From: Candidatus Thorarchaeota archaeon
GTDB lineage: Archaea > Asgardarchaeota > Thorarchaeia > Thorarchaeales > Thorarchaeaceae
Direction: 5' to 3'
Assembly (NCBI GenBank): GCA_019057475.1
Contig: DXJO01000041.1
Span: 114,217 to 178,216, forward strand
DNA length: 64,000 nucleotides
In this document: one piece after another, positions 1 through 64,000 of the stretch
Layout of the letters: every line of letters starts with the position of its first letter
Position numbering within the stretch: position 1 is the stretch's first letter
Notes under the pieces: generated by a model
Told to the model about the DNA's origin: nothing
Databases searched by the model: none
Seen by the model: the letters and a program-made list of their open reading frames with translations, nothing else
Position numbers and translations under genes: made by a program

Positions 1-72
1 AGATCAAGACATCTCACCGTTACCTGTTTGAACTGCGGTGCAATAAGACGGTTCTATAACAAGAAACAATGA
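1..72 (+). CDS. rpp21: RNase P protein Rpp21 (C-terminal fragment, runs off window start)
   Basis: Frame 1 reads RSRHLTVTCLNCGAIRRFYNKKQ*, matching the second Zn knuckle of Rpp21; canonical position before yhbY-rps19e. Confidence 0.75.
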   Translation, partial: RSRHLTVTCLNCGAIRRFYNKKQ

Positions 73-124
73 TGCCACGTCAGAACCTTAAAGAAGAGAA
101 CGACTGACGCTTCAATGAATCAAT

Positions 125-397
125 ATGCCTAGCAAGCCCCATCTCGATTCCACAAGGATCAGTATCGCCTGGCAAGACCCAGTCATGCTTCAGATAGGAA
201 AGGCCGGTATCACGGATAACACCATATCAGAGGCAAGGCGACTTCTCAAGAAACACAAATGTTTCAAGGTTCGAGTGTTGCGCAGTGCCCTCGACGGAGA
301 ACTGACAAAACAGATGTTATTCGAAACTCTGTGTGAACGTTCTGGCGCAGAGCTGGCGGGTTTGCGCGGCAACACAGCTGTGGTCTACAAGAAATAA
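125..397 (+). CDS. yhbY: YhbY/CRM-domain RNA-binding protein
   Basis: LQIGKAGIT...KVRVLRS...RGNTAVVYK motif; conserved archaeal context. Confidence 0.85.
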   Translation: MPSKPHLDSTRISIAWQDPVMLQIGKAGITDNTISEARRLLKKHKCFKVRVLRSALDGELTKQMLFETLCERSGAELAGLRGNTAVVYKK

Positions 398-569
398 TAA
401 GTCGTCATGGTATAATCGGGTCCAAGCCGAGTTCTGTGGCTCTAATTGAAGCCGAATGCAACGACAACCTTTTATGCGGACTCTAGATTGCGGGGCCAGC
501 CTTCTGGGGTAGGCTACCGGCCGACTCTAGGTAGGGTGAACGCACTTCAATGTGTACGGTGACAAACAT

Positions 570-1022
570 ATGCCCACGGTCTATGATATTCCCGCCAACA
601 TCCTGATACGGCGTCTTGCACTTGACATAAAAGCTCGGAAAGAGATTACACCTCCGGAATGGGCTTCTTACGTCAAGACAGGCGCTCACAAGGAGAGAGC
701 ACCAGATCAAGAGGACTGGTGGTATACGCGGTGCGCGAGTATCATGAGGAAGATATACTTGCGAGGACCAGTCGGGATTGAGCGATTGAGAGTCGAGTAT
801 GGTGGGAGAAAGAGGAGAGGCACAAAGCCTAACAAATTCCAACGAGGCAGTGGCGCGGTCATAAGGACTGCTTTACAGCAGCTGGAGAAGGTGGGCTTTG
901 TCAAGAAACGTGGGAATAAGGGTCGAGAAATGACCAATGAGGGCAAGTCCTACATGGACAAGCTATCGGCCACATTGAAGACAGAACTCTCGAAGGCTAT
1001 ACCGGAACTGGAGAACTACTGA
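570..1022 (+). CDS. rps19e: 30S ribosomal protein S19e
   Basis: PEWASYVKTGAHKERAP, WWYTRCASIMRKIY; ATG at 570. Confidence 0.97.
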   Translation: MPTVYDIPANILIRRLALDIKARKEITPPEWASYVKTGAHKERAPDQEDWWYTRCASIMRKIYLRGPVGIERLRVEYGGRKRRGTKPNKFQRGSGAVIRTALQQLEKVGFVKKRGNKGREMTNEGKSYMDKLSATLKTELSKAIPELENY

Positions 1023-1050
1023 AGGAAGCCCCGGGCTAGGGGTGAGATGA

Positions 1051-1380
1051 TTGAGTGATGAAGAGCTTGAAGCAATTCGGCAGAGGAAGCTAGCGGCCCT
1101 CCAAGATCGGGCGATCCAAGAGCAGAGACATGAGCAACAGCTGTCCGAAGCGCAAACAAAGAAAGAGGCTCTTCTTCGTCAGATACTCACTCCAGAAGCA
1201 CGACAACGGTTGACCAACGTAAAGATGGTGAAGCCACAGTTTGCTGAACAGATAGAGGCGCAGTTGATTCAGCTCGCCGCATCAGGCAGACTCAAGGGAC
1301 GAGTGGATGACAATCAACTCAAGACACTCCTGCAACAGATCCAGGGAAGGGAGAGAGAACGAAAAGTCACGTTCAGATAG
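1051..1380 (+). CDS. PDCD5-family DNA-binding protein
   Basis: DEELEAIRQRKL...ILTPEARQRL..VKMVKP; follows S19e as in most archaea. Confidence 0.92.
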   Translation: MSDEELEAIRQRKLAALQDRAIQEQRHEQQLSEAQTKKEALLRQILTPEARQRLTNVKMVKPQFAEQIEAQLIQLAASGRLKGRVDDNQLKTLLQQIQGRERERKVTFR

Positions 1381-1402
1381 AAAAACGCTATAGGTGATGC
1401 AA

Positions 1403-1558
1403 ATGGCAAGAAACAAGCCACTCGCGAAGAAACTGAGGATGGCAAGAGCTCTGAAATCGAATTCCTCGGTGCCTACATGGGCCGTTGTTAGGACAGGTGG
1501 AAAGGTACGAAGAACACCGACGCAACGGAACTGGCGTCAGACAAAACTAAAGCCATAA
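1403..1558 (+). CDS. rpl39e: 50S ribosomal protein L39e (not in ORF track)
   Basis: Manual translation [51 protein letters not shown]; GGTGA RBS. Confidence 0.95.
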
Positions 1559-1572
1559 ACAGGTGAGAATAG

Positions 1573-1995
1573 ATGCCTCCAAAAAAGAAGAAAGTGGTCA
1601 AAGAGACCAAGGATCTGCCTGAAGTAGAGGAAATAGAAGAGGTAAAAGAGGCAGAGGAGATGGATGAAGTCGAGGACGCCGAGGAAACGGTTGCTGAGGA
1701 GGCGGAAACTCCAGTAGAGGAAGTCCCAGAGGAAGAAATCATCGATGAACGAATTTACACAGTGCCACTCCGCAGAGCGTACTGGACTGGTAGCAGACTC
1801 CGCAGATCCAACAGAGCAGTAAGAATTCTCAGAAAGTTCGTAGAGAGGCACATGAAGCCGGAAGAGATTGTGATTCAGGCTGAAGTCAACGAGAAAATTT
1901 GGTCCCGTGGAATTCAGAAACCGCCCAGAAGAGTTAGGATTAGAGCCACTAAGAACTCAGATAATTTGGTCCGAGTTTACCTTGCGGAGGGATAG
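1573..1995 (+). CDS. rpl31e: 50S ribosomal protein L31e with acidic N-terminal extension
   Basis: ERIYTVPLR...VNEKIWSRGIQKPPRRVRIR. Confidence 0.95.
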   Translation: MPPKKKKVVKETKDLPEVEEIEEVKEAEEMDEVEDAEETVAEEAETPVEEVPEEEIIDERIYTVPLRRAYWTGSRLRRSNRAVRILRKFVERHMKPEEIVIQAEVNEKIWSRGIQKPPRRVRIRATKNSDNLVRVYLAEG

Positions 1996-2001
1996 CACGG
2001 T

Positions 2002-2667
2002 TTGATCGCCCGGACGGATTTCGAGGGCGATCCGAATGTCGGAGCCTTTGCTGTCATAACCAATGAGATTGCGTTCACATCTCCACATATGAGCAAGAAG
2101 TCCATCGACACCCTCGGACGCGCCTTCAATACACAGTTAGTTCAGTCAACAGTAGCAACCCTGGACGTCGTAGGACTAATGTCCGTTGCGAACCGCAACG
2201 GGCTACTTCTGCCTTACACAACAAGGGATGAAGAGCTGGACATAATCAAGCGGAGCGTTGACATAACGGTAGACTGGCTGGACAATAAGATGACTGCCCT
2301 AGGCAACATCATTCTGGCCAATGATAACGGCGCCATATGCCATCCGGATTTCGATTCAAAGGCAATAAAGAAAATCTCTGATGTCCTGGATGTCGAGGTG
2401 GTCCCCGGCACCGTGGCCAAGCTCCCTATCGTGGGTGTGAGCTCCGTAGTGACAAGTCAGGGGGCGGTCGTGCACCCCATGGCGACCAGTGAGGAGATTG
2501 AACGCATATCAGAGATGTTAAGAGTGCATGTTGAAGTCGGTACAGTGAACAGAGGCAGCCCGTATGCCCGTCTCGGCGTGTTAGCCAATACCGACGGAAT
2601 GATTGCCGGATCTGACACCACAGGTGTCGAACTCGCGCATATTTCACAGGTGTTGGGATATGTGTAA
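2002..2667 (+). CDS. eif6: Translation initiation factor 6
   Basis: ALGNIILANDNGA, GTVNRGSP, GSDTTGVEL. Confidence 0.96.
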   Translation: MIARTDFEGDPNVGAFAVITNEIAFTSPHMSKKSIDTLGRAFNTQLVQSTVATLDVVGLMSVANRNGLLLPYTTRDEELDIIKRSVDITVDWLDNKMTALGNIILANDNGAICHPDFDSKAIKKISDVLDVEVVPGTVAKLPIVGVSSVVTSQGAVVHPMATSEEIERISEMLRVHVEVGTVNRGSPYARLGVLANTDGMIAGSDTTGVELAHISQVLGYV

Positions 2668-2682
2668 TAGAGGTGCTTAGTT

Positions 2683-2928
2683 ATGGATACGAAAGTATGG
2701 CGAGCAATCGGAAAGTACAGGAAGAACAAGAGAACATTCACATTCACAAAGGAACTGATAGCTCTGAAGGAGTCGCATGTGAGAGAACGCATACTCTCTG
2801 ATCTAGGCAGCCGCCACAGAGTTAAGAGAAGGGACATCGAGATTTCCGAGGTCATAGAGATAAAGCCTGAGGAAGTAGTTAGTCTCGAGTTGCGAACAAT
2901 CCTAGGTGTGGAGAGCAAGATTGGATGA
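2683..2928 (+). CDS. rpl18a: 50S ribosomal protein LX (L18ae/eL20)
   Basis: FTKELIA...ERILSDLGSRHRVKRRDIEI; context eIF6-LX-prefoldin. Confidence 0.9.
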   Translation: MDTKVWRAIGKYRKNKRTFTFTKELIALKESHVRERILSDLGSRHRVKRRDIEISEVIEIKPEEVVSLELRTILGVESKIG

Positions 2929-3359
2929 GTGAGGAGCAGGAGAATCTTCTGCGGAGAGTATATGCAGAACAGCAGATGGCTTCCACCACCATAGAGCGTA
3001 AGGGACAGCAAATGATTCGTGTGCAGTCATACTTGGACAACTACCAAGTTGGCTTGCTGGTTCTGGAAGAGTTGCTGGGGAAGAAGACGGGAGAAGAGAT
3101 ACTCATGAATGTTGGTGGTGAAATCTATGTCCACGCCAAGCTCGTTGACTCAAAGAAGGTTACCAGACACATCGGAAAAGGCATCAGCATAGAACAGGAC
3201 ATAGCAGATGCCAAGAAGAGTATTGAGGAGATTATTTCGAGCCTAAAAAAGCAGTATGACTCCCTTGCTCAGGAGTATCAGCAGCTGCTTGGTTGGTCGT
3301 CAAAGTTGGGCACACAGTTCCAGCAATTAGCCGCGGAGATGCAGAAAAAGGAGGAGTAG
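2925..3359 (+). CDS. pfdA: Prefoldin alpha subunit
   Basis: Coiled coils flanking EILMNVGGEIYVHAK...HIGKGISIE hairpins; between LX and ftsY. Confidence 0.85.
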   Translation: MSEEQENLLRRVYAEQQMASTTIERKGQQMIRVQSYLDNYQVGLLVLEELLGKKTGEEILMNVGGEIYVHAKLVDSKKVTRHIGKGISIEQDIADAKKSIEEIISSLKKQYDSLAQEYQQLLGWSSKLGTQFQQLAAEMQKKEE

Positions 3360-3363
3360 CAGA

Positions 3364-4275
3364 GTGTTTGACAAGCTCCGTGGCGCCATTAGCAATGCTG
3401 TGACCAAGGCGACCACAAAAGAGCTTACAGACAAGAATCTCTCCGATGCAGTATGGGAACTACAGCTAGTCCTCATACAGAATGATGTAGCAGTGGAAGT
3501 GGCAGAACACATTTGTGAACTCACAAAGGAAAAAATGCTCGGTTCTAGAACTGGGCGCTTGGAAAACCTTACGAAGCTCTTCCATTCAGCATTGCACGAT
3601 TCAATAATCGAAGTTCTTACTCCTGAATACCCCCTAGACCTTCTAGAATTCGCCAAGAAAAGAAGAGATGAAGGTGACCCGACAACAATTCTCTTCGTAG
3701 GTGTCAACGGAACGGGGAAGACAACAACACTAGCGAAACTGGCACACCTCTACAAGAAGAACGGGTTCTCGGTAGTCATTGCCGCTGGAGATACATTCCG
3801 GGCTGGAAGCATTGAGCAGCTTGAGAAGCATGCTGAGAAACTGGAGATTAGGGTCATCAAGCAGGGCTATGGTTCAGATGCTGCGGCAGTCGCATATGAT
3901 GCAGTTGCTCACGCAAAGGCCAGACACATTGATGTTGTGCTCATTGACTCCGCGGGAAGGATGCAGAGCAACAAGAATCTCCTAGCAGAGATGAAGAAGA
4001 TGGCCCGCGTTGCAGAGCCAGATCTTAAAATCTTCGTGGGAGATGCTTTAGCAGGGAACGATGCATTGTCTCAAGCGAAGGAGTTCAATGATGCAATTGG
4101 TATCGACGGGGCAATTCTCACCAAGATTGATGCGGATCCATCAGGAGGCGCTGCCCTATCAGTGACATTCATCACTGGGCGGCCCGTTGTCTACGTGGGT
4201 ATAGGCCAAGGCTACGAGGACTTGCATCGATTCGATCCCGAGTGGCTTGCACAAAGGCTCATGTCAGAGAAGTGA
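3364..4275 (+). CDS. ftsY: SRP receptor FtsY
   Basis: GVNGTGKTTT, DTFRAG, DSAGR, TKID motifs. Confidence 0.97.
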   Translation: MFDKLRGAISNAVTKATTKELTDKNLSDAVWELQLVLIQNDVAVEVAEHICELTKEKMLGSRTGRLENLTKLFHSALHDSIIEVLTPEYPLDLLEFAKKRRDEGDPTTILFVGVNGTGKTTTLAKLAHLYKKNGFSVVIAAGDTFRAGSIEQLEKHAEKLEIRVIKQGYGSDAAAVAYDAVAHAKARHIDVVLIDSAGRMQSNKNLLAEMKKMARVAEPDLKIFVGDALAGNDALSQAKEFNDAIGIDGAILTKIDADPSGGAALSVTFITGRPVVYVGIGQGYEDLHRFDPEWLAQRLMSEK

Positions 4276-4349
4276 CTGAGTGGACAGTTTTATTACTGAG
4301 GGCTTCTGATGTCGCTCGCGTTTGCATATAGCAACCAGAGGTGGTCAGG

Positions 4350-5273
4350 TTGAGCCTAAAGGGCAGACATCTGGTAGACTTGTCAGACTTTGAAACACAA
4401 GAACTCCGTAAAATACTGGATACTGCTCATGATCTCAAGCAGAAACAGAAGAAAGGAAAGCCACATGAGATCCTTAAGGGCAAGTCCCTTGCAATGATAT
4501 TCATGAAGTCCTCAACAAGGACTCGAGTTTCTTTTGAGGTAGGAATGACTCAACTGGGTGGACATGCACTCTATCTTCAACCCAGTGGAACACAGCTCGG
4601 GCGGGGTGAAACAATAGGTGACACAGCCCAGGTTCTCAGCAGATACTGTGATGTTATTATGGCGAGGGTGTATGCCCATAGCGAGGTTGCTGGTCTAGCC
4701 AAGTATGCTACTGTACCTGTGATAAATGGGCTTTCAGACTTTCTGCATCCCTGCCAAATTATGGCAGACATGCTGACTATAGAGGAACACAAGGGAGGCC
4801 TTGAAGGTCTCAAAATCACCTACGTCGGGGACTCGAACAATGTTAGTAACTCGATTATGCAGGGCTGCACGATGATGGGCATGGATGTTACAATTGGGTC
4901 GCCCAAGGGTTATACACCGATTGAGGAAATAATGACGAGAGCGGATAGACTCAGCAAGAAGCACGGCACGACACTCGAGGTTGTGAATACTCCCGCCGAG
5001 GCCGTAAAAAACGCGGATGTCATCTACACAGACACGTTCTTCTCGATGGGCCAAGAGAAGTCAAAGGAGAAGGAGAGTGCACTGATGCAATTCCAAGTGA
5101 ACAAGGGACTGGTTGGAAAGGCGAAATCCGATGTCATTGTAATGCATTGCTTGCCTGCGCATCGAGATGAGGAACTTACTTCAGAAGTCATGGATGGCCC
5201 CCATTCAGTTGTCTTCGATCAAGCAGAGAACCGCTTGCATGCGCAAAAGGCGATACTTGCACTCATCGTATAA
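4350..5273 (+). CDS. argF: Ornithine carbamoyltransferase
   Basis: STRTR, HPCQ, SMG, HCLP motifs; TTG start after GAGGTG (GTG at 4341 is an alternative start). Confidence 0.95.
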   Translation: MSLKGRHLVDLSDFETQELRKILDTAHDLKQKQKKGKPHEILKGKSLAMIFMKSSTRTRVSFEVGMTQLGGHALYLQPSGTQLGRGETIGDTAQVLSRYCDVIMARVYAHSEVAGLAKYATVPVINGLSDFLHPCQIMADMLTIEEHKGGLEGLKITYVGDSNNVSNSIMQGCTMMGMDVTIGSPKGYTPIEEIMTRADRLSKKHGTTLEVVNTPAEAVKNADVIYTDTFFSMGQEKSKEKESALMQFQVNKGLVGKAKSDVIVMHCLPAHRDEELTSEVMDGPHSVVFDQAENRLHAQKAILALIV

Positions 5274-5285
5274 GAGGCGGAGCAG

Positions 5286-6254
5286 TTGGTCAACGAAATC
5301 ATTGCCATCGGCAGAATAAACATTGACATGGTCATGTATGTTGACACGCTTCCGGGTCGCATTCAGCATGTTGTATCAGACAAGGGACATATCTCATTTG
5401 GTGGCTCTGCTGCAAACTTCGCAGTGGAAGCAACGCTACTGGGTGTGAAGACGGGGCTAGTGAGCTGTGTTGGTGATGATATCTACGGCAAGATGGTTCT
5501 GAAACAGCTGTCAAAGTTTGGTGTAGATACGAGTAATGTACTGGTGCTGGGCAAGCAGGCGACAGGGCTCTTCTTCATGGCGCGCCATCCAACGGATGGA
5601 AACATAGTGGTGGCCAACCCGGGGGCAAACCGCTTCCTTGAGAAACATGTGCTTGATGAGGAATACGTTGCACGTGCAAGTAGCATTCATGTGGCTGGCG
5701 GCTTCCCAATGATGACTAGCAGGGCGTTAGAGATCGCCTCAACCAATGGGATGATTTTTTCGTTTGATCCGGGTCATGCTGCAGATACAGTGGACTTCTC
5801 GAAGATACTACCTGGGACTGACCTGCTTTTCGTGAACCAGTACGAACTGAAGAAGTACTTCAAGATTAGTCTGTCAGAGAAGGCGCTCAAGACCTTTGCA
5901 AAGGGATTTCCGGGCATGGTCATAGTGAAGACCGGGAGTAAGGGTGCAATAGCGACTGACGGGTTTGAGTATCACACATCGGACATATTCGAGGTGCCAG
6001 TAGTAGACACCGTTGGCGCGGGTGATGCTTTTGCTGCAGGATTCCTAACGGCATGGACTCGATCAGAGAAAATAGCGCAGGCACTTCATTTCGCTAATGC
6101 GGTGGCCGCACTTGCAATAACGAAAAGCGGAGCTCAGACTGGACCCACATTGGATGAAACTGCGAGTCTTCTGGCTAAGCATGGGGTTTCCATTGAGCCT
6201 ATTCTTCGTTCTTTTCGGAAAGGCATGAAGAAGAAACGGTACCGACATAACTGA
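5286..6254 (+). CDS. PfkB/ribokinase-family kinase
   Basis: GGSAAN and DTVGAGDAF motifs. Confidence 0.92.
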   Translation: MVNEIIAIGRINIDMVMYVDTLPGRIQHVVSDKGHISFGGSAANFAVEATLLGVKTGLVSCVGDDIYGKMVLKQLSKFGVDTSNVLVLGKQATGLFFMARHPTDGNIVVANPGANRFLEKHVLDEEYVARASSIHVAGGFPMMTSRALEIASTNGMIFSFDPGHAADTVDFSKILPGTDLLFVNQYELKKYFKISLSEKALKTFAKGFPGMVIVKTGSKGAIATDGFEYHTSDIFEVPVVDTVGAGDAFAAGFLTAWTRSEKIAQALHFANAVAALAITKSGAQTGPTLDETASLLAKHGVSIEPILRSFRKGMKKKRYRHN

Positions 6255-6332
6255 GTATTACCGGTGTAGTATTCTCCTTTTTGTGCACATAATACGCCCG
6301 TAATAACAGCGAACTGCAGGTGTGAGTGAATT

Positions 6333-7466
6333 ATGCATCCCATCTTAGAAGAGGTCCTGAAGTCATCAAACGCAGGACGAAAGGCGCAAGTTAGTAGGGC
6401 GGCGAAACGAACCATCAAGAATACTACATCAGATGAAGAGATAGCAGCCATTCTTGAGGAAGTTAGTGCCAGAATCTTGGTTGTGGGCGTAGGTGGAGCC
6501 GGTAATAATGCCGTGACCCGCTTGATGGATGTTGGAGTAGAGGGGGCTGAAACTCTTGCGGCAAACACGGATGCGCAAGACCTCTATTTCTGTAACTCGC
6601 ATCATAAGCTGCTCCTTGGTAGGGACACCTGTGGAGGTTTGGGAGCAGGTAATGATCCTGATGTAGGAGAAGCTGCTGCAGTTGAATCGTACGAAACAGT
6701 CAAGGATGTCGTAAGAGGGGACCTTGTCTTCATTACCGCGGGGATGGGTGGAGGTACAGGTACCGGTGCGGCACCAATCATAGCAAAGGCTGCAAGAGAG
6801 AACGGCGCATTGACTGTGGCCATAGTATGCCTTCCTTTTGAGGTGGAAGGCAAAACAAGGAAGAAGAACGCTACCAGAGGGCTCAACGCACTGATGGAGC
6901 ACGTGGATACGCTGATAGCGATTCCCAATGAGAAGCTCTTAGAGATTGCTCCTGACCTCTCGATGCCAGAAGCCTTCATGGTTGCAGACGAAGTTCTGGT
7001 CCGAGCAGTCAAAGGAATTGCAGAGTTGATTTCGAAGCCGGGGCTGGTGAATCTTGATTTCGCAGATGTCCGGACGACGATGAAGAACGGTGGGGTTTCA
7101 CTAATTGCGCTCGGTGAGGGTCAAGGAGAGGAACGGGCCGATGAAGCAGTATATAATGCTCTGAGGAACCCACTGATTGATGTGTCAATAGACAATGCAA
7201 GGAACATCCTAGTCAATGTGAGTGGGAGCATGGACATGCAGCTTATCGAAGCCAAGAGGGTAGTAGAGCTCGTTACAGAACAGGTCAATCCGGGTGCAGA
7301 GGTAATATGGGGAGCACTCATTGTACCAGAGCTGGAAGACAGAATCAGAGTAACGATTATTGCCTCAGGCGTGAGTTCCCCCTATGTGTTTGACTCTGAA
7401 ACAACACCGGTCACACCTCTTGCAGATGATCTCAAGACGGACCTCGGAATACCTCGCTTGAGCTAG
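6333..7466 (+). CDS. ftsZ: Cell division protein FtsZ (FtsZ1-type context)
   Basis: GGAGNN, GGGTGTG, NLDFAD; upstream of secE-spt5. Confidence 0.97.
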   Translation: MHPILEEVLKSSNAGRKAQVSRAAKRTIKNTTSDEEIAAILEEVSARILVVGVGGAGNNAVTRLMDVGVEGAETLAANTDAQDLYFCNSHHKLLLGRDTCGGLGAGNDPDVGEAAAVESYETVKDVVRGDLVFITAGMGGGTGTGAAPIIAKAARENGALTVAIVCLPFEVEGKTRKKNATRGLNALMEHVDTLIAIPNEKLLEIAPDLSMPEAFMVADEVLVRAVKGIAELISKPGLVNLDFADVRTTMKNGGVSLIALGEGQGEERADEAVYNALRNPLIDVSIDNARNILVNVSGSMDMQLIEAKRVVELVTEQVNPGAEVIWGALIVPELEDRIRVTIIASGVSSPYVFDSETTPVTPLADDLKTDLGIPRLS

Positions 7467-7567
7467 TCCGATAGCCGACACTCAGCAAGGGTTAAAAGCG
7501 CACTAGACTGCTTGCAGTCGATTTAAGAAACTGCTAAGGCAGTTTTATTCAGGGAAGTGAAACCACT

Positions 7568-7744
7568 ATGGGCATTGGCAGCTTCATCAGGGATGGCAGA
7601 CGAATATTGAAATTGGCCACGAAACCATCCAGAAAGGAGTTATGGATGAGTGCGAAGATTAGTCTGCTTGCAATGTTCCTCGTAGGATTGCTTAGCTTTG
7701 GCATACAATACCTGATGACAGTACTCACTTACACCTGGCAATAG
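7568..7744 (+). CDS. secE: Protein translocase SecE/Sec61gamma (not in ORF track)
   Basis: Manual translation MGIGSFIRDGRRILKLATKPSRKELWMSAKISLLAMFLVGLLSFGIQ...: the KP..E motif plus one TM helix. Confidence 0.92.
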   Translation: MGIGSFIRDGRRILKLATKPSRKELWMSAKISLLAMFLVGLLSFGIQYLMTVLTYTWQ

Positions 7745-7799
7745 TAGTTTCAGCCAGACTACTAGACACAAGCGTTTCGTGCTTAACGGAGGCATTTAG

Positions 7800-8489
7800 T
7801 TGCAATCAAGAACCAGCGTATATGCAGTGCGTACAACGATTTCACAGGAGAGATCTGTAGCTGATCTCATCACTACAGCAGTGGTTGGTGAAACTGACAT
7901 ATGGGAATGCCCATTCTGCTCGGAGCAGTTTGCGTCAGACAAAAGCACTAAGAAGCATATGAAGAAGAGCTGCAAGAAAGCGAAAAAGAAGAAAGGAGAA
8001 CCAAAACTAATCTCCCGGAATCAGTTGCTTGGTCGTGTCAAGGCGATACTGGTTCCCGAAACTCTCCGAGGTTATGTTTTTCTGGAAACGCTAGAGTTCA
8101 GGGACGTTGAGTTAGCCATCTCCGGAGTGCCGCACGTGCGCGGTAGAGTCAGCGGAAAGGTGAGCTTTGAGGAAATCGACAAGTGGTTGAAGCCAAAGCC
8201 CGCTGCTGAAGGTATCATGATAGGCGATGTGGTCGAGATTATCTCAGGGCCATTCAAGGGAGAAAGAGCACGGGTTGCGCGAGTAGACGCAGCCAAGGAA
8301 GAGCTCATACTGGAGTTGCTGGACAGTCCACACACCATTCCCATTCGTGTGCATGCTGACTTCGCGAAGATCGTCGAGAAAGCACACAGAGAGGAACCGA
8401 AAGAAGGTGACGAGACTGATGAATCCGGGGAGAAGAAAGATGAGCTCGATGATGATTCTTTCTGGGCGCATCAACCAGACTTAGCCTGA
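7800..8489 (+). CDS. spt5: Transcription elongation factor Spt5/NusG with inserted zinc finger and acidic tail
   Basis: NGN (YAVRTT, LRGYVFLE) plus KOW (GDVVEIISGPFKGE); insert CPFC-x12-H-x4-C. Confidence 0.95.
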   Translation: MQSRTSVYAVRTTISQERSVADLITTAVVGETDIWECPFCSEQFASDKSTKKHMKKSCKKAKKKKGEPKLISRNQLLGRVKAILVPETLRGYVFLETLEFRDVELAISGVPHVRGRVSGKVSFEEIDKWLKPKPAAEGIMIGDVVEIISGPFKGERARVARVDAAKEELILELLDSPHTIPIRVHADFAKIVEKAHREEPKEGDETDESGEKKDELDDDSFWAHQPDLA

Positions 8490-8633
8490 AAGCACAAGTC
8501 AACAACCTGACTGGTCAAACGCACGGGCGACCCAACGCAATGCTTAAAACCAGTTCTCCATGGGGGAGGTCTGCTCCTTAATCTGACATGAGCGCATAGA
8601 CGCCGTGTCCGGGGTGAAAACAGTTGAAATTGA

Positions 8634-8718
8634 ATGCAGTAGATCTTGTGGGATGTAAAGCTGATTTTGTCCTGCAGGTCGACCCAAACGGTACAGCGAT
8701 GTGCCAATTGCACTGCAT
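8634..8718 (+). promoter_or_regulatory. Candidate structured 5' leader (three-way junction) of the L11-L1-P0-P1 operon
   Basis: ATGCAGT(8634-40)/ACTGCAT(8712-18) closes two hairpins, 8642-8680 and 8690-8705 (GCGA tetraloop); ends 2 nt before the GGAG RBS. Confidence 0.45.
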
Positions 8719-8735
8719 CAGGAGAAGTGACAAAT

Positions 8736-9239
8736 TTGAGTAGTCAGAAAATAACTGTTGAGGCCATGGTAGAGGGTGGTAAAGCTTCAGGTGGGCCTCC
8801 AATTGGTCCCGCGCTGGGGCCGACCGGAGTGAACATCTTCCAAGTGGTCACCAAGATCAATGAGGTGACTGCACCTTTTGCAGGACTCAAGGTACCCGTG
8901 AAAATAATCGTTGACCAAGACACGAAGCAGTTCGAGGTTGAGGTTGGCACTCCACCTACCAGTGCCCTAATTCTAAAGGAAATCGGAGCAGAGAAGGGCT
9001 CAGGTGAGCCAAATACAAACATAGTTGGTAATCTTACGATTGACCAGATTAAGACCATTGCCAAGGGAAAAGCAGACCACCTGTCGGCGTTGACAGTGAA
9101 GAATGCAGTCATGATTGTTTCAGGCACCTGTGTTTCAATGGGCGTGACAGTTGAAGGCAAGGCACCCAAGGAGTTCCAGCAGGAAGTCCGAGAGGGTCTT
9201 TGGGATAGCCAGCTTGAAGGCGTGCTGAAGGAGGAATAG
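8736..9239 (+). CDS. rpl11: 50S ribosomal protein L11
   Basis: GGKASGGPPIGPALGP, GTCVSMGVTV; TTG start at 8736 (upstream ORF extension is spurious). Confidence 0.97.
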   Translation: MSSQKITVEAMVEGGKASGGPPIGPALGPTGVNIFQVVTKINEVTAPFAGLKVPVKIIVDQDTKQFEVEVGTPPTSALILKEIGAEKGSGEPNTNIVGNLTIDQIKTIAKGKADHLSALTVKNAVMIVSGTCVSMGVTVEGKAPKEFQQEVREGLWDSQLEGVLKEE

Positions 9240-9242
9240 ACA

Positions 9243-9899
9243 ATGTCATTAAACATCGAGTCTATCGAGGCTTCAGTTGCCAGGGCAAGGTCAGAGGGAA
9301 AGAAGAGAAAGATCAAATTCAAGCAGAGCTTTGATATTGCAGTCAGCTTCAGGAAGAAGGAGCTGGACGTAACAAAACCTGAGAATAGAATCAACCAGGA
9401 ACTCGTCCTACCCAATGCTCTCTTTCCTCCAGCCAAGGTATGTGCCTTTGGCGATGGTGATTTCGCAGAGAATGCCAAAGCAGCCGGAGTAGAACATATA
9501 GTATCCAAGGATGATATTCCCAAGATTGGGGAGGAGAAGAAAGAGAGGAAATCACTCGCCAAGACTTATGATTTCTTCATTGCTTCCGTTGATACCATGC
9601 CGCTTGTTGGTCGATACTTAGGGCAGGCGCTCGGTCCTAGAGGGAAGATGCCTAGACCATTCCCGCCACAGGCTGACCTTGCTCCCGTCGTAAGTCAATA
9701 CCAGCGGACGGTCCGGTTGAAGATGAAAAACACACCGACAATCCATGTCAAAGTAGGTCATGAAACGATGAGCGATAGAGAAGTGGCAGACAATATTATT
9801 GCGGTCCTCAACTTCGTTGAAAGCAAGGAATTGCTTGGGAAGTTAAGCTCTATTGTGGTGAAGCTTACTATGGGACCACCAGTGCCTGTATCCATCTAG
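9243..9899 (+). CDS. rpl1: 50S ribosomal protein L1
   Basis: KFKQSFDIAV, LGPRGKMP, KLTMGP. Confidence 0.97.
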   Translation: MSLNIESIEASVARARSEGKKRKIKFKQSFDIAVSFRKKELDVTKPENRINQELVLPNALFPPAKVCAFGDGDFAENAKAAGVEHIVSKDDIPKIGEEKKERKSLAKTYDFFIASVDTMPLVGRYLGQALGPRGKMPRPFPPQADLAPVVSQYQRTVRLKMKNTPTIHVKVGHETMSDREVADNIIAVLNFVESKELLGKLSSIVVKLTMGPPVPVSI

Positions 9900-9911
9900 A
9901 GGTGAAAAGAA

Positions 9912-10934
9912 GTGTCAGTATACAAAAGCGAGTGCCCCCAATGGAAACTGGATGCAGTGGAAAAGATAGTGTCGTCAATCGATGGCAGCTTGATGGTTGG
10001 ACTCGTCAATATAGAGGGTGTAGGTGCCAGACAGCTCCAAGGTATCAGGGATAGCCTAAGAGGATCTGCTGTCATACACATGGCACGGAACACCCTGATG
10101 ATTCGAGCATTAGAGAAATCTGACAAAAAGGGCGTAAAGAAATTGGTCGAGTATGTCACCGGCCCGATTGTGTTCATATTCAGCAATGAGGACCCGTTTG
10201 CTCTGAGCAAGTTCCTCAGTGATAACAAGGCAGCAGCTCCAGCGAAGGGAGGTCAAATTGCTCCCAAGGACATAGTCATTCCTGCAATGAATACCGGCGT
10301 GGCACCCGGGCCGTTCATTAGTGAGCTTGCAGCTCTCAAAATTCCATCCCGAGTGAAGACTGGTGTTATCCACATCACTGACGACTCTGTGGCTGTGAAA
10401 GCCGGAGATGTTGTATCCAACGCCATGGCACAGATGCTGAACAGACTTGGTATTGAACCAATGGAGCTTCAGCTCAAGCTAATCGCTGCCTATACGGACG
10501 GGAAAGTGCTTACAGCAGAGATTCTCGACATTGACATTGAATCCTTGTTCAATGAGGTCATTCTGGGTCATCAGTACGCAGTCAACCTCTCCGTCAATGC
10601 CGGTATTCCAACGGCAGACACAATTCCGTTGATCATAGTCAAGGCGAACATGGAGGCAAAGAGCTTGGTTATGGAGATTGGTTTCTTCACACCAGACATG
10701 CTCGATGTCTACCTGGCCAAGGCCAACTCGCAGGCGCTTGCACTTGCTGCAGCGCTCTCCGAGAGAGATCCAGAAGCAATACCTTCGGAAATGCTTAATC
10801 AGGTCCAAGCCGCTGCTGCATCGTCAGCAGCAGCTGCACCGGCCTCAGATGAGGCGGAGCAGAAAGAAAAACCAGAGGAAGAACCCGAAGAGGAAGAAGA
10901 AGCAGTAGCAGGTCTAGGAGGCCTGTTCGGATAA
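9912..10934 (+). CDS. rpl10: Ribosomal stalk protein P0/L10
   Basis: RNTLMIRAL, NTGVAPGP, acidic tail ending GLGGLFG. Confidence 0.97.
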   Translation: MSVYKSECPQWKLDAVEKIVSSIDGSLMVGLVNIEGVGARQLQGIRDSLRGSAVIHMARNTLMIRALEKSDKKGVKKLVEYVTGPIVFIFSNEDPFALSKFLSDNKAAAPAKGGQIAPKDIVIPAMNTGVAPGPFISELAALKIPSRVKTGVIHITDDSVAVKAGDVVSNAMAQMLNRLGIEPMELQLKLIAAYTDGKVLTAEILDIDIESLFNEVILGHQYAVNLSVNAGIPTADTIPLIIVKANMEAKSLVMEIGFFTPDMLDVYLAKANSQALALAAALSERDPEAIPSEMLNQVQAAAASSAAAAPASDEAEQKEKPEEEPEEEEEAVAGLGGLFG

Positions 10935-10955
10935 AATAGCAACGAGGTAAGAATT

Positions 10956-11282
10956 ATGGAATACGTATACTCAGCACTTCTGCTCCACAAAGCGGGCAAG
11001 AAAATGACTGCCAAGGCAATGGATGGCATTCTCACTGCTGCAGGTGTTGACCCTGACAAGAACAGGATCAAGGCCTTGCTGGCGGCTCTGAAGGATGTCG
11101 ATATCGATGAGGCACTGAAAGGTGCCGCAATGCCGATGGCAGTTGCAGCTCCTGCGGGCGTAACCGCGGCTGCTGCAGAACCTGCTGCAAAGGGGAAGAA
11201 GAAGGGGAAGAAGAAGGGGAAGAAGGAAGAGGAAGAGAAGGAAGAAGAGTTCACTGCTGGACTTGGCAGTCTCTTTGGCTAA
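10956..11282 (+). CDS. rpl12: Ribosomal stalk protein P1/L12
   Basis: MEYVYSALLLH...GLGSLFG. Confidence 0.97.
   Translation: MEYVYSALLLHKAGKKMTAKAMDGILTAAGVDPDKNRIKALLAALKDVDIDEALKGAAMPMAVAAPAGVTAAAAEPAAKGKKKGKKKGKKEEEEKEEEFTAGLGSLFG
11190..11225 (+). repeat. 3 x 12-bp perfect tandem repeat AAGGGGAAGAAG (KGKK x3) in the rpl12 hinge
   Basis: Read directly from the sequence. Confidence 0.9.
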
Positions 11283-11319
11283 GGTGGGTATTTCGCCCCC
11301 CTCTTAATCTTAAAACAGA

Positions 11320-11370
11320 GGGCAATAGGCCATGCGCCTGCTGCCCACTGCAACTTCTTTTTTCATTTTT
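11320..11370 (+). terminator. Hairpin plus T-tract after the r-protein operon
   Basis: GGGCA-ATAGGC...GCCTG-CTGCCC followed by TTCTTTTTTCATTTTT. Confidence 0.55.
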
Positions 11371-11713
11371 ATCAGGCTGATATAGCTGAAAAGCTATAAC
11401 ACGCTCTGAGTACATTCATAGACAGGAAGAATCTGATGACCTTCTATCCGGGAAAGGAATGACCAAGATGAAGATAGTGTATCATCCTCTGATGAGAGAA
11501 AGCTATGACCGTACACCCGCAGGAGCCCCTGGGAGATTGGAGACCTCTGTGAAAATCCTGAGCAAACACCCAGACTACGAGTTTGTAAAGGCAAGGTCTG
11601 CGACCGAAGAAGAGATCAATCGAGCTCATGCTCCGGGTCACATCGAGAGGGTGAGGCGGGACTATGACTCAACAAGGGAGGACCTACTGTATCAGGTAGC
11701 GACCTTGGCGGCA
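11353..11713 (+). repeat. Left copy of ~360-bp imperfect direct repeat (HDAC promoter plus 5' coding region)
   Basis: Matches 25401-25763; by manual count 28 mismatches in 323 nt over 11391-11713. Confidence 0.95.
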
Positions 11714-11779
11714 ACACTATCGGTTATTATCGATCATGCTGATGAGCTTAATTCAGAAATATCGAAGTTCATCGGTTAA
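11459..11779 (+). pseudogene. Truncated HDAC-family 5' copy fused in frame to an alpha/beta-hydrolase-like C-terminal remnant
   Basis: First ~85 aa nearly identical to 25509 ORF; lacks GHHA/DxH/GGY; tail VIIDHADELNSEISKFIG resembles hydrolase C-terminus VIIEKYEEFNNEVMNFID. Confidence 0.8.
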
Positions 11780-11788
11780 AATACAGAT

Positions 11789-12217
11789 CTAGAGTGACAT
11801 AATCTTGATGAGGGCTTCACCTTCAATGACAACTTCTTGGTTCTGATTTGTACATAAGGTCTTCAAAGTGACTCGTTGCTTCTCATCGTTAAGAGAAGCT
11901 ACCTCGACCCTAGCAGTTATTGTGTCACCAATTCTGACTGGCCCCATGAAATTCATACTCTGTCCTAAATATATCGTCCCGGGACCGGGTAATTTCATGC
12001 CGATGGCAGCACTGATGAACGAAGCAGTGAGCAGTCCATGAGCAATTCGTCCATTAAACATCGTAGTCTTAGCCCATTCTTCATCGAAGTGCAATGGATT
12101 GTAATCTCCACTAAGGTCTCCGAATGTCTGAATATCCTCCTCTGTGATAGTATGTGTTACCTCTGCAAATTGTCCAATGTGAAGATCAGAATATTTTGTC
12201 GCTTTTATTTCATTCAC
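11789..12217 (-). CDS. MaoC/PhaJ-type (R)-enoyl-CoA hydratase
   Basis: Hydratase-2 motif SGDYNPLHFD, IAHGLL, LPGPGTIY; start inferred (GTG overlapping upstream stop). Confidence 0.9.
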   Translation of the reverse strand: MNEIKATKYSDLHIGQFAEVTHTITEEDIQTFGDLSGDYNPLHFDEEWAKTTMFNGRIAHGLLTASFISAAIGMKLPGPGTIYLGQSMNFMGPVRIGDTITARVEVASLNDEKQRVTLKTLCTNQNQEVVIEGEALIKIMSL

Positions 12218-13235
12218 CTTTCCACATTCCCCATTTGATTGTAATCGCATTCCATGACCAGCCAATCCCAGCAGCGGTCAAAACAACAATGTTCCCATCC
12301 TTTATCTTTCCATCCTTTAGACCTTCTTCAACTGACACAATCGAATCGTTTTGACCCATATGTCCCCATTCATCGAAATATGTTGCTTGATTATATGGAT
12401 GAACACCTAGTTCATTTGCTACGAACTCAAAGGCACTTCTCTTCATTCTGATGAGCCCAAGATAGTCAATATTCTTTCGAGTATATCCACTCTTCTCTAA
12501 TGATTCATCTACGACTTTCAAGAAATTGGTCATTGATAGTCTATCAAGACGGTCTTTCAACCCTGGAGGATCAGTGACATCCAAGTACTGCATGCGTTTC
12601 TCAATCGCCTCACATGTGATAGGAATGACAGTGCCACCTGCAGGTACATAGACATCTTCTGAAAATTGGCCATCTGTGATGACGCTTCCCTCTAGGATGA
12701 CATTTTGTGGATAATCATTACGAAGAATCATGGCGACTCCACTGGCAGCTAAATCATGCATGAATCGTGTCCGGATATTCGAGTAGTCTATGAGATCACA
12801 GTTCCTGTATCCACTGCCAATTAGAACCCGTTTGTATCCTTGGGTTTCCATTAAAGACTTGGCAATGATCATGGCAACAACAATTGTGCCGCATCTCTGG
12901 TTGACATCAAACGCCCAAGCTTTTGTTGCACCCACCTCGTTTTGGAACTTGATGGCATAGGTTTGCATAGGATGCTCTGCGTAAACCTCGCCAGCCCAAA
13001 TCACTAAGTCAATATCCTTTGCAGGATCTAGCCCCGCTCGTTCTATAGCAATCTTTGCAGCCTTCACGCCCATTGCCACAGTGTGATCATCTGGACCAGG
13101 CACAGCCTTACTCTTCATACCCATCTTCGTTTCAATTATCTCTGCTGGAGTTCCAGATTGTTCAGATATGTATTGAGCAGTATGCCTCTCAGGAGGTATA
13201 TAGGTGCCAATCGCTTCAATTCCAATCTTTCTCAT
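12210..13235 (-). CDS. KAS III/FabH-like thiolase-fold enzyme (Cys-Arg-His/Asp variant)
   Basis: FDVNQRCG (catalytic Cys), LIRMKRS, GHMGQND, AAGIGWSW. Confidence 0.9.
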   Translation of the reverse strand: MRKIGIEAIGTYIPPERHTAQYISEQSGTPAEIIETKMGMKSKAVPGPDDHTVAMGVKAAKIAIERAGLDPAKDIDLVIWAGEVYAEHPMQTYAIKFQNEVGATKAWAFDVNQRCGTIVVAMIIAKSLMETQGYKRVLIGSGYRNCDLIDYSNIRTRFMHDLAASGVAMILRNDYPQNVILEGSVITDGQFSEDVYVPAGGTVIPITCEAIEKRMQYLDVTDPPGLKDRLDRLSMTNFLKVVDESLEKSGYTRKNIDYLGLIRMKRSAFEFVANELGVHPYNQATYFDEWGHMGQNDSIVSVEEGLKDGKIKDGNIVVLTAAGIGWSWNAITIKWGMWKGE

Positions 13236-14767
13236 TTCGCATCCTCCAACTCTCTTTTCAGAATTTTGCCTGTTGCGCTTTTGGGTAGGTTTCCACGAAA
13301 TTCGTAATGCTTAGGAATCTTATAACTTGCAAGTTTATCATCCATATACTGTCTTATTTCGTCCTCTGCTAGTGATTCTCCATCCTTCAAGACAATGAAC
13401 ACCTTTCCGACTTCTCCCCACTTTTCATGTGGCACTCCAATTACAGCAGCCTCAAGTATTGCAGGGTGCTTGTATAGTACATCTTCAATCTCTGAGGGAA
13501 ATACATTTTCTCCCCCTGAAATGAACATATCTTTCTTGCGACCAACTATATAGTAGAACCCATCACTATCACGCATGACGAGGTCTCCTGTATGCACCCA
13601 TCCATCAGATTCAATGACTTTTGCTGACTCTTCAGGTTCCTCCCAATAACCACTGAATGTATGAGGTCCTCTCAACATCAACTCACCTACCTCCTCATCT
13701 GACAGCGTTACATTGTCATCATCAACTATCTTCATATCACAGTGGAATGCAGGAAAACCAACAGATGTTGGTCTTTCCTTAACAGCATCATCAGGTAAGT
13801 AGAAATTATTAGGTCCTACTTCAGTGAGTCCATACCCCATTTTTAGAATCTTACCTCTCTCCCAGTATTTTTCCATTATCGCAACAGGACATGGAGCACC
13901 TCCACTGATGAACGATCTAACATGTTCAAAGTTTGTCTTCTTGAAATTCGATGATTGAGATATCATGTTAAACACGGTAGGGACGCCAATCACGATTGTG
14001 CATCTCTCGCTCTCAACTACTCTCAGTGTTTCTTCAGGATCAAAGTCGCCCATGATTATACTTAATGCTCCAAGATGATAGAATGGTATGAGAAGTACAT
14101 TGATTCCTCCTGTATGAAAGAGTGGAAAGAGTAGTGGTTGAATATCATCTGGTCTAAGTCCCCATGAAACAATCGTATTAACTGAGTTCCAGAATACCAA
14201 TCTGTGTGATAGAACAGCACCTTTGGGTAGGCCTGTAGTTCCGCCTGTGAAGACGATCAAGAAAGGATCATCCATTGTGATTGCTGGTCGTTCTACTGCA
14301 CTGGAGGATTTTCTGGTCATGAGCGAATAAATATCGGGGTCAGTATCAAACATCTTATTTCCCATGACGACTACAAGCTGTTTTTCAAGGAGCGGACGGA
14401 TTTTCCCAAACTGGATTCTCAAATTGGGGTCATAGAATACTATAGAGGGGTTTGTCTTTTTCAAAAGGTATTCAGTTTCGGGTGTGGTAAGCCGAATGTT
14501 AAACGGAGTCAGAATGGCTCCTATCTTTCCACAAGCAAAGAGGATGTCAAGAAATTCGAACCTGTTCTTAGAGTAGATGCCTACTCGGTTTCCCTTTTGT
14601 ACTCCTGAATCAAGTAATAATCTTGCTACTTGATTCGCTCGTTTATCCATTTCTTCGAATGTGTATCTCTTATTCTGGATGTTGTCAACTATTGCTTCCT
14701 TTTTTGGAGTCAAGAGCGCTCTTCTTCCAGTCCAATCTCCTATCCAAGACCAATCTTTCAGGTTCAT
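13232..14767 (-). CDS. Acyl-CoA synthetase (AMP-forming)
   Basis: FTGGTTGLPKG, GYGLTE, TGD, GRKKDMFISGGEN, PKSATGK. Confidence 0.95.
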   Translation of the reverse strand: MNLKDWSWIGDWTGRRALLTPKKEAIVDNIQNKRYTFEEMDKRANQVARLLLDSGVQKGNRVGIYSKNRFEFLDILFACGKIGAILTPFNIRLTTPETEYLLKKTNPSIVFYDPNLRIQFGKIRPLLEKQLVVVMGNKMFDTDPDIYSLMTRKSSSAVERPAITMDDPFLIVFTGGTTGLPKGAVLSHRLVFWNSVNTIVSWGLRPDDIQPLLFPLFHTGGINVLLIPFYHLGALSIIMGDFDPEETLRVVESERCTIVIGVPTVFNMISQSSNFKKTNFEHVRSFISGGAPCPVAIMEKYWERGKILKMGYGLTEVGPNNFYLPDDAVKERPTSVGFPAFHCDMKIVDDDNVTLSDEEVGELMLRGPHTFSGYWEEPEESAKVIESDGWVHTGDLVMRDSDGFYYIVGRKKDMFISGGENVFPSEIEDVLYKHPAILEAAVIGVPHEKWGEVGKVFIVLKDGESLAEDEIRQYMDDKLASYKIPKHYEFRGNLPKSATGKILKRELEDAK

Positions 14768-15129
14768 TGTTCAATCTCTTTTGATTCAGAATGAAAACAT
14801 TCTCAAGTATTAGTCTTACTGAAGATAGAGTTACTATTAGACACTTATTACTTTGAAAATCTATTAGAGTCTTGCATAAGAGAACTATCTGATTGACTCT
14901 TTGTTCCATATCCTCGAATGCGTATCTTGCAAGAATGTCACCTCTCCGCCTATTCCTCTCCTTAGAATCAATGGTGTCTTTCATTTCATTCTCCCGAGGT
15001 GCTTTACTATTTGTTCCAGATTTGCATTAAGAGGCAAAATCTGTCCAAAAGACATATTATTGGCTGAAATCAAACTCCTTAAGGATAACCAACCTTTGAT
15101 GTATCATATCAGTTCAGGAGGAAGTTGAA

Positions 15130-15924
15130 TTGTCCTCAACGAATGAGTTCATCCTTAGCACAAGTGGGTTAACCAAGAATTTTGATGGTCTAATTGCCGT
15201 TGATGATGTAAGTCTAGATGTCGAAAGAGGTTCGATAAAATCAATCATCGGCCCGAATGGTTCAGGCAAAACTACTTTTTTTAATCTCATTACAGGAGCC
15301 CTCCCTCCTTCGTCTGGAAAGATATATTTCGAAGGTCAAGATATAACTCGATTTTCAATGCATCAACGTACACGACAAGGTATATCACGATCGTATCAGA
15401 TCACGAATATTTTCCCATATCAGACAACATTTGAAAATATACGGTTGGCAGCTCAGGGCTGTAGTGGTGCAAAAGTAAATTTCTTTGGAATGTTAAAGAA
15501 AGCAGGCTCATTTAGCGAGTTTCATGAGAAAGTAATTGATATAGCAACACTTGTGGGTCTTAATCCTGCGAGACTCTATGTCCCAGCCGCTTTGATCCCA
15601 CATGCCGAACAAAGAAAACTTGAAATCGCGATGGCCCTCGCTACCGAGCCGAAACTCCTCTTACTTGACGAACCTGCTGCTGGAATATCAATAGAAGAGA
15701 TACCAGATGTTATTGATGCTATTTTGCGGGTCAAAGAATCCTATGGGGATCAACTAACGCTATTAGTAGTTGAACATAAAATGGACATTGTTATGAAACT
15801 CAGTGAGGAGATTGTTGTTCTTTCAGAAGGAAAAATGATTGCAAAAGGTTCTCCAAAGGAGATCCAAGAAAATGAACAAGTATTGACAGCTTATCTCGGT
15901 GGTACAGATGAAAAACTTGCTTGA
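15130..15924 (+). CDS. Liv-type ABC ATPase (LivG-like)
   Basis: GPNGSGKTT, LLLDEPAAG, VEH, AYLG. Confidence 0.93.
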   Translation: MSSTNEFILSTSGLTKNFDGLIAVDDVSLDVERGSIKSIIGPNGSGKTTFFNLITGALPPSSGKIYFEGQDITRFSMHQRTRQGISRSYQITNIFPYQTTFENIRLAAQGCSGAKVNFFGMLKKAGSFSEFHEKVIDIATLVGLNPARLYVPAALIPHAEQRKLEIAMALATEPKLLLLDEPAAGISIEEIPDVIDAILRVKESYGDQLTLLVVEHKMDIVMKLSEEIVVLSEGKMIAKGSPKEIQENEQVLTAYLGGTDEKLA

Positions 15925-16627
15925 AATACAAAATGCTCACGTATACATTGGTTCCTTCTACATTCTGCAAGGAATCTCACTAGTCGTGCCTAAAGGAGAA
16001 GTTACTCTATTACTGGGTAGGAACGGCTCTGGAAAAACTACTACAATGAAATCAATACTCGGTATATATCCACCAAAAGAAGGAAAGATTGTCTTCAAGG
16101 GTGAGGAGATATCCAATCTCCCTACCCATAAGATAGTCAACAAAGGCATGGGATATGTCCCTGATACAAGAAGGATATTTGGAACACTGACGGTTGAACA
16201 GAATCTAGTTGTGTCAATGAGGAAGGGAAGCTCGCGAGAAGACATGCAAAAACGATTGGATCTAATCTTCGATTTGTTTCCTGACATGAAAGGGTTTCTG
16301 AAACAGAGAGCAGGTACTCTATCAGGTGGTCAACAGCAAATGCTAGCTGTTGCCCGTGCATTGATGAATGAAAATGATTTGTTGCTCATCGACGAACCTA
16401 CAGAGGGCTTGAGTCCCCTTTTAGCTAAGAACCTTATCGACTCTCTTGACAGACTAAAGGAATTTGCTACTATCTTACTGGTTGAACAGAACTTTCGGAC
16501 AGTGTCTAAGCTGGGTGATAACTACTACATTTTCGATAATGGAAAAATCGTTCATGAGGGCACCAACATGTCTGAGTTAATAGACGACAAGGCACTTGTT
16601 GCACAATACTTGGGGGTAAGCATTTAA
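15908..16627 (+). CDS. Liv-type ABC ATPase (LivF-like)
   Basis: GRNGSGKTT, LSGGQQQM, IDEPTEGL, VEQN. Confidence 0.93.
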   Translation: MKNLLEIQNAHVYIGSFYILQGISLVVPKGEVTLLLGRNGSGKTTTMKSILGIYPPKEGKIVFKGEEISNLPTHKIVNKGMGYVPDTRRIFGTLTVEQNLVVSMRKGSSREDMQKRLDLIFDLFPDMKGFLKQRAGTLSGGQQQMLAVARALMNENDLLLIDEPTEGLSPLLAKNLIDSLDRLKEFATILLVEQNFRTVSKLGDNYYIFDNGKIVHEGTNMSELIDDKALVAQYLGVSI

Positions 16628-17739
16628 TGACTATGCAAACAAAGAGATTCTCTCCTCGGGACTACTTGGAGGAAAACCCACAGGTTCGCAAATTGTTGAG
16701 GATTACAGTGGTGATTGCACTCATAATAATAGGGGGTCTATTGGTTTTAGCTGCGATAGACGTCTATACATGGAACGGATTCGTTGTAAGGGCTAGCAAA
16801 TCACTAGTTAATGGTCTTGCACTCAGCATGTTGCTCTTCTTGATGGTCTCTGGTTTCTTCTTGATCTTTGGTCTATGCGACGTAATCAATTTCGCGCACG
16901 GCGCGTTCTTTATGTTGGGAGGTTTCATGGGTTTCGTAATCTATCTCGGAACCGAGGCTGTTTTCCTAGACCCAGCCCTACCGTTCTATCTTATCTTCGG
17001 AGCTAATCAATTTGCCTTGTCAGTCACGGCCTTTATTGTAAGTGCCCTTGGAGCCGCAGCAGTTCTGGCTCTTATTGGTGGAGGAATAGAGTTCTTTACA
17101 ATTCGGCGGCTTTACGGTAATCCTATCGCTCAGATACTGCTGACAGTTGGTTTTATGTTCGTTATCACTCAGATTGTCGAGATTATCTGGGGGCCTTCAC
17201 AGTTTTCCTATTTCATTATTTCCAATTCGCAAATAACCTACTTCTTCATTAGTGGTTTACTTGATTTTGGCGGAGGGCTGCAATTTGCTGTTTACCGTAT
17301 TTTCTTGATTTTTCTAGGGTTAGCAGTTGCTGGATTAATGTTTATAGGGTTCAGAAAGACACGTATCGGACTCCTGGTACAAGCAGGTATAGAAGATTCA
17401 GAGATGGTTGAAGCATTAGGGACTGATATCAGAAAATTGTTTACAATTGTATTTATGTTGGGTGCAGGTCTTGCGGGACTATCAGGGGCTGTCCTAGTCC
17501 CGTGGATTGGAGCAAACTCGGGTCATGGTCTCACATACCTCATATTCGCATTTGTCATAGTTGTCGTTGGAGGCGCCCATTATGGTCGCCTTGAAGGGAC
17601 TTTCTTTGGTGCACTTATAGTCGGTCTATCAATTCAATTTACATCATATTTCATTCCATTTCTTGAGAACATTATTGTATTCATAATTATGGCGATTATT
17701 CTGATAGTAAGACCAGGAGGATTAACGGGTCATGAATAA
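16627..17739 (+). CDS. Liv-type ABC permease (LivH-like)
   Basis: VINFAHGAFFMLG, GAGLAGLSG, RPGGL. Confidence 0.92.
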   Translation: MTMQTKRFSPRDYLEENPQVRKLLRITVVIALIIIGGLLVLAAIDVYTWNGFVVRASKSLVNGLALSMLLFLMVSGFFLIFGLCDVINFAHGAFFMLGGFMGFVIYLGTEAVFLDPALPFYLIFGANQFALSVTAFIVSALGAAAVLALIGGGIEFFTIRRLYGNPIAQILLTVGFMFVITQIVEIIWGPSQFSYFIISNSQITYFFISGLLDFGGGLQFAVYRIFLIFLGLAVAGLMFIGFRKTRIGLLVQAGIEDSEMVEALGTDIRKLFTIVFMLGAGLAGLSGAVLVPWIGANSGHGLTYLIFAFVIVVVGGAHYGRLEGTFFGALIVGLSIQFTSYFIPFLENIIVFIIMAIILIVRPGGLTGHE

Positions 17740-19336
17740 TGAAAGAAATATCGTAAGGAGACTGAAAGTAATTATCCTTAGGATACCCTCCATGCTGTCG
17801 AACAATAGAGCAGTAATAGCTGTTCTTGCGTTTTTGTATCTACTCCCATTGGGTACAGCAGCAAGTACGTCCCCCGTTCGAGCTTTGCTCTTCCTCATTA
17901 CTCAGATAATGGTTTTTAGTCTTCTTGCAATGTCTTTTGATCTACAATTAGGACGTGCATCGCTTCTGAATTTCGGACATGTTGCACTTTTTGGTGTGGG
18001 CGCCTATTTCATGGCATTTACTTTGGACGCAGATTTTCTCCCCCCGCCCTTTAATCTCATAGCTGCGATTCCATTTCCCCTTACATTAGTTGTGGCAATG
18101 ATGATTGGCGGTGGTCTCGGGCTCATAATGGGACTGACGACGAGCCGCATGAGAGGCACAGCGTTTGCATTTATTGGTTTAGCGATAGCGATGTTCATCT
18201 ATAATTTCTTCGCTGAAAATCCTGGTCTTTCTGGGGGAGAAACAGGACTGAGGGTACCAACTCCTGATATCATTAGGACTGCTCCTTTCTATCTGCTCTT
18301 TGTCACACTTGCATTTGTATTCCTTGCCGCATTTATTGGAATGGTCGTCCTTTACATAAAGAAGCGGACAGAACCTATTGGTCTAATCCTGGTCACTCCA
18401 GTTATGGTAGCCTTTACAGGTGTCCTATTGATTTTTGGGACAAATGTCTTTGGACCTGTGTTAGTATTCATTGCCTTTCTTGGGATGATTTTCCTCTTCT
18501 GGATTGAACGGAGCAAATCCATTAGTGACCCTCTTCAATATTCTGAGAACCGAACATTCACAGGGGAAGTAAAACCAACTAACAAACTGACTACCTACGT
18601 ATTACCTTTCATTATCATAATAATCGTCCTAATTGGCGTGGTTGTTAGTTTTGGTTCAAACATTGCTCAAATGGTAACACTGTGGATTGAAGATAGCTCC
18701 ACATTTTACTTCACTATTCCAGTGCAATTCTATCTAGTATTGACTTGTCTTGTGATAACCTATGTTTTCATAAAACGATTAATTGCATCACCATTCGGGA
18801 GAATGGTTACTGCGGTCGCTCAAAATGAAGAACGGGCTGAAGCTTTAGGCTACAATAGTTATCGTGCCAAAATAGTTGTGCTTGTTATAAGTGGGGCAAT
18901 TGCCGGCCTTGCAGGGGCGTTGTATGCACCATTCATTAGAATTATTGATCCGCATACCACATTAGGAGTCGAAATAACAATCAATGCAATGTTGTACACC
19001 ATTATCGGAGGAATTGGTACACTACTGGGTCCAATACTCGGAACAGGAGTAGTGGTGTACTCTGAGCTAAATCTAGTGGACTTCATAAGGGAGGGGCTAG
19101 GCCTACCTGGACAATTATGGTTGGTCGGGCTAGGAGTGATGTACATATTCATTGTCCTATTCATGCCTCTTGGTATCGTTGGTTCTATTGGACGAAGGGC
19201 TGGCTCTATCAAAGATAGATTACGACAATTAAAATTAGGTCAATTTGAGTTTGGAATAAAGGATACCGATTATTGGGTCTTTGGATTACTGGGTACAATA
19301 GGTTTGTTCCTATTGTTGTTGATCGTCAGTCTTTAG
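17732..19336 (+). CDS. Liv-type ABC permease (LivM-like), enlarged
   Basis: LNFGHVALFGVGAY, SGGETGL, SPFGR...NEERAEALGY, IIGGIGTLLGP, PLGIVG. Confidence 0.92.
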   Translation: MNNERNIVRRLKVIILRIPSMLSNNRAVIAVLAFLYLLPLGTAASTSPVRALLFLITQIMVFSLLAMSFDLQLGRASLLNFGHVALFGVGAYFMAFTLDADFLPPPFNLIAAIPFPLTLVVAMMIGGGLGLIMGLTTSRMRGTAFAFIGLAIAMFIYNFFAENPGLSGGETGLRVPTPDIIRTAPFYLLFVTLAFVFLAAFIGMVVLYIKKRTEPIGLILVTPVMVAFTGVLLIFGTNVFGPVLVFIAFLGMIFLFWIERSKSISDPLQYSENRTFTGEVKPTNKLTTYVLPFIIIIIVLIGVVVSFGSNIAQMVTLWIEDSSTFYFTIPVQFYLVLTCLVITYVFIKRLIASPFGRMVTAVAQNEERAEALGYNSYRAKIVVLVISGAIAGLAGALYAPFIRIIDPHTTLGVEITINAMLYTIIGGIGTLLGPILGTGVVVYSELNLVDFIREGLGLPGQLWLVGLGVMYIFIVLFMPLGIVGSIGRRAGSIKDRLRQLKLGQFEFGIKDTDYWVFGLLGTIGLFLLLLIVSL

Positions 19337-19403
19337 GATGGAGTTGATGGTATGATCAAGATTTCATCAAGAAAGAAGGTTGAACGAAAAGTGGGTGATT
19401 GTC

Positions 19404-20222
19404 TTGCCATATGAAACTATCGGAGACATCGATATCTATTACGAGATTCATGGACCACCTGAGGCTCCACCACTTGTGTTGATAGGAGGATGGGCTAGTT
19501 ATCGTTGGATATGGTTTCGACAAATTCCTGCCTTCAAAGAAAGATACAGATGTGTTGTGTTTGATAATCGTGGAGCAGGAAGAAGTTCCAAGCCTGACCA
19601 TCCATATACTATGGAAATGTTCGCTGATGATGTTGTTGGTCTGATAGAAGCATTGGATATCGAAAACGCACATATCATAGGGATTTCAATGGGTGGATTC
19701 ATTGCGCAGCAAATTGCGATTTCCTATCCCGAAAAGGTTCGAAGCTTGATCATTGTTTCTAGCAGCTTTGGAGGGCCTAATTCTATTCCTATGGATGATA
19801 AAACAATGGCCATGTTAATTGCTCTTCCAACTGAAACAATATCAAAAGAGCAAGCGAGGGAGATGCGCTATAAAGCTACTTTCAGTACACAATTCCTCCA
19901 AGAAAACAGGTTAGTGATAGATCAGATAGATGAATGGGCTGAACGGCATCCTACGCCGGTATATGCACAAGTGCATCAAAGCTCAGCAGCAAAATCGTTT
20001 AATGCTGAATCGGAAGTGAAACAAATATCTACACCGACACTTATCTTACACGGAGATAGTGACCTTTGTTTTCCACCTAAGAATGCAGAACTGCTAGCTA
20101 ATAGCATATCCACATCGAAATTGAAAATTATAGAGGGCGCATCACATTTTGTCATCATTGAAAAGTATGAAGAGTTCAATAATGAGGTAATGAATTTTAT
20201 AGACGAAGTGGAAAAAGGATGA
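19404..20222 (+). CDS. Alpha/beta hydrolase
   Basis: DNRGAGRS, GISMGG nucleophile elbow, HGDSD, ASH; TTG start after GGGTGA. Confidence 0.92.
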   Translation: MPYETIGDIDIYYEIHGPPEAPPLVLIGGWASYRWIWFRQIPAFKERYRCVVFDNRGAGRSSKPDHPYTMEMFADDVVGLIEALDIENAHIIGISMGGFIAQQIAISYPEKVRSLIIVSSSFGGPNSIPMDDKTMAMLIALPTETISKEQAREMRYKATFSTQFLQENRLVIDQIDEWAERHPTPVYAQVHQSSAAKSFNAESEVKQISTPTLILHGDSDLCFPPKNAELLANSISTSKLKIIEGASHFVIIEKYEEFNNEVMNFIDEVEKG

Positions 20223-20295
20223 CTTATTCCTGAGCCCAAAAGGAAGGTGATTTGGCAAGGAAAAGAATGTTGGGCCCGATAAGCAAACTTAGAGG

Positions 20296-21315
20296 ATGAT
20301 GTTTATGGTTCGTTCAGCTGTGGTCACAGGTCTGGGAATGTATGTTCCTGAAAAGATGTTGACAAATGAAGAAATTGAGCTAGTGCTTGATCGTCCTGGA
20401 ACAGCAGATTGGTTGGTGGAGAATGTTGGCATCAGACAACGTCACGTCATGGCTGAAGATGAGGTGACATCTGATCTTGCTCTTCATGCTGGTCGTGAAG
20501 CATTAGAAAATGCAGGATTGGAAGCAGACGATCTCGACCTAATCATTTTGAGTACTGACACACCGGACTATCTATCTCCAGCAACATCAGTAGTGGTTCA
20601 GCACAAACTCGGTGCGAAGAATGCAGGTACTTTTGACGTCAATTGTGCTTGTGCAGGTCTGGTTACTTCTTTGGACATAGCCTCCCGCTATATTAGAACA
20701 GATTTTGACATCAATTCGGTTTTGGTGATTGGGGCATACGGAATGACCAAATTTGTTGATTGGACAGACCATTATACTTGTACTTTGTTTGCGGATGCTG
20801 CAGGAGCAATGGTACTGCAGGCCAGTGAGGATAGAGAAGGATTCATTGCCTCTGAATTAATAGCGGATGGCTCATTCCATGACCATTTGGGGATATTTGT
20901 CGGAGGAACGGCAGAACCCCCAACAGTTGAAGCGATCCAGAATCACAGGCACCATCTAGCTTTTCGCAAACGCTTTCCGGCCGATACAAACCTTCAACAT
21001 TGGCCAACTATGACAAGAGATTGTGTATCAAAGGCTAATCTGTCCATCGAGGATATCGACTGGATTTTCTTCACTCAGGTGAACATACGAACTATTGAGG
21101 CGGTAATGAAGGAACTAGGTATGCCACTTGAGAAGACTCACAATGTTCTGGATAAATGGGGGTACACGGGTTCAGCTTGTATTGCATTGGCGATGTACGA
21201 TGCCATTGAACAAGGGAAACTTCCACCTCCCGGACAGGGAAACGGCGAGAATATAGCACTCTGCTCATCCGGGGGAGGTTTCAACATGGCTGCCGCCGTT
21301 CTAAGATGGTGGTAA
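20296..21315 (+). CDS. KAS III/FabH-like enzyme (Cys-Thr-Tyr variant)
   Basis: GIRQRH, FDVNCACAG, LFADAAGA; FTQVN in place of HQAN, GYTGSA in place of GNTSA. Confidence 0.9.
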   Translation: MMFMVRSAVVTGLGMYVPEKMLTNEEIELVLDRPGTADWLVENVGIRQRHVMAEDEVTSDLALHAGREALENAGLEADDLDLIILSTDTPDYLSPATSVVVQHKLGAKNAGTFDVNCACAGLVTSLDIASRYIRTDFDINSVLVIGAYGMTKFVDWTDHYTCTLFADAAGAMVLQASEDREGFIASELIADGSFHDHLGIFVGGTAEPPTVEAIQNHRHHLAFRKRFPADTNLQHWPTMTRDCVSKANLSIEDIDWIFFTQVNIRTIEAVMKELGMPLEKTHNVLDKWGYTGSACIALAMYDAIEQGKLPPPGQGNGENIALCSSGGGFNMAAAVLRWW

Positions 21316-21401
21316 TGGATTTTTATTTTGGTTGTGGCTGATTACACAAGAAGCGATTATGCCTATTGAGCAAGAATAGAACTCATATCGAGGGGATACT
21401 A

Positions 21402-22952
21402 ATGGTTAATCAGTTTGACTATCTATCCAAGAGAGATATCTTCTCTCCCGAGGCTGAAGCTCTAGTTGATGTAGAAACCGGGAAAAGATATTCGTATAGA
21501 GCGTTCAACAAACGCGCGAATAAGGTTGCCAACTTCCTTCAACAAGTAGTTGAATTTCAAAAGGGGGATCGTTTATGCATTCTTGCTCAAAATAGCTTGG
21601 AATACTGGGAAGCATTTTTCGGATGTCAGAAGTGCGGAGGTATTTTCAGTCCACTCAACTGGCGTTTGGTCGCCCGAGAATTAGCAGGTTTGGTCAATGA
21701 TCTTAATCCCTCCGTGTTACTCTATGATTCAGACTTAGCTAATGTTGCATCAGAGTTGAAGCAAGAAGTCACGGTTGATCACTGGATCTCATTGGATTCA
21801 AAAGGAACAGAAGTGGAAGGTTCTCTATGCTATGAGGAAGTTATGAATAAAGCAGCATCCAGTCCATCTAATGCTGTAGATCTCTCTTATGAAGATCCAA
21901 TGGGCATCGTGTTTACCGGGGGGACAACGGGACTACCAAAAGGTGCAATGATTACTTACAATCAAGTTGCATTCAATACTCTTAGTACCATTAGGGACAT
22001 CCTTCCAGGTGATGTCTACATAAATCATCTACCCCTATTCCATGTCGGTGGACTCTATGTGTATGCCATTCCACTCTTCATTTTGGGCGGAAAAGTAGTC
22101 CAGATGAAGAGATGGGATCTTGACACCTTAGTGGGTGTGATCAACAAGGAAAATCCCAACTTCTTCTTTGCCGTGCCCACGCAATACCGTATGCTGATGA
22201 ACCATCCCGATTTTCGATCAATTGACTTCAGTAACGTTCGGTTCTTGACTTCTGGAGGTGAACCCTTACCTCTGGACATCATCAAGACATACAGGGAGGC
22301 ACATGGTGTCAAATTCAAACAAGGGTTTGGAATGACAGAAGTTGGACCAGGATGTTTTGCTCTTGACCCATGGGACGCTGAGCGAAAGATTGGCAGCATT
22401 GGTACTCCTAACTTCTTCATTGATGCAAAAGTAGTTGATCCTGAAACTGGAAAGGATTGTGATGCAAATGAGGTGGGTGAACTTCAATTTAGAGGGCCCA
22501 CGGTGACTATCGGTTACTGGAATCGTCCAGAGTTGAATAAGACACTCCTAGATGAAGGCGGCTGGTTTCGGACAGGTGATATGGTGTATTTTGATGAGGA
22601 AGGGTATTACTACGTAGTTGATCGAGTGAAGGACATGTTCATCTCTGGGGGTGAGAATATCTATCCAAGAGAGATTGAGAAGCTCTTAGAAGAACACCCA
22701 AAGATTGCTCAAGTACAGGTGATTGGAGTACCTGATTCCAAATGGGGGGAGGTAGGACGCGCCATTGTTGTCTTGAAGGAAGGACAAGAAGCCTCGGAGG
22801 AAGAGATAATCGACTATTGTGGAAGGAAATTGGCCAGATTTAAGATTCCAAAATCAGTACGCTTCGCAGAAAGTTTCACACAATATATCTCAGGGGCCGG
22901 AAAGATTCTGAAGCGAAGATTAAGGGAAGATTTTGGCCAAGAGGAGAAATGA
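21402..22952 (+). CDS. Acyl-CoA synthetase (AMP-forming)
   Basis: FTGGTTGLPKG, GFGMTE, TGD, DRVKDMFISGGEN, GAGK. Confidence 0.95.
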   Translation: MVNQFDYLSKRDIFSPEAEALVDVETGKRYSYRAFNKRANKVANFLQQVVEFQKGDRLCILAQNSLEYWEAFFGCQKCGGIFSPLNWRLVARELAGLVNDLNPSVLLYDSDLANVASELKQEVTVDHWISLDSKGTEVEGSLCYEEVMNKAASSPSNAVDLSYEDPMGIVFTGGTTGLPKGAMITYNQVAFNTLSTIRDILPGDVYINHLPLFHVGGLYVYAIPLFILGGKVVQMKRWDLDTLVGVINKENPNFFFAVPTQYRMLMNHPDFRSIDFSNVRFLTSGGEPLPLDIIKTYREAHGVKFKQGFGMTEVGPGCFALDPWDAERKIGSIGTPNFFIDAKVVDPETGKDCDANEVGELQFRGPTVTIGYWNRPELNKTLLDEGGWFRTGDMVYFDEEGYYYVVDRVKDMFISGGENIYPREIEKLLEEHPKIAQVQVIGVPDSKWGEVGRAIVVLKEGQEASEEEIIDYCGRKLARFKIPKSVRFAESFTQYISGAGKILKRRLREDFGQEEK

Positions 22953-23761
22953 CAATGCCAGTCAGCAAAGTAAATGGAATAGACATCTATTATGAAATCC
23001 ATGGTGAAGGTGAACCAGTTATCTTTGGAAATGGTGTTTTTTCTAATACATTAGGTTGGATTAATCAAGTCCCAGTTTTCTCCAAAGAGTATCAAGTCAT
23101 TCTGTACGATATGCGTGGGCAAGGACAGAGCGACAAGCCAGAATCTCCCTATTCCTTTGATATCCATGCCGAAGATCAAAAGGCACTTCTTGAAGACATT
23201 GGCATTTCCAAAGTTCATCATGTTGGAATTAGCTACGGAGCCGAACTCGGTCTGGTCTTTGCGCTGAAGTATCCTGAAATGTTGAAGAGCCTCGTTGCTT
23301 GTAGTGCCGTTTCGCATGTGGGTCCCTTGCTCAATGAGATGTGTCAATTATGGAGATATGCCTGTGAGCTTGGAGATCCTGAGTTATTTTATCACGCTAC
23401 TGTCCCCTTAAATTTTGGAGAAACTTTCATTCGAGAAAATACCGCTATTTTGGAACAGGCGAAGGTTCGTTATACTCAACTAGATTATCCACCACTTGTG
23501 AGATTATGTGATGCTTTCCTCATGCTTAATATCACAGACCAACTATCAAAGATCAAAACACCCACCTGTGTTATCGGGGGTGAGAAGGACATCGTAAAAC
23601 CGGTTTATCCGTATTCGCGTATGATTCATGATAAATTGCCTAATTCGGAAATGGTCATTGTTCGTGATTCGGGTCATGCTGTAACATTCGAAAAACCTGA
23701 AGAGTTCAACAGCATAGTTCTAGGGTTCTTACACAAACAATCCCAGAAACACACTCTTTAG
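22949..23761 (+). CDS. Alpha/beta hydrolase (enol-lactonase-like)
   Basis: YDMRGQGQS, GISYG, GEKD, SGH. Confidence 0.92.
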   Translation: MTMPVSKVNGIDIYYEIHGEGEPVIFGNGVFSNTLGWINQVPVFSKEYQVILYDMRGQGQSDKPESPYSFDIHAEDQKALLEDIGISKVHHVGISYGAELGLVFALKYPEMLKSLVACSAVSHVGPLLNEMCQLWRYACELGDPELFYHATVPLNFGETFIRENTAILEQAKVRYTQLDYPPLVRLCDAFLMLNITDQLSKIKTPTCVIGGEKDIVKPVYPYSRMIHDKLPNSEMVIVRDSGHAVTFEKPEEFNSIVLGFLHKQSQKHTL

Positions 23762-23833
23762 AGAAAAGCAGTTCTTCGTTTCTTCTTAATTTGCTAAGAG
23801 ATAAATAGTAGCAAACCCACCATAATGGTTACG

Positions 23834-23854
23834 CATAGAACATTCTATGTTCTA
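23834..23854 (+). promoter_or_regulatory. Overlapping inverted repeats (operator candidate) upstream of the SBP gene
   Basis: CATAGAA-CA-TTCTATG and TAGAACAT-TCT-ATGTTCTA, downstream of TATA-like ATAAATA (23801). Confidence 0.35.
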
Positions 23855-23903
23855 ACTCTAACAGTATTCTCGCAAAAGAAGTACTGTTTAGGGAGGATAG
23901 AAG

Positions 23904-25358
23904 ATGAAAAAAATAAGAACGATATCTCTATCTCTTTCGTTGCTATTATTAGTATCCATTTTCCTACCTTGTTTCTTTGTTAAACCAGCTGCTGCACAAA
24001 CAACTCCAATTAAGATTGGAATTTTCACCCCCGAAACAGCAGGTCTGACAGCTTATGGACCTTGGACAAAACAAGGCTTCGAGTTGGGAATGGTGTATGC
24101 AACCACGATGATGGGATATGACAATGAGAACATGACCGAAGCAGGTCGGCCCTATGAACTTCATTATTATGATACGAAAGGTTCAGTGGTCGATGCAGCA
24201 ACCAAAGCAGTAGAAGCTATCGAAACCGATGGTATTGACATTCTCGTCGGAGCAACTTCTAGTGCAGTTGCCGCAGCAATAGCACCTATTGCCGAAGATT
24301 ACGAGAAGCTATATTTCATATCTCCAGCTGCTGCTTCTTCGCTAACTGCAGAGGACTTTAATCCGTACATTTTCCGTATCGCCAGAAATAACTGGCATGA
24401 TGCCTATGCAGGCGTCACGTATGCTATGGATGAAAATTACCTCAACTATTCGAGATTTGCCTTTCTTGCTGCTGATTATTCCTTTGGATATAGTGGCGTT
24501 CAATCAATGAAAAGTGTAATAGAGGACAGGGGAGGATCGGTGCACAGTATCCAGTATGCATCTCTTTGGGATACTGATTTCTCTCAAGAGATTGATGCTC
24601 TCAAAGCTGCTGATGCAATATGGGGTATTGAGTATTTGTTCATCATTTGGGCTGGAAACTTCGCTTATCTATACAATGATTTAGCAACATACAATCTTGC
24701 AGCTGACATGGAAATTGCTGGAGCATGTATTGATATCCTTTCCATGAACTCCATTGAAGCGAGTTTGACTGCTCCAGGTGCGACCTACATCAATTCCACT
24801 GGGCTCTGTCTATATGGTTATGAACTACCAAACAATGCGGTTAATGACTGGATGGTGGATCAACATGTCACCAGAAACATTAAGCCAAATGGTCAATATG
24901 GACTCCAATATAAAGTTCCAGAGCTTTTCACTGCAAGTGGGTTTGCTACGGCACAATTCTTGGTAGATGTGACGAATGCTATCCCGGACCTTAATACTGG
25001 TTTGATGATCAACTATCTCGAAAGTGGTGTTACCATCAACACCCCGAAGGGACCAACATACTTGAGACCAGAGGATCATCAAGGGCTTGCGGAGATGTAT
25101 ATCGCGAAAGCTGTGAATGATACCCGACCTGGGTCTGAAACAGAAAATCTCATCATTGCCGAATTGGTTGAGATCCTCGACCGTAACGCGGTTGCACCTC
25201 CAATTGCGTCTGGTTATACACCAGGTGGATTTGCACCAACAACAACAACAACAACAACAGCACCACCCCCAGCATTTGATTACTTGACTATCACAGTGAT
25301 TGGTGGACTTGGAGTAGTAATAATCGTGCTCATTGTGCTTTTAGTGCGGAAAAAGTAA
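23904..25358 (+). CDS. LivK/LivJ-like substrate-binding protein with C-terminal membrane anchor
   Basis: Signal peptide, IKIG, DILVGATSSAVA, NPYIFR, ADYSFG; T7-PPP linker, TM helix, RKK tail. Confidence 0.92.
   Translation: MKKIRTISLSLSLLLLVSIFLPCFFVKPAAAQTTPIKIGIFTPETAGLTAYGPWTKQGFELGMVYATTMMGYDNENMTEAGRPYELHYYDTKGSVVDAATKAVEAIETDGIDILVGATSSAVAAAIAPIAEDYEKLYFISPAAASSLTAEDFNPYIFRIARNNWHDAYAGVTYAMDENYLNYSRFAFLAADYSFGYSGVQSMKSVIEDRGGSVHSIQYASLWDTDFSQEIDALKAADAIWGIEYLFIIWAGNFAYLYNDLATYNLAADMEIAGACIDILSMNSIEASLTAPGATYINSTGLCLYGYELPNNAVNDWMVDQHVTRNIKPNGQYGLQYKVPELFTASGFATAQFLVDVTNAIPDLNTGLMINYLESGVTINTPKGPTYLRPEDHQGLAEMYIAKAVNDTRPGSETENLIIAELVEILDRNAVAPPIASGYTPGGFAPTTTTTTTAPPPAFDYLTITVIGGLGVVIIVLIVLLVRKK
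25239..25259 (+). repeat. (ACA)7 encoding the poly-Thr linker
   Basis: Read directly from the sequence. Confidence 0.9.
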
Positions 25359-25370
25359 TGGTACAACTTG

Positions 25371-25420
25371 AAGGTTCAAGCTGGTTTAACTTGAACCTTT
25401 ACTCCTTTTTTTTATTTTTT
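25371..25420 (+). terminator. 10-bp hairpin plus long T-tract
   Basis: AAGGTTCAAG-N9-CTTGAACCTT then CCTTTTTTTTATTTTTT. Confidence 0.7.
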
Positions 25421-25763
25421 GTCAAGTTGATGTGGCTGAAAAGCTATAACACGCTCTGAGTACATTCATAGACAGGAAGAAGCTGATGCCCGTCTATCCG
25501 GAAAAGGAATGGCCAAGATGAAGATAGTGTATCATCCTTTGATGAGTGAAAGCTATGACCGTACACCTGCAGGAGCCCCTGGAAGGCTGGATACCTCTGT
25601 GGAAATCCTGAGCAAACACGCAGATTATGAGTTTGTGGAGGCAAGGCCTGCAACCGAAGAAGAGCTCAATCGAGCTCATGCTCTGAGTCACATCGAGAGG
25701 GTGAAGCGGGACTATGACTCAACAAGGGAGAACCTATTGTATCAGGTAGCGACCCTGGCCGCA
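25401..25763 (+). repeat. Right copy of the ~360-bp direct repeat
   Basis: Matches 11353-11713 at an offset of ~14,050. Confidence 0.95.
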
Positions 25764-26300
25764 GGAGGCGCAATCATGACCGCGGAGATAGCGGTTCAAG
25801 GTGAGCCCGCCTTCGGTCTCATAAGACCTCCGGGGCATCATGCTTCTCACTCCTCGTACTGGGGATTTTGCTACGTGAATAATATTGCAGTTTCGCTGTT
25901 GCACCTCAAGGCAAAAGGGCTGATAGAATCGGCCTACATTCTAGATTTTGATTTGCATACAGGAGATGGTAACATCAATATCCTGGGTGATGAGAAGGGG
26001 ATTATCATCCATAATCCAAGCGGAAATGGCGATGACGCATTCTTGGCAGATGTGAAGCGGGGGCTGGAAGCGGCTCCAGATGTTGACATTATCGTCGCCT
26101 CAGCCGGGTTTGATCAGTACGAACACTGTTGGGGTGGAAACATATCCACTGACGCATTCAAACGAATTGGGTGTCTGATGCACGAGTTTGCTGCGGAGCG
26201 ATGCGAGGGACGCAGATATGGACTACTTGAGGGGGGGTACAACTTCGAGGATCTGGGCAAGAATGTCCTTGCATTCTGTGAGGGCTTGAGAGGCAAGTGA
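25509..26300 (+). CDS. Histone deacetylase-family amidohydrolase
   Basis: RPPGHHA, GFC, DFDLHTGDG, SAGFD, LEGGY. Confidence 0.95.
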   Translation: MAKMKIVYHPLMSESYDRTPAGAPGRLDTSVEILSKHADYEFVEARPATEEELNRAHALSHIERVKRDYDSTRENLLYQVATLAAGGAIMTAEIAVQGEPAFGLIRPPGHHASHSSYWGFCYVNNIAVSLLHLKAKGLIESAYILDFDLHTGDGNINILGDEKGIIIHNPSGNGDDAFLADVKRGLEAAPDVDIIVASAGFDQYEHCWGGNISTDAFKRIGCLMHEFAAERCEGRRYGLLEGGYNFEDLGKNVLAFCEGLRGK

Positions 26301-26319
26301 CCCTGCCCCGTGACCATGA

Positions 26320-26634
26320 CTATTCCGGAATCTCATCGAGAACCTGCTGCATGACCTTCCTGTAACTCTGAAAGGCTGCCCTGCCTTTCTTAGTGAGCGC
26401 GAGAATTGTGTGTGGTTTCTTGTCGACAAACTCCTTCTCGACTTCTATGTAACCTGCAGTTTCAAGTTTACTCATGTGAGAAGATAGGTTTCCCCAAGTC
26501 AGTTGAGTTCGACGCATCAGGAAGATGAAGTCCGCACTCTCAACTACGTATAGCTGTGCCATTATCTTCAATCGTGCGGGCTCGTGGATGAGCTTATCAA
26601 TATCAGGTGAACGAGTATCCTCATCATTGCTCAC
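26320..26634 (-). CDS. Winged-helix (MarR/ArsR-like) transcription regulator
   Basis: DKLIHEPARLKIM...LTWGNLSSHMSKLE.AGYI...LTKKGR. Confidence 0.88.
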   Translation of the reverse strand: MSNDEDTRSPDIDKLIHEPARLKIMAQLYVVESADFIFLMRRTQLTWGNLSSHMSKLETAGYIEVEKEFVDKKPHTILALTKKGRAAFQSYRKVMQQVLDEIPE

Positions 26635-27295
26635 TTGCTTCCACCTCATCCGGTTCGATGATGGGGTGCTTGCGGATGAACCGTATGAATGTAGTCAGAC
26701 CAACCAAGATGATTACGACACCCCACCCAAGGAGGTAGAGGACTATACCTGCCATTGGAGGTTCAAACTCCAGCAGAGCAAAGATAAGCCCGGTTGTCAC
26801 TCCCAGAAGTCCAAACGCAAAGTACCGACGGTCACCTGTCTTTTCTACAAGTGAGAAACTAGCAGGAATCATCAACATACCAAGAGAAACTTGGAAGTAT
26901 TTCCATAATGTATCGTAGATGGGGATGTCACTGGGAATTAAGACCAGTGCAAGGGAAACTACGGCTGAAATCGCCAATACGAAAAGAAGCACTACCGTGA
27001 CAGGCTGGGATGGCTCATCCTGACGAACCTTTACATAGCCAATCCTTGGGTATGTAACCTTTCGCCTCAATTTCTCCAATATTGGTGTTCTGAAGACAAT
27101 CAGCAATATGAAAATGACAGGCGAGGAGAAAAAGCCATACGATCTGATGTCTTGAGACTCAATCATCCATGCTATTATAATAAGACCCAGTCCAACAAAA
27201 ATCTCGGTTAGTCCATCTTGCATGGAGTATCTGTAAGTTTCTTGTTCCAATTCGAGGATATCTGCATTGTCAGACATTCTGAGCATCTGTTTCAT
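26624..27295 (-). CDS. Polytopic membrane protein coupled to the wHTH gene
   Basis: About 6 TM segments, QDGLTEI, TYPRIGYVK; overlaps the regulator start. Confidence 0.75.
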   Translation of the reverse strand: MKQMLRMSDNADILELEQETYRYSMQDGLTEIFVGLGLIIIAWMIESQDIRSYGFFSSPVIFILLIVFRTPILEKLRRKVTYPRIGYVKVRQDEPSQPVTVVLLFVLAISAVVSLALVLIPSDIPIYDTLWKYFQVSLGMLMIPASFSLVEKTGDRRYFAFGLLGVTTGLIFALLEFEPPMAGIVLYLLGWGVVIILVGLTTFIRFIRKHPIIEPDEVEASEQ

Positions 27296-27404
27296 TCATG
27301 CAATCATCCGCTTATGTACTTTGCGTTACAAAGTACTTTGTTCGATATTGGTTACCAATCCTGAAACGCTCAGAAGTTTATATCCGGTGCAATGAGTGAA
27401 ACAG

Positions 27405-27710
27405 ATGAGCCTACTCCAAGTTTTCAGCCCACTGACTGACTTCATGACATTGATCTCAATGTACTTCGCAGAGATCTGGGACTTTCTCATATTCATCGGC
27501 GGATCCTTAGGGGTCATCATCGTCCTAGGGGGAGTAATTCTCTGGTTCACAGAGACCATTATGAAACGGGGAAAGGGACTTGTCTTCGTTGGCATCCTAC
27601 TGTCAACCATAATTCGGTACTTCATGATGTGTCCGCCTTCATTCGCTGTGACCTACATTCCCCGGCTCAATCTTCTGAATCTGGGCGGCCAGAGAAAGGA
27701 AAGCGATTGA
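27405..27710 (+). CDS. Small membrane protein (2 TM), unknown function
   Basis: Hydrophobic pair flanking KRGK; TATA-like TTTATA at 27378. Confidence 0.5.
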   Translation: MSLLQVFSPLTDFMTLISMYFAEIWDFLIFIGGSLGVIIVLGGVILWFTETIMKRGKGLVFVGILLSTIIRYFMMCPPSFAVTYIPRLNLLNLGGQRKESD

Positions 27711-27764
27711 CTGCTGTTGTCAGTCGGAAAACTTTATGACCTCACGGACACGACCCAAGGAACA

Positions 27765-27894
27765 GGGCCCGTTGCCTAGCCCGGCATTATACACAATCCG
27801 TGTATTTTGTGGTTCATAGGGCGCCAGCCTTCTATAGACATGCATGTCTGAAGATAGTTGGAGTTCGTGTGTTCAAATCACACCGGGCCCGCCA
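27765..27894 (+). tRNA. tRNA-Arg(UCU) with 21-nt intron at 37/38 and ~30-nt D-loop insertion
   Basis: GGGCCCG/CGGGCCC acceptor stem, GTGTG-TTCAAAT-CACAC T-arm, encoded CCA; strict BHB at 27835-27855. Confidence 0.88.
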
Positions 27895-27926
27895 TAATAC
27901 TCATTCTCGTGGCGTCAGTTTCAATA

Positions 27927-29675
27927 CTAATCTCCAGCGAATCTCAGAGAACGCGTAAGCCAGCTCGGTAACTCAAGCTCTAACAGGCCTTCAAGCTGCT
28001 CCGCACTTACTATGGTCTTTGCTCCCTTTATGCGAGCTGCTCGTTTTGCGCCCACCCCCGGAACCGCTTTCCATTGTGCCAGGGAGGCCTTCGAGACCTC
28101 AAGAGGGTATGGCAGGACTGAGAGGGATCGTGGACCGTGATCGACCACAAAGACATCTACGAGTTCATCGATTTTTCGACCAACTGGCATGAAGCAGAGT
28201 GGAGGATAAGTTCCAAGGGGTCGCAGAAGATGGGTATTGCCCTGCTCTTGCTCCACGAAAGCTGAGCGGATGATGGTTCCGTACGGAGCGACCCTTCTAA
28301 TCATCTCATAGTCTATCGATTCGCGAATCTGTTTCTTATGTCGGAAGAATTCGTGTCGTTTCAAGGTTGATTTTCTCTTAGACCTCATCCGAGTTCCTGG
28401 AAAACCAATGACTTGTCTTATGTTTATGCGGCGTACAATGAGGTTTTCATTCAGAAGTCGTTCTAGGAAAGATAGATTGTAATCCAGTGTCCTCTTGCTC
28501 TCACCAGGTAGTCCATAGAGGAGATTGATGCCCGGCAGTAGGTGAGGCAACTCCCAAGGCGGACGATGACCTCCAACTTCGTTGAGAAGCCGAATGGCAC
28601 GCATCACATCCTCCTCGTTGGCTTTCAGGTTGTTCTGTTGCATGACTTCAGGATCTAGTGATTCCACTCCAAAAGCTGCTACATCGCCACTTGTATGATG
28701 CTTGATGATGATACGAGCAATACTTCTGCTTTCATCAGGATGCCGCGCGATTGTCCCCGGGTTGACATTATCAATGTGCAAGACCTTCAGTTGTGGAGCA
28801 GCCTGTCGAATCTTTGAGAAGAGCTTCTGGATTGTATCAGGATTGGGTTTTGGAAACTCCTCGTCCCCAATCTCCTTTGACCCATAGGTGAATAGATCTG
28901 CTTGATTGCCGATTCGAAATGCTTGCACACCTTCTCTGTAGAGCGCTTCAATCTCCTTGGCAACATCCGATGGATGCCGTTGCTTTGGATGTCCGTAGAG
29001 AGGTTCAGTGCAGAATGAACAGCCGCCAGTGATGTAACGTGGACAGCCCCGGTAGGTCTCAATCTCACATATGATGTGTCCACGTGAGTACCCCGGGTGC
29101 TGGGGAATCAGGTGCGCCCCTCGAACGGCATACTCTTCCATATCCTGAGGGGTCTCTCGTGTCGCAGATAGATCCACAGCAGAGAGGTTTCCATTATCAC
29201 TCATGACTGATGCAAGGACCACCTCAGGGTCTCCGGGGACTATGAAGTCGAAAGGGGGCAGGAGAACGTCTGAACTTACAGCCATACGGCCGCCCTCAAG
29301 ACCACAGCCGAAGCGTGCCCACGGACCTACGAGAAGCTTAGGGATGTCGTCAAGCCGCACGTCAGAAAAGAAGCGCTTGGCTTCCTTGACTGATACCGGC
29401 GTACCTCCAAGATACTTGCCAGGCACAATCATGCCCGCAATTAGTAGAAGCATATTAGCGGTAGACCATAGACGTTGAGGATCCTCCATTCTTCGGACCT
29501 GATCAATCGTCTGATAGAGTACTTCTGTATGAGGGGATTTTGTCCAGATGGCACCCGCGATATATCTCGGGTAGGGACTGACATACGGTGGCACACCTAG
29601 ACATGTGGGTTCGTCCACGTAACCATCAACTATGACGACCCTATCCAGGTCAGTCCCACTCCTTGAAGTTGTCAT
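27927..29675 (-). CDS. Radical SAM protein with C-terminal helix-hairpin-helix (COG1031-like)
   Basis: DGYVDEPTCLGVPPY, ETYRGCPRYITGGCSFC, VPGVGAKRA; ATG at 29675. Confidence 0.88.
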   Translation of the reverse strand: MTTSRSGTDLDRVVIVDGYVDEPTCLGVPPYVSPYPRYIAGAIWTKSPHTEVLYQTIDQVRRMEDPQRLWSTANMLLLIAGMIVPGKYLGGTPVSVKEAKRFFSDVRLDDIPKLLVGPWARFGCGLEGGRMAVSSDVLLPPFDFIVPGDPEVVLASVMSDNGNLSAVDLSATRETPQDMEEYAVRGAHLIPQHPGYSRGHIICEIETYRGCPRYITGGCSFCTEPLYGHPKQRHPSDVAKEIEALYREGVQAFRIGNQADLFTYGSKEIGDEEFPKPNPDTIQKLFSKIRQAAPQLKVLHIDNVNPGTIARHPDESRSIARIIIKHHTSGDVAAFGVESLDPEVMQQNNLKANEEDVMRAIRLLNEVGGHRPPWELPHLLPGINLLYGLPGESKRTLDYNLSFLERLLNENLIVRRINIRQVIGFPGTRMRSKRKSTLKRHEFFRHKKQIRESIDYEMIRRVAPYGTIIRSAFVEQEQGNTHLLRPLGTYPPLCFMPVGRKIDELVDVFVVDHGPRSLSVLPYPLEVSKASLAQWKAVPGVGAKRAARIKGAKTIVSAEQLEGLLELELPSWLTRSLRFAGD

Positions 29676-30642
29676 ATCCTGTAGATGGTATTTCGAAATT
29701 CCCATCTGGGGACTCGTAGCACACTCCGCTCCCCTTCTTTGCTTTACCAATCGCATGGAGAGCCACATGCTGCTTCTGCGCTACATCCAAGGCGTCATCC
29801 CATCTATCAGTAGGGACTGTCAACACAATGATGAACTCCTCGCCGCCTTGCATTACCAGCTTCTTCGTATCCAGCAGGTTGTTTCTAGTGAAGTGCTCTA
29901 CACCCTTTGCGACTGGAAGGTCGTCAATCACGAAACGAAGATTACTCGAATTCGCCATTGTATGAAGCGTGATTCCAAGACCGTCACTGCTATCCATTGA
30001 GGCGGTTATTGCGCCCTTCTTAGCCAATGACGATACGAATCCGTAGTGAATCCTTGGCTTGTATGCCGCACCAAGTGCATCATCACGAAGGCCGCTTTCA
30101 GCCTTGAGATCGTTTATCAGAATCTCGAAGGCAACAGAAGTGAGACCGAAGAGGTCAGTTACAGCAATCATGTCGCCCTCCTTGGTTCCACTCCTTGTCA
30201 CAATAGTTTCAGGGGCCGCAATTCCAATGGCAACCCCGGTGAGAACCACCTCAGATGATGAACCAAGGTCGCCGCCAATGAATGGAATGCCTGACTTGAA
30301 ACAGTACTGAGAATAGCCTCTGATAAGCTCCTGGCTAGCACTCACATCATAGTCATTCGGAACGCATAATGACAACATTGTGGCCACTGGAGTTGCACCC
30401 TTGGCAACTATGTCACTCAGTGCCATAATCGCAGTCTTTCGACCCACTTGTGCCTCGGTCATGCCAGACAGCCAGTCGGTCTTGGAGGTGAACGTATCCA
30501 CATTCACCACGATGCTCTTGTTGCTAGTGAGAGGAATGTCAGATGCATCTTCGTCAAAGCCCAGTTTTGCACCGTCAATCTCGCCAACCAAGTGCTGAAT
30601 GCTCTTGAGAAAGTCACGTTCGCCAATGTCGCCAGTCCTCAT
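29650..30642 (-). CDS. thiL: Thiamine-monophosphate kinase
   Basis: GERDF, DEDA, SDIVAKGA, IGGD, MDSSDGL, GGEEF. Confidence 0.93.
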   Translation of the reverse strand: MRTGDIGERDFLKSIQHLVGEIDGAKLGFDEDASDIPLTSNKSIVVNVDTFTSKTDWLSGMTEAQVGRKTAIMALSDIVAKGATPVATMLSLCVPNDYDVSASQELIRGYSQYCFKSGIPFIGGDLGSSSEVVLTGVAIGIAAPETIVTRSGTKEGDMIAVTDLFGLTSVAFEILINDLKAESGLRDDALGAAYKPRIHYGFVSSLAKKGAITASMDSSDGLGITLHTMANSSNLRFVIDDLPVAKGVEHFTRNNLLDTKKLVMQGGEEFIIVLTVPTDRWDDALDVAQKQHVALHAIGKAKKGSGVCYESPDGNFEIPSTGYDNFKEWD

Positions 30643-30748
30643 TGGTAGGCCTCCAAAGGTTGTCAACCCATGTTGATGATATAGTTCTTTACTATGAAGT
30701 AGACATTGTTCTTAACGTAAGGCATCAAGCGGACTGTGTGAAGTTTGT

Positions 30749-32527
30749 TTAGTCTACTCTCTTTGTTGAAGCCGCCATCTTGTCTGGATCCACAATAACC
30801 TCAACTATCGAGGGCGTACCTGAATCAAAGGCTTCTCGCAGAGCTGCATCCAAATCCTCAGCTTTCTCAACCCTAATGCCATGACCACCGCAGGTTTTTG
30901 CAAACTCAGCAAAGTTCGGGTTGGGAAAGCTAACCCCGTACTCAGGAAACCCTTCATGGAGCTGTTCTTTCTTGATATTCTTCAGCTTGCCGTCATTGAA
31001 GACAATCGCTGTGATATCCAGATTCTCTCGAACTGCTGTTGTGAAGTCAGCCATGAGCATCGCAAAACCGCCATCTCCGGAAACACAAATCACTTGTTTT
31101 TCAGGAAAGTCAAGCTTGGCGGATAATGCTGCAGGCAGACCAAAACCCATGCTGGCCATATTTGCGCTCAGATAGGGTCTCTGACCCTCACAGATGAACT
31201 TCTTGTAGAACCAGTAGGTGTGATCCCCTACATCTACAGTGATAATGGCATCATCACTCACATTTCTCTTCAGAGCCTGAATGACGTAACCTGGATTTAT
31301 CGGAGAAGAGAGGTCTTTGGATTCATCCTCAAGCTCCTTGAAGTGTTGCTCACGTATCTTCAGAGCATTGGCAAGAAACTCTTCATCTTCTTGCTTCTCC
31401 TTTACTAATGGGACCAGTTCCTTGAGGATCTCTTTTGCGTCGCCCACCAGTCCTACATCGACATCGAATGTCTTCCCCACACGTGTTGGATCGTTATCAA
31501 TCTGAAGTATCTTGATCCCCGCTGGAACCAGATTTGCTTGTCTAAATCCTGAACCGATAATGATGATGAGTTCAGAATCGCGTATTGCCTGAGCAGAATG
31601 CTTTGTACCTATTGAACCTAATACACCAAGGGCATACTTGTGGGTTTCATTCACTACTCCTTTTGCTCGTGATGTTGTAACTATCGGAGCCTTTAGCTTC
31701 TCTGCAAGTTCGACCAATAATTCTCCGGCATGTCTTGCCCCCCAACCTCCAAATACAACAGGTCGTTTGCAGCTATCAATTAGTTTAGCAGCGGCTTCCA
31801 GTTTCTCTCGTGGTGAAACGGTCGGACTCTTGAAGAGTCTTCGATCTGGAGCAATGATTGGTTCGTCGAGGGAATCTACTAGAACATCCGTAGGACAACT
31901 CAGGACTACAACTCCAGGTTTCTTCAACGCATACTTTGCAGCCATCATGGTAAGTTTTAGTGCTTGATTCGCTCGCGCTATAGTTTCTGCGTATTCAGAA
32001 AAGGGACGAAAGAGTTCAATCTGATCTATTTCTTGAAATGCTTCACTCCCTAGATATACTTCAGGAACCTGGCCAACCAAGGCGAGTACAGGAGTTCTAT
32101 CGGTAGCTGAGTCCATCAGTCCAGTGATGAGATTGGTTGCTCCTGGTCCAGCTATAGATATACAGACTCCCAATTCATCCGTAATTTTGCCGTGAGCTGC
32201 AGCCATGAATGCCGCTGTTTCTTCGTGTCGAGTCAGGATAAACGAGATGCTGTCGTTTGTCCGGATGGCATTGATAAGAGGAAGATTAGAGGTTCCGGGA
32301 ATACCATAGACCTTGTTGACACCAAGGGCAACAAGTTGTTCAATGATCTTCTCTGCAACGTTGGTTTCCCCCTTGCTCTCACTTTTCACGCCTTCAGCAG
32401 GGACAAAGGCAGATTTCGGTGCCCCACACACAGGACACGCGTATGAGTGAGGAAGACCTGGGAAGGGTTTGCCCTCAACATTCTCATCATAGACCCAGTT
32501 GCACACGGTACATCGATATTTTCCCAT
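30749..32527 (-). CDS. Rubredoxin-fused TPP-dependent enzyme (pyruvate oxidase/ALS family)
   Basis: CTVCNWVYDE...CPVCGAPKSAF; RHEETAAFMA, GPGATN, GDGG-x-N TPP motif. Confidence 0.92.
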   Translation of the reverse strand: MGKYRCTVCNWVYDENVEGKPFPGLPHSYACPVCGAPKSAFVPAEGVKSESKGETNVAEKIIEQLVALGVNKVYGIPGTSNLPLINAIRTNDSISFILTRHEETAAFMAAAHGKITDELGVCISIAGPGATNLITGLMDSATDRTPVLALVGQVPEVYLGSEAFQEIDQIELFRPFSEYAETIARANQALKLTMMAAKYALKKPGVVVLSCPTDVLVDSLDEPIIAPDRRLFKSPTVSPREKLEAAAKLIDSCKRPVVFGGWGARHAGELLVELAEKLKAPIVTTSRAKGVVNETHKYALGVLGSIGTKHSAQAIRDSELIIIIGSGFRQANLVPAGIKILQIDNDPTRVGKTFDVDVGLVGDAKEILKELVPLVKEKQEDEEFLANALKIREQHFKELEDESKDLSSPINPGYVIQALKRNVSDDAIITVDVGDHTYWFYKKFICEGQRPYLSANMASMGFGLPAALSAKLDFPEKQVICVSGDGGFAMLMADFTTAVRENLDITAIVFNDGKLKNIKKEQLHEGFPEYGVSFPNPNFAEFAKTCGGHGIRVEKAEDLDAALREAFDSGTPSIVEVIVDPDKMAASTKRVD

Positions 32528-32668
32528 GCAGAAACCTCAGACTAGATCCCCTAGTTGTGAAGGGGATTTTCTCCCTACATACTGCATCTAATAAACAGAG
32601 TGCATAAGGAGACACTTATAACAAAATTAACCATTGTTAACTTATCGTTAGTTTTGGAGAAGATAATA

Positions 32669-33082
32669 ATGGATGACATGGTTAAGATGCTTGCTGACGC
32701 GCCTCAAGAACAGAGAATGCAGATGATAACTGAACGTCTGAAAATGATGGCGGGTCAACCAGAACCTCAGAGAATTGAGTCGGTGAAAGGTCTAGTGATG
32801 GCAATTTCAAAGCTCGATGATAAGAAGAAGGCTCCTTTCGTTGCTGATCGTACAATGTGCATTGCACGGTTACCTGATGAGCAGAAGAGTGCCATACTTA
32901 CAGCGAGAGTAAAAATTGGTTCTCAGATTCCTGAGAATGTTAACAATCTGGACATGAAGCAAACTGTGATGGCTGTTAACCAATGGCCAGAAGAGAAACG
33001 TAACATGTTCATGCAGGGGCTCAAGAAGGCTTTCGAGGCTGTCAATGTCCCAATGCCAGATCTTAAGGCACTGATGAAATAG
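32669..33082 (+). CDS. All-alpha, Met-rich hypothetical protein
   Basis: GGAG RBS; recurring (A/Q/L/W)P(Q/E/D)E helix-turn units. Confidence 0.75.
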   Translation: MDDMVKMLADAPQEQRMQMITERLKMMAGQPEPQRIESVKGLVMAISKLDDKKKAPFVADRTMCIARLPDEQKSAILTARVKIGSQIPENVNNLDMKQTVMAVNQWPEEKRNMFMQGLKKAFEAVNVPMPDLKALMK

Positions 33083-33173
33083 TAGGTGCAATGGGCATCC
33101 ATCTGGCACGTTCAGAACCAGGTGGAGCCTCTTGCATTGTTTTGTTTCCCGATTTTGTGGGGGTTTTATGATT

Positions 33174-34661
33174 ATGATGGATGGATTAGTAAAAAGATAC
33201 AGAACAATACTGATGGTCGGTATGTTACTGGTAGTAGTTTCCTTCTTTGTCGGAATCTGGAGGTTGATTAACCAGGCCACACTAGAAAGCATAATTGATA
33301 CATCATCTGCGGCGTATCTGTCTGCTTCTGCTATTGAGGCCATTCTGCATGCGTATGCAGAGATTGTGCCGCTATTTGGACTTGGCATTCTCAAGCTTGG
33401 AATAGGGTTCGCGATTGTAACGATAGTTGTCAGCCTTAGAACAACTGGTGAGAACGCACGGACAAGTCTTGCGAGAATTGACTTGCAACCGCCGGAGGTG
33501 AAGCCACCTCTCTTCGCGCGGATATTCGCAAAAATGTTAGTCTTGGGCATATTGATAGAATTGGTTGCCGTGTTCATCACCATAGCATGGATGGCAGCCG
33601 AGGTCGCTATCATTGATCCAGGTTTGGCACACCTCCTTGAGATATTTGCCGAACCTCTTGAGGGCTTAGGAGTTTCATTGCTGATTGGGGGTATAGCTTT
33701 AGGCCTTGCAACAATTGTACTGAATCTTATGACACAAGCGATTGTTCTACCGGGCAGACTCATTCATATGGCAACAGGAAAGGAATCAAAGCCTGGGAAC
33801 ATCAAGGATTTATTCCCAAAGCGGACACTGATGGTCACGTACCTAGGAATGATCATCACAGCGACTGGCCTTATTCCACTAGCCTTCATTAGACTGTTCA
33901 TAGACATTCCAACTCCAACCTGGGAAAACTGGATGTTCGTCGGAATTGGAATCATGCTGTTCTCTATTGCATACTGGCTCCTCACCATAATCAAATGGTT
34001 GAGAGCACAGAGGGTCAATCTTGGCAAAGCTGTTGCCGAGTCAGCTGGAATAGATGTCCCAGAGATAGAATCGCCTCTGTCAATTACTAAACTAGTTCCG
34101 ATACTGGCGTTCATTGGATTACTCTGGATGATATCCTTCGCGATACTGGGTCTGCTATTCCCAACTGGGTTGCTTAGTCCATTTGGACCATTGGTTAGGC
34201 CTGGCAAAGCCATTGGAATGGCTACTATCTTTCTTGGAATCGGGTTGGCTTTGATGACAATTGTAGTGAATCTCAGACTCACTGCATTCATGCTTCCTGG
34301 GTCGTTCTCTAAAATCGTCAGCGCCATTAAGGGTGAGAAGGTTGAAGGTGCACCTGGTTTCTCTGTTGGGAACCCGATGTCACTTGCACCGAAGAAACTC
34401 TTTGCGGGGATGATAGCGGGAGCAATCATTGCAGCCATGGGCACAGTTCCGCTGGCATGGATCAGGATAGCTATTCCAGACCTGTTCTTCATTGCTGAAC
34501 GCATGATTGGAACAACTGTCGCACTAGGTATTGGGATGATCTTCTTCTTCATAGGTCTCTTCTTCGGTACGATAGTGACCTTCGTGAGCGGAAGGCGGAC
34601 AATGATCAGTGAAGGCATTGAAACCTGTGTCTACTATGTAGCTGAAAAGCGAGATAAATAG
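33174..34661 (+). CDS. Membrane protein built of five 2-TM repeats, unknown function
   Basis: Recurring G-x6-I-x5-TI(V/I)-x2-(L/V) unit. Confidence 0.85.
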   Translation: MMDGLVKRYRTILMVGMLLVVVSFFVGIWRLINQATLESIIDTSSAAYLSASAIEAILHAYAEIVPLFGLGILKLGIGFAIVTIVVSLRTTGENARTSLARIDLQPPEVKPPLFARIFAKMLVLGILIELVAVFITIAWMAAEVAIIDPGLAHLLEIFAEPLEGLGVSLLIGGIALGLATIVLNLMTQAIVLPGRLIHMATGKESKPGNIKDLFPKRTLMVTYLGMIITATGLIPLAFIRLFIDIPTPTWENWMFVGIGIMLFSIAYWLLTIIKWLRAQRVNLGKAVAESAGIDVPEIESPLSITKLVPILAFIGLLWMISFAILGLLFPTGLLSPFGPLVRPGKAIGMATIFLGIGLALMTIVVNLRLTAFMLPGSFSKIVSAIKGEKVEGAPGFSVGNPMSLAPKKLFAGMIAGAIIAAMGTVPLAWIRIAIPDLFFIAERMIGTTVALGIGMIFFFIGLFFGTIVTFVSGRRTMISEGIETCVYYVAEKRDK

Positions 34662-34674
34662 ATGAAACAATAGG

Positions 34675-34710
34675 GGTGGTGACCACTTGGTCACTGCCGC
34701 TCTTTTCTTT
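34675..34710 (+). terminator. Hairpin plus T-tract
   Basis: GGTGGTGACCA-CT-TGGTCACTGCC followed by TCTTTTCTTT. Confidence 0.6.
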
Positions 34711-34820
34711 GGCAAGACTTAATGTGGAGAGAGAAGTATTTGCTAGACCTGCTGTTACTAGTCTAGCTGACTTATGTGAATAGTTTTATATCGACTCCAG
34801 AGGCAAGCGGCTTTAGTTGA

Positions 34821-34926
34821 GCCTCGGTGGCCAAGCGGCTAAGGCGTTTCCCTCGTAAGGAAGAGATCGCGGGTTCAAAAAGAGTTGCGACTTCTGCAGC
34901 TTTTGAAAATCCCGCCCGGGGCTCCA
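34821..34926 (+). tRNA. tRNA-Thr(CGU) with 30-nt intron at 59/60
   Basis: GCCTCGG/CCGGGGC acceptor, TTTCC-CTCGTAA-GGAAG anticodon arm; perfect BHB (TTCA/TGAA, bulges AAA and AAT), intron 34880-34909; CCA. Confidence 0.93.
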
Positions 34927-35032
34927 TTCCTTTTCTTCGCTTCAAGCCTATAGAGCACAGATAACAAGTCAGCTGGTTTTATCAGCGAATAGCTGCCTAT
35001 ATTACTTGGAATCGTGAAAGGAGAGTACGAAG

Positions 35033-35395
35033 TTGTCACGCAAAGCTACGGGCGTGGAAATCTGGGCCATTCTGATGATCCTAGTCGGGCTCATGTATCT
35101 AATAACGGGCATTGATGTAGTGATATTCAGCTACATCATTGGATATGACACTACGGGTCCTCTTCTGTGGCTATTGTACCCGATTTTCATGATTGTTGTG
35201 GGATGGGAGCTTACAAATCTCAAGTACTGGGCGTGGGTGTGTACGATTGCATTAATTGTAATCGGGATTTTCAGAACTGTTAACGACCTGATTATTTACG
35301 GATATTGGCAAAGCATTCCGGGGGTGGCAACCCTCACCGTAATTCTCGTGTACTTCCTAGCAGCGAAGACCCGAAGCCAGTTCACGTGGCACTGA
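35033..35395 (+). CDS. Small 4-TM membrane protein
   Basis: GGAG RBS, four hydrophobic segments, KYWAW. Confidence 0.7.
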   Translation: MSRKATGVEIWAILMILVGLMYLITGIDVVIFSYIIGYDTTGPLLWLLYPIFMIVVGWELTNLKYWAWVCTIALIVIGIFRTVNDLIIYGYWQSIPGVATLTVILVYFLAAKTRSQFTWH

Positions 35396-35791
35396 GCTCG
35401 TGGTTCCTGAACAGAGAGTTCTAATCATACCGGGGACTCCATTACTCCCTTTTCATGCAGAATGCTCAGCAACTTGTGCAGGTTTCAACAACCTTATTGG
35501 GAGTCGGAAACCATTTTTGAGGAACAGGTGAAAAAGAAATGAAAAATAAGAAACCAAGAAAGGTCTACATCAAGGCCTCAAAACCAGCCCTATTTGAGTG
35601 GCTGGCCGGAACTACCAGATAATCAAGGTAGTTCACAACAAGAGAACAGATCGGATTGTCACTTCGAAGTGACTCCCTCTGTTCCGAAGATACATTCTCT
35701 CTTTTCCGAAGCAATCTTCTTCCTACAGAAATCCTTATCACAGGTTTCAAAATCGATTGCGATAACCCTCTTGAGATGAACTCTTACAATT

Positions 35792-35909
35792 GCGGAGGTT
35801 GCCCAGCCAGGTTAAAGGCGCTAGGTTGAGGGCCTAGTCTCGTAGGAGTTCGCGAGACTTCGAGCCGAATCGACTCGGAGCGACAATTCAAATCTCGCCC
35901 TCCGCACCA
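35792..35909 (+). tRNA. tRNA-Leu(GAG) with 30-nt intron at 53/54
   Basis: GCGGAGG/CCTCCGC acceptor, CTAGG-TTGAGGG-CCTAG anticodon arm, variable arm; removing 35857-35886 restores GCGAG-TTCAAAT-CTCGC; CCA. Confidence 0.9.
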
Positions 35910-35958
35910 CTTCTCTATGTGTTTCCAAGGCTAGGCATCAACAGAGTCGTGCTCGTAC

Positions 35959-36966
35959 CTAAGCATTTTCCGGCACATGCGCTCTGAGAAACGTGAGTAG
36001 TTCTGAATTCATCTGTTCCACGTGGTTTCCCAACCAGACAATATGCCCTACACTCTCAAGTCTGCATAGTTTCGCGTCGGGAATTGCGGCGGCCGTGAAT
36101 TCTGCATTTGAAAACGCCACATCTCTATCTGCTGTTCCATGAATGACGAGTGTTGGACATACTATGGCGTCCAGATGATGCATAGATACCTGTGTGAGAC
36201 GCTTCAGATCATTCCGCAGACCCACCTTGCGGGGGCTGAGAGGAGAAGCCGTGCGAATGAGCCTCTTGTACCACTCGACCTGCTCAGGTGTTCTAGTTAC
36301 TCGTTCAACATAGTTGTCAATTTCTTTTGATTGCAGTGCCAGGTTCTCTTTGAACATCTGTTTCAGGGAGATTGATGGCCAGTACTCTGTCAACACATTG
36401 AACATCCAAATCCCTATGTCCATGAATGCGTCTGAGAGAATCACACTACCAAGTAGTGAACTCCTTTGACTCTTCTTTGCCCCGTACTGTTCACTGACCG
36501 CGGATATCATGACCAAGGCCCATATGCGGTCTGGATAGCGCAATGCGAATTGCAGTGCAGGCGGGCCTCCGGCAGAAACGCCAAGAACAGCAACTCTAGA
36601 GATGCCCAAGGAATCCAGTAGGGCTGCTATGGCATCGGCTTGCTCCTCATATGTTTCGCCTGATGTTAGAGGTGTTTGCAGGTATCCAGGTCTGGAACAG
36701 GCAAGGACCGAGAAGCCTTTGCCCGGCCACTTCTCCATCACAAGCAAGCTTTGGTCATATCCGCCAGGTGCACCATGAATCGGTAATAGTACTGGGCCCG
36801 CTCCTTGAAGAGCATATTCGATTGGACCAACAGACGTGTTCGCAATGCTGCCTCCCATGTGCAGGTCAGAGAGAAGGTTTCTCTTCCAGCGTCTGAAGCC
36901 AGATATCAACCGCATGGAGAGGACTATCAAAAAGACCAACACTATTGCGAAGATTTCCGCTGGCAT
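35959..36966 (-). CDS. N-terminally anchored alpha/beta hydrolase
   Basis: HGAPGG, SRPGY, GVSAGG, HGTAD, GH. Confidence 0.9.
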   Translation of the reverse strand: MPAEIFAIVLVFLIVLSMRLISGFRRWKRNLLSDLHMGGSIANTSVGPIEYALQGAGPVLLPIHGAPGGYDQSLLVMEKWPGKGFSVLACSRPGYLQTPLTSGETYEEQADAIAALLDSLGISRVAVLGVSAGGPPALQFALRYPDRIWALVMISAVSEQYGAKKSQRSSLLGSVILSDAFMDIGIWMFNVLTEYWPSISLKQMFKENLALQSKEIDNYVERVTRTPEQVEWYKRLIRTASPLSPRKVGLRNDLKRLTQVSMHHLDAIVCPTLVIHGTADRDVAFSNAEFTAAAIPDAKLCRLESVGHIVWLGNHVEQMNSELLTFLRAHVPENA

Positions 36967-37039
36967 AATGAACCCGTCTGCTGGTCAACCCTAGCGGGCT
37001 AAGAATCTTCTTTTCTGTTCTTGCGTCCTAACTCGTATA

Positions 37040-37062
37040 TTCGAATCCCGCCCTCCGCACCA
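37040..37062 (+). repeat. Duplicated 3' end of tRNA-Leu (att-like site)
   Basis: TTCGAATCCCGCCCTCCGCACCA vs TTCAAATCTCGCCCTCCGCACCA (35887-35909): 21/23 identical. Confidence 0.85.
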
Positions 37063-37137
37063 TTCAATTTCATTGTAAGGCCAATAAGAAAAGTGTCCAG
37101 TCAATACTTGCCAGTAAGAAGTCAAGATGTCTTCGGG

Positions 37138-37291
37138 GGACCCACCCCCATGCAAGGGGGGAGGGGCTGCATATGCGGGGATGGGTCCGTGATGTGAGAA
37201 GCTTCATCTGGAGCGCAACGAATCCCTGTTGAGGCCGCTGGGAGGTGTGGTGGTAATCAGCGCCTCAAAGGAAGCCAGAGCTGCTCACATT
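37138..37291. ncRNA. Candidate two-domain structured non-coding RNA
   Basis: Two adjacent multi-helix hairpins (37138-37188; 37191-37291); TATA-like CTTAAAT on the minus strand at 37327-37321. Confidence 0.4.
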
Positions 37292-37494
37292 GATTGTTAT
37301 TCATAGATCAGTTCTTTGCAATTTAAGCGCCTCATGCCAGTAGTTGACCAAATGTGATGCATAATCCATACAAGACCGGACATCCAGTCAACTCAGCCGG
37401 AAAAATCACACCAAGTGGGAAAAACACTCCGTTGAGGACAATGTATAAAGGCATCATTGGGCGGGTGCTCCTAGACTCCAAGGGGCGAGCTCTT

Positions 37495-38496
37495 ATGACA
37501 TCTCTAAGGATTGGAATCATCGGCGCGGGCAATATGGGTGGAATACACGCCCGAATTCTTAGTGACTTGCGTCTATTGGCTGGCATCACAGACACGGACC
37601 AAGACAGAGCCAAGGAAGTCGCCAGTAGGCATGGGGTTGAGTTCTTTGAAAGCTATGAGGCAATGATCGAGTCAACCTCAGTCGATGGCGTGATTATCGC
37701 CACACCTACGTCAACTCACGCAATAATCACGGAGAGCATAGCCCGCAAATATGAAAATATTCGAGGCATTCTGATAGAGAAGCCCCTTGCAAGCAACCTC
37801 AAGGACGCAAAGAAAGTGGCGAAGTTGCTGAAGGAAAAGGGCATCGCCGCTGTAGTTTCGCACTCAGAGATTTACAACCCAGTGGTCGGCCGAGCTTTAG
37901 CTCTGATTAGATCTGGCGCAATCGGCATACCCCAGACCATCATCCATGATAGAAGAGGGTTCGTTCAGCCAAGCAGAATCCCGTCACTTGGTGATGTCTT
38001 CGAGGACATAGGAGTGCATGATTTCGACATCATGGCCAGGATAAGCAGTGGGCCTGCAACGCTTTACGCGCAATGCAATGATGTAAGTGGCATATACAAT
38101 GCTGGTACTGTGATGGTGAAGTTCGAAAGTGGTGCACAACACTTCTTCCACCTATCTAGGCAATACGCAGGCAGAAAACGCTCGATGGATGTTTCTGGCA
38201 CAAAGGGAGCGTTGGTTCTGGACCTGTTCGGGCAGATCATTAAAGTTATGGACCTTGACCAGGAGCCATCTGCGGGAAGAGGGGCAATCAGACTTCCTGA
38301 GAGAGGTGCAACCATCAAAGTCTATGGGGAGCCTCTTGGAGAGGTGATCAGTGACTTTCTAATCTGCATCGAAACAGGTGTTGCACCCAAGGTGAGTGTT
38401 GATGATGGCGTTGCCGCCTTGGAAGTTGTGGAAGCAGCAAGAAAGAGCGCTAGTACTGGCCGGATTGTCGACGTTGATGTCAAACCTAGGGAATGA
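37495..38496 (+). CDS. Gfo/Idh/MocA-family oxidoreductase
   Basis: IGAGNMG, ATPTSTH, EKP, DIGVHDFD; TATAAA at 37444. Confidence 0.92.
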   Translation: MTSLRIGIIGAGNMGGIHARILSDLRLLAGITDTDQDRAKEVASRHGVEFFESYEAMIESTSVDGVIIATPTSTHAIITESIARKYENIRGILIEKPLASNLKDAKKVAKLLKEKGIAAVVSHSEIYNPVVGRALALIRSGAIGIPQTIIHDRRGFVQPSRIPSLGDVFEDIGVHDFDIMARISSGPATLYAQCNDVSGIYNAGTVMVKFESGAQHFFHLSRQYAGRKRSMDVSGTKGALVLDLFGQIIKVMDLDQEPSAGRGAIRLPERGATIKVYGEPLGEVISDFLICIETGVAPKVSVDDGVAALEVVEAARKSASTGRIVDVDVKPRE

Positions 38497-39778
38497 CTGT
38501 AGCAGCTAGATGCGTTCGATGAGTCATTGTAATTTCTACATCAACAGTGCTTCCCGGCGTCAGCTGTTTCTGAATAATAACCGCCTTGTACGAGGTGTTC
38601 CTGCAAAGCGTTCCACCTTTCGAAGCAGCACCTACTACTAGGACTGGGCCGGTCCATCCGAGCCAAGTCGCATTCTGCTCGGTTATGACCTCTGTAACAA
38701 GTGCAGATAGCTGTCGGCTTCTATCTTTTTTGACAGATGTATTGACCTTGTTCTTGGCCCGCGAGGCTACTGTGCCAGGGCGATCCCCATATTTCGATAT
38801 GTTAACGATAGGGGGCTTTAGGTTGCTAATGACTTCAAGCGTCTTGTTGAAGTCTTCGTCAGTTTCACCAGGAAAGCCTACAATGATGTCCGTGGCGATT
38901 GTAGCCAGTGGAATCTTCCTTTGGATTGAGCGCACAGCTGATTGCCAATCTTCAACCGAGTAGCGCCGCTCCATGTCACCGAGGATGCTGTTGCTGCCTG
39001 ATTGTAGTGGTATATGGAAGAACTTGAAGAAACGAGGGGAACTCATGACCTGCAGAAACTCATCGATTGAGGCTAGGATATGATGGGGGTTAAACATGCC
39101 CAGCCTGAACATGTGAGCCCCCTTAATGGCCTCTAAAACCTGCAGAAGCTCTACAAGGGTTTCTCCGGTCTCATGTCCGTAGACTCCTGTGTCTTGGCCT
39201 GTTAGGCGAATCTCCCGGTAGCCTTGGTGAACACATCGACAAACCACATCGTGCAGTGATTTGATTGAATAGCTTTTCACATTGCCCCTAGCGAATTTGA
39301 CTGCGCAATACGTACAGCTGCCCAAGCAGCCTTCGCAGAGGGGAACTGTACACACGACACTGCCGGGTGGACCTTTGAAGAACTGGAGCTTGGAGCCAGT
39401 ATCGGGTTCAAGGTGAAGAAGGCCGCGTTCACCTTTCATCACACGGTCAACAATCAAGCCTAGAGTTTCAATCGATTGGGGACCAAGAATAGCCGCGTAG
39501 TTGGGGATTGCCCTCTGCACTCTTCTAAGAGATATTATTGGCAAACACCCAGCAACAATTACGAGCCTTGCCATCTTCGAAAGTTCTTCCAAACGATGAA
39601 TGATCCTGTCCTCTGTTGGCTCCTTGACACCACATGTGTTCAATATGATGACATGAGCCTCATCGGGACTGAGAACTCGCTTGACGCCCCGATCGCTAAG
39701 ATGGCCTGCAATCATGTCTGAGTCTGCAGTGTTTAGGGCGCACCCGTAGGTTTCCAAGTAGTATGATGTTGCGCCCAA
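38486..39778 (-). CDS. tRNA t6A37 methylthiotransferase (archaeal MtaB/CDKAL1-like)
   Basis: TYGCALN, NTCGVK, AGC, EGCLGSCTYC, DIIVGFPGET, TRAM-like tail. Confidence 0.9.
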   Translation of the reverse strand: MGATSYYLETYGCALNTADSDMIAGHLSDRGVKRVLSPDEAHVIILNTCGVKEPTEDRIIHRLEELSKMARLVIVAGCLPIISLRRVQRAIPNYAAILGPQSIETLGLIVDRVMKGERGLLHLEPDTGSKLQFFKGPPGSVVCTVPLCEGCLGSCTYCAVKFARGNVKSYSIKSLHDVVCRCVHQGYREIRLTGQDTGVYGHETGETLVELLQVLEAIKGAHMFRLGMFNPHHILASIDEFLQVMSSPRFFKFFHIPLQSGSNSILGDMERRYSVEDWQSAVRSIQRKIPLATIATDIIVGFPGETDEDFNKTLEVISNLKPPIVNISKYGDRPGTVASRAKNKVNTSVKKDRSRQLSALVTEVITEQNATWLGWTGPVLVVGAASKGGTLCRNTSYKAVIIQKQLTPGSTVDVEITMTHRTHLAATVIP

Positions 39779-39789
39779 ATGTATGTCAC

Positions 39790-40071
39790 CTATCCGCCTT
39801 GCACGTGAGGAAGAATGGAAACCACATCATCCTCACTCACCAAGGTGGCCTCTCCGTTCAGAGTGGCCACGTCCTTCTTATTCAACAGCACTATAAGGTT
39901 CCCGCTGATGCGTGACCCATTCATTATCAGGCGGTTCACATCAGGGCCTCCTATCTTGATGACCCGGGATATCACTTCCCGAACTGTGGAGTCAGAAGGA
40001 ACCTCAATCTCAATCAGACTCCCTTTCAGCAGTCGTCTGAGTGGCCCAAAGGACTTGAACATGACACGCAT
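39790..40071 (-). CDS. Ubiquitin-like MoaD/ThiS/SAMP protein
   Basis: Beta-grasp pattern, VLLN, ends PHVQGG. Confidence 0.9.
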   Translation of the reverse strand: MRVMFKSFGPLRRLLKGSLIEIEVPSDSTVREVISRVIKIGGPDVNRLIMNGSRISGNLIVLLNKKDVATLNGEATLVSEDDVVSILPHVQGG

Positions 40072-40103
40072 ATGTCGGACCTGTTGGAACGCCCGCCTGT
40101 ATG

Positions 40104-40475
40104 CTATTCAGCCTTTTGATACTGGGCAATCAGGTCCTCCACCATAGCATCCACTGTTCTCACTACATCATCGATTTCCTCTCTGGTAGCTCTATCAATG
40201 TGAATTCCAACTGTTACGACAACAGGAACTCCTATAGAACTGCAAATCTTCTCCGCTGCAGAGTTGGCTACAACGTAGTCCTTGTGCCCCGGGAACGTGA
40301 GCGTGTTGACACTAACAGTAGTAGCGTTTCTGTAGTGGCTCTTTGCAGAATGCGCTACTGCAACCCCTCCAATGTGATGTTCATCTCCGCCGTAGATGGT
40401 CACGAGAAGGTCTTTGCCAATTGTAACGGCCTTCAGGATGATGTCGTGTTTTCCGGCCTTTCTTTCGATTATCAT
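40104..40475 (-). CDS. LpdD-like / proteasome-assembly-chaperone-like small protein
   Basis: IGKDLLVTIYGGDEHHIGGVA, PGHKD, VTVGIHID.AT.EEI; ATG at 40475. Confidence 0.75.
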   Translation of the reverse strand: MIIERKAGKHDIILKAVTIGKDLLVTIYGGDEHHIGGVAVAHSAKSHYRNATTVSVNTLTFPGHKDYVVANSAAEKICSSIGVPVVVTVGIHIDRATREEIDDVVRTVDAMVEDLIAQYQKAE

Positions 40476-40530
40476 CGCACCTACCGTATGTGAGAAGATA
40501 CCTGTAATGCTTTCGGTAGTCCTCAGCGAT

Positions 40531-42090
40531 CTATTTCGCCGTCCGTTTCTGGTGCATCCTCCAAGACAATGTGAGAGTCTTGGGGTGTGCTGCTCGGTAT
40601 TCGTCCAAGTCGTGGAGTGCTGTCGAATGTGGCGCACTCTTGACAATATCCGGGTTGCTGTATGCCTCGTTGGATATCTGCTTGAATGCGCCTATCAAGA
40701 GGTCAAGATCTTCTTTTGATTCGGATTCCGTGGGTTCAATCATGAGTGCCTCTGGAACAATCAGTGGGAAGTACATAGTGGGAGAATGAAGACCAAGATC
40801 AAGAAGTCGCTTTGCCACATGCATTGCGGTCACTCCGGTTTCTTCTGCAAGATTCTCGGCCGATATGACACACTCGTGCATGCGTGGCGTATTGGGAGAA
40901 TAAGGTAGACTGAATCCTCGAATCTGACTGATGTGATGCGCGATATAGTTCGCATTGAGCACTGCGATTTCAGAAGTTCTACGAAGTCCCTCCTTACCTA
41001 AGGCACAGATGTATGTGTAAGCTCTCACAAGAACGCCGAAGTTGCCGTAGAAGCCATGGACTTTTCCGATAGATCGAGGTAGATTGTAGTTCAGGTCGAA
41101 TCTGCCTTCTTTTACCTTAACAATACACGGTACGGGGAGCAGCTCGATCAACTTCTCCTTCACACCCACAGCTCCGGATCCTGGACCACCCCCACCATGA
41201 GGGGTCGAGAAGGTTTTGTGCAAATTCATGTGCATGACGTCGAAGCCCATATCGCCCGGTCGACTTATCCCCATTATTGCATTAAGGTTGGCTCCATCGT
41301 AGTATAGAAGCCCTCCAGAGTCATGGACTATGCCTGCAATTTCGCCGATATCTTTCTCGAATACTCCAATGGTGTTCGGGTTGGTGAGCATAAGACCTGC
41401 GGTCTGCGGACCTGAAGCTGCCTTGAGCGCATCAAGGTCAACAAGACCTTCGTTACTGGATGGGAGAACGACTATCTTGAAGCCAGCCATCGCAGCCGAG
41501 GCAGGGTTAGTTCCGTGAGCCGCATCCGGAATAAGCATCTCCTTGCGTTGATCGCCCTCATCCATGACATGCTTGTGATAGGCCCGGATAATCATAACAC
41601 CTGCGAACTCACCTGCGGCACCCGCGGGTGGTTGAAGAGTTACTGCGTCCATTCCTGAGAGCTCGGCCAACCACTGCTCAAGCTCCCACATCAACTCTAA
41701 GGCACCTTGGCATGTGGAAACATCTTGGTATGGATGAAGCCATGCCAGACCAGGGTTCAGCGCAGCCTGTTCATTGATGAGGGGGTTATACTTCATTGTG
41801 CAGCTGCCAAGCGGATAGATGCCTGAAGACACAGAGAAGTTCATTTGGGACAATCGGGTGAAGTGACGAACTACTTGAAGCTCTGACATCTCTGGTAGGT
41901 TAGGGCTCTGTTTCCTACGCATCCCTGCGGGGATCATTGCATCCAGTGATCCTGCTAATCTCTTCACTTCATCCTCTACAGCAGGAAGTCGGTGGGCTAT
42001 CTTGCCTGACACGGACATCTCGAAGAGGAGAGGCTCGTTCCAATTGGCCTGGCGGTATTTGGAATCTTGAGAGTCGCGTTGGCGGTTCAT
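40531..42090 (-). CDS. gcvPB: Glycine decarboxylase subunit 2
   Basis: PLGSCTMKYNP, HGTNPASA, NLHKTFSTPHGGGGPG. Confidence 0.96.
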   Translation of the reverse strand: MNRQRDSQDSKYRQANWNEPLLFEMSVSGKIAHRLPAVEDEVKRLAGSLDAMIPAGMRRKQSPNLPEMSELQVVRHFTRLSQMNFSVSSGIYPLGSCTMKYNPLINEQAALNPGLAWLHPYQDVSTCQGALELMWELEQWLAELSGMDAVTLQPPAGAAGEFAGVMIIRAYHKHVMDEGDQRKEMLIPDAAHGTNPASAAMAGFKIVVLPSSNEGLVDLDALKAASGPQTAGLMLTNPNTIGVFEKDIGEIAGIVHDSGGLLYYDGANLNAIMGISRPGDMGFDVMHMNLHKTFSTPHGGGGPGSGAVGVKEKLIELLPVPCIVKVKEGRFDLNYNLPRSIGKVHGFYGNFGVLVRAYTYICALGKEGLRRTSEIAVLNANYIAHHISQIRGFSLPYSPNTPRMHECVISAENLAEETGVTAMHVAKRLLDLGLHSPTMYFPLIVPEALMIEPTESESKEDLDLLIGAFKQISNEAYSNPDIVKSAPHSTALHDLDEYRAAHPKTLTLSWRMHQKRTAK

Positions 42091-43493
42091 CTTGTGCCAC
42101 CCCCTTTAGTCACGACATCACGAACCACTTCCACAAGCTGATCAATAGCAGTCTTGCCATGGAGTTCAGTTACGCATAACAGCATTGATTCCCCAAATTC
42201 AGGGTATTCCTCAGTTAGAATCTTGCCACCATGTAAATCACGCTTCAGTAGAGATTCATGAACCAGCTGGGCAGAAGCGTCACCCTCAAACCTAACAACA
42301 AACTCCTTCCAGAATGAGGCACCAAAAGCGGGCGCCGTTACGCCAGAAATCTTGTTGAGTTGTTTCGCAGCGTAATGCGATCTGTGGGCAATTATTTCAC
42401 CCAAATGCCGGAATCCCTCAGGCCCAAGTGTGGATGTGTAGACAGCGGCTGTCACTGCGACAAGTGCTTGATTTGAGCAGATGTTACTGGTGGCCTTCTC
42501 CCTTCGGATATGCTGTTCGCGAGGAACGAGAGTCAGAACAAATCCGCGCTTGTAAGGTTCGTTGGATGTTCTTGTCATCCCCACGAGACGGCCTGGAAGT
42601 TGACGGATTATCTTCATGCGATCCCTGCAGCCGAACACTCCAAGGTATGGCCCTCCATAGGATACTGCAGAACCCAAGTACTGTCCTTCACCAACGATTA
42701 TGTCCGCTCCGTAGTTTCCCGGGGGCCGTAGAATACCAAGAGAGAGCACGTCCACCCCTACAACCAAGAGAGAGCCAGCATCGTGCACGATACGGTTGAT
42801 CTCATCAACTTGGGGTTCAATGAAACCTAGGTAGCTGGGATTCTCAACATAGACTCCTGCAACTTGGCTGTCCAGTTTCGACTTCAAGTCTGCAAGGTCA
42901 AGAAGCATACTCTTCTGGTCATGTCCGACCCGCTCAATCGTGATGCCTGCAGGCTCTGCAAACGTATTGATTACCTGCCAATGGACTGGATTGATCGTGT
43001 CAGGCACAAGGAATTTACTTCGCTTCTTGTTCACCCTTGCGGCCATCAAGACTGCTTCCGCCAGTCCGGTGGCCATGTCGTACATGCTACTGTTTACGAC
43101 ATCAATCCCAAGTAGCTCGGCCATCATACTCTGATACTCGAACAGTGTTTGCAGCATTCCCTGACTGATTTCAGGTTGATAGCTTGTATAGGAAGTGAGG
43201 AATTCAGACCGTGTGGCAAGTGCAGGTACTACTGAAGGGATGTAATGTATTCCTGCGCCTGCACCCAAGAAGACACGTCCTGTATCAGCTGGTTTGTTCT
43301 TTGAGGCCAGTTCTTGCACTCGTTGTGCTACTTCGAGCTCAGTTCTCGAGGTGGGAATATTGAGATCCCGTTTCAGCCGATAGTCCTCGGGAATATTACT
43401 AAAAAGATCCTCCAGACTCCTCTTGCCAAAGGAGCTCAGCATCTCGCTTTCGATTTCTTTTGTGATTGGGAGATAGGGATGCTTGAATTCCAT
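42087..43493 (-). CDS. gcvPA: Glycine decarboxylase subunit 1
   Basis: YTSYQPEISQG, NSSMYD, REQHIRREKATSNICSN. Confidence 0.96.
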   Translation of the reverse strand: MEFKHPYLPITKEIESEMLSSFGKRSLEDLFSNIPEDYRLKRDLNIPTSRTELEVAQRVQELASKNKPADTGRVFLGAGAGIHYIPSVVPALATRSEFLTSYTSYQPEISQGMLQTLFEYQSMMAELLGIDVVNSSMYDMATGLAEAVLMAARVNKKRSKFLVPDTINPVHWQVINTFAEPAGITIERVGHDQKSMLLDLADLKSKLDSQVAGVYVENPSYLGFIEPQVDEINRIVHDAGSLLVVGVDVLSLGILRPPGNYGADIIVGEGQYLGSAVSYGGPYLGVFGCRDRMKIIRQLPGRLVGMTRTSNEPYKRGFVLTLVPREQHIRREKATSNICSNQALVAVTAAVYTSTLGPEGFRHLGEIIAHRSHYAAKQLNKISGVTAPAFGASFWKEFVVRFEGDASAQLVHESLLKRDLHGGKILTEEYPEFGESMLLCVTELHGKTAIDQLVEVVRDVVTKGGGTR

Positions 43494-43646
43494 TCGTAGC
43501 CCCACCGAACACGGTTGTCAGTGACTGATGGCGCAACCTAAGCGATAAAGAGCCTTTCTGTATACTCCACAAAGCTGGTCTGGAACCTAAGAATCATTTT
43601 TATGCTGACATCAATTGACGATGCTCAAATCAATGGAGAAACCGAA

Positions 43647-43961
43647 ATGAAGCGCTGGCTGATGGATATCTTGGCTTGCCCTGCCCCAGAATGCAAGAAC
43701 GAACTGCACCTTGAAGTCTACAAGTCACACATGGTGGAGTCTGATGGGGAGGATGTCGAAGAAATTGACGAAGCCTTGATTACATGTCCAAAGTGTGACC
43801 GGTGGTATCCTGTTATTGACGGGATTGCCTGCATGCTTCCTGACGACCTGAGAATGACTGGAAAACAGCGAATAGAAGAAGAAGCATTCCTTGAGCGTTG
43901 GAAAGATAAGGTCGCGCCCAATATCCTCAACAACGGCATTCCATTTGGTGTCAAACCATAA
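43647..43961 (+). CDS. Trm112-like methyltransferase activator
   Basis: MKRWLMDILACP..C...CPKCDRWYPVIDGIACMLPD. Confidence 0.88.
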   Translation: MKRWLMDILACPAPECKNELHLEVYKSHMVESDGEDVEEIDEALITCPKCDRWYPVIDGIACMLPDDLRMTGKQRIEEEAFLERWKDKVAPNILNNGIPFGVKP

Positions 43962-43996
43962 TCCTGAAGTAGTCACCTGATAGGTGCGCTATCATA

Positions 43997-44073
43997 AGCC
44001 CCGTAGTGTAGCTGGTCAAGCATAGGAGGTTTTGGTCCTTCTGACCCAGGTTCGAGTCCTGGCGGGGCTACCA
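43997..44073 (+). tRNA. tRNA-Gln(UUG), intronless
   Basis: AGCCCCG/CGGGGCT acceptor, GGAGG-TTTTGGT-CCTTC anticodon arm, CCAGG-TTCGAGT-CCTGG T-arm, CCA. Confidence 0.95.
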
Positions 44074-44928
44074 TTACTTCGATTTGATGTCCAAATCATC
44101 TGGAGGATCAGTGATCTGTACTTTGAAGAGACGTTTGACGTGTGAGAGAACAAGCCTCTCGCCGTTGACAAGCACGTCTATTGTGACATGATCACGTAGG
44201 CCCGAAGTGCGAATCTTCTTCTCTAGGACAGCCTGCACTTGAAAGACTCCTGCAGGATTATCCATTGCCACGGTAATGCGAAGGGGCTTCTTCTTACCTT
44301 TCTCAAGAATGACATTGTTGATGGCAAGTGCACTCACTGAATGGATGTCGACCTTGCCTTTGTGATAGGGCACTATGGTGCGCCCTTTCGTTAGGTCGCT
44401 GCCATCACCTAGCTTTGTAATTCCGGCCTCAAGCGTCAGACACTGAGTATCATCATCGTGGGAGTAGATGCCGTGCATTATGAAGGACATTATATCAGTC
44501 GCCAATGACAAATCCGAGTATACGGATTCTAGCTTTGGCTCAAGGATTGGAACCGCTAGTTGGAGTGAGGCTTGGTAGTGTTCTTCTCGGTGTACCGTCA
44601 TTCCAATGTCATGCAAATATGTCGATGCTAGCACGATTAGGCGAGCATCATCAGTGTCACCTATGCCCTCAGCCACAACATTGGGCCTGAAGGTGTCGTC
44701 GAGAATGTTGAATATCTTAATGGCGTTCCAAGTTGCCACCTCTGCATGAACAGGCCCGTGGTCTGTGTAGCCCAGTCGAGAAACAGCCATTCTGTTCGCC
44801 GTTCGGAGGTAGGATTGGACCTTTGGCGAATTCTTGAGGTACTGATACATCTCTAGAGCCTTTGAGTTGGGCTCGAGTAAATCACTGACGGTGACCTCAT
44901 CTCTGTTGAAAACTTGATGCTCGTTCAT
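44074..44928 (-). CDS. HD-superfamily phosphohydrolase (COG3294-like)
   Basis: LGYTDHGPVH, YLHDIG, DLTKGR, DIHSVSA. Confidence 0.88.
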   Translation of the reverse strand: MNEHQVFNRDEVTVSDLLEPNSKALEMYQYLKNSPKVQSYLRTANRMAVSRLGYTDHGPVHAEVATWNAIKIFNILDDTFRPNVVAEGIGDTDDARLIVLASTYLHDIGMTVHREEHYQASLQLAVPILEPKLESVYSDLSLATDIMSFIMHGIYSHDDDTQCLTLEAGITKLGDGSDLTKGRTIVPYHKGKVDIHSVSALAINNVILEKGKKKPLRITVAMDNPAGVFQVQAVLEKKIRTSGLRDHVTIDVLVNGERLVLSHVKRLFKVQITDPPDDLDIKSK

Positions 44929-44999
44929 GACTAGGCCCCCAGGGGGACATTCTCTTGTGACGGTTCATTTGATAAGACTTGCGAAGTGGAAGGAGGTGG

Positions 45000-47951
45000 C
45001 TAGATGTCTCCAGCCTCTTCCTGAATCGAAAGCAGAATGCGGTCTGTAGCGCTGGTGCTCTTTTTGATGACCTTTAGATAGTCCTGTCGCGCCTTCTCGA
45101 AGGCTGCACGACTAATCCTCTGCTTCTTCTTCCTGAGAAGGAGCTGACGGAGACCGGCCTTTGCGCCCTCGATTCGTTCTTCGTGAAGCTCGAGCTGAGC
45201 TACGATGTCTCTGTATCTCGGGCCTTCGCTGACGAGCTTATCCTTTAACGAGGGGAGCTGAGAGTCAATCTTTTCCATCTGCGACTTGATATCCTTCTGA
45301 CGAATCATGAACTCCCTCTTCTTGACCTTTCCTCTTCTTCGAGATGCTTCAATCTTTTCAAGATCCATGTTCAAAGTGGTCTTCTTGGAATAGAGCGTAG
45401 CAAACTCCCTCAGAAGCTCTGGAGGCGCACCCGTAGATTTGGCTTCAATTGCAGTTGGTTCTTCTTCGCCCGAACCGACTATCTCCTCTGGTAAGTCTAC
45501 TTTTCTGTACATTACATAAATGAGGGCAATGAAACCTGCCATCAGTGCAAAGAGGATAGGTCGAGCAGCAGCTCCTATCGAAACTTGGTATACCAACACG
45601 ATGTTGGGTGGGTTCTCCTGTGTTGTGTTATAGACTGTGTAACTAATCGATGTGTCGAATACACCGTAAATGAGTTGATAATCGCCTGAGGTTTCTACGA
45701 GGTTGGTTGAGATTGGAAACACAATATCGATTGTATGCTTGCTGACGAGTATATCACCGAACGCGGCTATCGGAACCTTCAGCTGGCTACCTGATGGGAC
45801 AGCATCGGAATAACTTGAAGCCTGTATAACGTAGTCAATCCAAAATGTATACGTGTGTCCGGGCCAGAACCCTTCGTAGCCAAAGCGATCACTTCTGAGA
45901 TCAATCCGAAGCTCAATTGTATTATTGAACTCCAGCTCTCCACGGGGCATCGACTCCGCAAGAGTTCCGACTTCGTCATAGATCCGGAGATCGGCTGCGT
46001 AGGCAGGTATCGTGAATGCGAAGTAGTTCTCCTTTGCAGGACCAATGTTTTCTATGCTGATAGTTTCGCTATAAGAGAGCCATCCCCATGCATCGACTAC
46101 AATCTGAGTGGTCCGTTCAGCATCAATCAACGGGGTGTACGACCGTAGTGAGAAGTCAAACTCCTCAATGCTCATCGGAGCCACATTGATGTCTTCGGTG
46201 TCTGGAATATCGCCTTGAATAGAGTCACCACTCCTGAAACTGACTTTCATCGACGCAGTCTTCAGGACATAGGGTACAGTGGGATACTTTAGATACGTGA
46301 CGTTGTAGATGTTATCTTCCACAAGGTTGTGCAACGAATGCATCATCATTGTCGTCGTAAATGTTAGGGAGTCCTGAAATCCCACTGGTTCCATGAAATA
46401 GACTCTGAAATGCATCATTCCGTTGAGATCATCCAGTTGCATTATCTCAAGCTCATTCTCAGCACTGTCTTCCGCCAACACTGAGAGGAAATAGCTCGGC
46501 CATGGTTGCGGAAGGAAGAATTCCAATGCCCCAATCGGGGCCGTTCCGTTGTTGCGGACTAGGTATTGATCCTCAATCTTCGTGTTATGATACAGCTGTG
46601 TCACGAAGCTCCTATCGACATCAAGGTGCATTCCAATAAGTGGAGTAAAAGGCCAATCAATTGTGACGTTCACTATTGCCGTACTGGTGACATTAGAAAC
46701 GTCAGTTGCATTGAACCAGACTTGGTGACTTCCAACCTCGAATTCAGAGAGGTCAACCTTGACTTCCCATAAGTCGGACTGGAAGTTGTGAAATATCTGT
46801 GTCCAGTTCTCATTGTCAATCCGGTAGTGAGCAGTCCGCACGTAAGTGTTGTCTGTCACATTAATTTTGAACGCCGCCACCAAACCAAGAATTTCATTCA
46901 GAGTTGGGCTTTCCACAACAATGGATGGCGCTGTATTGCCCACGAATTCAACCATAAGGGGATTTGCCCAATCAGTGTGCTGTACAGGAAGTTCATCGAA
47001 GTTCTCAGAACCTCCGAACATCAGGGTGAAAGGAAACTGTACATCCGTTGCATTGAACAGAGGAATGTCATTGGGATCGGTACTGTTCATTTTGATGAAG
47101 TACTCTAGTTGTGTTGTGGTGCCATCATCACTGCCATTCGCTGCAACAATCTGGCTTTGATTAGCATCCGGAAGATGCTGGAATGTGCCTATGGCATGGT
47201 CATCCCTGTAGACGATCTTACTTGCGTCAGCAGGGTTATTTCTATTGGATCCGATTCGTGTCAGAGTTATGACATATTCAAGGTCCTTTCCATACATCTC
47301 ATGGCTAGTTGTAGTGTAGCCTTCTTCGGCAGGAATGATGAAATGACGTTCTTCACCAATTCTCATGCCGATTATTTCATCTATGTAGCCCTGGAGTAGC
47401 CGTTCGTCTTCTATCGCGGTTGTAGAATCATCGTTAGGAACATCGCTCTCCTGTACCAGGGTTCCATTCCGGTCAAACAGCTTGTAGTGAACAGTGACAA
47501 TATCAATGCCAGTCACTCTCGAATAGCTCTCGTGCGGTTCATCTGGAGCGCATCCAAATATCAAGTCACTGCCGTTGAGACCGCTGCTTGTGAAATTTGA
47601 GGTGTAGTTCTGCCAGCCAAGCGCAATCCAACCGGAAGTGGTAGCTGAGAGCCCGACATAGAGGAGTGTTGAGTTGTGCTCAAGGTAAATGGTAACTCCA
47701 GTAGCTGAGTCTGTGTAGCTGTACGAGTACTCTGTTGGGTCGATTATCCCGTCAGCGGAGCCATAGTGGACATCAACATAGGGGATTGAAGCGTTTAGCA
47801 TCGACTCCGCGTAGGAGTAGTCCTGTTGGGTATTGTGAGCCAAGGTCGTGGGATTCCAAGAATTTAACTCAGGAATAGTCAACGCGACGCCACTGATGAC
47901 AAATATCGCCAGTAACGCAATTGTTGCTATTCTTCTACGTAGCAGGCTCAA
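45000..47951 (-). CDS. Ribophorin-I (OST1)-like type I membrane protein with DOMON-like, FKBP-like and Ig-like N-terminal domains
   Basis: Signal anchor; ribophorin-like duplicated beta-sandwich (ERTTQIVVDAWGWLSYSETISIEN.G, IYDEVGTL, TFWIDY); single TM; basic coiled-coil tail; many N-x-S/T sequons. Confidence 0.75.
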   Translation of the reverse strand: MSLLRRRIATIALLAIFVISGVALTIPELNSWNPTTLAHNTQQDYSYAESMLNASIPYVDVHYGSADGIIDPTEYSYSYTDSATGVTIYLEHNSTLLYVGLSATTSGWIALGWQNYTSNFTSSGLNGSDLIFGCAPDEPHESYSRVTGIDIVTVHYKLFDRNGTLVQESDVPNDDSTTAIEDERLLQGYIDEIIGMRIGEERHFIIPAEEGYTTTSHEMYGKDLEYVITLTRIGSNRNNPADASKIVYRDDHAIGTFQHLPDANQSQIVAANGSDDGTTTQLEYFIKMNSTDPNDIPLFNATDVQFPFTLMFGGSENFDELPVQHTDWANPLMVEFVGNTAPSIVVESPTLNEILGLVAAFKINVTDNTYVRTAHYRIDNENWTQIFHNFQSDLWEVKVDLSEFEVGSHQVWFNATDVSNVTSTAIVNVTIDWPFTPLIGMHLDVDRSFVTQLYHNTKIEDQYLVRNNGTAPIGALEFFLPQPWPSYFLSVLAEDSAENELEIMQLDDLNGMMHFRVYFMEPVGFQDSLTFTTTMMMHSLHNLVEDNIYNVTYLKYPTVPYVLKTASMKVSFRSGDSIQGDIPDTEDINVAPMSIEEFDFSLRSYTPLIDAERTTQIVVDAWGWLSYSETISIENIGPAKENYFAFTIPAYAADLRIYDEVGTLAESMPRGELEFNNTIELRIDLRSDRFGYEGFWPGHTYTFWIDYVIQASSYSDAVPSGSQLKVPIAAFGDILVSKHTIDIVFPISTNLVETSGDYQLIYGVFDTSISYTVYNTTQENPPNIVLVYQVSIGAAARPILFALMAGFIALIYVMYRKVDLPEEIVGSGEEEPTAIEAKSTGAPPELLREFATLYSKKTTLNMDLEKIEASRRRGKVKKREFMIRQKDIKSQMEKIDSQLPSLKDKLVSEGPRYRDIVAQLELHEERIEGAKAGLRQLLLRKKKQRISRAAFEKARQDYLKVIKKSTSATDRILLSIQEEAGDI

Positions 47952-48102
47952 GATGAATCACCGAATTTGATGCATTTACGGTATGCAGTCTCAGGTCTCA
48001 CTGGACCGCAAACGTTGCGCCCCAACTTCGGGTCTGCTAAAATAGATTTCGGCAAGGAAATCTTCGTACTGTGCTTGGTTCATCCCGAAAAGTGTAAAAC
48101 GG

Positions 48103-49176
48103 ATGGTAAATGAGCCGGTAAACAAGGAGATAGTCCAGTTGTATACAATCGTTATCGCCGTCATAATTGCATTCCTCATTGTTCTCCTAGCAATGCCGAC
48201 CACAATCCGAACCCTCAAAGCGAAGGGCAAAGTGGGAATTGATGTCCATAAGTCCGGGAAACCGGAGGTGGCAAAGGGGGGTGGCTACATAGTCCTCTTT
48301 GCGATTGTGACAAGTCTGCTAGTTGTCATCGGTTACACCACATTCCTCAGGACCGAAGCAGTAGATCCCGCGATCTTGGCTGCGTTGGTATCAATACTGA
48401 TGGCTGGCATGATTGGACTTCTCGATGATAATATGGATTTCAGAAACAGGACAAAGATAGCACTCCCACTCATCGCTTCAATTCCAATGGTAGTGATGGC
48501 TGTGGGGACGACCATCATCTCAGTTCCGTTCGTAGGAGCGATAGAATTCGGAGCTTTCTATCCATTGATTATTGTGCCATTGATGATGACATTCATCATT
48601 GACTCCACGAACATGTATGGGGGCATGAATGGATTGGAGGCAGGGTTGGCGACTGTGAACTCGTCAGCTGTGGTTTCGTACGTGCTTCTTCTTCCATTAT
48701 TCACAGGGAAAGCAATCATGCAGAGCCAGCTAGATGCCGGCACAGTTGCAGCCGCTCTACTGGGTGCGGCGTTGGCGTTTCTTGTTTACAATAAATACCC
48801 CGCAAAAATTCTGCCAGGTGATGTTGGAAGACTGCCAATTGGTGCAGCAATTGCCGCGGCGTTGATTCTGGGGAACATGGATAGGCTTGCAATTATCATC
48901 TTTGCACCCTTTGCAGTGAATTTCCTGCTTTACATCCTGTACAGGATTCATGTGAAAAGGATGGGGATGGATTACGTCAAGTTTGCCAGTCCCAGAGAAG
49001 ATGGGACTTTGGAGGTAGTCGGCCCATTTACCATGTACTGGGTGTTACCTCACTTTTTCAAGAACATGACCGAGAAGAAGAATGTGATTATTCTTGTCAT
49101 CTTCCAAGCACTCCTGGCATATGGAGCAGTATTCCTTCTTCTCATAGCTTACCCGTGGGGAGTTGGATTGTTCTAG
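48103..49176 (+). CDS. Dolichol-P GlcNAc-1-P transferase (AglH/Alg7, MraY/GT4 family)
   Basis: GIDVHK..KPEVA..GG, GLLDD, NMYGGMNGLEAG, YNKYPAKILPGDVG. Confidence 0.88.
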   Translation: MVNEPVNKEIVQLYTIVIAVIIAFLIVLLAMPTTIRTLKAKGKVGIDVHKSGKPEVAKGGGYIVLFAIVTSLLVVIGYTTFLRTEAVDPAILAALVSILMAGMIGLLDDNMDFRNRTKIALPLIASIPMVVMAVGTTIISVPFVGAIEFGAFYPLIIVPLMMTFIIDSTNMYGGMNGLEAGLATVNSSAVVSYVLLLPLFTGKAIMQSQLDAGTVAAALLGAALAFLVYNKYPAKILPGDVGRLPIGAAIAAALILGNMDRLAIIIFAPFAVNFLLYILYRIHVKRMGMDYVKFASPREDGTLEVVGPFTMYWVLPHFFKNMTEKKNVIILVIFQALLAYGAVFLLLIAYPWGVGLF

Positions 49177-50225
49177 TGGATCTTCTCTGGGAGATACTTG
49201 TCCACAACATAGTCCATACCGTGCCTACTGAATGCCTGCTGTTCCGCCTTCCTCTGCAACTGACGGAAATCACGGATGTAGTCTTGCCACATAGAATCAG
49301 AATATCTCACGTCTCTTGAAAGCTCGTCCAAGCGCTTCAGGTCAGCATTGTTTAGTGGCTCCGATGGTAAGGAGTATTTGGTTATGTCATCAGCAGTGAC
49401 TCCAATCCATTCCGCATCCGGAGTTGTCAACCCCTGGATGTGCGCGGCGTTGGCACTGCCTGTGGAGATAACTCTTGCAATATGCATTCCCCAAGGATCT
49501 CCATCCGTGAAGACGTACACAGGTAGATCCAAATCGTCATGTAGTCGACGTATCAACTGACGCGTGGCTCGTGGGGGCTGGCCTCCCAAGTGTATCAATA
49601 CTGCATTGAAACGTTCCCAAGCTCTTGTTTCAATCAGACGAGAGAATATGCCTCCGGATTCAACTGCCAGAATCAACTCAGCATCAGATTCGACCGGGTC
49701 CGCAGTTACTAGTGCCGGACCTATCGGCAGCCCATCAGGGCTGAGTGTGAGGTCCACATCCCGTCCTTCGTATCCCGCAACAGTGTAGCGCATTGTCACC
49801 TGACCATAGATTGACGAGCGCTCCTCCGGAAATACACCAAATGCTTCTCTGGCAATGCCCGTCAAACACTCGAGATCTGTCACAGTTCGATCTGATTCAG
49901 CTTGATCTGAAAATTCTACGCCGAATGCTTCGCTTGAGTAATAGAGGTCTCTTAGAGAACAGGTTCTGCCACCCTGTAGCAGTTGTTTGGCGTAGGAAGC
50001 GACCCAAACAAGTTGTGTGAAACTCTTGATATGACGAAGGTTGCTAGAGTCCCGTATGACTCGGGTATTGCCAAGCACGAATCGCTTACTCTCTTCATCA
50101 TACACGAGATTCCCAGTCCCGCGACCGGGAAATTTGAGCGTTGGAAATTCTTCGTTATCGATTGACTGAACTATGGCAGTCCCGAGGTCTTTGAGGGCGC
50201 TCAACGACTTGGACTGATCAAACAT
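49173..50225 (-). CDS. top6A: DNA topoisomerase VI subunit A
   Basis: LRDLYY catalytic Tyr, AVE, GGQP, FTDGDPWG, KAEQQA; ATG at 50225. Confidence 0.95.
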   Translation of the reverse strand: MFDQSKSLSALKDLGTAIVQSIDNEEFPTLKFPGRGTGNLVYDEESKRFVLGNTRVIRDSSNLRHIKSFTQLVWVASYAKQLLQGGRTCSLRDLYYSSEAFGVEFSDQAESDRTVTDLECLTGIAREAFGVFPEERSSIYGQVTMRYTVAGYEGRDVDLTLSPDGLPIGPALVTADPVESDAELILAVESGGIFSRLIETRAWERFNAVLIHLGGQPPRATRQLIRRLHDDLDLPVYVFTDGDPWGMHIARVISTGSANAAHIQGLTTPDAEWIGVTADDITKYSLPSEPLNNADLKRLDELSRDVRYSDSMWQDYIRDFRQLQRKAEQQAFSRHGMDYVVDKYLPEKIH

Positions 50226-51735
50226 GATGGTCCACCTCGAACAGTCTGTGAACGAGTTCAGTTGTTGATGGAACCGCATCGCATTCTGCCAATTCCGCAC
50301 TGAACTGTGCCACCTGTTTCATTGCCTTATCGAATTCACGTTTTTTCTGCGCATCGCGCACTGAACGTTCGCCCCTCTTGAGAGTCTTCTTCAGGCTTCT
50401 TCCTAATTCCCTAAGCAATGAGAGTACTTCGTGCTCGATCTCTGGCAAAGAGGCAATCGACTGCTTTCCAGCGGCTTTGAAGGGAATTCTCGTCGAGCAT
50501 AGATGAAGGAAAATTGAAACAGGGGTGGTTGACCTGACACCATATTGAACCCAGTTCACCCGTTTTAGCATCTTTGTAAGAGCATCCTCACCACTGTCGT
50601 ACAAGAGCGGAACCCGGTTGGCGAATCTGTACAGTGTCGGGACATCCGCCGCGCGTGCGCCCGTACCAATCGCTGCCACGCTCTCGACAATGAATGCATT
50701 ACCACTCCATTCGGTAGGCCCTCTGCTTCCGTAGGTCAGAGCTGAGGGGGCGAATACAGACTCAATTGATGCAAGAAAGGCGTTTTTTCCAATCGGACTG
50801 AGACATTTGCCATCAGGACGACCGAGTCCGTCAAAGGAGCGAAGTGCAGAGCTAAGACGAGAGATATCTCCGCGACCAAGCGTATTCACAGCCTGCCGTG
50901 GATTGATTGCCAAGAACTTGAGAAAACGCGTTGCAGTACGTGTTCCCATCCGTTGAAATGATTCAACCAAGAAGCTATGAAGACTCCGTTCACCTGCGTC
51001 AGCAACAAGCCGCCGAAGCAATTCCAAATCAGCACCATGAGGGTGCGGTTTTGATGCTGTGGTTGGTGCTGGAAGTATCTGGTGCCACCAACCCATTTTC
51101 ATTATAGAGGACCCATTGATTGCAAGTTCTACGTGTGCATGAGGAGAAGCTACAGTGGTTAATTGTAGATAGTCGTATACACGTTCTCTCGACCGGTTGA
51201 GGTCGCCTTTGAGCCGGATTGTGACTTCAGTGCCTGGACCCTCTCTCTCATGTGATTCGTCAGACAGAATCACAGGCTGGTTGTTCTCGATGTCAATGAG
51301 AAGCTGGTAGTATCTTCCAATCGTGTGGCTAGTTTGAGTCACTACAATAACGGGAGAGTCCGTAGTGATTTGTCCGTAGAGCGCCGCCATGGTCACTCCA
51401 AGGCCAAAGGTTCCACGCCTTTGTCGTGCCGTAAATTTATCGCCGTAGAGTACCCGAGCGAAGGCATTGGGAACTTCACCGTAGGGAACTCCTGTGCCGT
51501 TGTCAGATACCGTGACCCTTACAATGCCGGACCGCTCTTCATCTATGCTCACTCGCACGTCAGGCTGCCTACGTGCCTCCTCGCATGCATCAATGCTGTT
51601 CTCCACCAACTCCCTAACTGTCGAGTACACCGCCTGACTCGGATTACCAAAGCCTGCCATCTGGCGATTACGATAGAAGAACTCGGCAGGTGAGATGCTG
51701 CTGAATTCCCCGTGTAGTGAGTTATCTTGATTCAT
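50218..51735 (-). CDS. top6B: DNA topoisomerase VI subunit B
   Basis: SPAEFF, ELVENSIDA, DNGTG, RFANRVPLLYD. Confidence 0.95.
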   Translation of the reverse strand: MNQDNSLHGEFSSISPAEFFYRNRQMAGFGNPSQAVYSTVRELVENSIDACEEARRQPDVRVSIDEERSGIVRVTVSDNGTGVPYGEVPNAFARVLYGDKFTARQRRGTFGLGVTMAALYGQITTDSPVIVVTQTSHTIGRYYQLLIDIENNQPVILSDESHEREGPGTEVTIRLKGDLNRSRERVYDYLQLTTVASPHAHVELAINGSSIMKMGWWHQILPAPTTASKPHPHGADLELLRRLVADAGERSLHSFLVESFQRMGTRTATRFLKFLAINPRQAVNTLGRGDISRLSSALRSFDGLGRPDGKCLSPIGKNAFLASIESVFAPSALTYGSRGPTEWSGNAFIVESVAAIGTGARAADVPTLYRFANRVPLLYDSGEDALTKMLKRVNWVQYGVRSTTPVSIFLHLCSTRIPFKAAGKQSIASLPEIEHEVLSLLRELGRSLKKTLKRGERSVRDAQKKREFDKAMKQVAQFSAELAECDAVPSTTELVHRLFEVDHHV

Positions 51736-51789
51736 AACGTTCTGAATAAAAAAGCATTCAACTTCATATTAGACGAGGTATTACAGCGC

Positions 51790-52353
51790 TCAGAAGTCCT
51801 CTTCCCATAGCTCCGCCTTCTGACGATTCATTTCTCTGCGCATCTTCTCAAGATACCTGTAGACTGTGCCGTGAGGGGCGCCACCAATGAGCATGTCTAT
51901 TGCTCGACTTGAGAACTCAAGCCCTGGGTCGGCACCAATCACCGAAACTGTGCGACCATAGACCGAAATTTTGGTTTCTGTAATCTCTTCGATGGCTCTA
52001 CGGGTGCGACCATTCTCCCCGATTATTCTGCCAGCCACCCGCTTCAGCTGGTTCGGTGATGTTCCCACAGCGTCGCGCAATGATATTACAACTAGTCGAG
52101 TGTCCTCATCGATAAGCGAGAGAGCCCTCTTTGGACTAAACCCTCGAGCCATTGCGCGAATCATGTCACGTGCCTTCCAGGCAAGCACAGGATCCTCAGT
52201 CTTCTCGGGACTGGTGATGGTCACAATACCTTCCGGATTTACATCTATCTTAACATTAGTGAGCTTCTGAACCCGCTTCCTCACTCGCCCGTTCCGTCCA
52301 ACAATGACCCCAAGCCTTTCGGCGGGCACTCTAACAGTTTCGCTATACCGCAT
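51790..52353 (-). CDS. KH-domain rRNA-processing protein Dim2/Pno1
   Basis: GVIVGRNG, RGFSP, GRIIGENG, GAPHGTVY. Confidence 0.93.
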   Translation of the reverse strand: MRYSETVRVPAERLGVIVGRNGRVRKRVQKLTNVKIDVNPEGIVTITSPEKTEDPVLAWKARDMIRAMARGFSPKRALSLIDEDTRLVVISLRDAVGTSPNQLKRVAGRIIGENGRTRRAIEEITETKISVYGRTVSVIGADPGLEFSSRAIDMLIGGAPHGTVYRYLEKMRREMNRQKAELWEEDF

Positions 52354-52354
52354 C

Positions 52355-53140
52355 TCATTTCTCACCAGAAGAGAGAATATACTTGGTTATGACCTTTGGA
52401 TCTTCTGTTTCGATTCCAAGCTTCCTAAAGTATCGGGTTATGTTTTGAATGTCACGGAACAGGTACCGTCCAGCGCTAGTATGACCTCGAAGTACGGCCT
52501 GAGAAACGTCGATGATAACCGGCCCATCTACCCATAATATATTGTACTCGCTAAGGTCTGCATGCACAAGGCTGGCCTCCTTGTAACCTTGCTCGATTAT
52601 CTCAATCAGCTCGTTGAAGACTTCGACTGGAGATTCTAACTTAACATTTCTAAGTAGTGGCGCAGGAAGACCCTGTTCATCTCCGATGAACTCCATGACT
52701 AAGACATTGCGCTCAATGCCTAGAGGTTTTGGAACCCTGATTCCGGCCTTGTGATAACGAATCAGGTTCTTGTACTCTTTCATTGCCCACTGCGGAATCA
52801 AAGACCGACTTCGCTTGGCCACGCGCTGAAACCGAGGATCACCAACGATGTACTCACGCATCCAGTCGGTTTCTGCAGTACTTATTCTGTATATCTTGAC
52901 AGCAACCGAGTTGCCTTCGGGGTCTACGCCTCGATACACATTGGCCTCTTTTCCTGTGCTGATAGCACCATGCAGCTCGCGAATCATCCCGCGGTTGAAC
53001 AACTTGTAGAGAACCTTTAGAGTAGGTGGATCGATTACGCCTTCAATCACCTTGAGCTCATCAGCATCTTTTCTGCGCTTCATCCTACGGCGCTCTAGCT
53101 TGTCGTCTATCTGTTTGCGTTTGGTTTCAGCACGTTTCAA
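52355..53140 (-). CDS. rio1: RIO1 kinase
   Basis: STGKEANVY, VHADLSEYN, IDVSQAV. Confidence 0.95.
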   Translation of the reverse strand: MKRAETKRKQIDDKLERRRMKRRKDADELKVIEGVIDPPTLKVLYKLFNRGMIRELHGAISTGKEANVYRGVDPEGNSVAVKIYRISTAETDWMREYIVGDPRFQRVAKRSRSLIPQWAMKEYKNLIRYHKAGIRVPKPLGIERNVLVMEFIGDEQGLPAPLLRNVKLESPVEVFNELIEIIEQGYKEASLVHADLSEYNILWVDGPVIIDVSQAVLRGHTSAGRYLFRDIQNITRYFRKLGIETEDPKVITKYILSSGEK

Positions 53141-53223
53141 ATCGAACTGTCACTCCAGATTGCAGGGTCTATGGAAATTCAATACCGAAAATAACCCCGT
53201 AAGAAGAAAAAGTCTTGGAACTA

Positions 53224-53577
53224 TCAGAACATCTTCAGATAGCCTTTCTTCTGGAGCCACTCAATCTCATTGCCCCTGTAGCGCCATACCACATCACACT
53301 TGGCGTCGGTCTGAAACTCCCACGGAACAACCAGAACTGTGTCCGCAACTCGCATCCAGACTCGCTTCTTCATGCGACCAAGGATACGACCTACTCGAAT
53401 CTCCCCGTCTTCACATCTTACTCTGACTCTATCAAAACCCAACATCTGAACGATGATGCCAAAGAGTTCTCCATCATCTCTTCTTGGCGTCCTCACTCGC
53501 ATTATTTCTTCGCCAGTTGTGGGGGCGCCTCTGCGACCGCGCTTTCCTTTGCTTTTTCCTTTTTTTCTTGGGGGCAA
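53224..53577 (-). CDS. eif1a: Translation initiation factor 1A
   Basis: QMLG..RVRVRCEDG..R.GRI.GRMKKRVW, PWEFQ, WRY; TTG start after GGAGG. Confidence 0.95.
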   Translation of the reverse strand: MPPRKKGKSKGKRGRRGAPTTGEEIMRVRTPRRDDGELFGIIVQMLGFDRVRVRCEDGEIRVGRILGRMKKRVWMRVADTVLVVPWEFQTDAKCDVVWRYRGNEIEWLQKKGYLKMF

Positions 53578-53737
53578 GTTAATCCTCCAGTTAGAAGCCA
53601 GACTACTCAGTCTAATGGCCTCGAAAGAATACGCATTGGAGGGCCATTTAAGCGTACCTACACATGAGCGAAACTGCATGACCTTATTGCATCAAAAAGC
53701 GGGAGATTAGATTCTCTACGATTTCGCGAAGCGATTC

Positions 53738-54823
53738 CTAATCCTCAGTTGGTATGGGGTAGAAACGCTCGTCGATTAGCACGACATGAACAACACTGCC
53801 ATTTGTGCTCTCAGGATTCAAGAGGTGATCCTCAACCTCGAGTGTTTCAAACGTCTTCGAGTCCATAAGCTGAGCTGGCTGCCCACGCTGGCGAGAGATA
53901 ACCATACATTGTCGACTCTCAGATGACGGAGCAAGAAACTCAATTCCCTTCCATTTGGAACTCTTTGAATTGATTGTGAATGTAGAGCTCTCAGTGAGAT
54001 CATAACATAAGATGCCGCTCTTGCTCATGGACTGAATCTGACAGGGTTTCGTGGCGACCCTTATGAAATCACCAGTAACAAATCTGTGAAGCCTAAGCAA
54101 GATTGTGGTTCGATACTGATCCTTGCCCCCTTTCTGCCCAACCAACTTGTAGTTCACTTTTTTATCTGCCAAGAACGTGCGTTCAATCTCATCTGCAAGA
54201 CGTCGACAGAGGTGGTCTGAACCAATTCGAAAATCGAGACCGTACCGGTCCTTGCTCGCCGAGGTGATGAAAGCCTTGACATCTTTCCCGTATGCTTCCA
54301 CTGTTCGTTGAGTGACAATGGTGTTGATTCTCTCTTCTTCATATTCAGTGAGTGAGCGATTGTCAGCTCGTATCTGGAGAATGGCGTTATAATAACCTCC
54401 GCTCATCATTCCGCAGGTATCACAAGTCCCATGACTGAATCTGACCTCTACTGGATAACTCTCTTTGTGGGAAGGAAGAGTGTTGTGAGAGCGGCCTGAT
54501 GCATTCACCCTGATGTGCAATACCCTATCGAGCCGATTCTCCTCTTCAAGCGAAATCTCAACGCCCGAAACGTGGCGTTTCACGCTCCGGTGTAGCAGCA
54601 TCTCCAGCTGTCGCTCAATCAGCTCATCCTTAGCTGGAAGAGGCCCAGTAATCACTTTCCAGCCACCTGGCACCTTCACTGCCCCACAACGTTTGCATGT
54701 GCGAATTTGAAGCGGAGTGTCCACATGGATTAGAGGGTGCTCCTTTGCGTAGCATGAAGCGCACAGTCCCTCTAAGACTGCATTTTCGCCACAGAGGTAG
54801 CAGGGTGCTGGCAAGGTTATCAA
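53738..54823 (-). CDS. nmd3: NMD3-family large-subunit biogenesis factor
   Basis: Four CxxC pairs, GGYYNAILQIR, YKLVG, YRTTILLR, C-terminal OB-like domain. Confidence 0.9.
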   Translation of the reverse strand: MITLPAPCYLCGENAVLEGLCASCYAKEHPLIHVDTPLQIRTCKRCGAVKVPGGWKVITGPLPAKDELIERQLEMLLHRSVKRHVSGVEISLEEENRLDRVLHIRVNASGRSHNTLPSHKESYPVEVRFSHGTCDTCGMMSGGYYNAILQIRADNRSLTEYEEERINTIVTQRTVEAYGKDVKAFITSASKDRYGLDFRIGSDHLCRRLADEIERTFLADKKVNYKLVGQKGGKDQYRTTILLRLHRFVTGDFIRVATKPCQIQSMSKSGILCYDLTESSTFTINSKSSKWKGIEFLAPSSESRQCMVISRQRGQPAQLMDSKTFETLEVEDHLLNPESTNGSVVHVVLIDERFYPIPTED

Positions 54824-54893
54824 CTGAGAAGTATCGTTAAACCTTTAAAATGTGAATGAAATGTGCCTTACGAACGCTAGACATACTTCAAGG

Positions 54894-55382
54894 ATGAAAA
54901 CAATTCTAAGTCAGGGAGTAAAGCTAGCAAGAGCCAAGGGGGTTTGTGCGATTCCTAGAAAGAAACTACATAGAAGGGTCCATCGAGAACCACCAGTTTC
55001 AGTCTTCAAGCCTGCAGGCATACCTGCGAGGGATCTTGACGAGATTCTAATAACTGTGGACGAGTTCGAGGCAATCCGACTGGCGGATTTTGAAGGCATG
55101 AGTCAGAGAGAAGCCAGCGTCACAATGCAGATCAGTCAGCCTACGTTTAACCGAGTGTTATCATCTGCTAGAAGCAAAATCGCCAAGGGGCTGGTTCAGG
55201 GTGATGTTCTGCGGATTGAGGGGGGACGCTATCTTCTTGAAGATGGCTCAGGATTTTTGGAGTGTATTGATTGTAGATACGCACTTGACATGAAATCGGA
55301 TGACAGGAGCTTCTGTCCCAAATGTGGTTCGACCAACCTGCGATGGAACAGATGGGAAACCGAAGAGCTGGACCCTGCATGA
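54894..55382 (+). CDS. DUF134 HTH protein with C-terminal Zn ribbon (start uncertain)
   Basis: FKPAGIP, DEFEAIRLAD.EGMSQREA..MQISQPTF.R, CIDC/CPKC. Confidence 0.85.
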   Translation: MKTILSQGVKLARAKGVCAIPRKKLHRRVHREPPVSVFKPAGIPARDLDEILITVDEFEAIRLADFEGMSQREASVTMQISQPTFNRVLSSARSKIAKGLVQGDVLRIEGGRYLLEDGSGFLECIDCRYALDMKSDDRSFCPKCGSTNLRWNRWETEELDPA

Positions 55383-55427
55383 GCGGATGAAAAACAACCG
55401 AGATCCATTTTCATATGTCGAATGCAC

Positions 55428-55727
55428 TTACAGGCGCACCCACTGCGCATGTGGATGACCTTCTATGTATATCACGGCGCTCTCATGAACAAAGCCAGCA
55501 TCCATTGCTGCTTTCACGGTAGTCTGTCCAATCATGTTCACAATCGTGGCATCCTTGAGTTGCACAAAGCACTTCTTCATGTCCACGAGTTCCCCACCAT
55601 AGAATCCCTCGCTGATTTTGAACTTGAGATCGCCCTCGACTAGAGTGCGTCCCAACAAGTCCTCATCACAGATTGATACGAGTAGATGATCATGGGTTGC
55701 TCGAACCCGCATGTAGACGAACGGCAT
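55428..55727 (-). CDS. DUF424-family protein
   Basis: ICDEDLLG, EGFYGGE, ATIVNMIG, PHAQ. Confidence 0.85.
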   Translation of the reverse strand: MPFVYMRVRATHDHLLVSICDEDLLGRTLVEGDLKFKISEGFYGGELVDMKKCFVQLKDATIVNMIGQTTVKAAMDAGFVHESAVIYIEGHPHAQWVRL

Positions 55728-55743
55728 TGAGAGATCACCTTTG

Positions 55744-56157
55744 CTAGACGGGTCTGATAGCTGTACGAGCTCCACACGCACTACAATGCAAGTAGTAAGC
55801 GTTTTTCTCCTTGCCTATGGTTGTGTCTGGTCTTCCACACACCGGGCAAGTGACGTAGGCCTCTATATAGCGCTTCAGAACGTCCCCAATACCCTCAGCA
55901 GTGAACTTGCCTTGGAAGACTGCTGTGCTCCCCTCGAAGTTTCCCGCTGTGGCGAGTTGGCCCGAAACGAATTTCATGACTTCTTTTCCAGGCCGGTTCA
56001 GAACCATGATAATCTCTTGGAAGTTCTGCCAGATGCTTCGGCTGCCTTGAACTATGAGCTGTACGTTGGGGACCTGAAATCGCTCACCTGATCGCTTGAA
56101 GGCATCTTCCGGAATTTGGCTTCTTGCTCTATCGAGAAGGCTATCATAGTCGTCCAT
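55744..56157 (-). CDS. eif2b: Translation initiation factor 2 beta
   Basis: YDSLLDRA, ERFQVP, NF, YVTCPVCGRPDT, CSACGA. Confidence 0.95.
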   Translation of the reverse strand: MDDYDSLLDRARSQIPEDAFKRSGERFQVPNVQLIVQGSRSIWQNFQEIIMVLNRPGKEVMKFVSGQLATAGNFEGSTAVFQGKFTAEGIGDVLKRYIEAYVTCPVCGRPDTTIGKEKNAYYLHCSACGARTAIRPV

Positions 56158-56208
56158 GAGTTGATTCACACCATTTCTGCTATTGAAGGTTCTGCTCGCG
56201 TCAATGCA

Positions 56209-56904
56209 CTATGTATCAATAGGCAAATAGTATCCAATCTTCACTTCGCGAATCCTCTGTTGATCCATGAGATCAATGACCTTCAGTGTGATAGCAGATT
56301 TGCTATTACCTTGTTTCTCAAAGTGCGACACGATATCCTGAAGGTAGACGCCATCCGGCGATGCGTTCTCTCGGATGAATTGAAGAATCTGTTTAGCCAG
56401 CGTTCTAGGGGATTTGGGTTTACTAGTTGAGGCCGATCTCTTACTCTTAGCCGGTTTGAGGGTTTCTTGGACATCATCCATAGACTCACCCTCACTGGGA
56501 GTTGAGATGCCACTGCGAGTGAGAATGGCTCTATAGCGCTCTAGCTGATGAAGTGTCATGTAGTTTGCATCATCCAGAGACCGCACAATCTCGGGTACTA
56601 TGTAGACCTCACCCTCATACTCCCGCACTTTCCCTACAATCATTGCAAGTGTGTTGGTTTCAACTTGTTCAAGTGATTGTGTTTCGCCCCACGCTTTTGC
56701 TCTGATCGTTTCAGTTCCGTCATCGATTGTTATGCTGGCGAAGCTTCCTTGGCCTACATACTGACGAACTATGAAACCCACTAAAACAACACGCCGAAGC
56801 TCGACGCCTTGAGGAGACACAACGTGATGGCCGTCTTCCTCACTATACGTCCCACGAATAATGTCAGCAACTGATGCTCTCAAGGCAGTCATTCGTTCTC
56901 GCAT
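56209..56904 (-). CDS. RPA32/RPA2-like OB-fold protein with C-terminal winged helix
   Basis: RVVLVG, IDDGTETI, GKVREY, PEIV; S/T/K linker; wHTH ending EVKIGYY. Confidence 0.82.
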   Translation of the reverse strand: MRERMTALRASVADIIRGTYSEEDGHHVVSPQGVELRRVVLVGFIVRQYVGQGSFASITIDDGTETIRAKAWGETQSLEQVETNTLAMIVGKVREYEGEVYIVPEIVRSLDDANYMTLHQLERYRAILTRSGISTPSEGESMDDVQETLKPAKSKRSASTSKPKSPRTLAKQILQFIRENASPDGVYLQDIVSHFEKQGNSKSAITLKVIDLMDQQRIREVKIGYYLPIDT

Positions 56905-57027
56905 TCGGTGGTCCGTCCTTAGACACTAGTTATTGTTCAGCTGTATAAACCATTCTCTGGAGCAAAGGAACACTTCTCAAGCTGCAGGATGAACTGCAAT
57001 GTTTGATGAAACGTAATCGTTTTGATG

Positions 57028-58062
57028 TTAAAAGAAATCGCTCAACGTACTCTGTTTAGTCGACCCGTGTAGTTCTTCTAGCGCCTTGGAGAGCCTATTG
57101 AGAGTGCTCTGAATGCGATCCTTGCTAAAATCATGTTCCTTGCACAGAATTCGCTTTATCGCGTCCGGCTCCGGGTCAAGCCATTCCAAAATCTCCATCT
57201 TTAGCGTGGGCGGATTTAGAAATAGTTCTCTTATTTCCTCGTAAGGGAATCTCAGCTCTAATCCTTTCTCAGATTCAATCTTCTCAAGCGAACCATACTG
57301 TTTTACTAGCTTTAGAGCTGTTTTCGGACCGACACGAGGAACCTTCTCGTTGTAATCAGTGCCGATTAAAATGGCAATGTCCACTAGCTGTTCTCTAGTG
57401 ATGTCCAATAGCTTGAGGTTGAAGTCTAGGTCTATAACCTCGGGATGTACTGTCTTGTAAGCCTTGGACCTAGCGATTTTGCGACGACCAGAGATTGACA
57501 AGTTGCGAATCATTCTAGGGCAGTTGTACAAGAGAGAGTCATTATCTTGACTTGCGCTCGCCCATACCAAGCCTTCACGAGCCATCTGTGCCGCGAGCGC
57601 TTCCCCTTCAGACGGGGCTTGAATAACTGGTATCCCCAAGGCAGTGAGCAACTTCTTGCTCTCCTCAATCATATCAGAAGTCAGCCATGAGCTGGCCTGT
57701 CCTGCCTTCCGGGCGTCTTCAACCCGCCCCTCCGCCTTTGCTTTCTCCCATGTCTTGTAGGCAGCCTTTCTGATTTCTCGCCTTCGCTTCACCTCATCAG
57801 CTTTGAGTTGTGGTGCCTTGCCATCAAAGACATAGACCGGGCGTATGCCGCTTTCGAGAAGATTCACATTCCGGTAGAACAGCCCACTCAAGTGGCTCGT
57901 TACTCGGCCACGCCGGTCCATCAGCGGAGTGCCATCTGGCTGCCTAATGCCTGAGAGAAACTGATAGAGTGTGTTGAATGCATCAACGGCAAGCTCTCGA
58001 CCTGATAGATCATTCAGTGTGATTGTCTCTGCTCTGATTATGTCACCGAGCTTTGTTCCCAT
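57028..58062 (-). CDS. fen: Flap endonuclease 1
   Basis: DAFNTLYQFL, YVFDG, APSEGEA, GTDYN, PIP box QSTLSDFF. Confidence 0.97.
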   Translation of the reverse strand: MGTKLGDIIRAETITLNDLSGRELAVDAFNTLYQFLSGIRQPDGTPLMDRRGRVTSHLSGLFYRNVNLLESGIRPVYVFDGKAPQLKADEVKRRREIRKAAYKTWEKAKAEGRVEDARKAGQASSWLTSDMIEESKKLLTALGIPVIQAPSEGEALAAQMAREGLVWASASQDNDSLLYNCPRMIRNLSISGRRKIARSKAYKTVHPEVIDLDFNLKLLDITREQLVDIAILIGTDYNEKVPRVGPKTALKLVKQYGSLEKIESEKGLELRFPYEEIRELFLNPPTLKMEILEWLDPEPDAIKRILCKEHDFSKDRIQSTLNRLSKALEELHGSTKQSTLSDFF

Positions 58063-58214
58063 CAGGTTTTCGCCTTCGTCGGGTCTACACCCAGTCTCCG
58101 GTCATAAGTTGTTCGATTCTCTGAAGGGGACTGGCATGCCGCTTCGCTAGGTTTATAACAAATCCGCAAATGAAAGCCAGAAACTGGTCTAAGAAGAGAC
58201 CTTCTGGTGATATT

Positions 58215-58391
58215 TTGTCAAGTATGCAAGCGATCAGATGTGTTTCGTGCCACGGGTCGATTTCGCCACACGAAAGCAGTGTGAAATTCAACTGCCCATC
58301 TTGTGGTGCATTCGTGATTTGGCGATGTGAGTCTTGTAGACGTTTCTCGAACAAATACAAGTGCCCCAGCTGTGGATTCGAAGGGCCATAG
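58215..58391 (+). CDS. DUF1610 zinc-ribbon protein
   Basis: CVSC, FNCPSCG, RCESCR, YKCPSCGFEGP; precedes EF-1beta. Confidence 0.9.
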   Translation: MSSMQAIRCVSCHGSISPHESSVKFNCPSCGAFVIWRCESCRRFSNKYKCPSCGFEGP

Positions 58392-58411
58392 ATAGGCAGC
58401 GGTGAAGCAGA

Positions 58412-58678
58412 ATGGCAAGAGTGGTTATGACGCTAAAGATTATGCCAGATGGCATTGATGTGAATATGGATGACTTACTGGAACGCGTAAAAGGCGCCAT
58501 TCCGGAGGGTACTGATGTCAGAGCCAACGAGGTTATTCCAGTAGCGTTTGGTCTCAAGGCGCTCAGAATGAACGTAGTCAGAGAGGAATCAATGGGGGGA
58601 ACCGACGACATCGAAGCAGCCATAACCGCCCTAGATGGCGTTGCGCAGGTAGAGGTCGAGATGGTTTCACGAATGTGA
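58412..58678 (+). CDS. ef1b: Elongation factor 1-beta
   Basis: LKIMP, PVAFGLKAL, GGTD. Confidence 0.95.
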   Translation: MARVVMTLKIMPDGIDVNMDDLLERVKGAIPEGTDVRANEVIPVAFGLKALRMNVVREESMGGTDDIEAAITALDGVAQVEVEMVSRM

Positions 58679-58926
58679 TTACGAGGCCAATCCTTGGTAA
58701 CACGATTACGTAAGGTTATGATAGCAGGCAAGTCAGAGTTTATATTGGAAGCCAGCGCGCGGCGGTCATATAACAAGAGTTGTTACATACCGAAGTATAT
58801 CGGTGGTAGAGAAATACTCTTTAGCGGAAAACCAGGACAGAGTAGCAAGACGGCATTCATTGAATAGGGATTTACCGTCCTTGTTTCTGGACTGCAAACT
58901 CACATTATGGAGGTTGCGTTTAGCTA

Positions 58927-61122
58927 ATGGTCGAGATTGTTCTGAAAGTTGCAGAGGCTGAGCACAGAGACATTGGGCGATTCATAGTAAGAATTGACGC
59001 GGTATCGATGGAGAAACTGGGTGTCAGGACAGGAGATATAATCCAAATCAAGGGCAAAAGAGCAACCGCTGCCATCGCTTGGCCAGCCTATCAAGGCGAT
59101 AAGGGCCGTGAGATCATCAGAATGGACGGCCGGATTAGAAGAAATGCAGGCGTTAGTTTAAGCGAGAAGGTGACAGTTTCCAGAGCTAACGAGGAACCCG
59201 CGCGCAATGTCATACTTGCCCCAACCTCTGTTCCAATCAGACCCGAGCCCAGATTCGAAGAGTTTGTAAAAAGGAAACTGCTTAACTGCCCTGTAACTCC
59301 CCAAGATACTGTATTTATCCCAATTCTGGGACGGGCGATTCCCTTCAAAGTCACATCGATAAAACCTGCTGGTACCGTTGTTGTGCAACATTCAACTATA
59401 CTTACGATTGCCGAGAAACCGACCGGCGATGTTATTGGTACGTCGATGGTTACGTATGAAGAGATAGGTGGTCTTTCAGACGAGATCCAGCGCATTAGAG
59501 AGATGGTCGAGCTTCCCATGAGGCATCCAGAGCTCTTCAAGCGGCTGGGAATTGATCCTCCGCGCGGACTGATTCTCCACGGCCCTCCGGGTACGGGAAA
59601 GACACTCCTGGCTAAGGCTGTGGCTAGCGAGTCAGAAGCGAATTTCATTCACATCAACGGCCCTGAAATCATGTCGAAGTTCTACGGCGAGTCAGAACAG
59701 AAGCTTCGTAAGATCTTCGAGGACGCAGAAGAAAATGCCCCTAGTATTATCTTCATAGATGAGATTGACGCGATTGCACCCAAGAGGGAGGATGTGCAGG
59801 GAGAAGTTGAAAGAAGGGTTGTCGCACAACTTCTCGCAACAATGGATGGCCTCAAATCTAGAGGACAGGTTGTAGTCATTGCGGCCACAAACAGAGTGAA
59901 TGCAGTTGATCCGGCACTGAGAAGGCCGGGCAGGTTTGACCGCGAGATTGAGATTGGCGTTCCGGATAAAACGGGACGGCTCGAGGTACTCCACATCCAT
60001 TCAAGGGGCATGCCTCTGACAGAAGAGGGCGATTTACGCGTTGACCTAGAATCATTAGCTAGTAGAACACATGGGTTTGTAGGAGCCGATCTTCATGCCC
60101 TCTGCAGAGAAGCGGCAATGAAGGCATTGAGAAGATACTTGCCGAAAATCAACCTTGATGAAGAGGAGATACCACAAGATGTGCTCGACCAGTTGGAGGT
60201 CACCAACGACGACTTCCTCGGGGCACTACGGGAAATTCAACCGACCGCGGTGCGAGAGGTATTCATTGAGATTCCAAACGTGCACTGGAGTGATATCGGA
60301 GGGCTTCAAGAAGTAAAAGACACGTTAATCGAGGTCGTAGAGTGGCCTCTTAAAAGACCCGAAACATTCACACGCCTAGGAATCTCGCCCCCAAAGGGCG
60401 TACTCATCTACGGTCCACCTGGTGCTGGAAAGACGCTCCTTGCTAGAGCTGTAGCAACGGAAAGTGAGGCGAACTTCATTAGTGTCAAAGGCCCAGAACT
60501 GCTCTCCAAATGGGTGGGTGAGAGCGAGAAAGCGGTCCGCGAGATATTCCGAAAAGCAAGAACTGCAGCACCAGCAATAATATTCTTTGACGAAATTGAT
60601 GCGATTGCCCCTACGAGGGGGAGGAGCGCTGGAGATAGTCATGTCACTGAGAGAGTCATTAGTCAACTCTTGACAGAGATGGACGGCCTTGAATCAATGA
60701 AAGATGTGATTGTTCTAGCTGCGACAAATCGTCCAGAGCTCATAGATAGAGCTCTTCTCAGGACTGGCAGGTTTGACCGGTTTGTCTATGTGCCAGCACC
60801 CGATAAAAGTAGCCGACAGAAGATATTCGAGATATATACCAAAAACATGCCACTTGACGAGGATGTAGCAATTGAGAAACTGGTGGAGATGACCGAGTAC
60901 TTCGTTGGTGGCGATGTCGAGGCGCTATGTCGGGAGGCAGGCATGCGTGCCCTTAGGGAGAATATGGATGCTGAAATCGTTTCAATGAAGCACTTCAAGG
61001 ATGCATTGAAAACGTTGCATGCATCCGTCACGCCACAGATCCTTGAGAACTACGAGAAAATGGATAAGGATCTTCGAAGGATTTCTGTGACGGAAATGGC
61101 TCAACGTCCTGGAACAATATGA
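58927..61122 (+). CDS. cdc48: CDC48/VCP AAA ATPase
   Basis: N-domain plus two AAA modules ([26 protein letters not shown]). Confidence 0.97.
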
Positions 61123-61143
61123 ATAACGGAAAGTGATGGTGGA

Positions 61144-61404
61144 TTGGCGACTTGGACAGCAATACCGCTTAGGAATTTAGTGGTAAACATACTGAAGAAA
61201 CGTCATGGAGTCGTCCTAGAGGATGAGCTCAGAAGGGCGTTGAAGAAGGAGATTGGCAAAGAACCCAGTGAGGCTGAACTTAACTCGGCTCTGATGCAGC
61301 TTGAAATCAACGGTCTCGTACATGTCAGTCAAATTACTAGGACCAAGCGTCGTATAGAAGTCGTTGGAGAGGGTAGAGAGTTCCTTGCAGTGGACGAGGA
61401 TTAG
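61144..61404 (+). CDS. Small winged-helix-like conserved hypothetical protein
   Basis: PLRNLVVNIL...SEAELNSALMQLEINGLVHV. Confidence 0.7.
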   Translation: MATWTAIPLRNLVVNILKKRHGVVLEDELRRALKKEIGKEPSEAELNSALMQLEINGLVHVSQITRTKRRIEVVGEGREFLAVDED

Positions 61405-61432
61405 TGCGCCTCGGCGCTAAGGTGAGAATCCT

Positions 61433-61894
61433 ATGCTTGGTAAGAGAGTCCTAGCAGCGGGAAAGTTTGACATTCTACACCTTGGACATCTTGCATACCT
61501 AAATCAGGCTAGACAACTAGCAGGTGAGGATGGCGAGCTAGTGGTCGTCATAGCTCTCGATAAGACCATAGAAAAGCAGAAAGGCGCCCCGCCAGTCTTC
61601 CCGCAAGAGCAAAGGCGTCGACTTGTTGAATCCCTAGAGACTGTTGATAGGGCAGTCCTCGGATATGATACTGAAGACCAGTCCATCATTGTGCATGACA
61701 TCAAGCCAGATATCGTGGCTCTTGGATATGATCAGAATGCCAATACACACGCCATTGAGGAGCGGCTGTCCGAAGCTGGACTGAGCACGAAAATTGTCAG
61801 GCTCGAGAAGATGAAGGCTGACGGTCTTTGCTCATCTACGCTAATCAGAAGGCGAATAATCGACTACTATAGAGAGAATGGCAGAGCCCGCTAA
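61433..61894 (+). CDS. ribL: Archaeal FAD synthetase (cytidylyltransferase family)
   Basis: GKFDILHLGH, PDIVALGYDQ, SSTLIR. Confidence 0.85.
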   Translation: MLGKRVLAAGKFDILHLGHLAYLNQARQLAGEDGELVVVIALDKTIEKQKGAPPVFPQEQRRRLVESLETVDRAVLGYDTEDQSIIVHDIKPDIVALGYDQNANTHAIEERLSEAGLSTKIVRLEKMKADGLCSSTLIRRRIIDYYRENGRAR

Positions 61895-61898
61895 CTAC

Positions 61899-63245
61899 TC
61901 AAATTATTAGCTCGCCACGTGCCTCTGCATCATGCCGCTTGGCAGCTAACCGTTCTCTACGGTCAAATGTGGCCTTCCATAGGAAATAGGAAACTCCAGT
62001 TAGCCCTATCATTAGTGCTAGTCCACCCAGAGCCCACCAGCCGGTCTTGAAATGTTCTGAGAAATCTGGTAACGGCCCCGCAATGAAGTAAGGCCAGTTG
62101 ATGAAGACTCCGATAGTATAGAGGAGAGCTACCAGAGCAATCTGCCTGAGATAACCCATGGCTTGTTCATCATCCTTGAGAAAGATCGCTATGGGACCTA
62201 ACCAGAAGACATACCATGGCATTTCCCAACGAAAATAGAATAGGATTGCCGGAAGCATATAGATATAGAGCGGCACAAGAAGATTCAGTTTCTCTCGCCA
62301 AGAGGCTTCAATGAATTTCTGCCTATGGGGGAAGTACTTCCCTACTGTGAGGAGCATGAAAGCTGCGTAGATTACAAGTGGAATCAATGCTGGAGGCCAG
62401 AGATATGTCACTCCTGCAAGCGGACCCTTTGTTGGCGACGTGAAGAGCAATCCGGGATACATCGGATTGACTATTTCTGTGCTATACGCAGAAGTGTTGA
62501 AGAAATGTGACATGAGCGAATCAAAACTGGCTCCAAGAAAGGTGAAGGGAATTATCGTTAGCAGAGATGACAAGAAGAACCAAATCGACGCACTGGGGGC
62601 GGTCAAGAACATCAATGGGAATGCCACTCCGGAGTAAATCTTGGTCTGCACCGATAAGCCCAGGGTGAGCATCGCTTTGTTCATTTGACCCTCTTTCTGC
62701 AATACTAGTGCCATCAGAAGGAGACAGTCCACAATTGGTTCCAGCTTCCCCCCGCCTGCAGACATTACCAGACCGTAAATGAAGTACCCAGCGAAGAATG
62801 AACGAGCCCATTGTACTTTGTAAATCTTATCACGGAGCAGAATCGCAATGAGGACTAAGTTCAGGTTGAACACAAGCACAAGAACGAAGTTTATCCAGAG
62901 CGGCTGTAGATCATTCACTCCGGGAAAAAGCCAGGTTGCGATTGCAAAAAAGATTAGCCCGAATACAGGATACTCGTAGGTAATGTTACCAAGATATCCT
63001 GGAAGTACGTGCTCCCCATCATTGAAATCCCATTCAGGGGGTAGCGCTTCAGCCAGCTCTTGGTCTGTCATGTTGTATACGCCGAAGCCATATATCCAGA
63101 ATGCTTCTCCGTACATCTCATTTCTGTTGCGATCACGTTCGATGACCATCGCATCTGCAATAGGGATTGCAAGTATTGAGATGACCAAGCTCAGCACGAG
63201 GTACTTTCTGAACTCGTATATGCTTAGAGAAATTGCGCTGAGCAT
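61899..63245 (-). CDS. Polytopic membrane protein, probable GT-C-type glycosyltransferase
   Basis: About 10 TM; first external loop with YEYP; K.Y and PWY..W motifs typical of GT87/PIG-M-like folds. Confidence 0.55.
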   Translation of the reverse strand: MLSAISLSIYEFRKYLVLSLVISILAIPIADAMVIERDRNRNEMYGEAFWIYGFGVYNMTDQELAEALPPEWDFNDGEHVLPGYLGNITYEYPVFGLIFFAIATWLFPGVNDLQPLWINFVLVLVFNLNLVLIAILLRDKIYKVQWARSFFAGYFIYGLVMSAGGGKLEPIVDCLLLMALVLQKEGQMNKAMLTLGLSVQTKIYSGVAFPLMFLTAPSASIWFFLSSLLTIIPFTFLGASFDSLMSHFFNTSAYSTEIVNPMYPGLLFTSPTKGPLAGVTYLWPPALIPLVIYAAFMLLTVGKYFPHRQKFIEASWREKLNLLVPLYIYMLPAILFYFRWEMPWYVFWLGPIAIFLKDDEQAMGYLRQIALVALLYTIGVFINWPYFIAGPLPDFSEHFKTGWWALGGLALMIGLTGVSYFLWKATFDRRERLAAKRHDAEARGELII

Positions 63246-63439
63246 CTTCTTGTGACCGCCCTAGCCAGAGTAGGTGTTTCGAAAATCTTCCCCCAGTGGT
63301 GGTAATTAACCTTGTGTAACTTTGGGCAAATGAACCATAGTGTTCACTCACCGAGTTGCAGGGGACGAGTCAGGAGCGATGGAATTCTTGCAGAATCCTA
63401 GCAATTTGGAATACAGAGATGTAAGAAACAAGTAAGATT

Positions 63440-64000
63440 CTCACAATGCATAGGTGCCATCCACATGTGCCTGCATCGGGGGGATTCGTCTGAAAGCCTT
63501 TCTGTGTAGCGTTTCGAACAAACAGGTCCCAAATTGTGTGGGCCTTATCAGTACTGGAGAACCATTACATACTATGAGAGGATTAGGCAAGTGGGCCAAT
63601 GCTGTTTCACGCAGCACACTCTCGCTCCCGAAAGCCCGAGGGAAGGTTTCTTCTCAAGGGAGGTCCTTACTCTCCACAAAGGGTGGTGTATCGCACTCTG
63701 GAGAGTCCGCGGCTGTTCACCATGCATAGACGAGCCTTCTCAGTTTCAGTGATGAATCTGGGATGGGTGATAATGACCCCGCCGTGGCAAGAACTGTGAA
63801 GACCCTCTCTGTCGCTGGGAGTGATACATCAGCATCAAGACAGGAGAAGGAAGCCAAGTCTGTAGGAAGAATCCCATCTCGATGATGACAGACAAAGCCC
63901 CTGCTGACTCCAGCGGAGAATGGAGGATGGTGACATCTGGCAGGGGAAGGGTGGAACACAGGAGTTTCTTGCAGTTGAGTGTCACTCACATGAAATGTAA
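63440..64000. ncRNA. Candidate large structured non-coding region with C/D-box-like motifs
   Basis: No credible ORF; multiple hairpins; long-range helix 63492-63507/63956-63968; RTGATGA at 63749 and 63882. Confidence 0.3.

Follow-up and report, generated by a model that had tools for sequence, protein, structure and literature searches.

The spt5 gene of a Thorarchaeon, located in a window of 64,000 nucleotides (the whole stretch of DNA that was analysed), encodes an Spt5 in which the NGN domain is interrupted by a zinc-finger insert. It can be stated with high confidence that this is a real zinc-finger insert and that it is restricted to one family, the Thorarchaeaceae. To our knowledge, Spt5/NusG is the sole transcription factor common to all cellular life. 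The archaeal protein is usually portrayed as a bare NGN–KOW protein, and the β-β-α finger predicted for the insert is a eukaryote-style fold, rare in archaea.

The gene encodes Spt5, as the reading made from the DNA letters before any database search (the sequence-only reading) had assigned it; the protein is canonical, has no second copy in this Thorarchaeon, and is a full member of archaeal Spt5. The open reading frame scores 146.5 bits against TIGR00405, the archaeal Spt5 equivalog (cut-off 69.95), and features an NGN (PF03439, 59.4 bits in two stretches) followed by one KOW (PF00467, 29.6 bits). The NGN match is the only one in the whole genome (3.34 Mb, 96% complete). The gene occurs in single copy in the usual ftsZ–secE–spt5–L11–L1 cluster: ftsZ (6333-7466) and secE (7568-7744) lie on its 5' side and rpl11 and rpl1 on its 3' side, all confirmed by Pfam. 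The start codon is TTG here, with ATG at the same codon in other genera. The AF2 fold of the whole protein matches 3P8B, 9BCT, and 4ZN1 at E-values of 1e-13 to 1e-15. Across 92 Spt5 sequences, Glu96 is the one column without any variation, and it aligns with Glu46 of M. jannaschii. The gene and the parts of the NGN domain are the following:

7788..7792, + strand: ribosome-binding site GGAGG, 7 nt 5' of the TTG start, read directly from the sequence
7800..8489, + strand: spt5 coding sequence, 229 aa, stop included in the coordinates; the sole Spt5 of the genome
7815..7898, + strand: NGN part 1, strand β1 and helix α1, aa 6-33; aligns to residues 2-25 of P. furiosus/M. jannaschii Spt5; AF2 strand 6-12 and helix 17-29
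7899..8033, + strand: Thorarchaeaceae-specific insert of 45 aa in the α1–β2 loop, aa 34-78 (approximate); found neither in the sister family nor in the other Asgard families sampled
7902..7973, + strand: C2HC β-β-α finger core, W35-C58, predicted from AF2, Foldseek, PDB profile search, and ligand conservation
7908-7910, 7917-7919, 7956-7958, and 7971-7973, + strand: codons of the putative ligands C37, C40, H53, and C58, in this order
7974..7994, + strand: lysine tract KKAKKKK, aa 59-65, variable within Thorarchaeaceae
8001..8033, + strand: return segment PKLISRNQLLG, aa 68-78, conserved, with a predicted strand at aa 69-72 leading into NGN β2
8034..8198, + strand: NGN part 2, aa 79-133, holding E96 (the Spt4-contact Glu) and H112/R114, by alignment to 3P8B and 4ZN1

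The insert is flanked by QERSVADLI (aa 16-24) in helix α1 and by VKAILVPE (aa 80-87). Between helix and strand, 52 residues are found here, compared with 7 in the sister family and about 7 in solved Spt5, which gives a net insertion of 45 residues and bears out the earlier claim of an insertion of about 50 residues inside the NGN domain. Pfam NGN covers aa 70-130 plus a short N-terminal piece, and TIGR00405 likewise matches in two stretches. The alignment to solved archaeal Spt5 is split at the same place: residues 6-28 correspond to residues 2-25 and residues 80-200 to residues 30/33-153. This common split shows that the interruption of the NGN domain is real. In annotation, the NGN domain is split by Pfam, and the insert goes unreported by standard procedures.

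The length of the α1–β2 linker across archaeal Spt5 was measured with two half-profiles. Its median is 5 residues among 136 representatives (50% identity clusters), and in about 12 other archaeal 50% clusters the loop carries unrelated inserts of 25-158 aa—one of them KOW-like—none of which contains the finger motif. The α1–β2 loop is a recurrent insertion site.

The peptide WECPFCSEQFASDKSTKKHMKKSCKKAKKKKG comprises residues 35-66 of the Spt5 reading frame (nt 7902-7997). The pattern noticed at the outset, aromatic-x-C-x2-C-x3-F-x8-H-x4-C with Cys as the last ligand, is read here as W35-x-C37-x2-C40-x3-F44-x8-H53-x4-C58. It agrees with the classical C2H2 spacing, C-x2-4-C-x12-H-x3-5-(H/C), with an aromatic residue at -2 and F/Y at +4; the fourth ligand would be Cys (Glu in genus g6) and not the second His of classical C2H2 fingers. 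The strict finger motif occurs 4 times in the 2.34 million residues of open frames of the whole genome. More decisive than this genome count is that the motif is kept in 117/122 clusters at 90% identity and in 16/16 genera, which makes a chance occurrence unlikely. A search of the genome with the insert profile gave no significant further match (next best E 0.5), and the notion that the insert is a copy of another finger gene of this genome was rejected on this ground.

The AF2 model of the full Spt5, built on a 92-sequence alignment, has a mean pLDDT of 79. The insert is modeled at a pLDDT of 84-87, with predicted strands 34-36 and 43-44, helix 47-56, and strand 69-72. When the insert is folded alone, AF2 predicts the same elements, the finger again at a pLDDT of 84-87, with the return strand at residues 42-45 of the insert-only model; the β-β-α finger fold proposed from the sequence is, hence, predicted in both contexts. 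Nearly all Foldseek matches in the PDB are classical C2H2 fingers at E-values >1: BCL11A, Tramtrack (2DRP), ZNF423, Kaiso, CTCF, and the MYST C2HC finger. The superposition on Tramtrack 2DRP has an rmsd of 1.0-1.1 Å over 26 residues. Searching the PDB with the insert profile yields INSM1 at E 3e-6, a value summed over several of its fingers. Single fingers reach 0.007-0.03, that of SUPERMAN being matched at E 0.007. In an HMM scan, which had been suggested as a check, the Pfam finger models stay under their gathering cut-offs (zf-C2H2_4 at 17.8-20.7 bits versus 27; zf-C2H2 at 13.9 versus 25.2). Sub-threshold scores in Pfam, NCBIfam, and Foldseek are expected since the finger is only about 25 residues long. 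The finger call, therefore, draws on the motif, on how well it is conserved, and on the fold predicted for it, and because the Pfam cut-offs are missed, the insert is placed in a fold class and not assigned as a Pfam member. By its predicted structure, it is a C2HC variant of the β-β-α (classical C2H2-type) fold class.

VIA-align, which does not rely on Foldseek, gives as best match AFV1p06 (2LVH), a protein of an archaeal virus, at Z 4.1 with 42/45 residues aligned; the identity is 17% and the Z-score is below the level that would indicate homology. AFV1p06 binds zinc with Glu as fourth ligand and binds DNA, both established by experiment (PMC3541406). Like the insert, it features a single β-β-α finger with a structural extension. 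It differs in being a free-standing viral protein, whereas the Thorarchaeal finger is an insertion in a host factor, and in its fourth ligand, which is Cys in this Spt5; the Glu of AFV1p06 is equivalent to the position occupied by Glu in genus g6.

The spacing C-x2-C-x12-H-x3-C is that of UBZ4/NEMO-type C2HC fingers, and this invites the idea of a UBZ-like finger that binds a ubiquitin-like protein. The consensus of the Thorarchaeaceae clusters fits the C-x2-C-x11-12-H-x3-C spacing of such fingers, with this Spt5 itself having H-x4-C, and weak matches are found to FAAP20 (E 0.21) and SLX4 (E 0.29) by profile and to TAX1BP1 (E 4.8) by Foldseek. However, these E-values of 0.2-5 are not significant, and Pfam ubiquitin (PF00240) and E2 (PF00179) have no match in the 96%-complete genome—an absence that counts as unproven since the control genomes were uninformative. 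A ubiquitin-like ligand is, on balance, barely credible.

The survey of Asgard Spt5 that had been proposed was run over 400 Asgard genomes. It locates the insert in one Thorarchaeal family and not across the Asgard archaea: in 84/85 Thorarchaeaceae genomes the match spans query residues 1 to about 225, whereas for the sister family f2 (a single genome, G311) and the other Asgard matches listed the match begins at residue 73-89. Sequences read directly agree with this picture. All 16/16 Thorarchaeaceae genera carry the module; G311 reads TTVNTDKIAG-VKAILVPE, which is a plain loop, and 12 other Asgard Spt5 from other families have one likewise. Among the best 150 Spt5 representatives at 50% clustering, the Cys pattern is present in only 2, one of which is a fragment. 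A general Asgard trait is rejected, the insert being seen only in Thorarchaeaceae among the Asgard families sampled. The module was acquired in the common ancestor of the Thorarchaeaceae.

Within the family, C-x2-C-x12-H-x3-C is found in 117/122 clusters (90% identity). Four further clusters, among them all three genomes of genus g6, retain C, C, and H without the fourth Cys, and in 3 of these 4 a Glu stands exactly at the fourth-ligand position; the Glu ligand of AFV1p06 makes this variant plausible as a zinc site (PMC3541406). The finger is deleted in the remaining cluster, P0058, a metagenomic sequence of 209 aa on a 3.7-kb contig. The H-x4-C of the Spt5 studied here is unusual, having one extra Lys compared with the H-x3-C of its relatives. 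The sequence-only reading had named missing conservation of the C/C/H/C residues in orthologues as grounds for giving up the finger; they are conserved, with C, C, and H kept in 121/122 clusters and the fourth Cys in 117/122. The columns W35, C37, P38, C40, F44, H53, M54, and C58 reach 100% or nearly so, the return segment has P68, S72, N74, L76, and G78 invariant, and the exposed helix positions of the finger and the lysine tract vary. The column conservation shows a constrained scaffold with a freer surface.

The charge following the finger is less constant. The net charge of the 12 residues after the fourth Cys ranges from +1 to +8 with a median of +6 (117 clusters). The tract is acidic in genus g16 (QMAEGED) and about neutral in genus g8 (SKRTTEVE). 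Because the lysine run is lost in two genera, the constant element of the module is the finger with its return strand and not the charge.

These data also bear on the reading that the loop underwent a near-neutral expansion, in which the Cys/His pattern would lack zinc binding or function. The loop is an insertion hot spot, the finger is deleted in P0058, and genus g6 lacks the fourth Cys, all of which would favour this reading. Against it, the scaffold residues W, C, P, C, F, H, and C show little or no variation over 16 genera while neighbouring surface positions drift, the replacement in genus g6 is Glu, which is known to bind zinc in AFV1p06, and AF2 folds the segment confidently. A near-neutral expansion is, hence, very improbable.

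The C-terminal half of the protein features the KOW motif and a tail:

8223..8303, + strand: KOW motif, aa 142-168 (Pfam); AF2 strands 144-193, with the barrel extending to about aa 193
8388..8453, + strand: acidic, poorly conserved tail, aa 197-218; pLDDT <50 (aa 198-220), mean column entropy 2.05 bits
8454..8465, + strand: D-S-F-W motif, aa 219-222, near the C-terminus; top-residue frequency 1.00

The acidic tail after the KOW that had been noticed at the outset is present and comprises aa 197-229. Its DSFW motif is the best conserved of the Thorarchaeaceae-specific additions: [DE]SFW is found in 120/122 clusters, and genus g16 has GFW. In the sister family, the tail ends with VFD in place of DSFW, and in other Asgard Spt5 the tails are acidic runs closed by Phe/Leu, e.g., EEEEEEFHL, EEEGFE, and KEVFFKL. 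Solved euryarchaeal Spt5 end soon after the KOW.

The partner Spt4 is encoded elsewhere in the genome (G000:C18:72365-72565). It has 70 aa with CxxC...CxxC (40.5-42.6 bits), and its intact gene lies 3' of rpoE' in the usual rpoE'–spt4–S24e setting. Elf1 is also encoded in the genome. Spt4 was detected in 35/35 Thorarchaeaceae genomes sampled; the view that zinc is supplied by a separate Spt4 holds in that Spt4 is retained with its CxxC...CxxC. The candidate explanation that the insert replaces Spt4 in cis was rejected, Spt4 being intact and in its usual setting in this genome and present in all 35 of those sampled.

Spt4 itself is altered in the same family. The length of the Spt4 domain match was compared over 121 Asgard genomes and amounts to 195-201 nt in 35/35 Thorarchaeaceae and 174-186 nt elsewhere, with the exception of family f26, which has an expansion of its own. 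An 8-aa loop is present in 8/8 Thorarchaeaceae genera and 0/13 other families aligned: GIVVIL-PGRNPKD-DP-R-KTSYIAERL in Thorarchaeaceae versus GLVIII-DP-EGSHIAQRL in the sister family. This loop lies between the strand and the helix with which Spt4 contacts Spt5. The finger and the Spt4 loop have a single origin each, so that their co-occurrence counts as one evolutionary event and not as statistical co-variation.

In M. jannaschii, the sheets of Spt4 and NGN meet at their edges and form a single antiparallel sheet, Ser39 of Spt4 at the start of the interface helix bonds Glu46 of Spt5, and Spt4 also contacts the NGN helices α1 and α3 (PMC2896526). Given this edge-to-edge pairing and the contact of Spt4 with α1, the finger and the Spt4 loop should, judged from topology, come out at one shared corner of the heterodimer. 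The NGN grips the clamp coiled-coil of RNA polymerase by a hydrophobic cavity and bridges the cleft; the same topology indicates that the corner should lie away from this cavity.

Taken as a whole, the best explanation is a finger insert of the Thorarchaeaceae that forms a knob on the dimer near Spt4 and the DNA exit without base-specific reading, and we judge the chances of this to be slightly better than even. The zinc-stabilised knob would sit on the Spt4 side of the NGN, where it would buttress the Spt4/5 dimer and lengthen the dimer surface that follows the exiting DNA. The lysine run would, in most genera, add a non-specific electrostatic contact to upstream DNA or nearby nucleic acid. 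The outcome would be a tuning of elongation-complex stability, with no reading of sequence. Moderate confidence applies to the combination of a zinc knob that buttresses the dimer and extends its DNA-exit-facing surface with a lysine-run contact in most genera, the placement being taken from topology only. Residues H12, R64, H65/66, and R67 of the P. furiosus NGN touch the upstream duplex (PMC11162788), and H112 and R114 of the Thorarchaeal protein align as the kept equivalents of H65 and R67. In the complexes of Pol II, Elf1 joins NGN and Spt4 in lining the DNA, and the upstream duplex has Spt4, NGN, and KOW1 around it (PMC6150629). The variation of the exposed helix positions speaks against base-specific reading, and the inconstancy of the lysine tract—acidic in g16, near neutral in g8—weakens a simple DNA-binding reading. 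Further points against this explanation are that the α1–β2 loop lies at the end of α1 opposite to the DNA contact equivalent to P. furiosus H12, that cluster P0058 has no finger, and that the Pfam finger models stay under their cut-offs.

The module could, instead, act as a purely structural buttress, with the zinc knob and the Spt4 loop stabilising the NGN or the heterodimer only and no third party involved. Spt4 is known to stabilise the NGN thermally (PMC2896526), both additions, insert and Spt4 loop, fall on interface elements (α1/β2 and the interface strand/helix), and the α1–β2 loop tolerates unrelated inserts in about 12 other archaeal clusters. However, the strongly basic tract of most genera (median +6) would be left unexplained, and the other Asgard lineages sampled do without a buttress, so that this role on its own is distinctly improbable.

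Docking of a protein is a further reading, in which the finger, possibly aided by the Spt4 loop or the DSFW tail, would recruit a partner to the elongation complex with no contact to nucleic acid; candidates for the partner include a histone or another chromatin protein, a termination factor, and the ribosome. Single C2HC fingers often mediate protein contacts, and the structural neighbours include MOZ and UBZ-type fingers. The finger scaffold is kept even in the two genera that do without the basic tract, and the Spt4 loop and DSFW, both Thorarchaeaceae-specific, suggest a remodelled interaction surface. Yet the exposed positions of the finger helix vary within Thorarchaeaceae, as a fixed protein interface would not usually do, and no candidate partner emerged from this analysis. 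We regard docking as unlikely.

The dimer knob near the DNA exit also admits an extended form, in which the finger, the lysine run, and the Spt4 loop would jointly wrap the upstream DNA and, hence, form a closed DNA-exit tunnel in the Thorarchaeal RNA polymerase. Such a tunnel is so far found only in eukaryotic Pol II, where the KOW1 insertion closes it, and the archaeal tunnel is predicted to be open because archaeal KOW1 lacks the eukaryotic insertion (PMC6150629). We consider a closed tunnel unlikely. If present, it would have an independent origin in an Asgard lineage, and the invariant acidic DSFW tail could work as a switch or recruit a partner.

Both subunits of Spt4/5 are remodelled across a whole Asgard family, presumably at one corner of the dimer. 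Should the module contact upstream DNA or bring in a partner, this would represent a natural experiment in which an elongation complex gains regulatory surfaces, and such a gain would bear directly on the evolution of the elaborate eukaryotic DSIF. In the literature searched, with subscription journals outside its coverage, no prior description of the Thorarchaeal Spt5 insert was found; a survey of 218 Asgard proteomes for Spt5 and Spt4 does not report it (PMC13289920).

Canonical archaeal Spt4/5 (TIGR00405; P. furiosus 3P8B/3QQC/8OKI, M. jannaschii 3LPE/4ZN1, T. kodakarensis 9BCT) has the following in common with the Thorarchaeal system: NGN and KOW, the conserved Spt4-contact Glu (E96), a separate Spt4 zinc ribbon, the secE–spt5–L11–L1 synteny, and, at H112/R114, the DNA-contact residues of P. 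furiosus. It lacks the 45-aa zinc-finger module, its α1–β2 loop having about 5-7 aa, as well as the 8-aa Spt4 loop and the acidic tail ending in DSFW.

Bacterial NusG of Aquifex aeolicus (1M1G/1NPP) and Thermotoga maritima (2XHC/2LQ8), both among the fold matches, likewise carry a lineage-specific domain inserted within the NGN. These inserts far exceed the Thorarchaeal one in size, contain no zinc finger, and occur in proteins without an Spt4 partner; we take them to reside in another NGN loop than the Thorarchaeal insert.

The S1 insertion domain (SID) of metazoan Spt6, a C2HC finger inserted in the animal protein and described in 2026, is likewise a predicted finger of about 50 residues within a conserved elongation-factor domain of one clade (PMC13289920). 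It belongs to another factor and another host domain, is eukaryotic, and has an electronegative surface (PMC13289920). The KOW1 insertion of eukaryotic Spt5 is unrelated to the Thorarchaeal insert in sequence and position, but offers a possible functional analogy: an added basic surface by NGN/Spt4 around the upstream DNA (PMC6150629).

The C2HC finger of the family-specific insert in Spt5 varies among relatives. Its fourth Cys is lost in one genus of the window's family Thorarchaeaceae, g6 (loci L031, L060, and L061 of genomes G322, G320, and G321), and the Spt5 clusters lacking this residue are P0052, P0054, P0055, and P0093. In three of these four clusters the position is taken by Glu, and in two an additional His follows the ligand His at a distance of 10 residues. 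The solved finger of AFV1p06, an archaeal-virus protein among the nearest structural matches of the insert, likewise uses Glu as its fourth zinc ligand (PMC3541406). P0058, a close relative (209 aa, 86% identity) from a 3680-nt JGI contig, shows a clean deletion of the finger that leaves ETDIWEC-KGEPKLIS; the deletion may be natural or may stem from faulty assembly. The Lys tract of the insert is coded by an A-rich run at window 7974–7994, AAGAAAGCGAAAAAGAAGAAA; close relatives differ in the number of Lys/Arg residues and by one residue in length before C58, which fits replication slippage. A strict motif scan of the source genome yielded only one other convincing classical finger, the canonical C2H2 motif FKCRTCGKEFAYHKAFQKHRKAH in a 132-aa open frame (G000:C29:256930, locus L051), and it is unrelated to the Spt5 insert (E 7.8).

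Among other archaeal Spt5 clusters, the α1–β2 loop, where the Thorarchaeaceae insert also sits, carries unrelated inserts of 38 to 158 aa (P0146, P0143, P0218, P0267, P0157, P0183, P0124, P0234, P0226, and P0270). The insert of P0146 resembles an additional KOW motif, GDLVEITDGDKKGARGVV, and that of P0218 features a CxxC plus C/H/H pattern. In addition, two Spt5-like representatives bear a CxxC-x10-CxxC further along the NGN region, which could be a different, putative zinc-ribbon insertion:

P0229, residues 108/111/122/125: CxxC-x10-CxxC
P0264, residues 74/77/88/91: CxxC-x10-CxxC

Spt4, the partner of Spt5, is encoded outside the window and also differs in Thorarchaeaceae:

G000:C18:72365–72565 (L048:1498–1710), minus strand: Spt4 with an extra loop

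This loop of eight residues (PGRNPKD..R) lies between the Spt5-interface strand and the helix and is present in all eight aligned genera of the family, whereas none of 13 other Asgard families has it. The Spt4 match measures 195 to 201 nt in 35/35 genomes of the family and 174 to 186 nt elsewhere, with the exception of family f26.

Downstream of spt5, a long non-coding gap (window 8490–8760) extends to the conserved part of rpl11. Since the Pfam L11 N-domain begins at residue 39 of the longest rpl11 ORF, the true start of rpl11 is probably well downstream of 8646.

Spt5 itself ends in a tail:

Window 8388–8465, plus strand: acidic disordered C-terminal tail of Spt5, followed by a D-S-F-W motif

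This invariant motif occurs in 120 of the 122 clusters, and the tail end resembles a short linear motif for docking. In other Asgard families, too, Spt5 terminates in an acidic run with Phe or Leu closing it, whereas the solved euryarchaeal Spt5 structures are devoid of any tail.

What the first reader, a model, noticed from the sequence alone, without database searches (positions are those of the whole stretch)
11789..25358. ACP-independent twin-KAS III acyl-ester module with a dedicated importer (best candidate novel system)
Seen: two divergent operons, [acyl-CoA ligase-KAS III-MaoC] and [LivGFHM-hydrolase-KAS III-acyl-CoA ligase-hydrolase] plus an SBP. There is no ACP, malonyl transferase, reductase or regulator in the island. 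Known: archaea make isoprenoid ether lipids; MaoC/PhaJ yields (R)-3-hydroxyacyl-CoA; Liv-family ABCs also import organic acids. Inference: a CoA-based pathway that imports and activates acyl compounds and makes or breaks acyl esters, e.g. scavenging (R)-3-hydroxyalkanoate/PHA oligomers or building a small acylated metabolite. This is relevant to fatty-acyl chemistry in Asgard archaea. Similar-looking clusters may exist in bacteria and haloarchaea; I know of no established function.
Basis: partly seen in the sequence, partly recalled or inferred. Interest (0 to 1): 0.85.

Follow-up and report, generated by a model that had tools for sequence, protein, structure and literature searches.

The report
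Mobile Asgard acyl-CoA scavenging island
A 14-kb horizontally transferred gene island in a Thorarchaeote couples an organic-acid importer, esterases and CoA ligases to two uncharacterised ketosynthase-like enzymes that cannot work like ordinary fatty-acid synthases; it most likely scavenges acyl esters and shows how Asgard archaea handle fatty-acyl compounds without an acyl carrier protein.

Summary
In detail: all 12 genes lie where stated in a Thorarchaeota genome that has no ACP, FabD or biotin carboxylase. The cluster is two separable modules. Core module A (LIG1-KAS1-MaoC) occurs in 116 of 400 Asgard genomes, and ligase->KAS1 is adjacent in 75 of 80 loci. Accessory module B (LivGFHM, SBP, two esterases, KAS2, LIG2) occurs in 39 of 400 and almost only together with A, in at least five different gene arrangements. 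Neither KAS is a FabH. KAS1 has invariant Cys115-His292-Asp297 (+Lys265), the triad of the CerJ/ChlB3 acyltransferases. KAS2 has Cys119/Thr260/Tyr290/Cys295, with no precedent I know. MaoC is replaced by an SDR or an a/b-hydrolase in other lineages. One bacterial operon fuses the KAS1 domain to a CoA-transferase beside a Liv importer and three hydrolases. A deltaproteobacterial homologue lies among PHA genes. The island is an insertion: low GC, a 360-nt flanking repeat, empty sites in congeners, and proteins 87-96% identical across genera where ribosomal P0 is 69-73%. Best reading (about 0.5): CoA-based uptake and processing of organic-acid esters, possibly 3-hydroxyalkanoate oligomers. Substrate and KAS chemistry are inferred, not shown. 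Other first-stage notes of this scan flagged the same stretch.

The parts
11354..11713 (+). Left copy of the 360-nt direct repeat (P1-HDAC intergenic region plus the first ~90 codons of the HDAC gene). It is part of the chimeric ORF 11459-11779 and marks the left junction of the island.
   Evidence: 90% identical to 25405-25763. Congeners G004, G005 and G006 have P0-P1-HDAC contiguous with no island.
11789..12265 (-). MaoC-type (R)-specific enoyl-CoA hydratase (module A). The true start is probably some 15-20 codons downstream of the listed TTG.
   Evidence: PF01575, 92.7 bits; intact hydratase-2 motif G-D-Y-N-P-L-H; relatives align from about residue 18.
12210..13235 (-). KAS1, a KAS III-fold protein of NCBIfam family PRK06840. 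Invariant residues are Cys115, Lys265, Ser267, His292 and Asp297. Arg263 stands where most of the family has His. No FabH His244/Asn274 pair.
13232..14767 (-). LIG1, an acyl-CoA ligase and the invariant upstream partner of KAS1.
   Evidence: adjacent and co-directional in 75 of 80 loci; complete A3/A5/A7/A8/A10 motifs
14768..15129 (.). Divergent intergenic region. A conserved BRE/TATA-like element lies at 15044-15060 upstream of livG. A ~200-nt insert is found only in this genus.
15130..19336 (+). LivG, LivF, LivH and an unusually long LivM (534 aa): ATPases and permeases of a HAAT-family ABC importer (module B).
19380..20222 (+). ABH1, a cytoplasmic serine a/b-hydrolase (G-I-S-M-G). It is always directly upstream of KAS2.
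20296..21315 (+). KAS2, a FabH-derived KAS III-fold protein with invariant Asp88, Cys119, Thr260, Asn263, Tyr290 and Cys295. It has no His in either catalytic motif. The annotated start in relatives is at residue 4.
21366..22952 (+). LIG2, a second acyl-CoA ligase, 39% identical to LIG1.
22949..23761 (+). ABH2, a second cytoplasmic serine a/b-hydrolase (G-I-S-Y-G), 30% identical to ABH1.
23904..25358 (+). Substrate-binding protein (Peripla_BP_6) with a signal peptide, a Thr-rich linker and a C-terminal membrane anchor.
25405..25763 (+). Right copy of the 360-nt direct repeat, forming the start of the intact HDAC-like gene (25509-26300). It marks the right junction.

Best explanation
This is a horizontally mobile, ACP-independent, CoA-dependent uptake-and-processing island built from two conserved modules. 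SHOWN: Module A (LIG1->KAS1->MaoC) is a widespread Asgard unit. Module B (HAAT-type ABC importer with anchored SBP, two cytoplasmic serine esterases, LIG2, KAS2) occurs almost only in genomes that also have A, and is usually beside it. Both ligases, MaoC and both hydrolases have intact catalytic motifs. Neither KAS has FabH's Cys-His-Asn triad. INFERRED mechanism: the importer takes up a hydrophobic organic acid or a small ester or lactone of one, not Leu/Ile/Val. ABH1 and ABH2 open ester bonds in the cytoplasm. LIG1 and LIG2 convert the acids to CoA thioesters. KAS1 loads the acyl group on Cys115, activated by the His292-Asp297 pair as in CerJ/ChlB3, and passes it on. That step is acyl transfer to or from an O/S nucleophile, or thiolase-like C-C chemistry at a beta-oxo position, without malonyl-ACP. 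MaoC (an SDR in other lineages) interconverts (R)-3-hydroxyacyl-CoA, so the flux can enter the host's beta-oxidation enzymes. KAS2 (Cys119/Tyr290/Cys295) does a second, unknown Cys-dependent step tied to ABH1. The net role is salvage or catabolism of beta-hydroxy/beta-oxo acyl esters. (R)-3-hydroxyalkanoate or PHA oligomers are my favoured substrate class, at about 0.3 on its own.
For: Gene content and motifs. No ACP, FabD or biotin carboxylase, but at least 5 acyl-CoA dehydrogenases in the genome. KAS residues are fixed across families. KAS1 Cys115-His292-Asp297 matches ChlB3 Cys113-His296-Asp301 and CerJ Cys116-His295-Asp301 (PMC9573744), and an ungapped alignment puts His292 on His296 and Asp297 on Asp301. 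Ligase->KAS1 is adjacent in 75 of 80 loci. A Rosetta-stone fusion joins KAS1 to a CoA-transferase inside a LivHMGF-SBP-ABH-[fusion]-ABH-ABH operon. A transporter lies beside KAS1 homologues in every lineage sampled: ABC, MFS, SSF or the ~10-TM N4 protein. MaoC, SDR and hydrolase interchange next to KAS1. A PHA-gene context (PhaR, PHB_depo_C, Esterase_PHB) surrounds a 63%-identical deltaproteobacterial KAS1. No PHA synthase was found in this genome or in 400 Asgard genomes, which favours scavenging over synthesis. Co-occurrence: KAS1 in 116 of 400, KAS2 in 39 of 400, and 33 of the 39 also have KAS1. A and B are linked in at least 5 arrangements. The SBP is closest to R. palustris SBPs (135 bits), not to Leu/Ile/Val binders, and such COG0683 SBPs mostly bind aromatic, fatty and dicarboxylic acids beside CoA-ligase/beta-oxidation operons (PMC3223731). 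RNA-library contigs cover MaoC, KAS1, LIG1, ABH1 and SBP (weak).
Against: No substrate, product or activity is shown for any protein. By overall sequence and fold KAS1 is nearest to true FabH (TM 0.85-0.93), and CerJ/ChlB3/DpsC are not among the top 50 fold matches; the ChlB3 alignment is weak (E = 1.4). Most KAS1 relatives outside Thorarchaeota have a His one position from FabH His244, giving a DpsC- or KAS I/II-like His-His set, so the family may condense. KS next to KR or DH is also the classic biosynthetic order. The ligases are closest to a feruloyl-/fatty-acyl-CoA synthetase and to FadD13, not to short-chain or 3-hydroxyacid ligases. The PHA context rests on one contig. The hydrolases are generic (best matches PcaD and Est1, all below family cut-offs). 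Expression evidence has no silent-DNA control.
Confidence: 0.5

Rival explanations
1. Biosynthetic reading. An imported or endogenous acid is activated as a primer. KAS1 and/or KAS2 extend or couple it (Claisen condensation, or ester or amide formation) to make a small acylated metabolite, a 3-hydroxyacyl product or a lipid precursor, much as PqsA/PqsD/PqsBC or DpsC do. MaoC or the SDR act as DH or KR.
For: The thiolase/KAS fold is normally used for condensation. The wider KAS1 family has a His-His-Asp set like DpsC, a priming ketosynthase. KAS1-SDR and KAS1-MaoC adjacency looks like KS-KR or KS-DH. PqsC and PqsD are among the structural and sequence matches. In the deltaproteobacterial PHA cluster, KAS1-SDR could replace PhaA-PhaB.
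Against: There is no reductase, ACP, exporter or tailoring gene in the island. The genome has no biotin carboxylase for malonyl-CoA and no ACP or FabD. Thor KAS1 has Arg in place of the first His, and KAS2 lacks both His. Importers and esterases are the most constant partners. No PHA synthase was found in 400 Asgard genomes.
Confidence: 0.22
2. Same catabolic logic with a different substrate class. Aryl-alkanoates such as hydroxycinnamate or phenylpropanoid esters from plant detritus are imported, de-esterified and CoA-activated, and the side chain is shortened beta-oxidatively. KAS1 would stand in for the thiolase.
For: Both ligases are closest (342 and 325 bits) to a solved enzyme deposited as feruloyl-CoA synthetase. 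The SBP is closest to R. palustris SBPs, an organism whose HAAT SBPs bind aromatic acids. The hydrolases could be feruloyl esterases (faint BD-FAE hit on the Loki-type hydrolase). An Amidohydro_2 protein lies near Loki-type loci.
Against: The same PDB sequence is also deposited as a fatty-acyl-CoA synthase, and FadD13 scores nearly as well. The solved aromatic-acid SBPs (4EVS, 4F06) score only about 23 bits. No ring-degradation genes are in or beside the island. The BD-FAE hit is below its cut-off.
Confidence: 0.12
3. An Ole-type or beta-lactone pathway: an OleA-like thiolase, an OleC-like AMP enzyme and an OleB-like a/b-hydrolase making olefins or beta-lactones.
For: The parts list looks superficially similar (thiolase-fold, AMP-binding and a/b-hydrolase proteins). 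ABH2 has a weak haloalkane-dehalogenase-type hit (61 bits).
Against: There is no OleD-type reductase. OleA structures match only KAS2 residues 23-145 (62 bits) and do not match KAS1. The ligases score as acyl-CoA ligases near the PRK06187 cut-off and have full thioesterification motifs. A dedicated importer is not expected for olefin synthesis.
Confidence: 0.03
4. [quoted passage not shown]
For: Pfam and NCBIfam names; KAS2 passes the PRK09352 FabH subfamily cut-off (268 against 249 bits); the fold is FabH-like.
Against: The His244/Asn274 pair is replaced in both proteins and the replacements are fixed across their families. KAS1 lacks the ACP-docking Arg249. The genome has no ACP, FabD or biotin carboxylase.
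Confidence: 0.02
5. Modules A and B are neighbours by accident of one transfer event and have no shared function.
For: Module A occurs alone in 83 genomes. A and B are far apart or on different contigs in G383, G100, G011 and G396.
Against: 33 of 39 KAS2 genomes also carry KAS1. The two are linked in at least five different gene orders across Thor-, Heimdall- and Hodarchaeota and an unassigned metagenome contig. An independent bacterial operon joins the same functions.
Confidence: 0.04

Closest known systems
HAAT-family ABC importer linked to CoA-ligase/beta-oxidation operons (R. palustris RPA3723-3725 beside pimFABCDE; PMC3223731)
   Same: A Liv-type ABC transporter with a Peripla_BP_6/COG0683 SBP sits next to an acyl-CoA ligase and enzymes acting on 3-hydroxy or enoyl-CoA. 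Such SBPs bind fatty, dicarboxylic and aromatic acids rather than Leu/Ile/Val.
   Different: There is no thiolase, acyl-CoA dehydrogenase or crotonase in the island. In their place are two KAS III-fold proteins with remodelled active sites and two esterases. The system is archaeal, has a membrane-anchored SBP, and is mobile.
KAS III-like acyltransferases CerJ, ChlB3 and DpsC (PMC9573744)
   Same: KAS1 shares the thiolase/KAS III fold and a nucleophile (Cys) plus His at the FabH-Asn274 position plus Asp five residues later. It is CoA-dependent, and Thor KAS1 has no malonyl-decarboxylation pair.
   Different: KAS1 is not in their clade by sequence or fold rank; FabH is closer. Those enzymes work in actinomycete polyketide tailoring with ACPs or sugars. 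KAS1 has an extra invariant Lys265 and a conserved ligase partner. The acceptor is unknown.
[quoted passage not shown]
   Same: Both proteins have the fold and the active-site Cys. KAS2 shares about 30% identity with FabH and keeps Arg249 and Asn247.
   Different: Neither has the His244/Asn274 pair. The genome has no ACP, FabD or biotin carboxylase. The gene context is an importer, ligases and esterases.
PqsABCDE alkylquinolone pathway
   Same: It also combines a CoA ligase, two kinds of KAS III-like enzyme (one with an incomplete triad, PqsC) and a hydrolase acting on a CoA thioester. It is ACP-independent.
   Different: PqsC keeps the His244 equivalent and lacks the Asn, the opposite pattern to KAS1. 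PqsE has a metallo-beta-lactamase fold. The pqs cluster has no importer, and this island has no anthranilate genes.
Archaeal fatty-acid synthase complex of S. acidocaldarius (ketothiolase/DUF35 + SDR + MaoC-HCD + enoyl reductase; bioRxiv 10.1101/2024.07.05.601840)
   Same: It is ACP-independent and CoA-based and uses a MaoC-type (R)-hydroxyacyl-CoA dehydratase.
   Different: The island has no ketothiolase, DUF35, ketoreductase or enoyl reductase. Here the thiolase-fold enzyme is KAS III-like and is tied to a ligase, esterases and an importer.
Lower beta-ketoadipate pathway PcaD-PcaIJ-PcaF, and the PHA mobilisation cycle (PhaZ/oligomer hydrolase, PhaJ, PhaB); both from general knowledge
   Same: Both follow the logic of a hydrolase opening an ester or lactone, CoA activation by a ligase or transferase, then a thiolase-fold enzyme. 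ABH1 and ABH2 score best against PcaD. MaoC and the SDR correspond to PhaJ and PhaB acting on (R)-3-hydroxyacyl-CoA.
   Different: All hydrolase hits are below family cut-offs. No canonical thiolase, PcaIJ, PhaC or phasin is present. The resemblance is of pathway logic, not of membership.

Membership tests
FabH / KAS III (decarboxylating 3-oxoacyl-ACP synthase III) | ACP_syn_III N- and C-terminal domains on a thiolase fold | tested here: met
   for both proteins. KAS1 model has pLDDT 95 and TM 0.85-0.93 to FabH structures.
FabH / KAS III (decarboxylating 3-oxoacyl-ACP synthase III) | Cys112-His244-Asn274 catalytic triad | tested here: not met
   KAS1 has Cys, Ile/Leu at 244 (Arg or His at 245) and His at 274. 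KAS2 has Cys, Thr and Tyr. The replacements are fixed across ~40 and 13 diverse family members.
FabH / KAS III (decarboxylating 3-oxoacyl-ACP synthase III) | ACP and a malonyl-ACP supply in the genome (ACP, FabD, acetyl-CoA carboxylase) | tested here: not met
   No PF00550, PF00698 or PF02785 match in the 96%-complete genome.
NCBIfam PRK06840 (uncharacterised '3-oxoacyl-ACP synthase' equivalog) | Whole-protein score above the curated cut-off | tested here: met
   KAS1 scores 412.5 bits against a cut-off of 315. No functional data for this family were found.
CerJ/ChlB3-type KAS III-like acyltransferases | Nucleophile Cys plus His at the FabH-Asn274 position plus Asp five residues downstream | tested here: met
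   KAS1 Cys115, His292 and Asp297 are invariant in 35 diverse sequences. An ungapped alignment to ChlB3 puts His292 on His296 and Asp297 on Asp301. Triad definitions come from PMC9573744. KAS2 does not meet this feature (Tyr290/Cys295).
CerJ/ChlB3-type KAS III-like acyltransferases | Membership of the clade by overall sequence or structure similarity | tested here: not met
   DpsC scores at most 28 bits and ChlB3 has E = 1.4. None is among the top 50 Foldseek matches, which are all FabH, PqsD, BioZ and similar.
CerJ/ChlB3-type KAS III-like acyltransferases | Acyl-transfer activity (C-O, C-N or C-S bond formation) from an acyl thioester | not testable with these tools
   This needs enzyme assays.
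OleABCD / beta-lactone synthetase clusters | OleA-type thiolase, OleD reductase, OleC beta-lactone synthetase and OleB hydrolase together | tested here: not met
   No reductase is present. OleA structures match only part of KAS2 (62 bits) and not KAS1. The ligases behave as acyl-CoA ligases.
HMG-CoA synthase-like Glu-Cys-His enzymes | Catalytic Glu in the G-S-E motif, plus the His244 and Asn274 equivalents | tested here: inconclusive
   Bacterial KAS1 relatives have G-S-E aligned with the genome's own HMGCS G-S-E-S. The Asgard subfamily has A-G-E, one residue off. HMGCS keeps the His244 and Asn274 equivalents, which KAS1 lacks.
HAAT (Liv-type) ABC importer | Two ABC ATPases, two BPD_transp_2 permeases and a Peripla_BP_6 SBP | tested here: met
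   The SBP has a signal peptide and a membrane anchor.
HAAT (Liv-type) ABC importer | Specificity for Leu/Ile/Val | not testable with these tools
   The LivJ-type model scores only 25.6 bits against a cut-off of 477. The best solved relatives are unassigned R. palustris SBPs. Published screens show that most such SBPs do not bind Leu/Ile/Val.
[quoted passage not shown] | A ketothiolase-DUF35 pair with a ketoacyl-CoA reductase and an enoyl-CoA reductase | tested here: not met
   Only a MaoC homologue is present in the island.
PHA synthesis/mobilisation gene set | PhaC synthase, or a depolymerase or oligomer hydrolase above its family cut-off | tested here: not met
   No TIGR01836 or PF07167 match in the genome and none in 400 Asgard genomes. 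ABH1 and ABH2 score 65-89 bits against a cut-off of 300 for the intracellular depolymerase model. PHA genes surround only a deltaproteobacterial homologue.
MaoC / (R)-specific enoyl-CoA hydratase (PhaJ-like) | Hot-dog fold with the hydratase-2 motif (Asp and His) | tested here: met
   PF01575 at 92.7 bits; motif G-D-Y-N-P-L-H at residues 53-59.

The most novel reading that the evidence does not exclude
The invariant ligase->KAS1 pair is a previously unrecognised two-enzyme system in which a thiolase-fold Cys-His-Asp enzyme makes or thiolytically breaks oxo-ester bonds of hydroxyacyl compounds. That would be a KAS III-fold counterpart of PHA synthase/depolymerase chemistry. Alternatively it feeds scavenged acyl chains into Asgard cell constituents without ACP. 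KAS2 (Cys/Tyr/Cys) would be a second new catalytic type. This would be a widespread, Asgard-centred route of fatty-acyl ester metabolism.
Probability: 0.15. Interest if true: 0.85.

Novelty: new variant of a known kind. Interest (0 to 1): 0.6.

Why it matters
Whether and how Asgard archaea, the closest prokaryotic relatives of eukaryotes, handle fatty-acyl compounds bears on the 'lipid divide' and on models of eukaryogenesis. This work defines two uncharacterised KAS III-fold families that databases mislabel as 3-oxoacyl-ACP synthases. One of them (KAS1) occurs in about 29% of 400 Asgard genomes and always sits next to a CoA ligase. Both operate in genomes with no ACP. The work gives residue-level hypotheses that can be tested (Cys115/His292/Asp297; Cys119/Tyr290/Cys295), a defined accessory importer whose SBP can be screened for ligands, and evidence that the whole unit moves between genera as a metabolic island in marine-sediment and cold-seep populations. 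It also warns against reading these genes as evidence of bacterial-type fatty-acid synthesis in Asgard genomes.

Tried and rejected
1. Complex prediction of LIG1 with KAS1 gave no verdict (score 0.00). It is not evidence either way.

2. The protein atlas look-up for KAS1 returned only generic '3-oxoacyl-ACP synthase' clusters.

3. Literature searches for Thorarchaeota/KAS III, KAS III-like acyltransferase plus ligase, and 3N0X/3NND found no description of this cluster and no ligand for the closest solved SBPs.

4. The HMG-CoA-synthase-like Glu-Cys-His idea is inconclusive and is not adopted.

5. An obligate KAS1/KAS2 heterodimer (PqsBC-like, raised in earlier notes) is rejected. KAS1 occurs without KAS2 in 83 genomes, and the only tandem KAS pair found is KAS2-KAS2.

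6. The multi-PAS histidine kinase divergent from lone module A is too common a family in these genomes to count as a regulator.

7. No palindromic operator was seen in the divergent intergenic region, only a BRE/TATA-like element. The ~200-nt extra insert there is not a repeat.

8. The Loki-type neighbours RsmB, QueT, Nre, DUF362, NMO and Amidohydro_2 look like lineage synteny rather than pathway genes.

9. RNA-library contigs leave LivG/F/H, KAS2, LIG2 and ABH2 uncovered. This is not evidence of silence.

10. The first genome-collection scan, with a broad alignment, failed for lack of conserved stretches. It was repeated with closer sequences, so distant bacterial members such as the Bacillus-type PRK06840 proteins were not surveyed by organism name.

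11. P0241, P0106 and P0248 gave no informative context.

Full report
OBSERVATION. On the minus strand are MaoC (11789-12265), a KAS III-like protein (KAS1, 12210-13235) and an AMP-dependent ligase (LIG1, 13232-14767). On the plus strand are LivG, LivF, LivH and LivM (15130-19336), an a/b-hydrolase (ABH1, 19380-20222), a second KAS III-like protein (KAS2, 20296-21315), a second ligase (LIG2, 21366-22952), a second a/b-hydrolase (ABH2, 22949-23761) and a Peripla_BP_6 substrate-binding protein (SBP, 23904-25358). The upstream genes are archaeal ribosomal proteins L1, P0 and P1. Database names of close homologues identify the organism as a Thorarchaeote. The island contains no ACP, malonyl transferase, reductase or regulator. 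The whole genome (3.34 Mb, 96% complete) has no PP-binding/ACP match, no FabD-type acyltransferase and no biotin carboxylase, but at least five acyl-CoA dehydrogenases.

THE ISLAND IS AN INSERTION THAT MOVES BETWEEN GENERA. Its GC content is 0.40-0.43 against about 0.49 in the flanks. It is bracketed by a 360-nt direct repeat at 90% identity (11354-11713 and 25405-25763). The repeat consists of the P1-HDAC intergenic region plus the first ~90 codons of the HDAC-like gene. Three congeners (G004, G005, G006) have P0-P1-HDAC contiguous, which is the empty site. G003 has the filled left junction and also a contig with the unfilled arrangement; that is either a population polymorphism or an assembly collapse across the repeat. 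Island proteins are 87-96% identical to copies in other genera, whereas the adjacent ribosomal protein P0 is only 69-73% identical in those same genomes. No integrase is present. Near-identical DNA occurs in marine-sediment and cold-seep metagenomes from about 12 studies.

TWO SEPARABLE MODULES. Synteny in relatives shows module A (LIG1-KAS1-MaoC) standing alone in many genomes, and module B as a collinear nine-gene block LivGFHM-ABH1-KAS2-LIG2-ABH2-SBP.

- Counts. Across 400 Asgard genomes KAS1 is present in 116 (33 of the 90 high-quality ones) and KAS2 in 39. Of those 39, 33 also have KAS1. The remaining six are incomplete MAGs or carry only 42-46%-identical homologues. Eighty-three genomes have KAS1 alone. 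B is therefore an accessory to A.
- Linkage. The two modules lie 5-11 kb apart in at least 15 genomes. They are divergent in Thorarchaeota. In Heimdallarchaeota LC_3 the order is LIG1-MaoC-KAS1 divergent from SBP-LivGFHM-ABH-KAS2. A metagenomic contig has LIG1-SDR-KAS1 divergent from SBP-LivGFHM-ABH. Two Hodarchaeota contigs have all twelve genes co-directional in two different orders, and one complete Thorarchaeota chromosome has the modules convergent. They are unlinked in at least four genomes. So many independent arrangements argue for a functional link.

THE INVARIANT CORE IS LIGASE->KAS1. In 80 loci from named genomes, LIG1 lies immediately upstream of KAS1 and co-directional with it in 75; the exceptions are mostly contig ends.

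- The third gene varies. It is MaoC in Thor-, Hod- and Heimdallarchaeota. It is a convergent a/b-hydrolase in 36 of 43 Loki/Hermod/Hod-type loci. It is an SDR in the metagenomic contig L037, in a deltaproteobacterium and in another bacterial operon.
- A transporter is nearly always adjacent. It is the Liv-type ABC system, MFS proteins, an SSF symporter or, in Loki-type loci, an unannotated ~10-TM protein (N4) directly upstream of LIG1.
- One fused form exists. A single 798-aa protein joins a KAS1-type domain (41% identity, same signature) to an acetyl-CoA hydrolase/CoA-transferase. It sits in the bacterial operon LivHMGF-SBP-ABH-[fusion]-ABH-ABH behind a sigma-54 activator.

The recurring functional set across two domains of life is therefore an importer, one or more esterases, an acid-activating enzyme and KAS1.

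WHAT THE KAS PROTEINS ARE NOT, AND WHAT THEY RESEMBLE. Both have the KAS III domains. KAS1 passes the NCBIfam equivalog PRK06840, for which I found no functional data, and KAS2 passes the FabH subfamily model.

- Neither has FabH's Cys112-His244-Asn274 triad.
- KAS1. Across 35 sequences down to 27% identity, the invariant residues are Lys37, Cys115, Lys265, Ser267, His292 and Asp297. His292 occupies the FabH Asn274 position and Asp297 lies five residues later. That is the arrangement described for the KAS III-like acyltransferases ChlB3 (Cys113-His296-Asp301) and CerJ (Cys116-His295-Asp301), where the His-Asp pair activates the Cys for acyl transfer (PMC9573744). An ungapped alignment to ChlB3 puts His292 on His296 and Asp297 on Asp301, although the match is weak at E = 1.4.
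- KAS1 is not in that clade. Its model (pLDDT 95) is closest to true FabH structures (TM 0.85-0.93), and CerJ, ChlB3 and DpsC are not in the top 50. KAS1 may work like a CerJ/ChlB3-type enzyme, but it is not a member of that family.
- An important nuance. Most KAS1 relatives outside Thorarchaeota read L-L-H-M-K, with a His one position from FabH His244. That gives a DpsC- or KAS I/II-like His-His set. The Thor clade has Arg there in 75 of 79 sequences. Condensation therefore cannot be excluded for the family at large.
- ACP docking. KAS1 has Ser in place of the ACP-docking Arg249.
- KAS2. It is FabH-derived (186 bits to FabH structures), but its invariant set is Asp88, Cys119, Thr260/Asn263, Tyr290 and Cys295, with no His in either motif. 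I know of no characterised precedent. ABH->KAS2 adjacency is conserved even in a distant lineage, where two KAS2-type genes are in tandem.

THE OTHER PARTS.

- Ligases. Both have complete adenylation and thioesterification motifs. Both are closest to a solved enzyme deposited as feruloyl-CoA synthetase and as fatty-acyl-CoA synthase, and next to FadD13. That places them among medium-chain or aryl-alkanoate ligases, not OleC-like enzymes.
- MaoC has the intact hydratase-2 motif.
- Hydrolases. Both have G-x-S-x-G nucleophile elbows and no signal peptide, so they act in the cytoplasm. Their best matches (PcaD enol-lactonase, the metagenomic esterase Est1, macrolide esterases, PHA depolymerase models) are all below family cut-offs.
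- SBP. It has a signal peptide, a Thr-rich linker and a C-terminal anchor. It is far closer to two unassigned R. palustris SBPs (135 bits) than to any Leu/Ile/Val binder. Published thermal-shift screening shows that such COG0683 SBPs mostly bind aromatic, fatty and dicarboxylic acids and sit beside CoA-ligase/beta-oxidation operons such as pimFABCDE (PMC3223731).
- Promoter. A conserved BRE/TATA-like element lies about 75 nt upstream of livG.
- Expression. RNA-library contigs 97-99% identical to the window cover MaoC, KAS1, LIG1, part of LivM, ABH1 and the SBP. This is weak evidence of expression because no silent-DNA control could be run.

MOST LIKELY MECHANISM. The steps that are shown are the gene content, the intact catalytic motifs, the absence of ACP, FabD and biotin carboxylase, the fixed non-FabH active sites, and the conserved coupling of importer, esterases, activating enzyme and KAS1. 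The rest is inferred, as follows.

- The ABC system imports a hydrophobic organic acid or a small ester or lactone of one.
- The cytoplasmic esterases open ester bonds.
- The ligases make CoA thioesters.
- KAS1 forms an acyl-S-Cys115 intermediate and passes the acyl group on. This is either acyl transfer to or from an oxygen or sulfur nucleophile, or thiolase-like chemistry at a beta-oxo position, without malonyl-ACP.
- MaoC, or the SDR that replaces it elsewhere, acts on (R)-3-hydroxyacyl-CoA. That marks this compound, or its 3-oxo or enoyl neighbours, as the common intermediate and connects the pathway to the host's beta-oxidation enzymes.

A catabolic or salvage direction is favoured because importers and esterases are the most constant partners. 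The island also has no reductase, exporter or tailoring gene, a malonyl-CoA supply is not evident, and no PHA synthase exists in this genome or in 400 Asgard genomes. The specific substrate guess, (R)-3-hydroxyalkanoate or PHA oligomers, rests on the MaoC/SDR (PhaJ/PhaB-like) interchange and on one deltaproteobacterial contig. In that contig a 63%-identical KAS1 lies among PhaR, PHB_depo_C/DUF3141, Esterase_PHB, an SDR and an SSF transporter. I give the general model about 0.5 and the 3-hydroxyalkanoate substrate about 0.3.

RIVALS. A biosynthetic role, meaning primer-dependent condensation or acylation as in PqsABCDE or DpsC, stays at about 0.22 because of the His-His set in the wider family and the KS-KR or KS-DH look of the gene pairs. 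An aryl-alkanoate (hydroxycinnamate ester) substrate is at about 0.12 on the ligase and SBP similarities. Ole-type/beta-lactone chemistry, ordinary FabH function and chance juxtaposition of the two modules are each disfavoured by tested features (see the membership table).

COMPARISON WITH KNOWN SYSTEMS AND NOVELTY. In pathway logic the island resembles importer-linked CoA-ligase catabolic clusters (pimFABCDE with RPA3723-3725) and hydrolase-activation-thiolase sequences (PcaD-PcaIJ-PcaF). It is not the archaeal ketothiolase/DUF35 fatty-acid synthase. What is new is the pair of uncharacterised KAS III-fold families at its centre, their conserved partnership with a ligase, and an accessory importer module, packaged as a mobile island in Asgard archaea. 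I found no paper describing it. I rate it a new variant of a known kind, with interest 0.6. These genes should not be read as evidence of bacterial-type fatty-acid synthesis in Asgard genomes.

Noticed in passing
window 11354-11779 and 25405-25763: The island is flanked by a 360-nt direct repeat at 90% identity, made of the HDAC gene's upstream region and first ~90 codons. The left copy continues into a chimeric 106-aa ORF (11459-11779). There is no integrase, so the mechanism of insertion (for example single-crossover integration of a circular intermediate carrying an HDAC fragment) is unexplained.
   Followed up: partly
L038 (G003:C54) and L043 (G003:C190): The same congener MAG has both an unfilled P0-P1-HDAC contig and the filled P1-HDAC'-MaoC-KAS1 junction. 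The island is either polymorphic in that population or the assembler collapsed the repeat.
   Followed up: no
window 11496-11769 (run X18): A metagenome contig of a close relative skips 272 nt of the left-junction remnant and has 21 other letters there. The decayed HDAC fragment therefore varies between strains.
   Followed up: no
window about 14830-15040: The divergent intergenic region has a ~200-nt insert seen only in this genus (other Thorarchaeota have ~130-210 nt in total). It is unique in the genome and overlaps a 99-aa ORF (14685-14984) with no family hit.
   Followed up: partly
window 17732-19336: The LivM permease is unusually long (534 aa). The Pfam permease domain matches best at residues 288-474, and extra predicted transmembrane segments lie in the N-terminal part. 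The length is conserved (510-543 aa) in Heimdall and metagenomic versions of module B.
   Followed up: no
L082:7191-8420 and homologues in 31 Loki-type loci: N4 is a ~409-aa Trp/Phe-rich protein with about 10 predicted transmembrane segments and no Pfam family. It lies directly upstream of LIG1-KAS1 and may be a new transporter family. Next to the convergent hydrolase lies N5, a 277-aa secreted protein with a C-terminal anchor and no family.
   Followed up: partly
L126:9001-11397 (P0393): A bacterial 798-aa fusion of a KAS1-type domain with an acetyl-CoA hydrolase/CoA-transferase, inside a sigma-54-controlled Liv-importer operon with three a/b-hydrolases. This may be a tractable bacterial model of the system.
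   Followed up: partly
L014:11778-14378, L018:5444-7309, L019:6518-9121: Where module A stands alone in Thorarchaeota, a multi-PAS histidine kinase (620-990 aa) often sits divergently in the position that module B occupies here.
   Followed up: partly
G356: One Thorarchaeota MAG (9% contamination) carries two KAS2 copies, 96% and 90% identical to the window's. This is either strain mixture or duplication of the island.
   Followed up: no

Follow-up and report, generated by a model that had tools for sequence, protein, structure and literature searches.

Ribophorin I counts among the 'eukaryotic signature' proteins of the Asgard archaea. The Asgard ribophorin I (OST1) and its ribosome-binding tail are already known: the cytoplasmic domain of Asgard OST1 (PDB 8WHN), like the tail of human RPN1, pulls down ribosomes (PMC11417166). 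In MK-D1 ('Ca. Prometheoarchaeum syntrophicum'), whose OST1 (WP_147663064.1) provided this tail structure (PMC11417166), the tail stops at residue 607 (chain range 466–607). Two accessory proteins of the eukaryotic machinery are relevant here. FKBP11 is a membrane FKBP that joins ribosome-associated secretory translocons beside OST-A; in the human translocon structure (PDB 9ygy) it serves as an adaptor for CCDC134, its nominal catalytic site being buried (PMC12804085). Malectin is a carbohydrate-binding-module-like β-sandwich protein that acts through ribophorin I in animal and plant ER quality control (PMC9144812). SlyD and the archaeal FKBP17 and FKBP26 (3cgm, 1ix5, 3prb) are cytosolic and have a chaperone (IF) domain inserted in the FKBP flap.

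Here we describe a thorarchaeal OST1 that differs from all other versions that we found in archaea or eukaryotes in that it carries a predicted outward-facing FKBP domain nested in a DOMON-type sandwich. Eukaryotic ribophorin I, in contrast, is without an N-terminal FKBP or DOMON module. We found no report of an archaeal ribophorin/OST1 combined with an FKBP, nor of a DOMON-FKBP nesting, in the searchable literature, subscription-only papers lying outside it. Our favoured reading, which we hold with moderate confidence, is that the protein is the sole OST1/ribophorin I orthologue encoded in its Thorarchaeota genome, that it consists of an OST1 chassis and a clade-specific N-terminal outer module of ~400 amino acids, and that it works by the mechanism proposed below.

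The gene lies in a stretch of 64,000 nucleotides from Candidatus Thorarchaeota archaeon (GenBank assembly GCA_019057475.1, contig DXJO01000041.1, positions 114,217 to 178,216), hereafter referred to as the window. Positions 45000–47951 of its minus strand form a single open frame of 983 codons, which starts with TTG and has no internal stops. More than 100 database proteins match 95–100% of the length of the encoded protein with 50–94% identity. Their source labels, where named, are nearly all Thorarchaeota MAGs, and their usual names are 'FKBP-type peptidyl-prolyl cis-trans isomerase' or 'hypothetical protein'. We aligned 36 full-length orthologues and used the sub-alignments of residues 38–440 and 430–983 for modelling and profile searches. 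The domain order, confirmed by the analyses below, is a signal peptide, a DOMON-type sandwich interrupted by the FKBP domain, a Big_7 Ig domain, the OST1 body, a transmembrane helix and a cytosolic bundle (Table 1).

Table 1. Features of the OST1 gene and its divergent neighbour (positions are those of the window; residue numbers are those of the 983-residue protein)
Feature	Positions	Strand	Basis
N-terminal signal peptide or anchor (aa 1–27)	47871..47951	-	basic start, then a hydrophobic stretch; orthologues start at the same place with Met
DOMON-superfamily β-sandwich, N-terminal half (aa ~54–140)	47532..47792	-	structural alignments
FKBP domain inserted in the sandwich (aa ~141–237)	47241..47531	-	
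DOMON-superfamily β-sandwich, C-terminal half (aa ~238–340)	46932..47240	-	structural alignments, as for the other half
Ig-like domain, Big_7 type (aa ~341–434)	46650..46931	-	
Ribophorin I/OST1 extracytoplasmic body, two β-sandwich domains (aa ~441–790)	45582..46631	-	
Single transmembrane helix (aa ~792–815)	45507..45578	-	helix at model residues 363–386; hydrophobic sequence
Cytosolic basic four-helix bundle, OST1/RPN1 ribosome-binding type (aa ~841–981)	45009..45431	-	
Divergent neighbour, GT4-family polyprenyl-phosphate HexNAc-1-P transferase (AglH/ALG7/DPAGT1-like)	48103..49176	+	Pfam Glycos_transf_4, 97 bits

So long a frame might be the product of a gene-call fusion, a misassembly or a read-through of two genes, a reading to which we assign practically no weight. 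Because the same uninterrupted frame of ~985–1000 amino acids is found in 73 of the 76 genomes of the window's family, the architecture is neither chance nor misassembly. The artefact is further ruled out by the frame of 1034 amino acids in the sister family and by the database proteins that span 95–100% of the length, and it is disfavoured by AlphaFold2 models that are confident across the domain junctions.

The sequence-only reading had assigned the C-terminal part of the protein to ribophorin I. In the AlphaFold2 model of residues 430–983 (pLDDT 85.2), two β-sandwich domains precede a long hydrophobic helix, from which a disordered linker leads to four long helices. When this model was compared with the PDB by Foldseek, each of the best eight matches was a ribophorin I/Ost1 chain from a solved OST complex, in the order 8b6l_O (3.3e-29), 6s7o_E, 8pn9_E, 6s7t_E, 8agb_E, 6ezn_A, 7oci_A and 6c26_1, and the ninth (3.9e-8) was worse by ~10 to 20 orders of magnitude. 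We take the matched chains to be RPN1 and Ost1, in agreement with the chain lengths and, for RPN1, with the residue numbering. The assignment was thus upheld at the level of structure. Sequence identity of thorarchaeal OST1 to human RPN1 (8b6l_O, 6s7o_E, 6s7t_E) and yeast Ost1 (6ezn_A, 8agb_E, 7oci_A, 6c26_1) is as low as 11–17%. A Pfam scan of the window protein alone gave no match to Ribophorin_I (PF04597) at E<=1; the same family matches 10 of the 36 orthologues, with a best E of 4e-8.

The profile of residues 430–983 retrieved 428 clusters, mostly of 550–620-residue proteins, among them archaeal proteins of ~575 residues at E 8.5e-68 and weaker. Four of six sampled proteins of 560–670 residues from this search scored 51–62 bits on Ribophorin_I (cut-off 25). 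The profile also matched the MK-D1 OST1 tail (E 1.1e-8), and a search of the PDB with a bare archaeal OST1 sequence did not reach RPN1. The body has the two-domain extracytoplasmic sandwich fold of RPN1/Ost1, and the tail has the four-helix cytosolic domain of the metazoan RPN1/Asgard OST1 type. The distribution of N-x-S/T sequons, 19 before the transmembrane helix and 0 after it, agrees with the predicted type I topology of the protein, with a signal peptide, one transmembrane helix and a cytosolic C-terminus. These results, taken together, show a complete OST1 chassis, with two extracytoplasmic β-sandwiches, a transmembrane helix and a basic cytosolic four-helix bundle.

For the N-terminal part, the AlphaFold2 model of residues 38–440 was likewise confident (pLDDT 88.9, pTM 0.82). 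Foldseek searches with the whole 403-residue model returned generic multi-Ig matches alone, with rmsd >15 Å. An exhaustive structural search with VIA-align resolved three non-overlapping sets of matches, which correspond to three domains. A cluster of the ESM Atlas, the members of which are all Pfam DOMON proteins, superimposed with an rmsd of 1.8 Å over 163 residues that span model residues 22–303, on either side of the FKBP domain. These alignments confirm the DOMON-type fold of the sandwich, in which the FKBP domain splits roughly six strands from six, and they bear out the earlier claim of a split DOMON/CBM9-like sandwich. At the sequence level, the Pfam DOMON scan of the window protein gave no match, DOMON was matched by only 3 of the 36 orthologues (best E 1.2e-3), and the profile of residues 38–440 found no DOMON relative among the PDB sequences, where FKBPs alone were matched. 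The membership in DOMON therefore rests on the fold. The region of residues ~341–434 was matched by the Big_7 bacterial Ig domain (PF17957) in both sequence and fold. The Ig domain, the transmembrane helix and the cytosolic tail, all of which the sequence-only reading had placed after the sandwich, were found as described.

The top structural neighbours of the sandwich are haem proteins, namely ethylbenzene dehydrogenase gamma, Nxr gamma and the cellobiose dehydrogenase cytochrome, which raises the question of whether the domain binds haem and gives the OST1 protein an extracellular redox role. We consider this very improbable. No Met in the sandwich is conserved, M288 and M311 alternating with Leu. 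The residues that are conserved include W108, W113, W328, four His and many Asp/Glu; in the C-terminal half, W328 never varies and H259 and H325 rarely do. Judged from this pattern, a relative that binds sugar and Ca would be a better fit to the sandwich than one with a Met-ligated haem. The likeness to malectin lies in a carbohydrate-binding-module-like β-sandwich that works via ribophorin I (PMC9144812). Malectin differs in that it is a separate protein of another fold family, and in the thorarchaeal DOMON-like domain sugar binding is a possibility.

The nested FKBP domain, placed by the earlier reading at residues ~145–233 (47519–47253), was recovered at the same place by Pfam FKBP_C (PF00254), which matched residues 149–230 with E 1.6e-8 and 35.2 bits (cut-off 21.1) and was found in 35 of the 36 orthologues. 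The structural search confirmed the FKBP fold, a half β-barrel around a short helix, in the region of residues 141–237. When the window protein was scanned against Pfam and NCBIfam, nothing beyond FKBP_C was above threshold; the sub-threshold matches to BamJ, trigger factor and GldI are to FKBP-containing families and were disregarded. The nesting is reversed relative to the SlyD-type proteins: the FKBP domain is itself the insert, and it has a short flap without an IF domain.

To see how widely this architecture occurs, we carried out six-frame searches of 301 Asgard genomes with the outer-module profile and with the OST1 profile. The module was present at full length in 73 of the 76 genomes sampled from the window's family and in the only genome (1/1) of a sister family that belongs to the same order, the matches having E values of about 1e-160 to 1e-209 where the gene was complete. 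Most complete loci of the family have a fused frame of about 981–1012 amino acids. The other Asgard families sampled among the 301 genomes yielded no full module, only single-domain matches (E 1e-6 to 1e-18). The OST1 profile matched 199 of the 301 genomes, and outside the window's family and the sister family the OST1 frames measured 570–710 amino acids, in agreement with the cluster-level search. As these ORFs leave no room for it, MK-D1 and the other sampled non-Thorarchaeota OST1 proteins are without the ~400-residue DOMON/FKBP/Ig module. A single OST1 match was found in 71 of 74 family genomes, the other three, with two matches each, being split or fragmentary assemblies; the sole OST1 locus of the Thorarchaeota genomes is the fused form.

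A rare paralogue of 567–598 amino acids has the same outer module without OST1; it is simple and surface-anchored and also contains Ig and PKD-like domains. The module thus needs no strict OST context. A search with the module alone (residues 50–345) among proteins of 162–518 residues yielded nothing apart from pieces of the fused Thorarchaeota gene located on short contigs. A piece labelled Deltaproteobacteria is probably misbinned.

Identity to the window protein within the family was highest for the cytosolic tail (75%), followed by the N-terminal half of the DOMON sandwich (67%), the FKBP domain (58%) and the OST1 lumenal domains (43–48%). Because both the DOMON N-half and the FKBP domain surpass the OST1 lumenal domains in conservation, the outer module is not a decaying passenger. 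We then mapped the FKBP12 positions onto the window protein via an FKBP13 alignment. The pocket equivalents Y156 (Y26 of FKBP12), L186 (I56), Y189 (W59) and Y212 (Y82) occur in all 36 orthologues, Y226 (F99) in 35 and H217 (H87) in 28. Asp37 of FKBP12 contributes to catalysis. The equivalent position, 167, has lost the Asp and is Gln in 27 and Glu in 9 of the 36 orthologues, so that isomerase activity may be weak or absent. Since the pocket aromatics are fixed but Asp37 is replaced, the binding pocket appears to be maintained while catalysis is uncertain. The presence of the module on the sole OST1 copy, its occurrence in 73/76 genomes and the sister family, its conservation and its invariant pocket aromatics make it look functional.

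A functional module could nevertheless be non-catalytic, with the FKBP domain as a degenerate adaptor and the sandwich as a spacer, which together recruit another factor or contact the envelope. This is the main rival, because FKBP11, the closest functional analogue, appears to be an adaptor with a buried pocket; for the same reason the FKBP11 analogy is by itself no argument for catalysis. The Gln or Glu at the Asp37 position and the presence of the same module in the simple surface-anchored paralogue with Ig and PKD-like domains also speak for an adaptor. The pocket-lining residues, however, are invariant or nearly so, as expected of a working peptide-binding pocket, and the roles of adaptor and chaperone are compatible with each other. 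We regard a purely non-catalytic module as somewhat unlikely. The comparison with FKBP11 is one of functional likeness and does not imply orthology: FKBP11 is a separate single-pass protein that is recruited dynamically, whereas the thorarchaeal FKBP domain is a covalent part of OST1 and lies inside a β-sandwich. The likeness of the thorarchaeal module to FKBP11 and malectin at the OST is, by analogy, probably functional and convergent.

We also inspected the genomic context. The OST1 gene is divergent from a gene of the Glycos_transf_4 family, with 151 bp between the two. The best solved relative of this neighbour is human DPAGT1/ALG7 (E 2.5e-14), ahead of MraY. By tblastn, an ALG7/DPAGT1-like neighbour was found head-to-head with OST1 in 11 of the 11 related loci that had enough flank, the sister family included. 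This conserved arrangement supports the link to N-glycosylation that the earlier reading had claimed. The link is also supported by the one AglB/STT3 gene (908 aa) of the genome, which lies on a different contig from OST1, and by the placement of the OST1 sequons, 19 outside the membrane and 0 inside. Archaeal AglB is generally active alone; the assembly of thorarchaeal OST1 with AglB is assumed here from homology.

In another reading, the OST1-like chassis would be mainly a ribosome/translocon receptor independent of AglB, the module serving general secretion and not N-glycosylation. Ribosome binding is the sole demonstrated activity of the Asgard OST1 tail, this tail is the best conserved part of the window protein, and the AglB gene does not adjoin OST1, all of which fit such a receptor. 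We judge this reading to be improbable.

We infer that the most likely function of the protein would be that of a translocon-tethered extracytoplasmic foldase and ligand binder. In the mechanism that we propose, the OST1 tail would attach the protein to ribosomes that are translating at the Sec translocon and AglB of the cell membrane, and the outer module would be positioned where unfolded, newly glycosylated chains come out. The FKBP pocket would bind or isomerise prolyl segments of the emerging chains, and the DOMON-like sandwich would serve as a rigid pedestal, possibly also binding sugar or another ligand to hold the client. The outcome would be an energy-independent folding station joined to the glycosylation machinery, with an independent origin within the Thorarchaeota. 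As worded, with docking, an outer module at the emerging chains, an FKBP domain on prolyl segments and a sandwich as pedestal or binder, the mechanism is tentative, its likelihood falling slightly short of even. The more specific version, in which one polypeptide combines ribosome docking, a seat at the OST/translocon, an active FKBP and a lectin-like DOMON sandwich that faces the emerging glycoprotein, is possible but rather doubtful. If true, it would match, in a prokaryote and by covalent linkage, what eukaryotes achieve with FKBP11 at the translocon and with malectin at RPN1, and no earlier case of a physical coupling between glycosylation and folding catalysis would be known from archaea.

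The sequence-only reading had also proposed an 'ER-like quality-control module', in which glycan or ligand binding and prolyl isomerisation are coupled to N-glycosylation; such coupling may exist. As the FKBP/DOMON/Ig module on OST1 occurs in a single Asgard order, it is more likely to have arisen convergently, as an elaboration specific to this lineage, than to be ancestral to ER quality control. Its restriction to the Thorarchaeota makes it informative about convergent solutions, not about direct ancestry: it would parallel, independently, the FKBP11 and malectin accessories that were recently described for the OST/translocon of eukaryotes. The ~400-residue outer module also offers experimenters a self-contained, soluble unit. 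For the Thorarchaeota themselves, the finding means that the site of secretion and glycosylation may have a folding helper built directly into it. The order-wide OST1-FKBP/DOMON fusion is a natural 'Rosetta stone', which argues that OST1 works where unfolded chains exit the membrane and that folding assistance at this exit point has been under selection.

The gene directly downstream of OST1, the ribophorin I gene of the window, encodes a protein of 284 residues that had no match in the Pfam or NCBIfam scans. It is kept in the same place at the locus of the sister family, from the same order, with 49% identity; this counterpart weakly matched the HD domain, with a score of 22.1 bits (E 1.9e-4) that lies at the cut-off of 22. 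Two genes for the P subunit of glycine cleavage lie nearby, and the AglB/STT3 gene of the same genome (G000), located on a different contig from OST1, directly follows gcvT and gcvH. Thus, each OST gene adjoins one half of the glycine cleavage set, an adjacency that may be due to chance or be what is left of an old cluster.

Near AglB, a 209-aa ORF scored 25.3 bits against Pfam OST3_OST6, just below the cut-off of 27, with the match falling in the membrane part (positions 183–288); it is possibly an OST3/6-like subunit. A topoisomerase gene on the opposite strand overlaps the 5′ end of this ORF, so the real start is probably further downstream than called.

Features discussed, with their coordinates
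Feature	Coordinates	Strand	Location
Rare paralogue	L014:2130-3890	+	genome G299
Rare paralogue	L015:2034-3821	+	genome G179
284-aa gene	window 44074-44928	-	just downstream of OST1
Tandem half-sandwich matches	G283:C16:26855-27631		other Asgard family
Tandem half-sandwich matches	G102:C5:222086-222850		other Asgard family
Candidate OST3/6-like ORF, 209 aa	L018:1246-1875	+	G000 contig C54, ~3.7 kb upstream of AglB
Glycine-cleavage P-subunit genes (two)	window 40531-43505	-	~1.5 kb from OST1
AglB/STT3 region with gcvT, gcvH	L001:77-4134	+	G000 contig C54

P0273, a 311-aa fragment with 86% identity to the outer OST1 module, bears the NCBI label ‘Deltaproteobacteria bacterium’; carried on a contig of 2.6 kb, it most likely comes from Thorarchaeota and was misbinned. 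Proteins of ~575 aa from other Asgard families have two tandem matches, each to the first half only of the DOMON-like sandwich (profile positions ~14–100), and could be relatives of this domain that predate the FKBP insertion.

A rare paralogue of 567–598 aa (G299 and G179 loci), found in only ~4 database clusters (P0271, P0272, P0285 and P0286), has the same cassette as OST1, a DOMON-type sandwich with a nested FKBP followed by an Ig domain. From there the paralogue runs through a second Ig/PKD-like domain and a linker rich in Thr to a TM anchor at its C-terminus, and the OST1 part is absent. The DOMON/FKBP/Ig cassette can thus stand as a simple surface-anchored protein.
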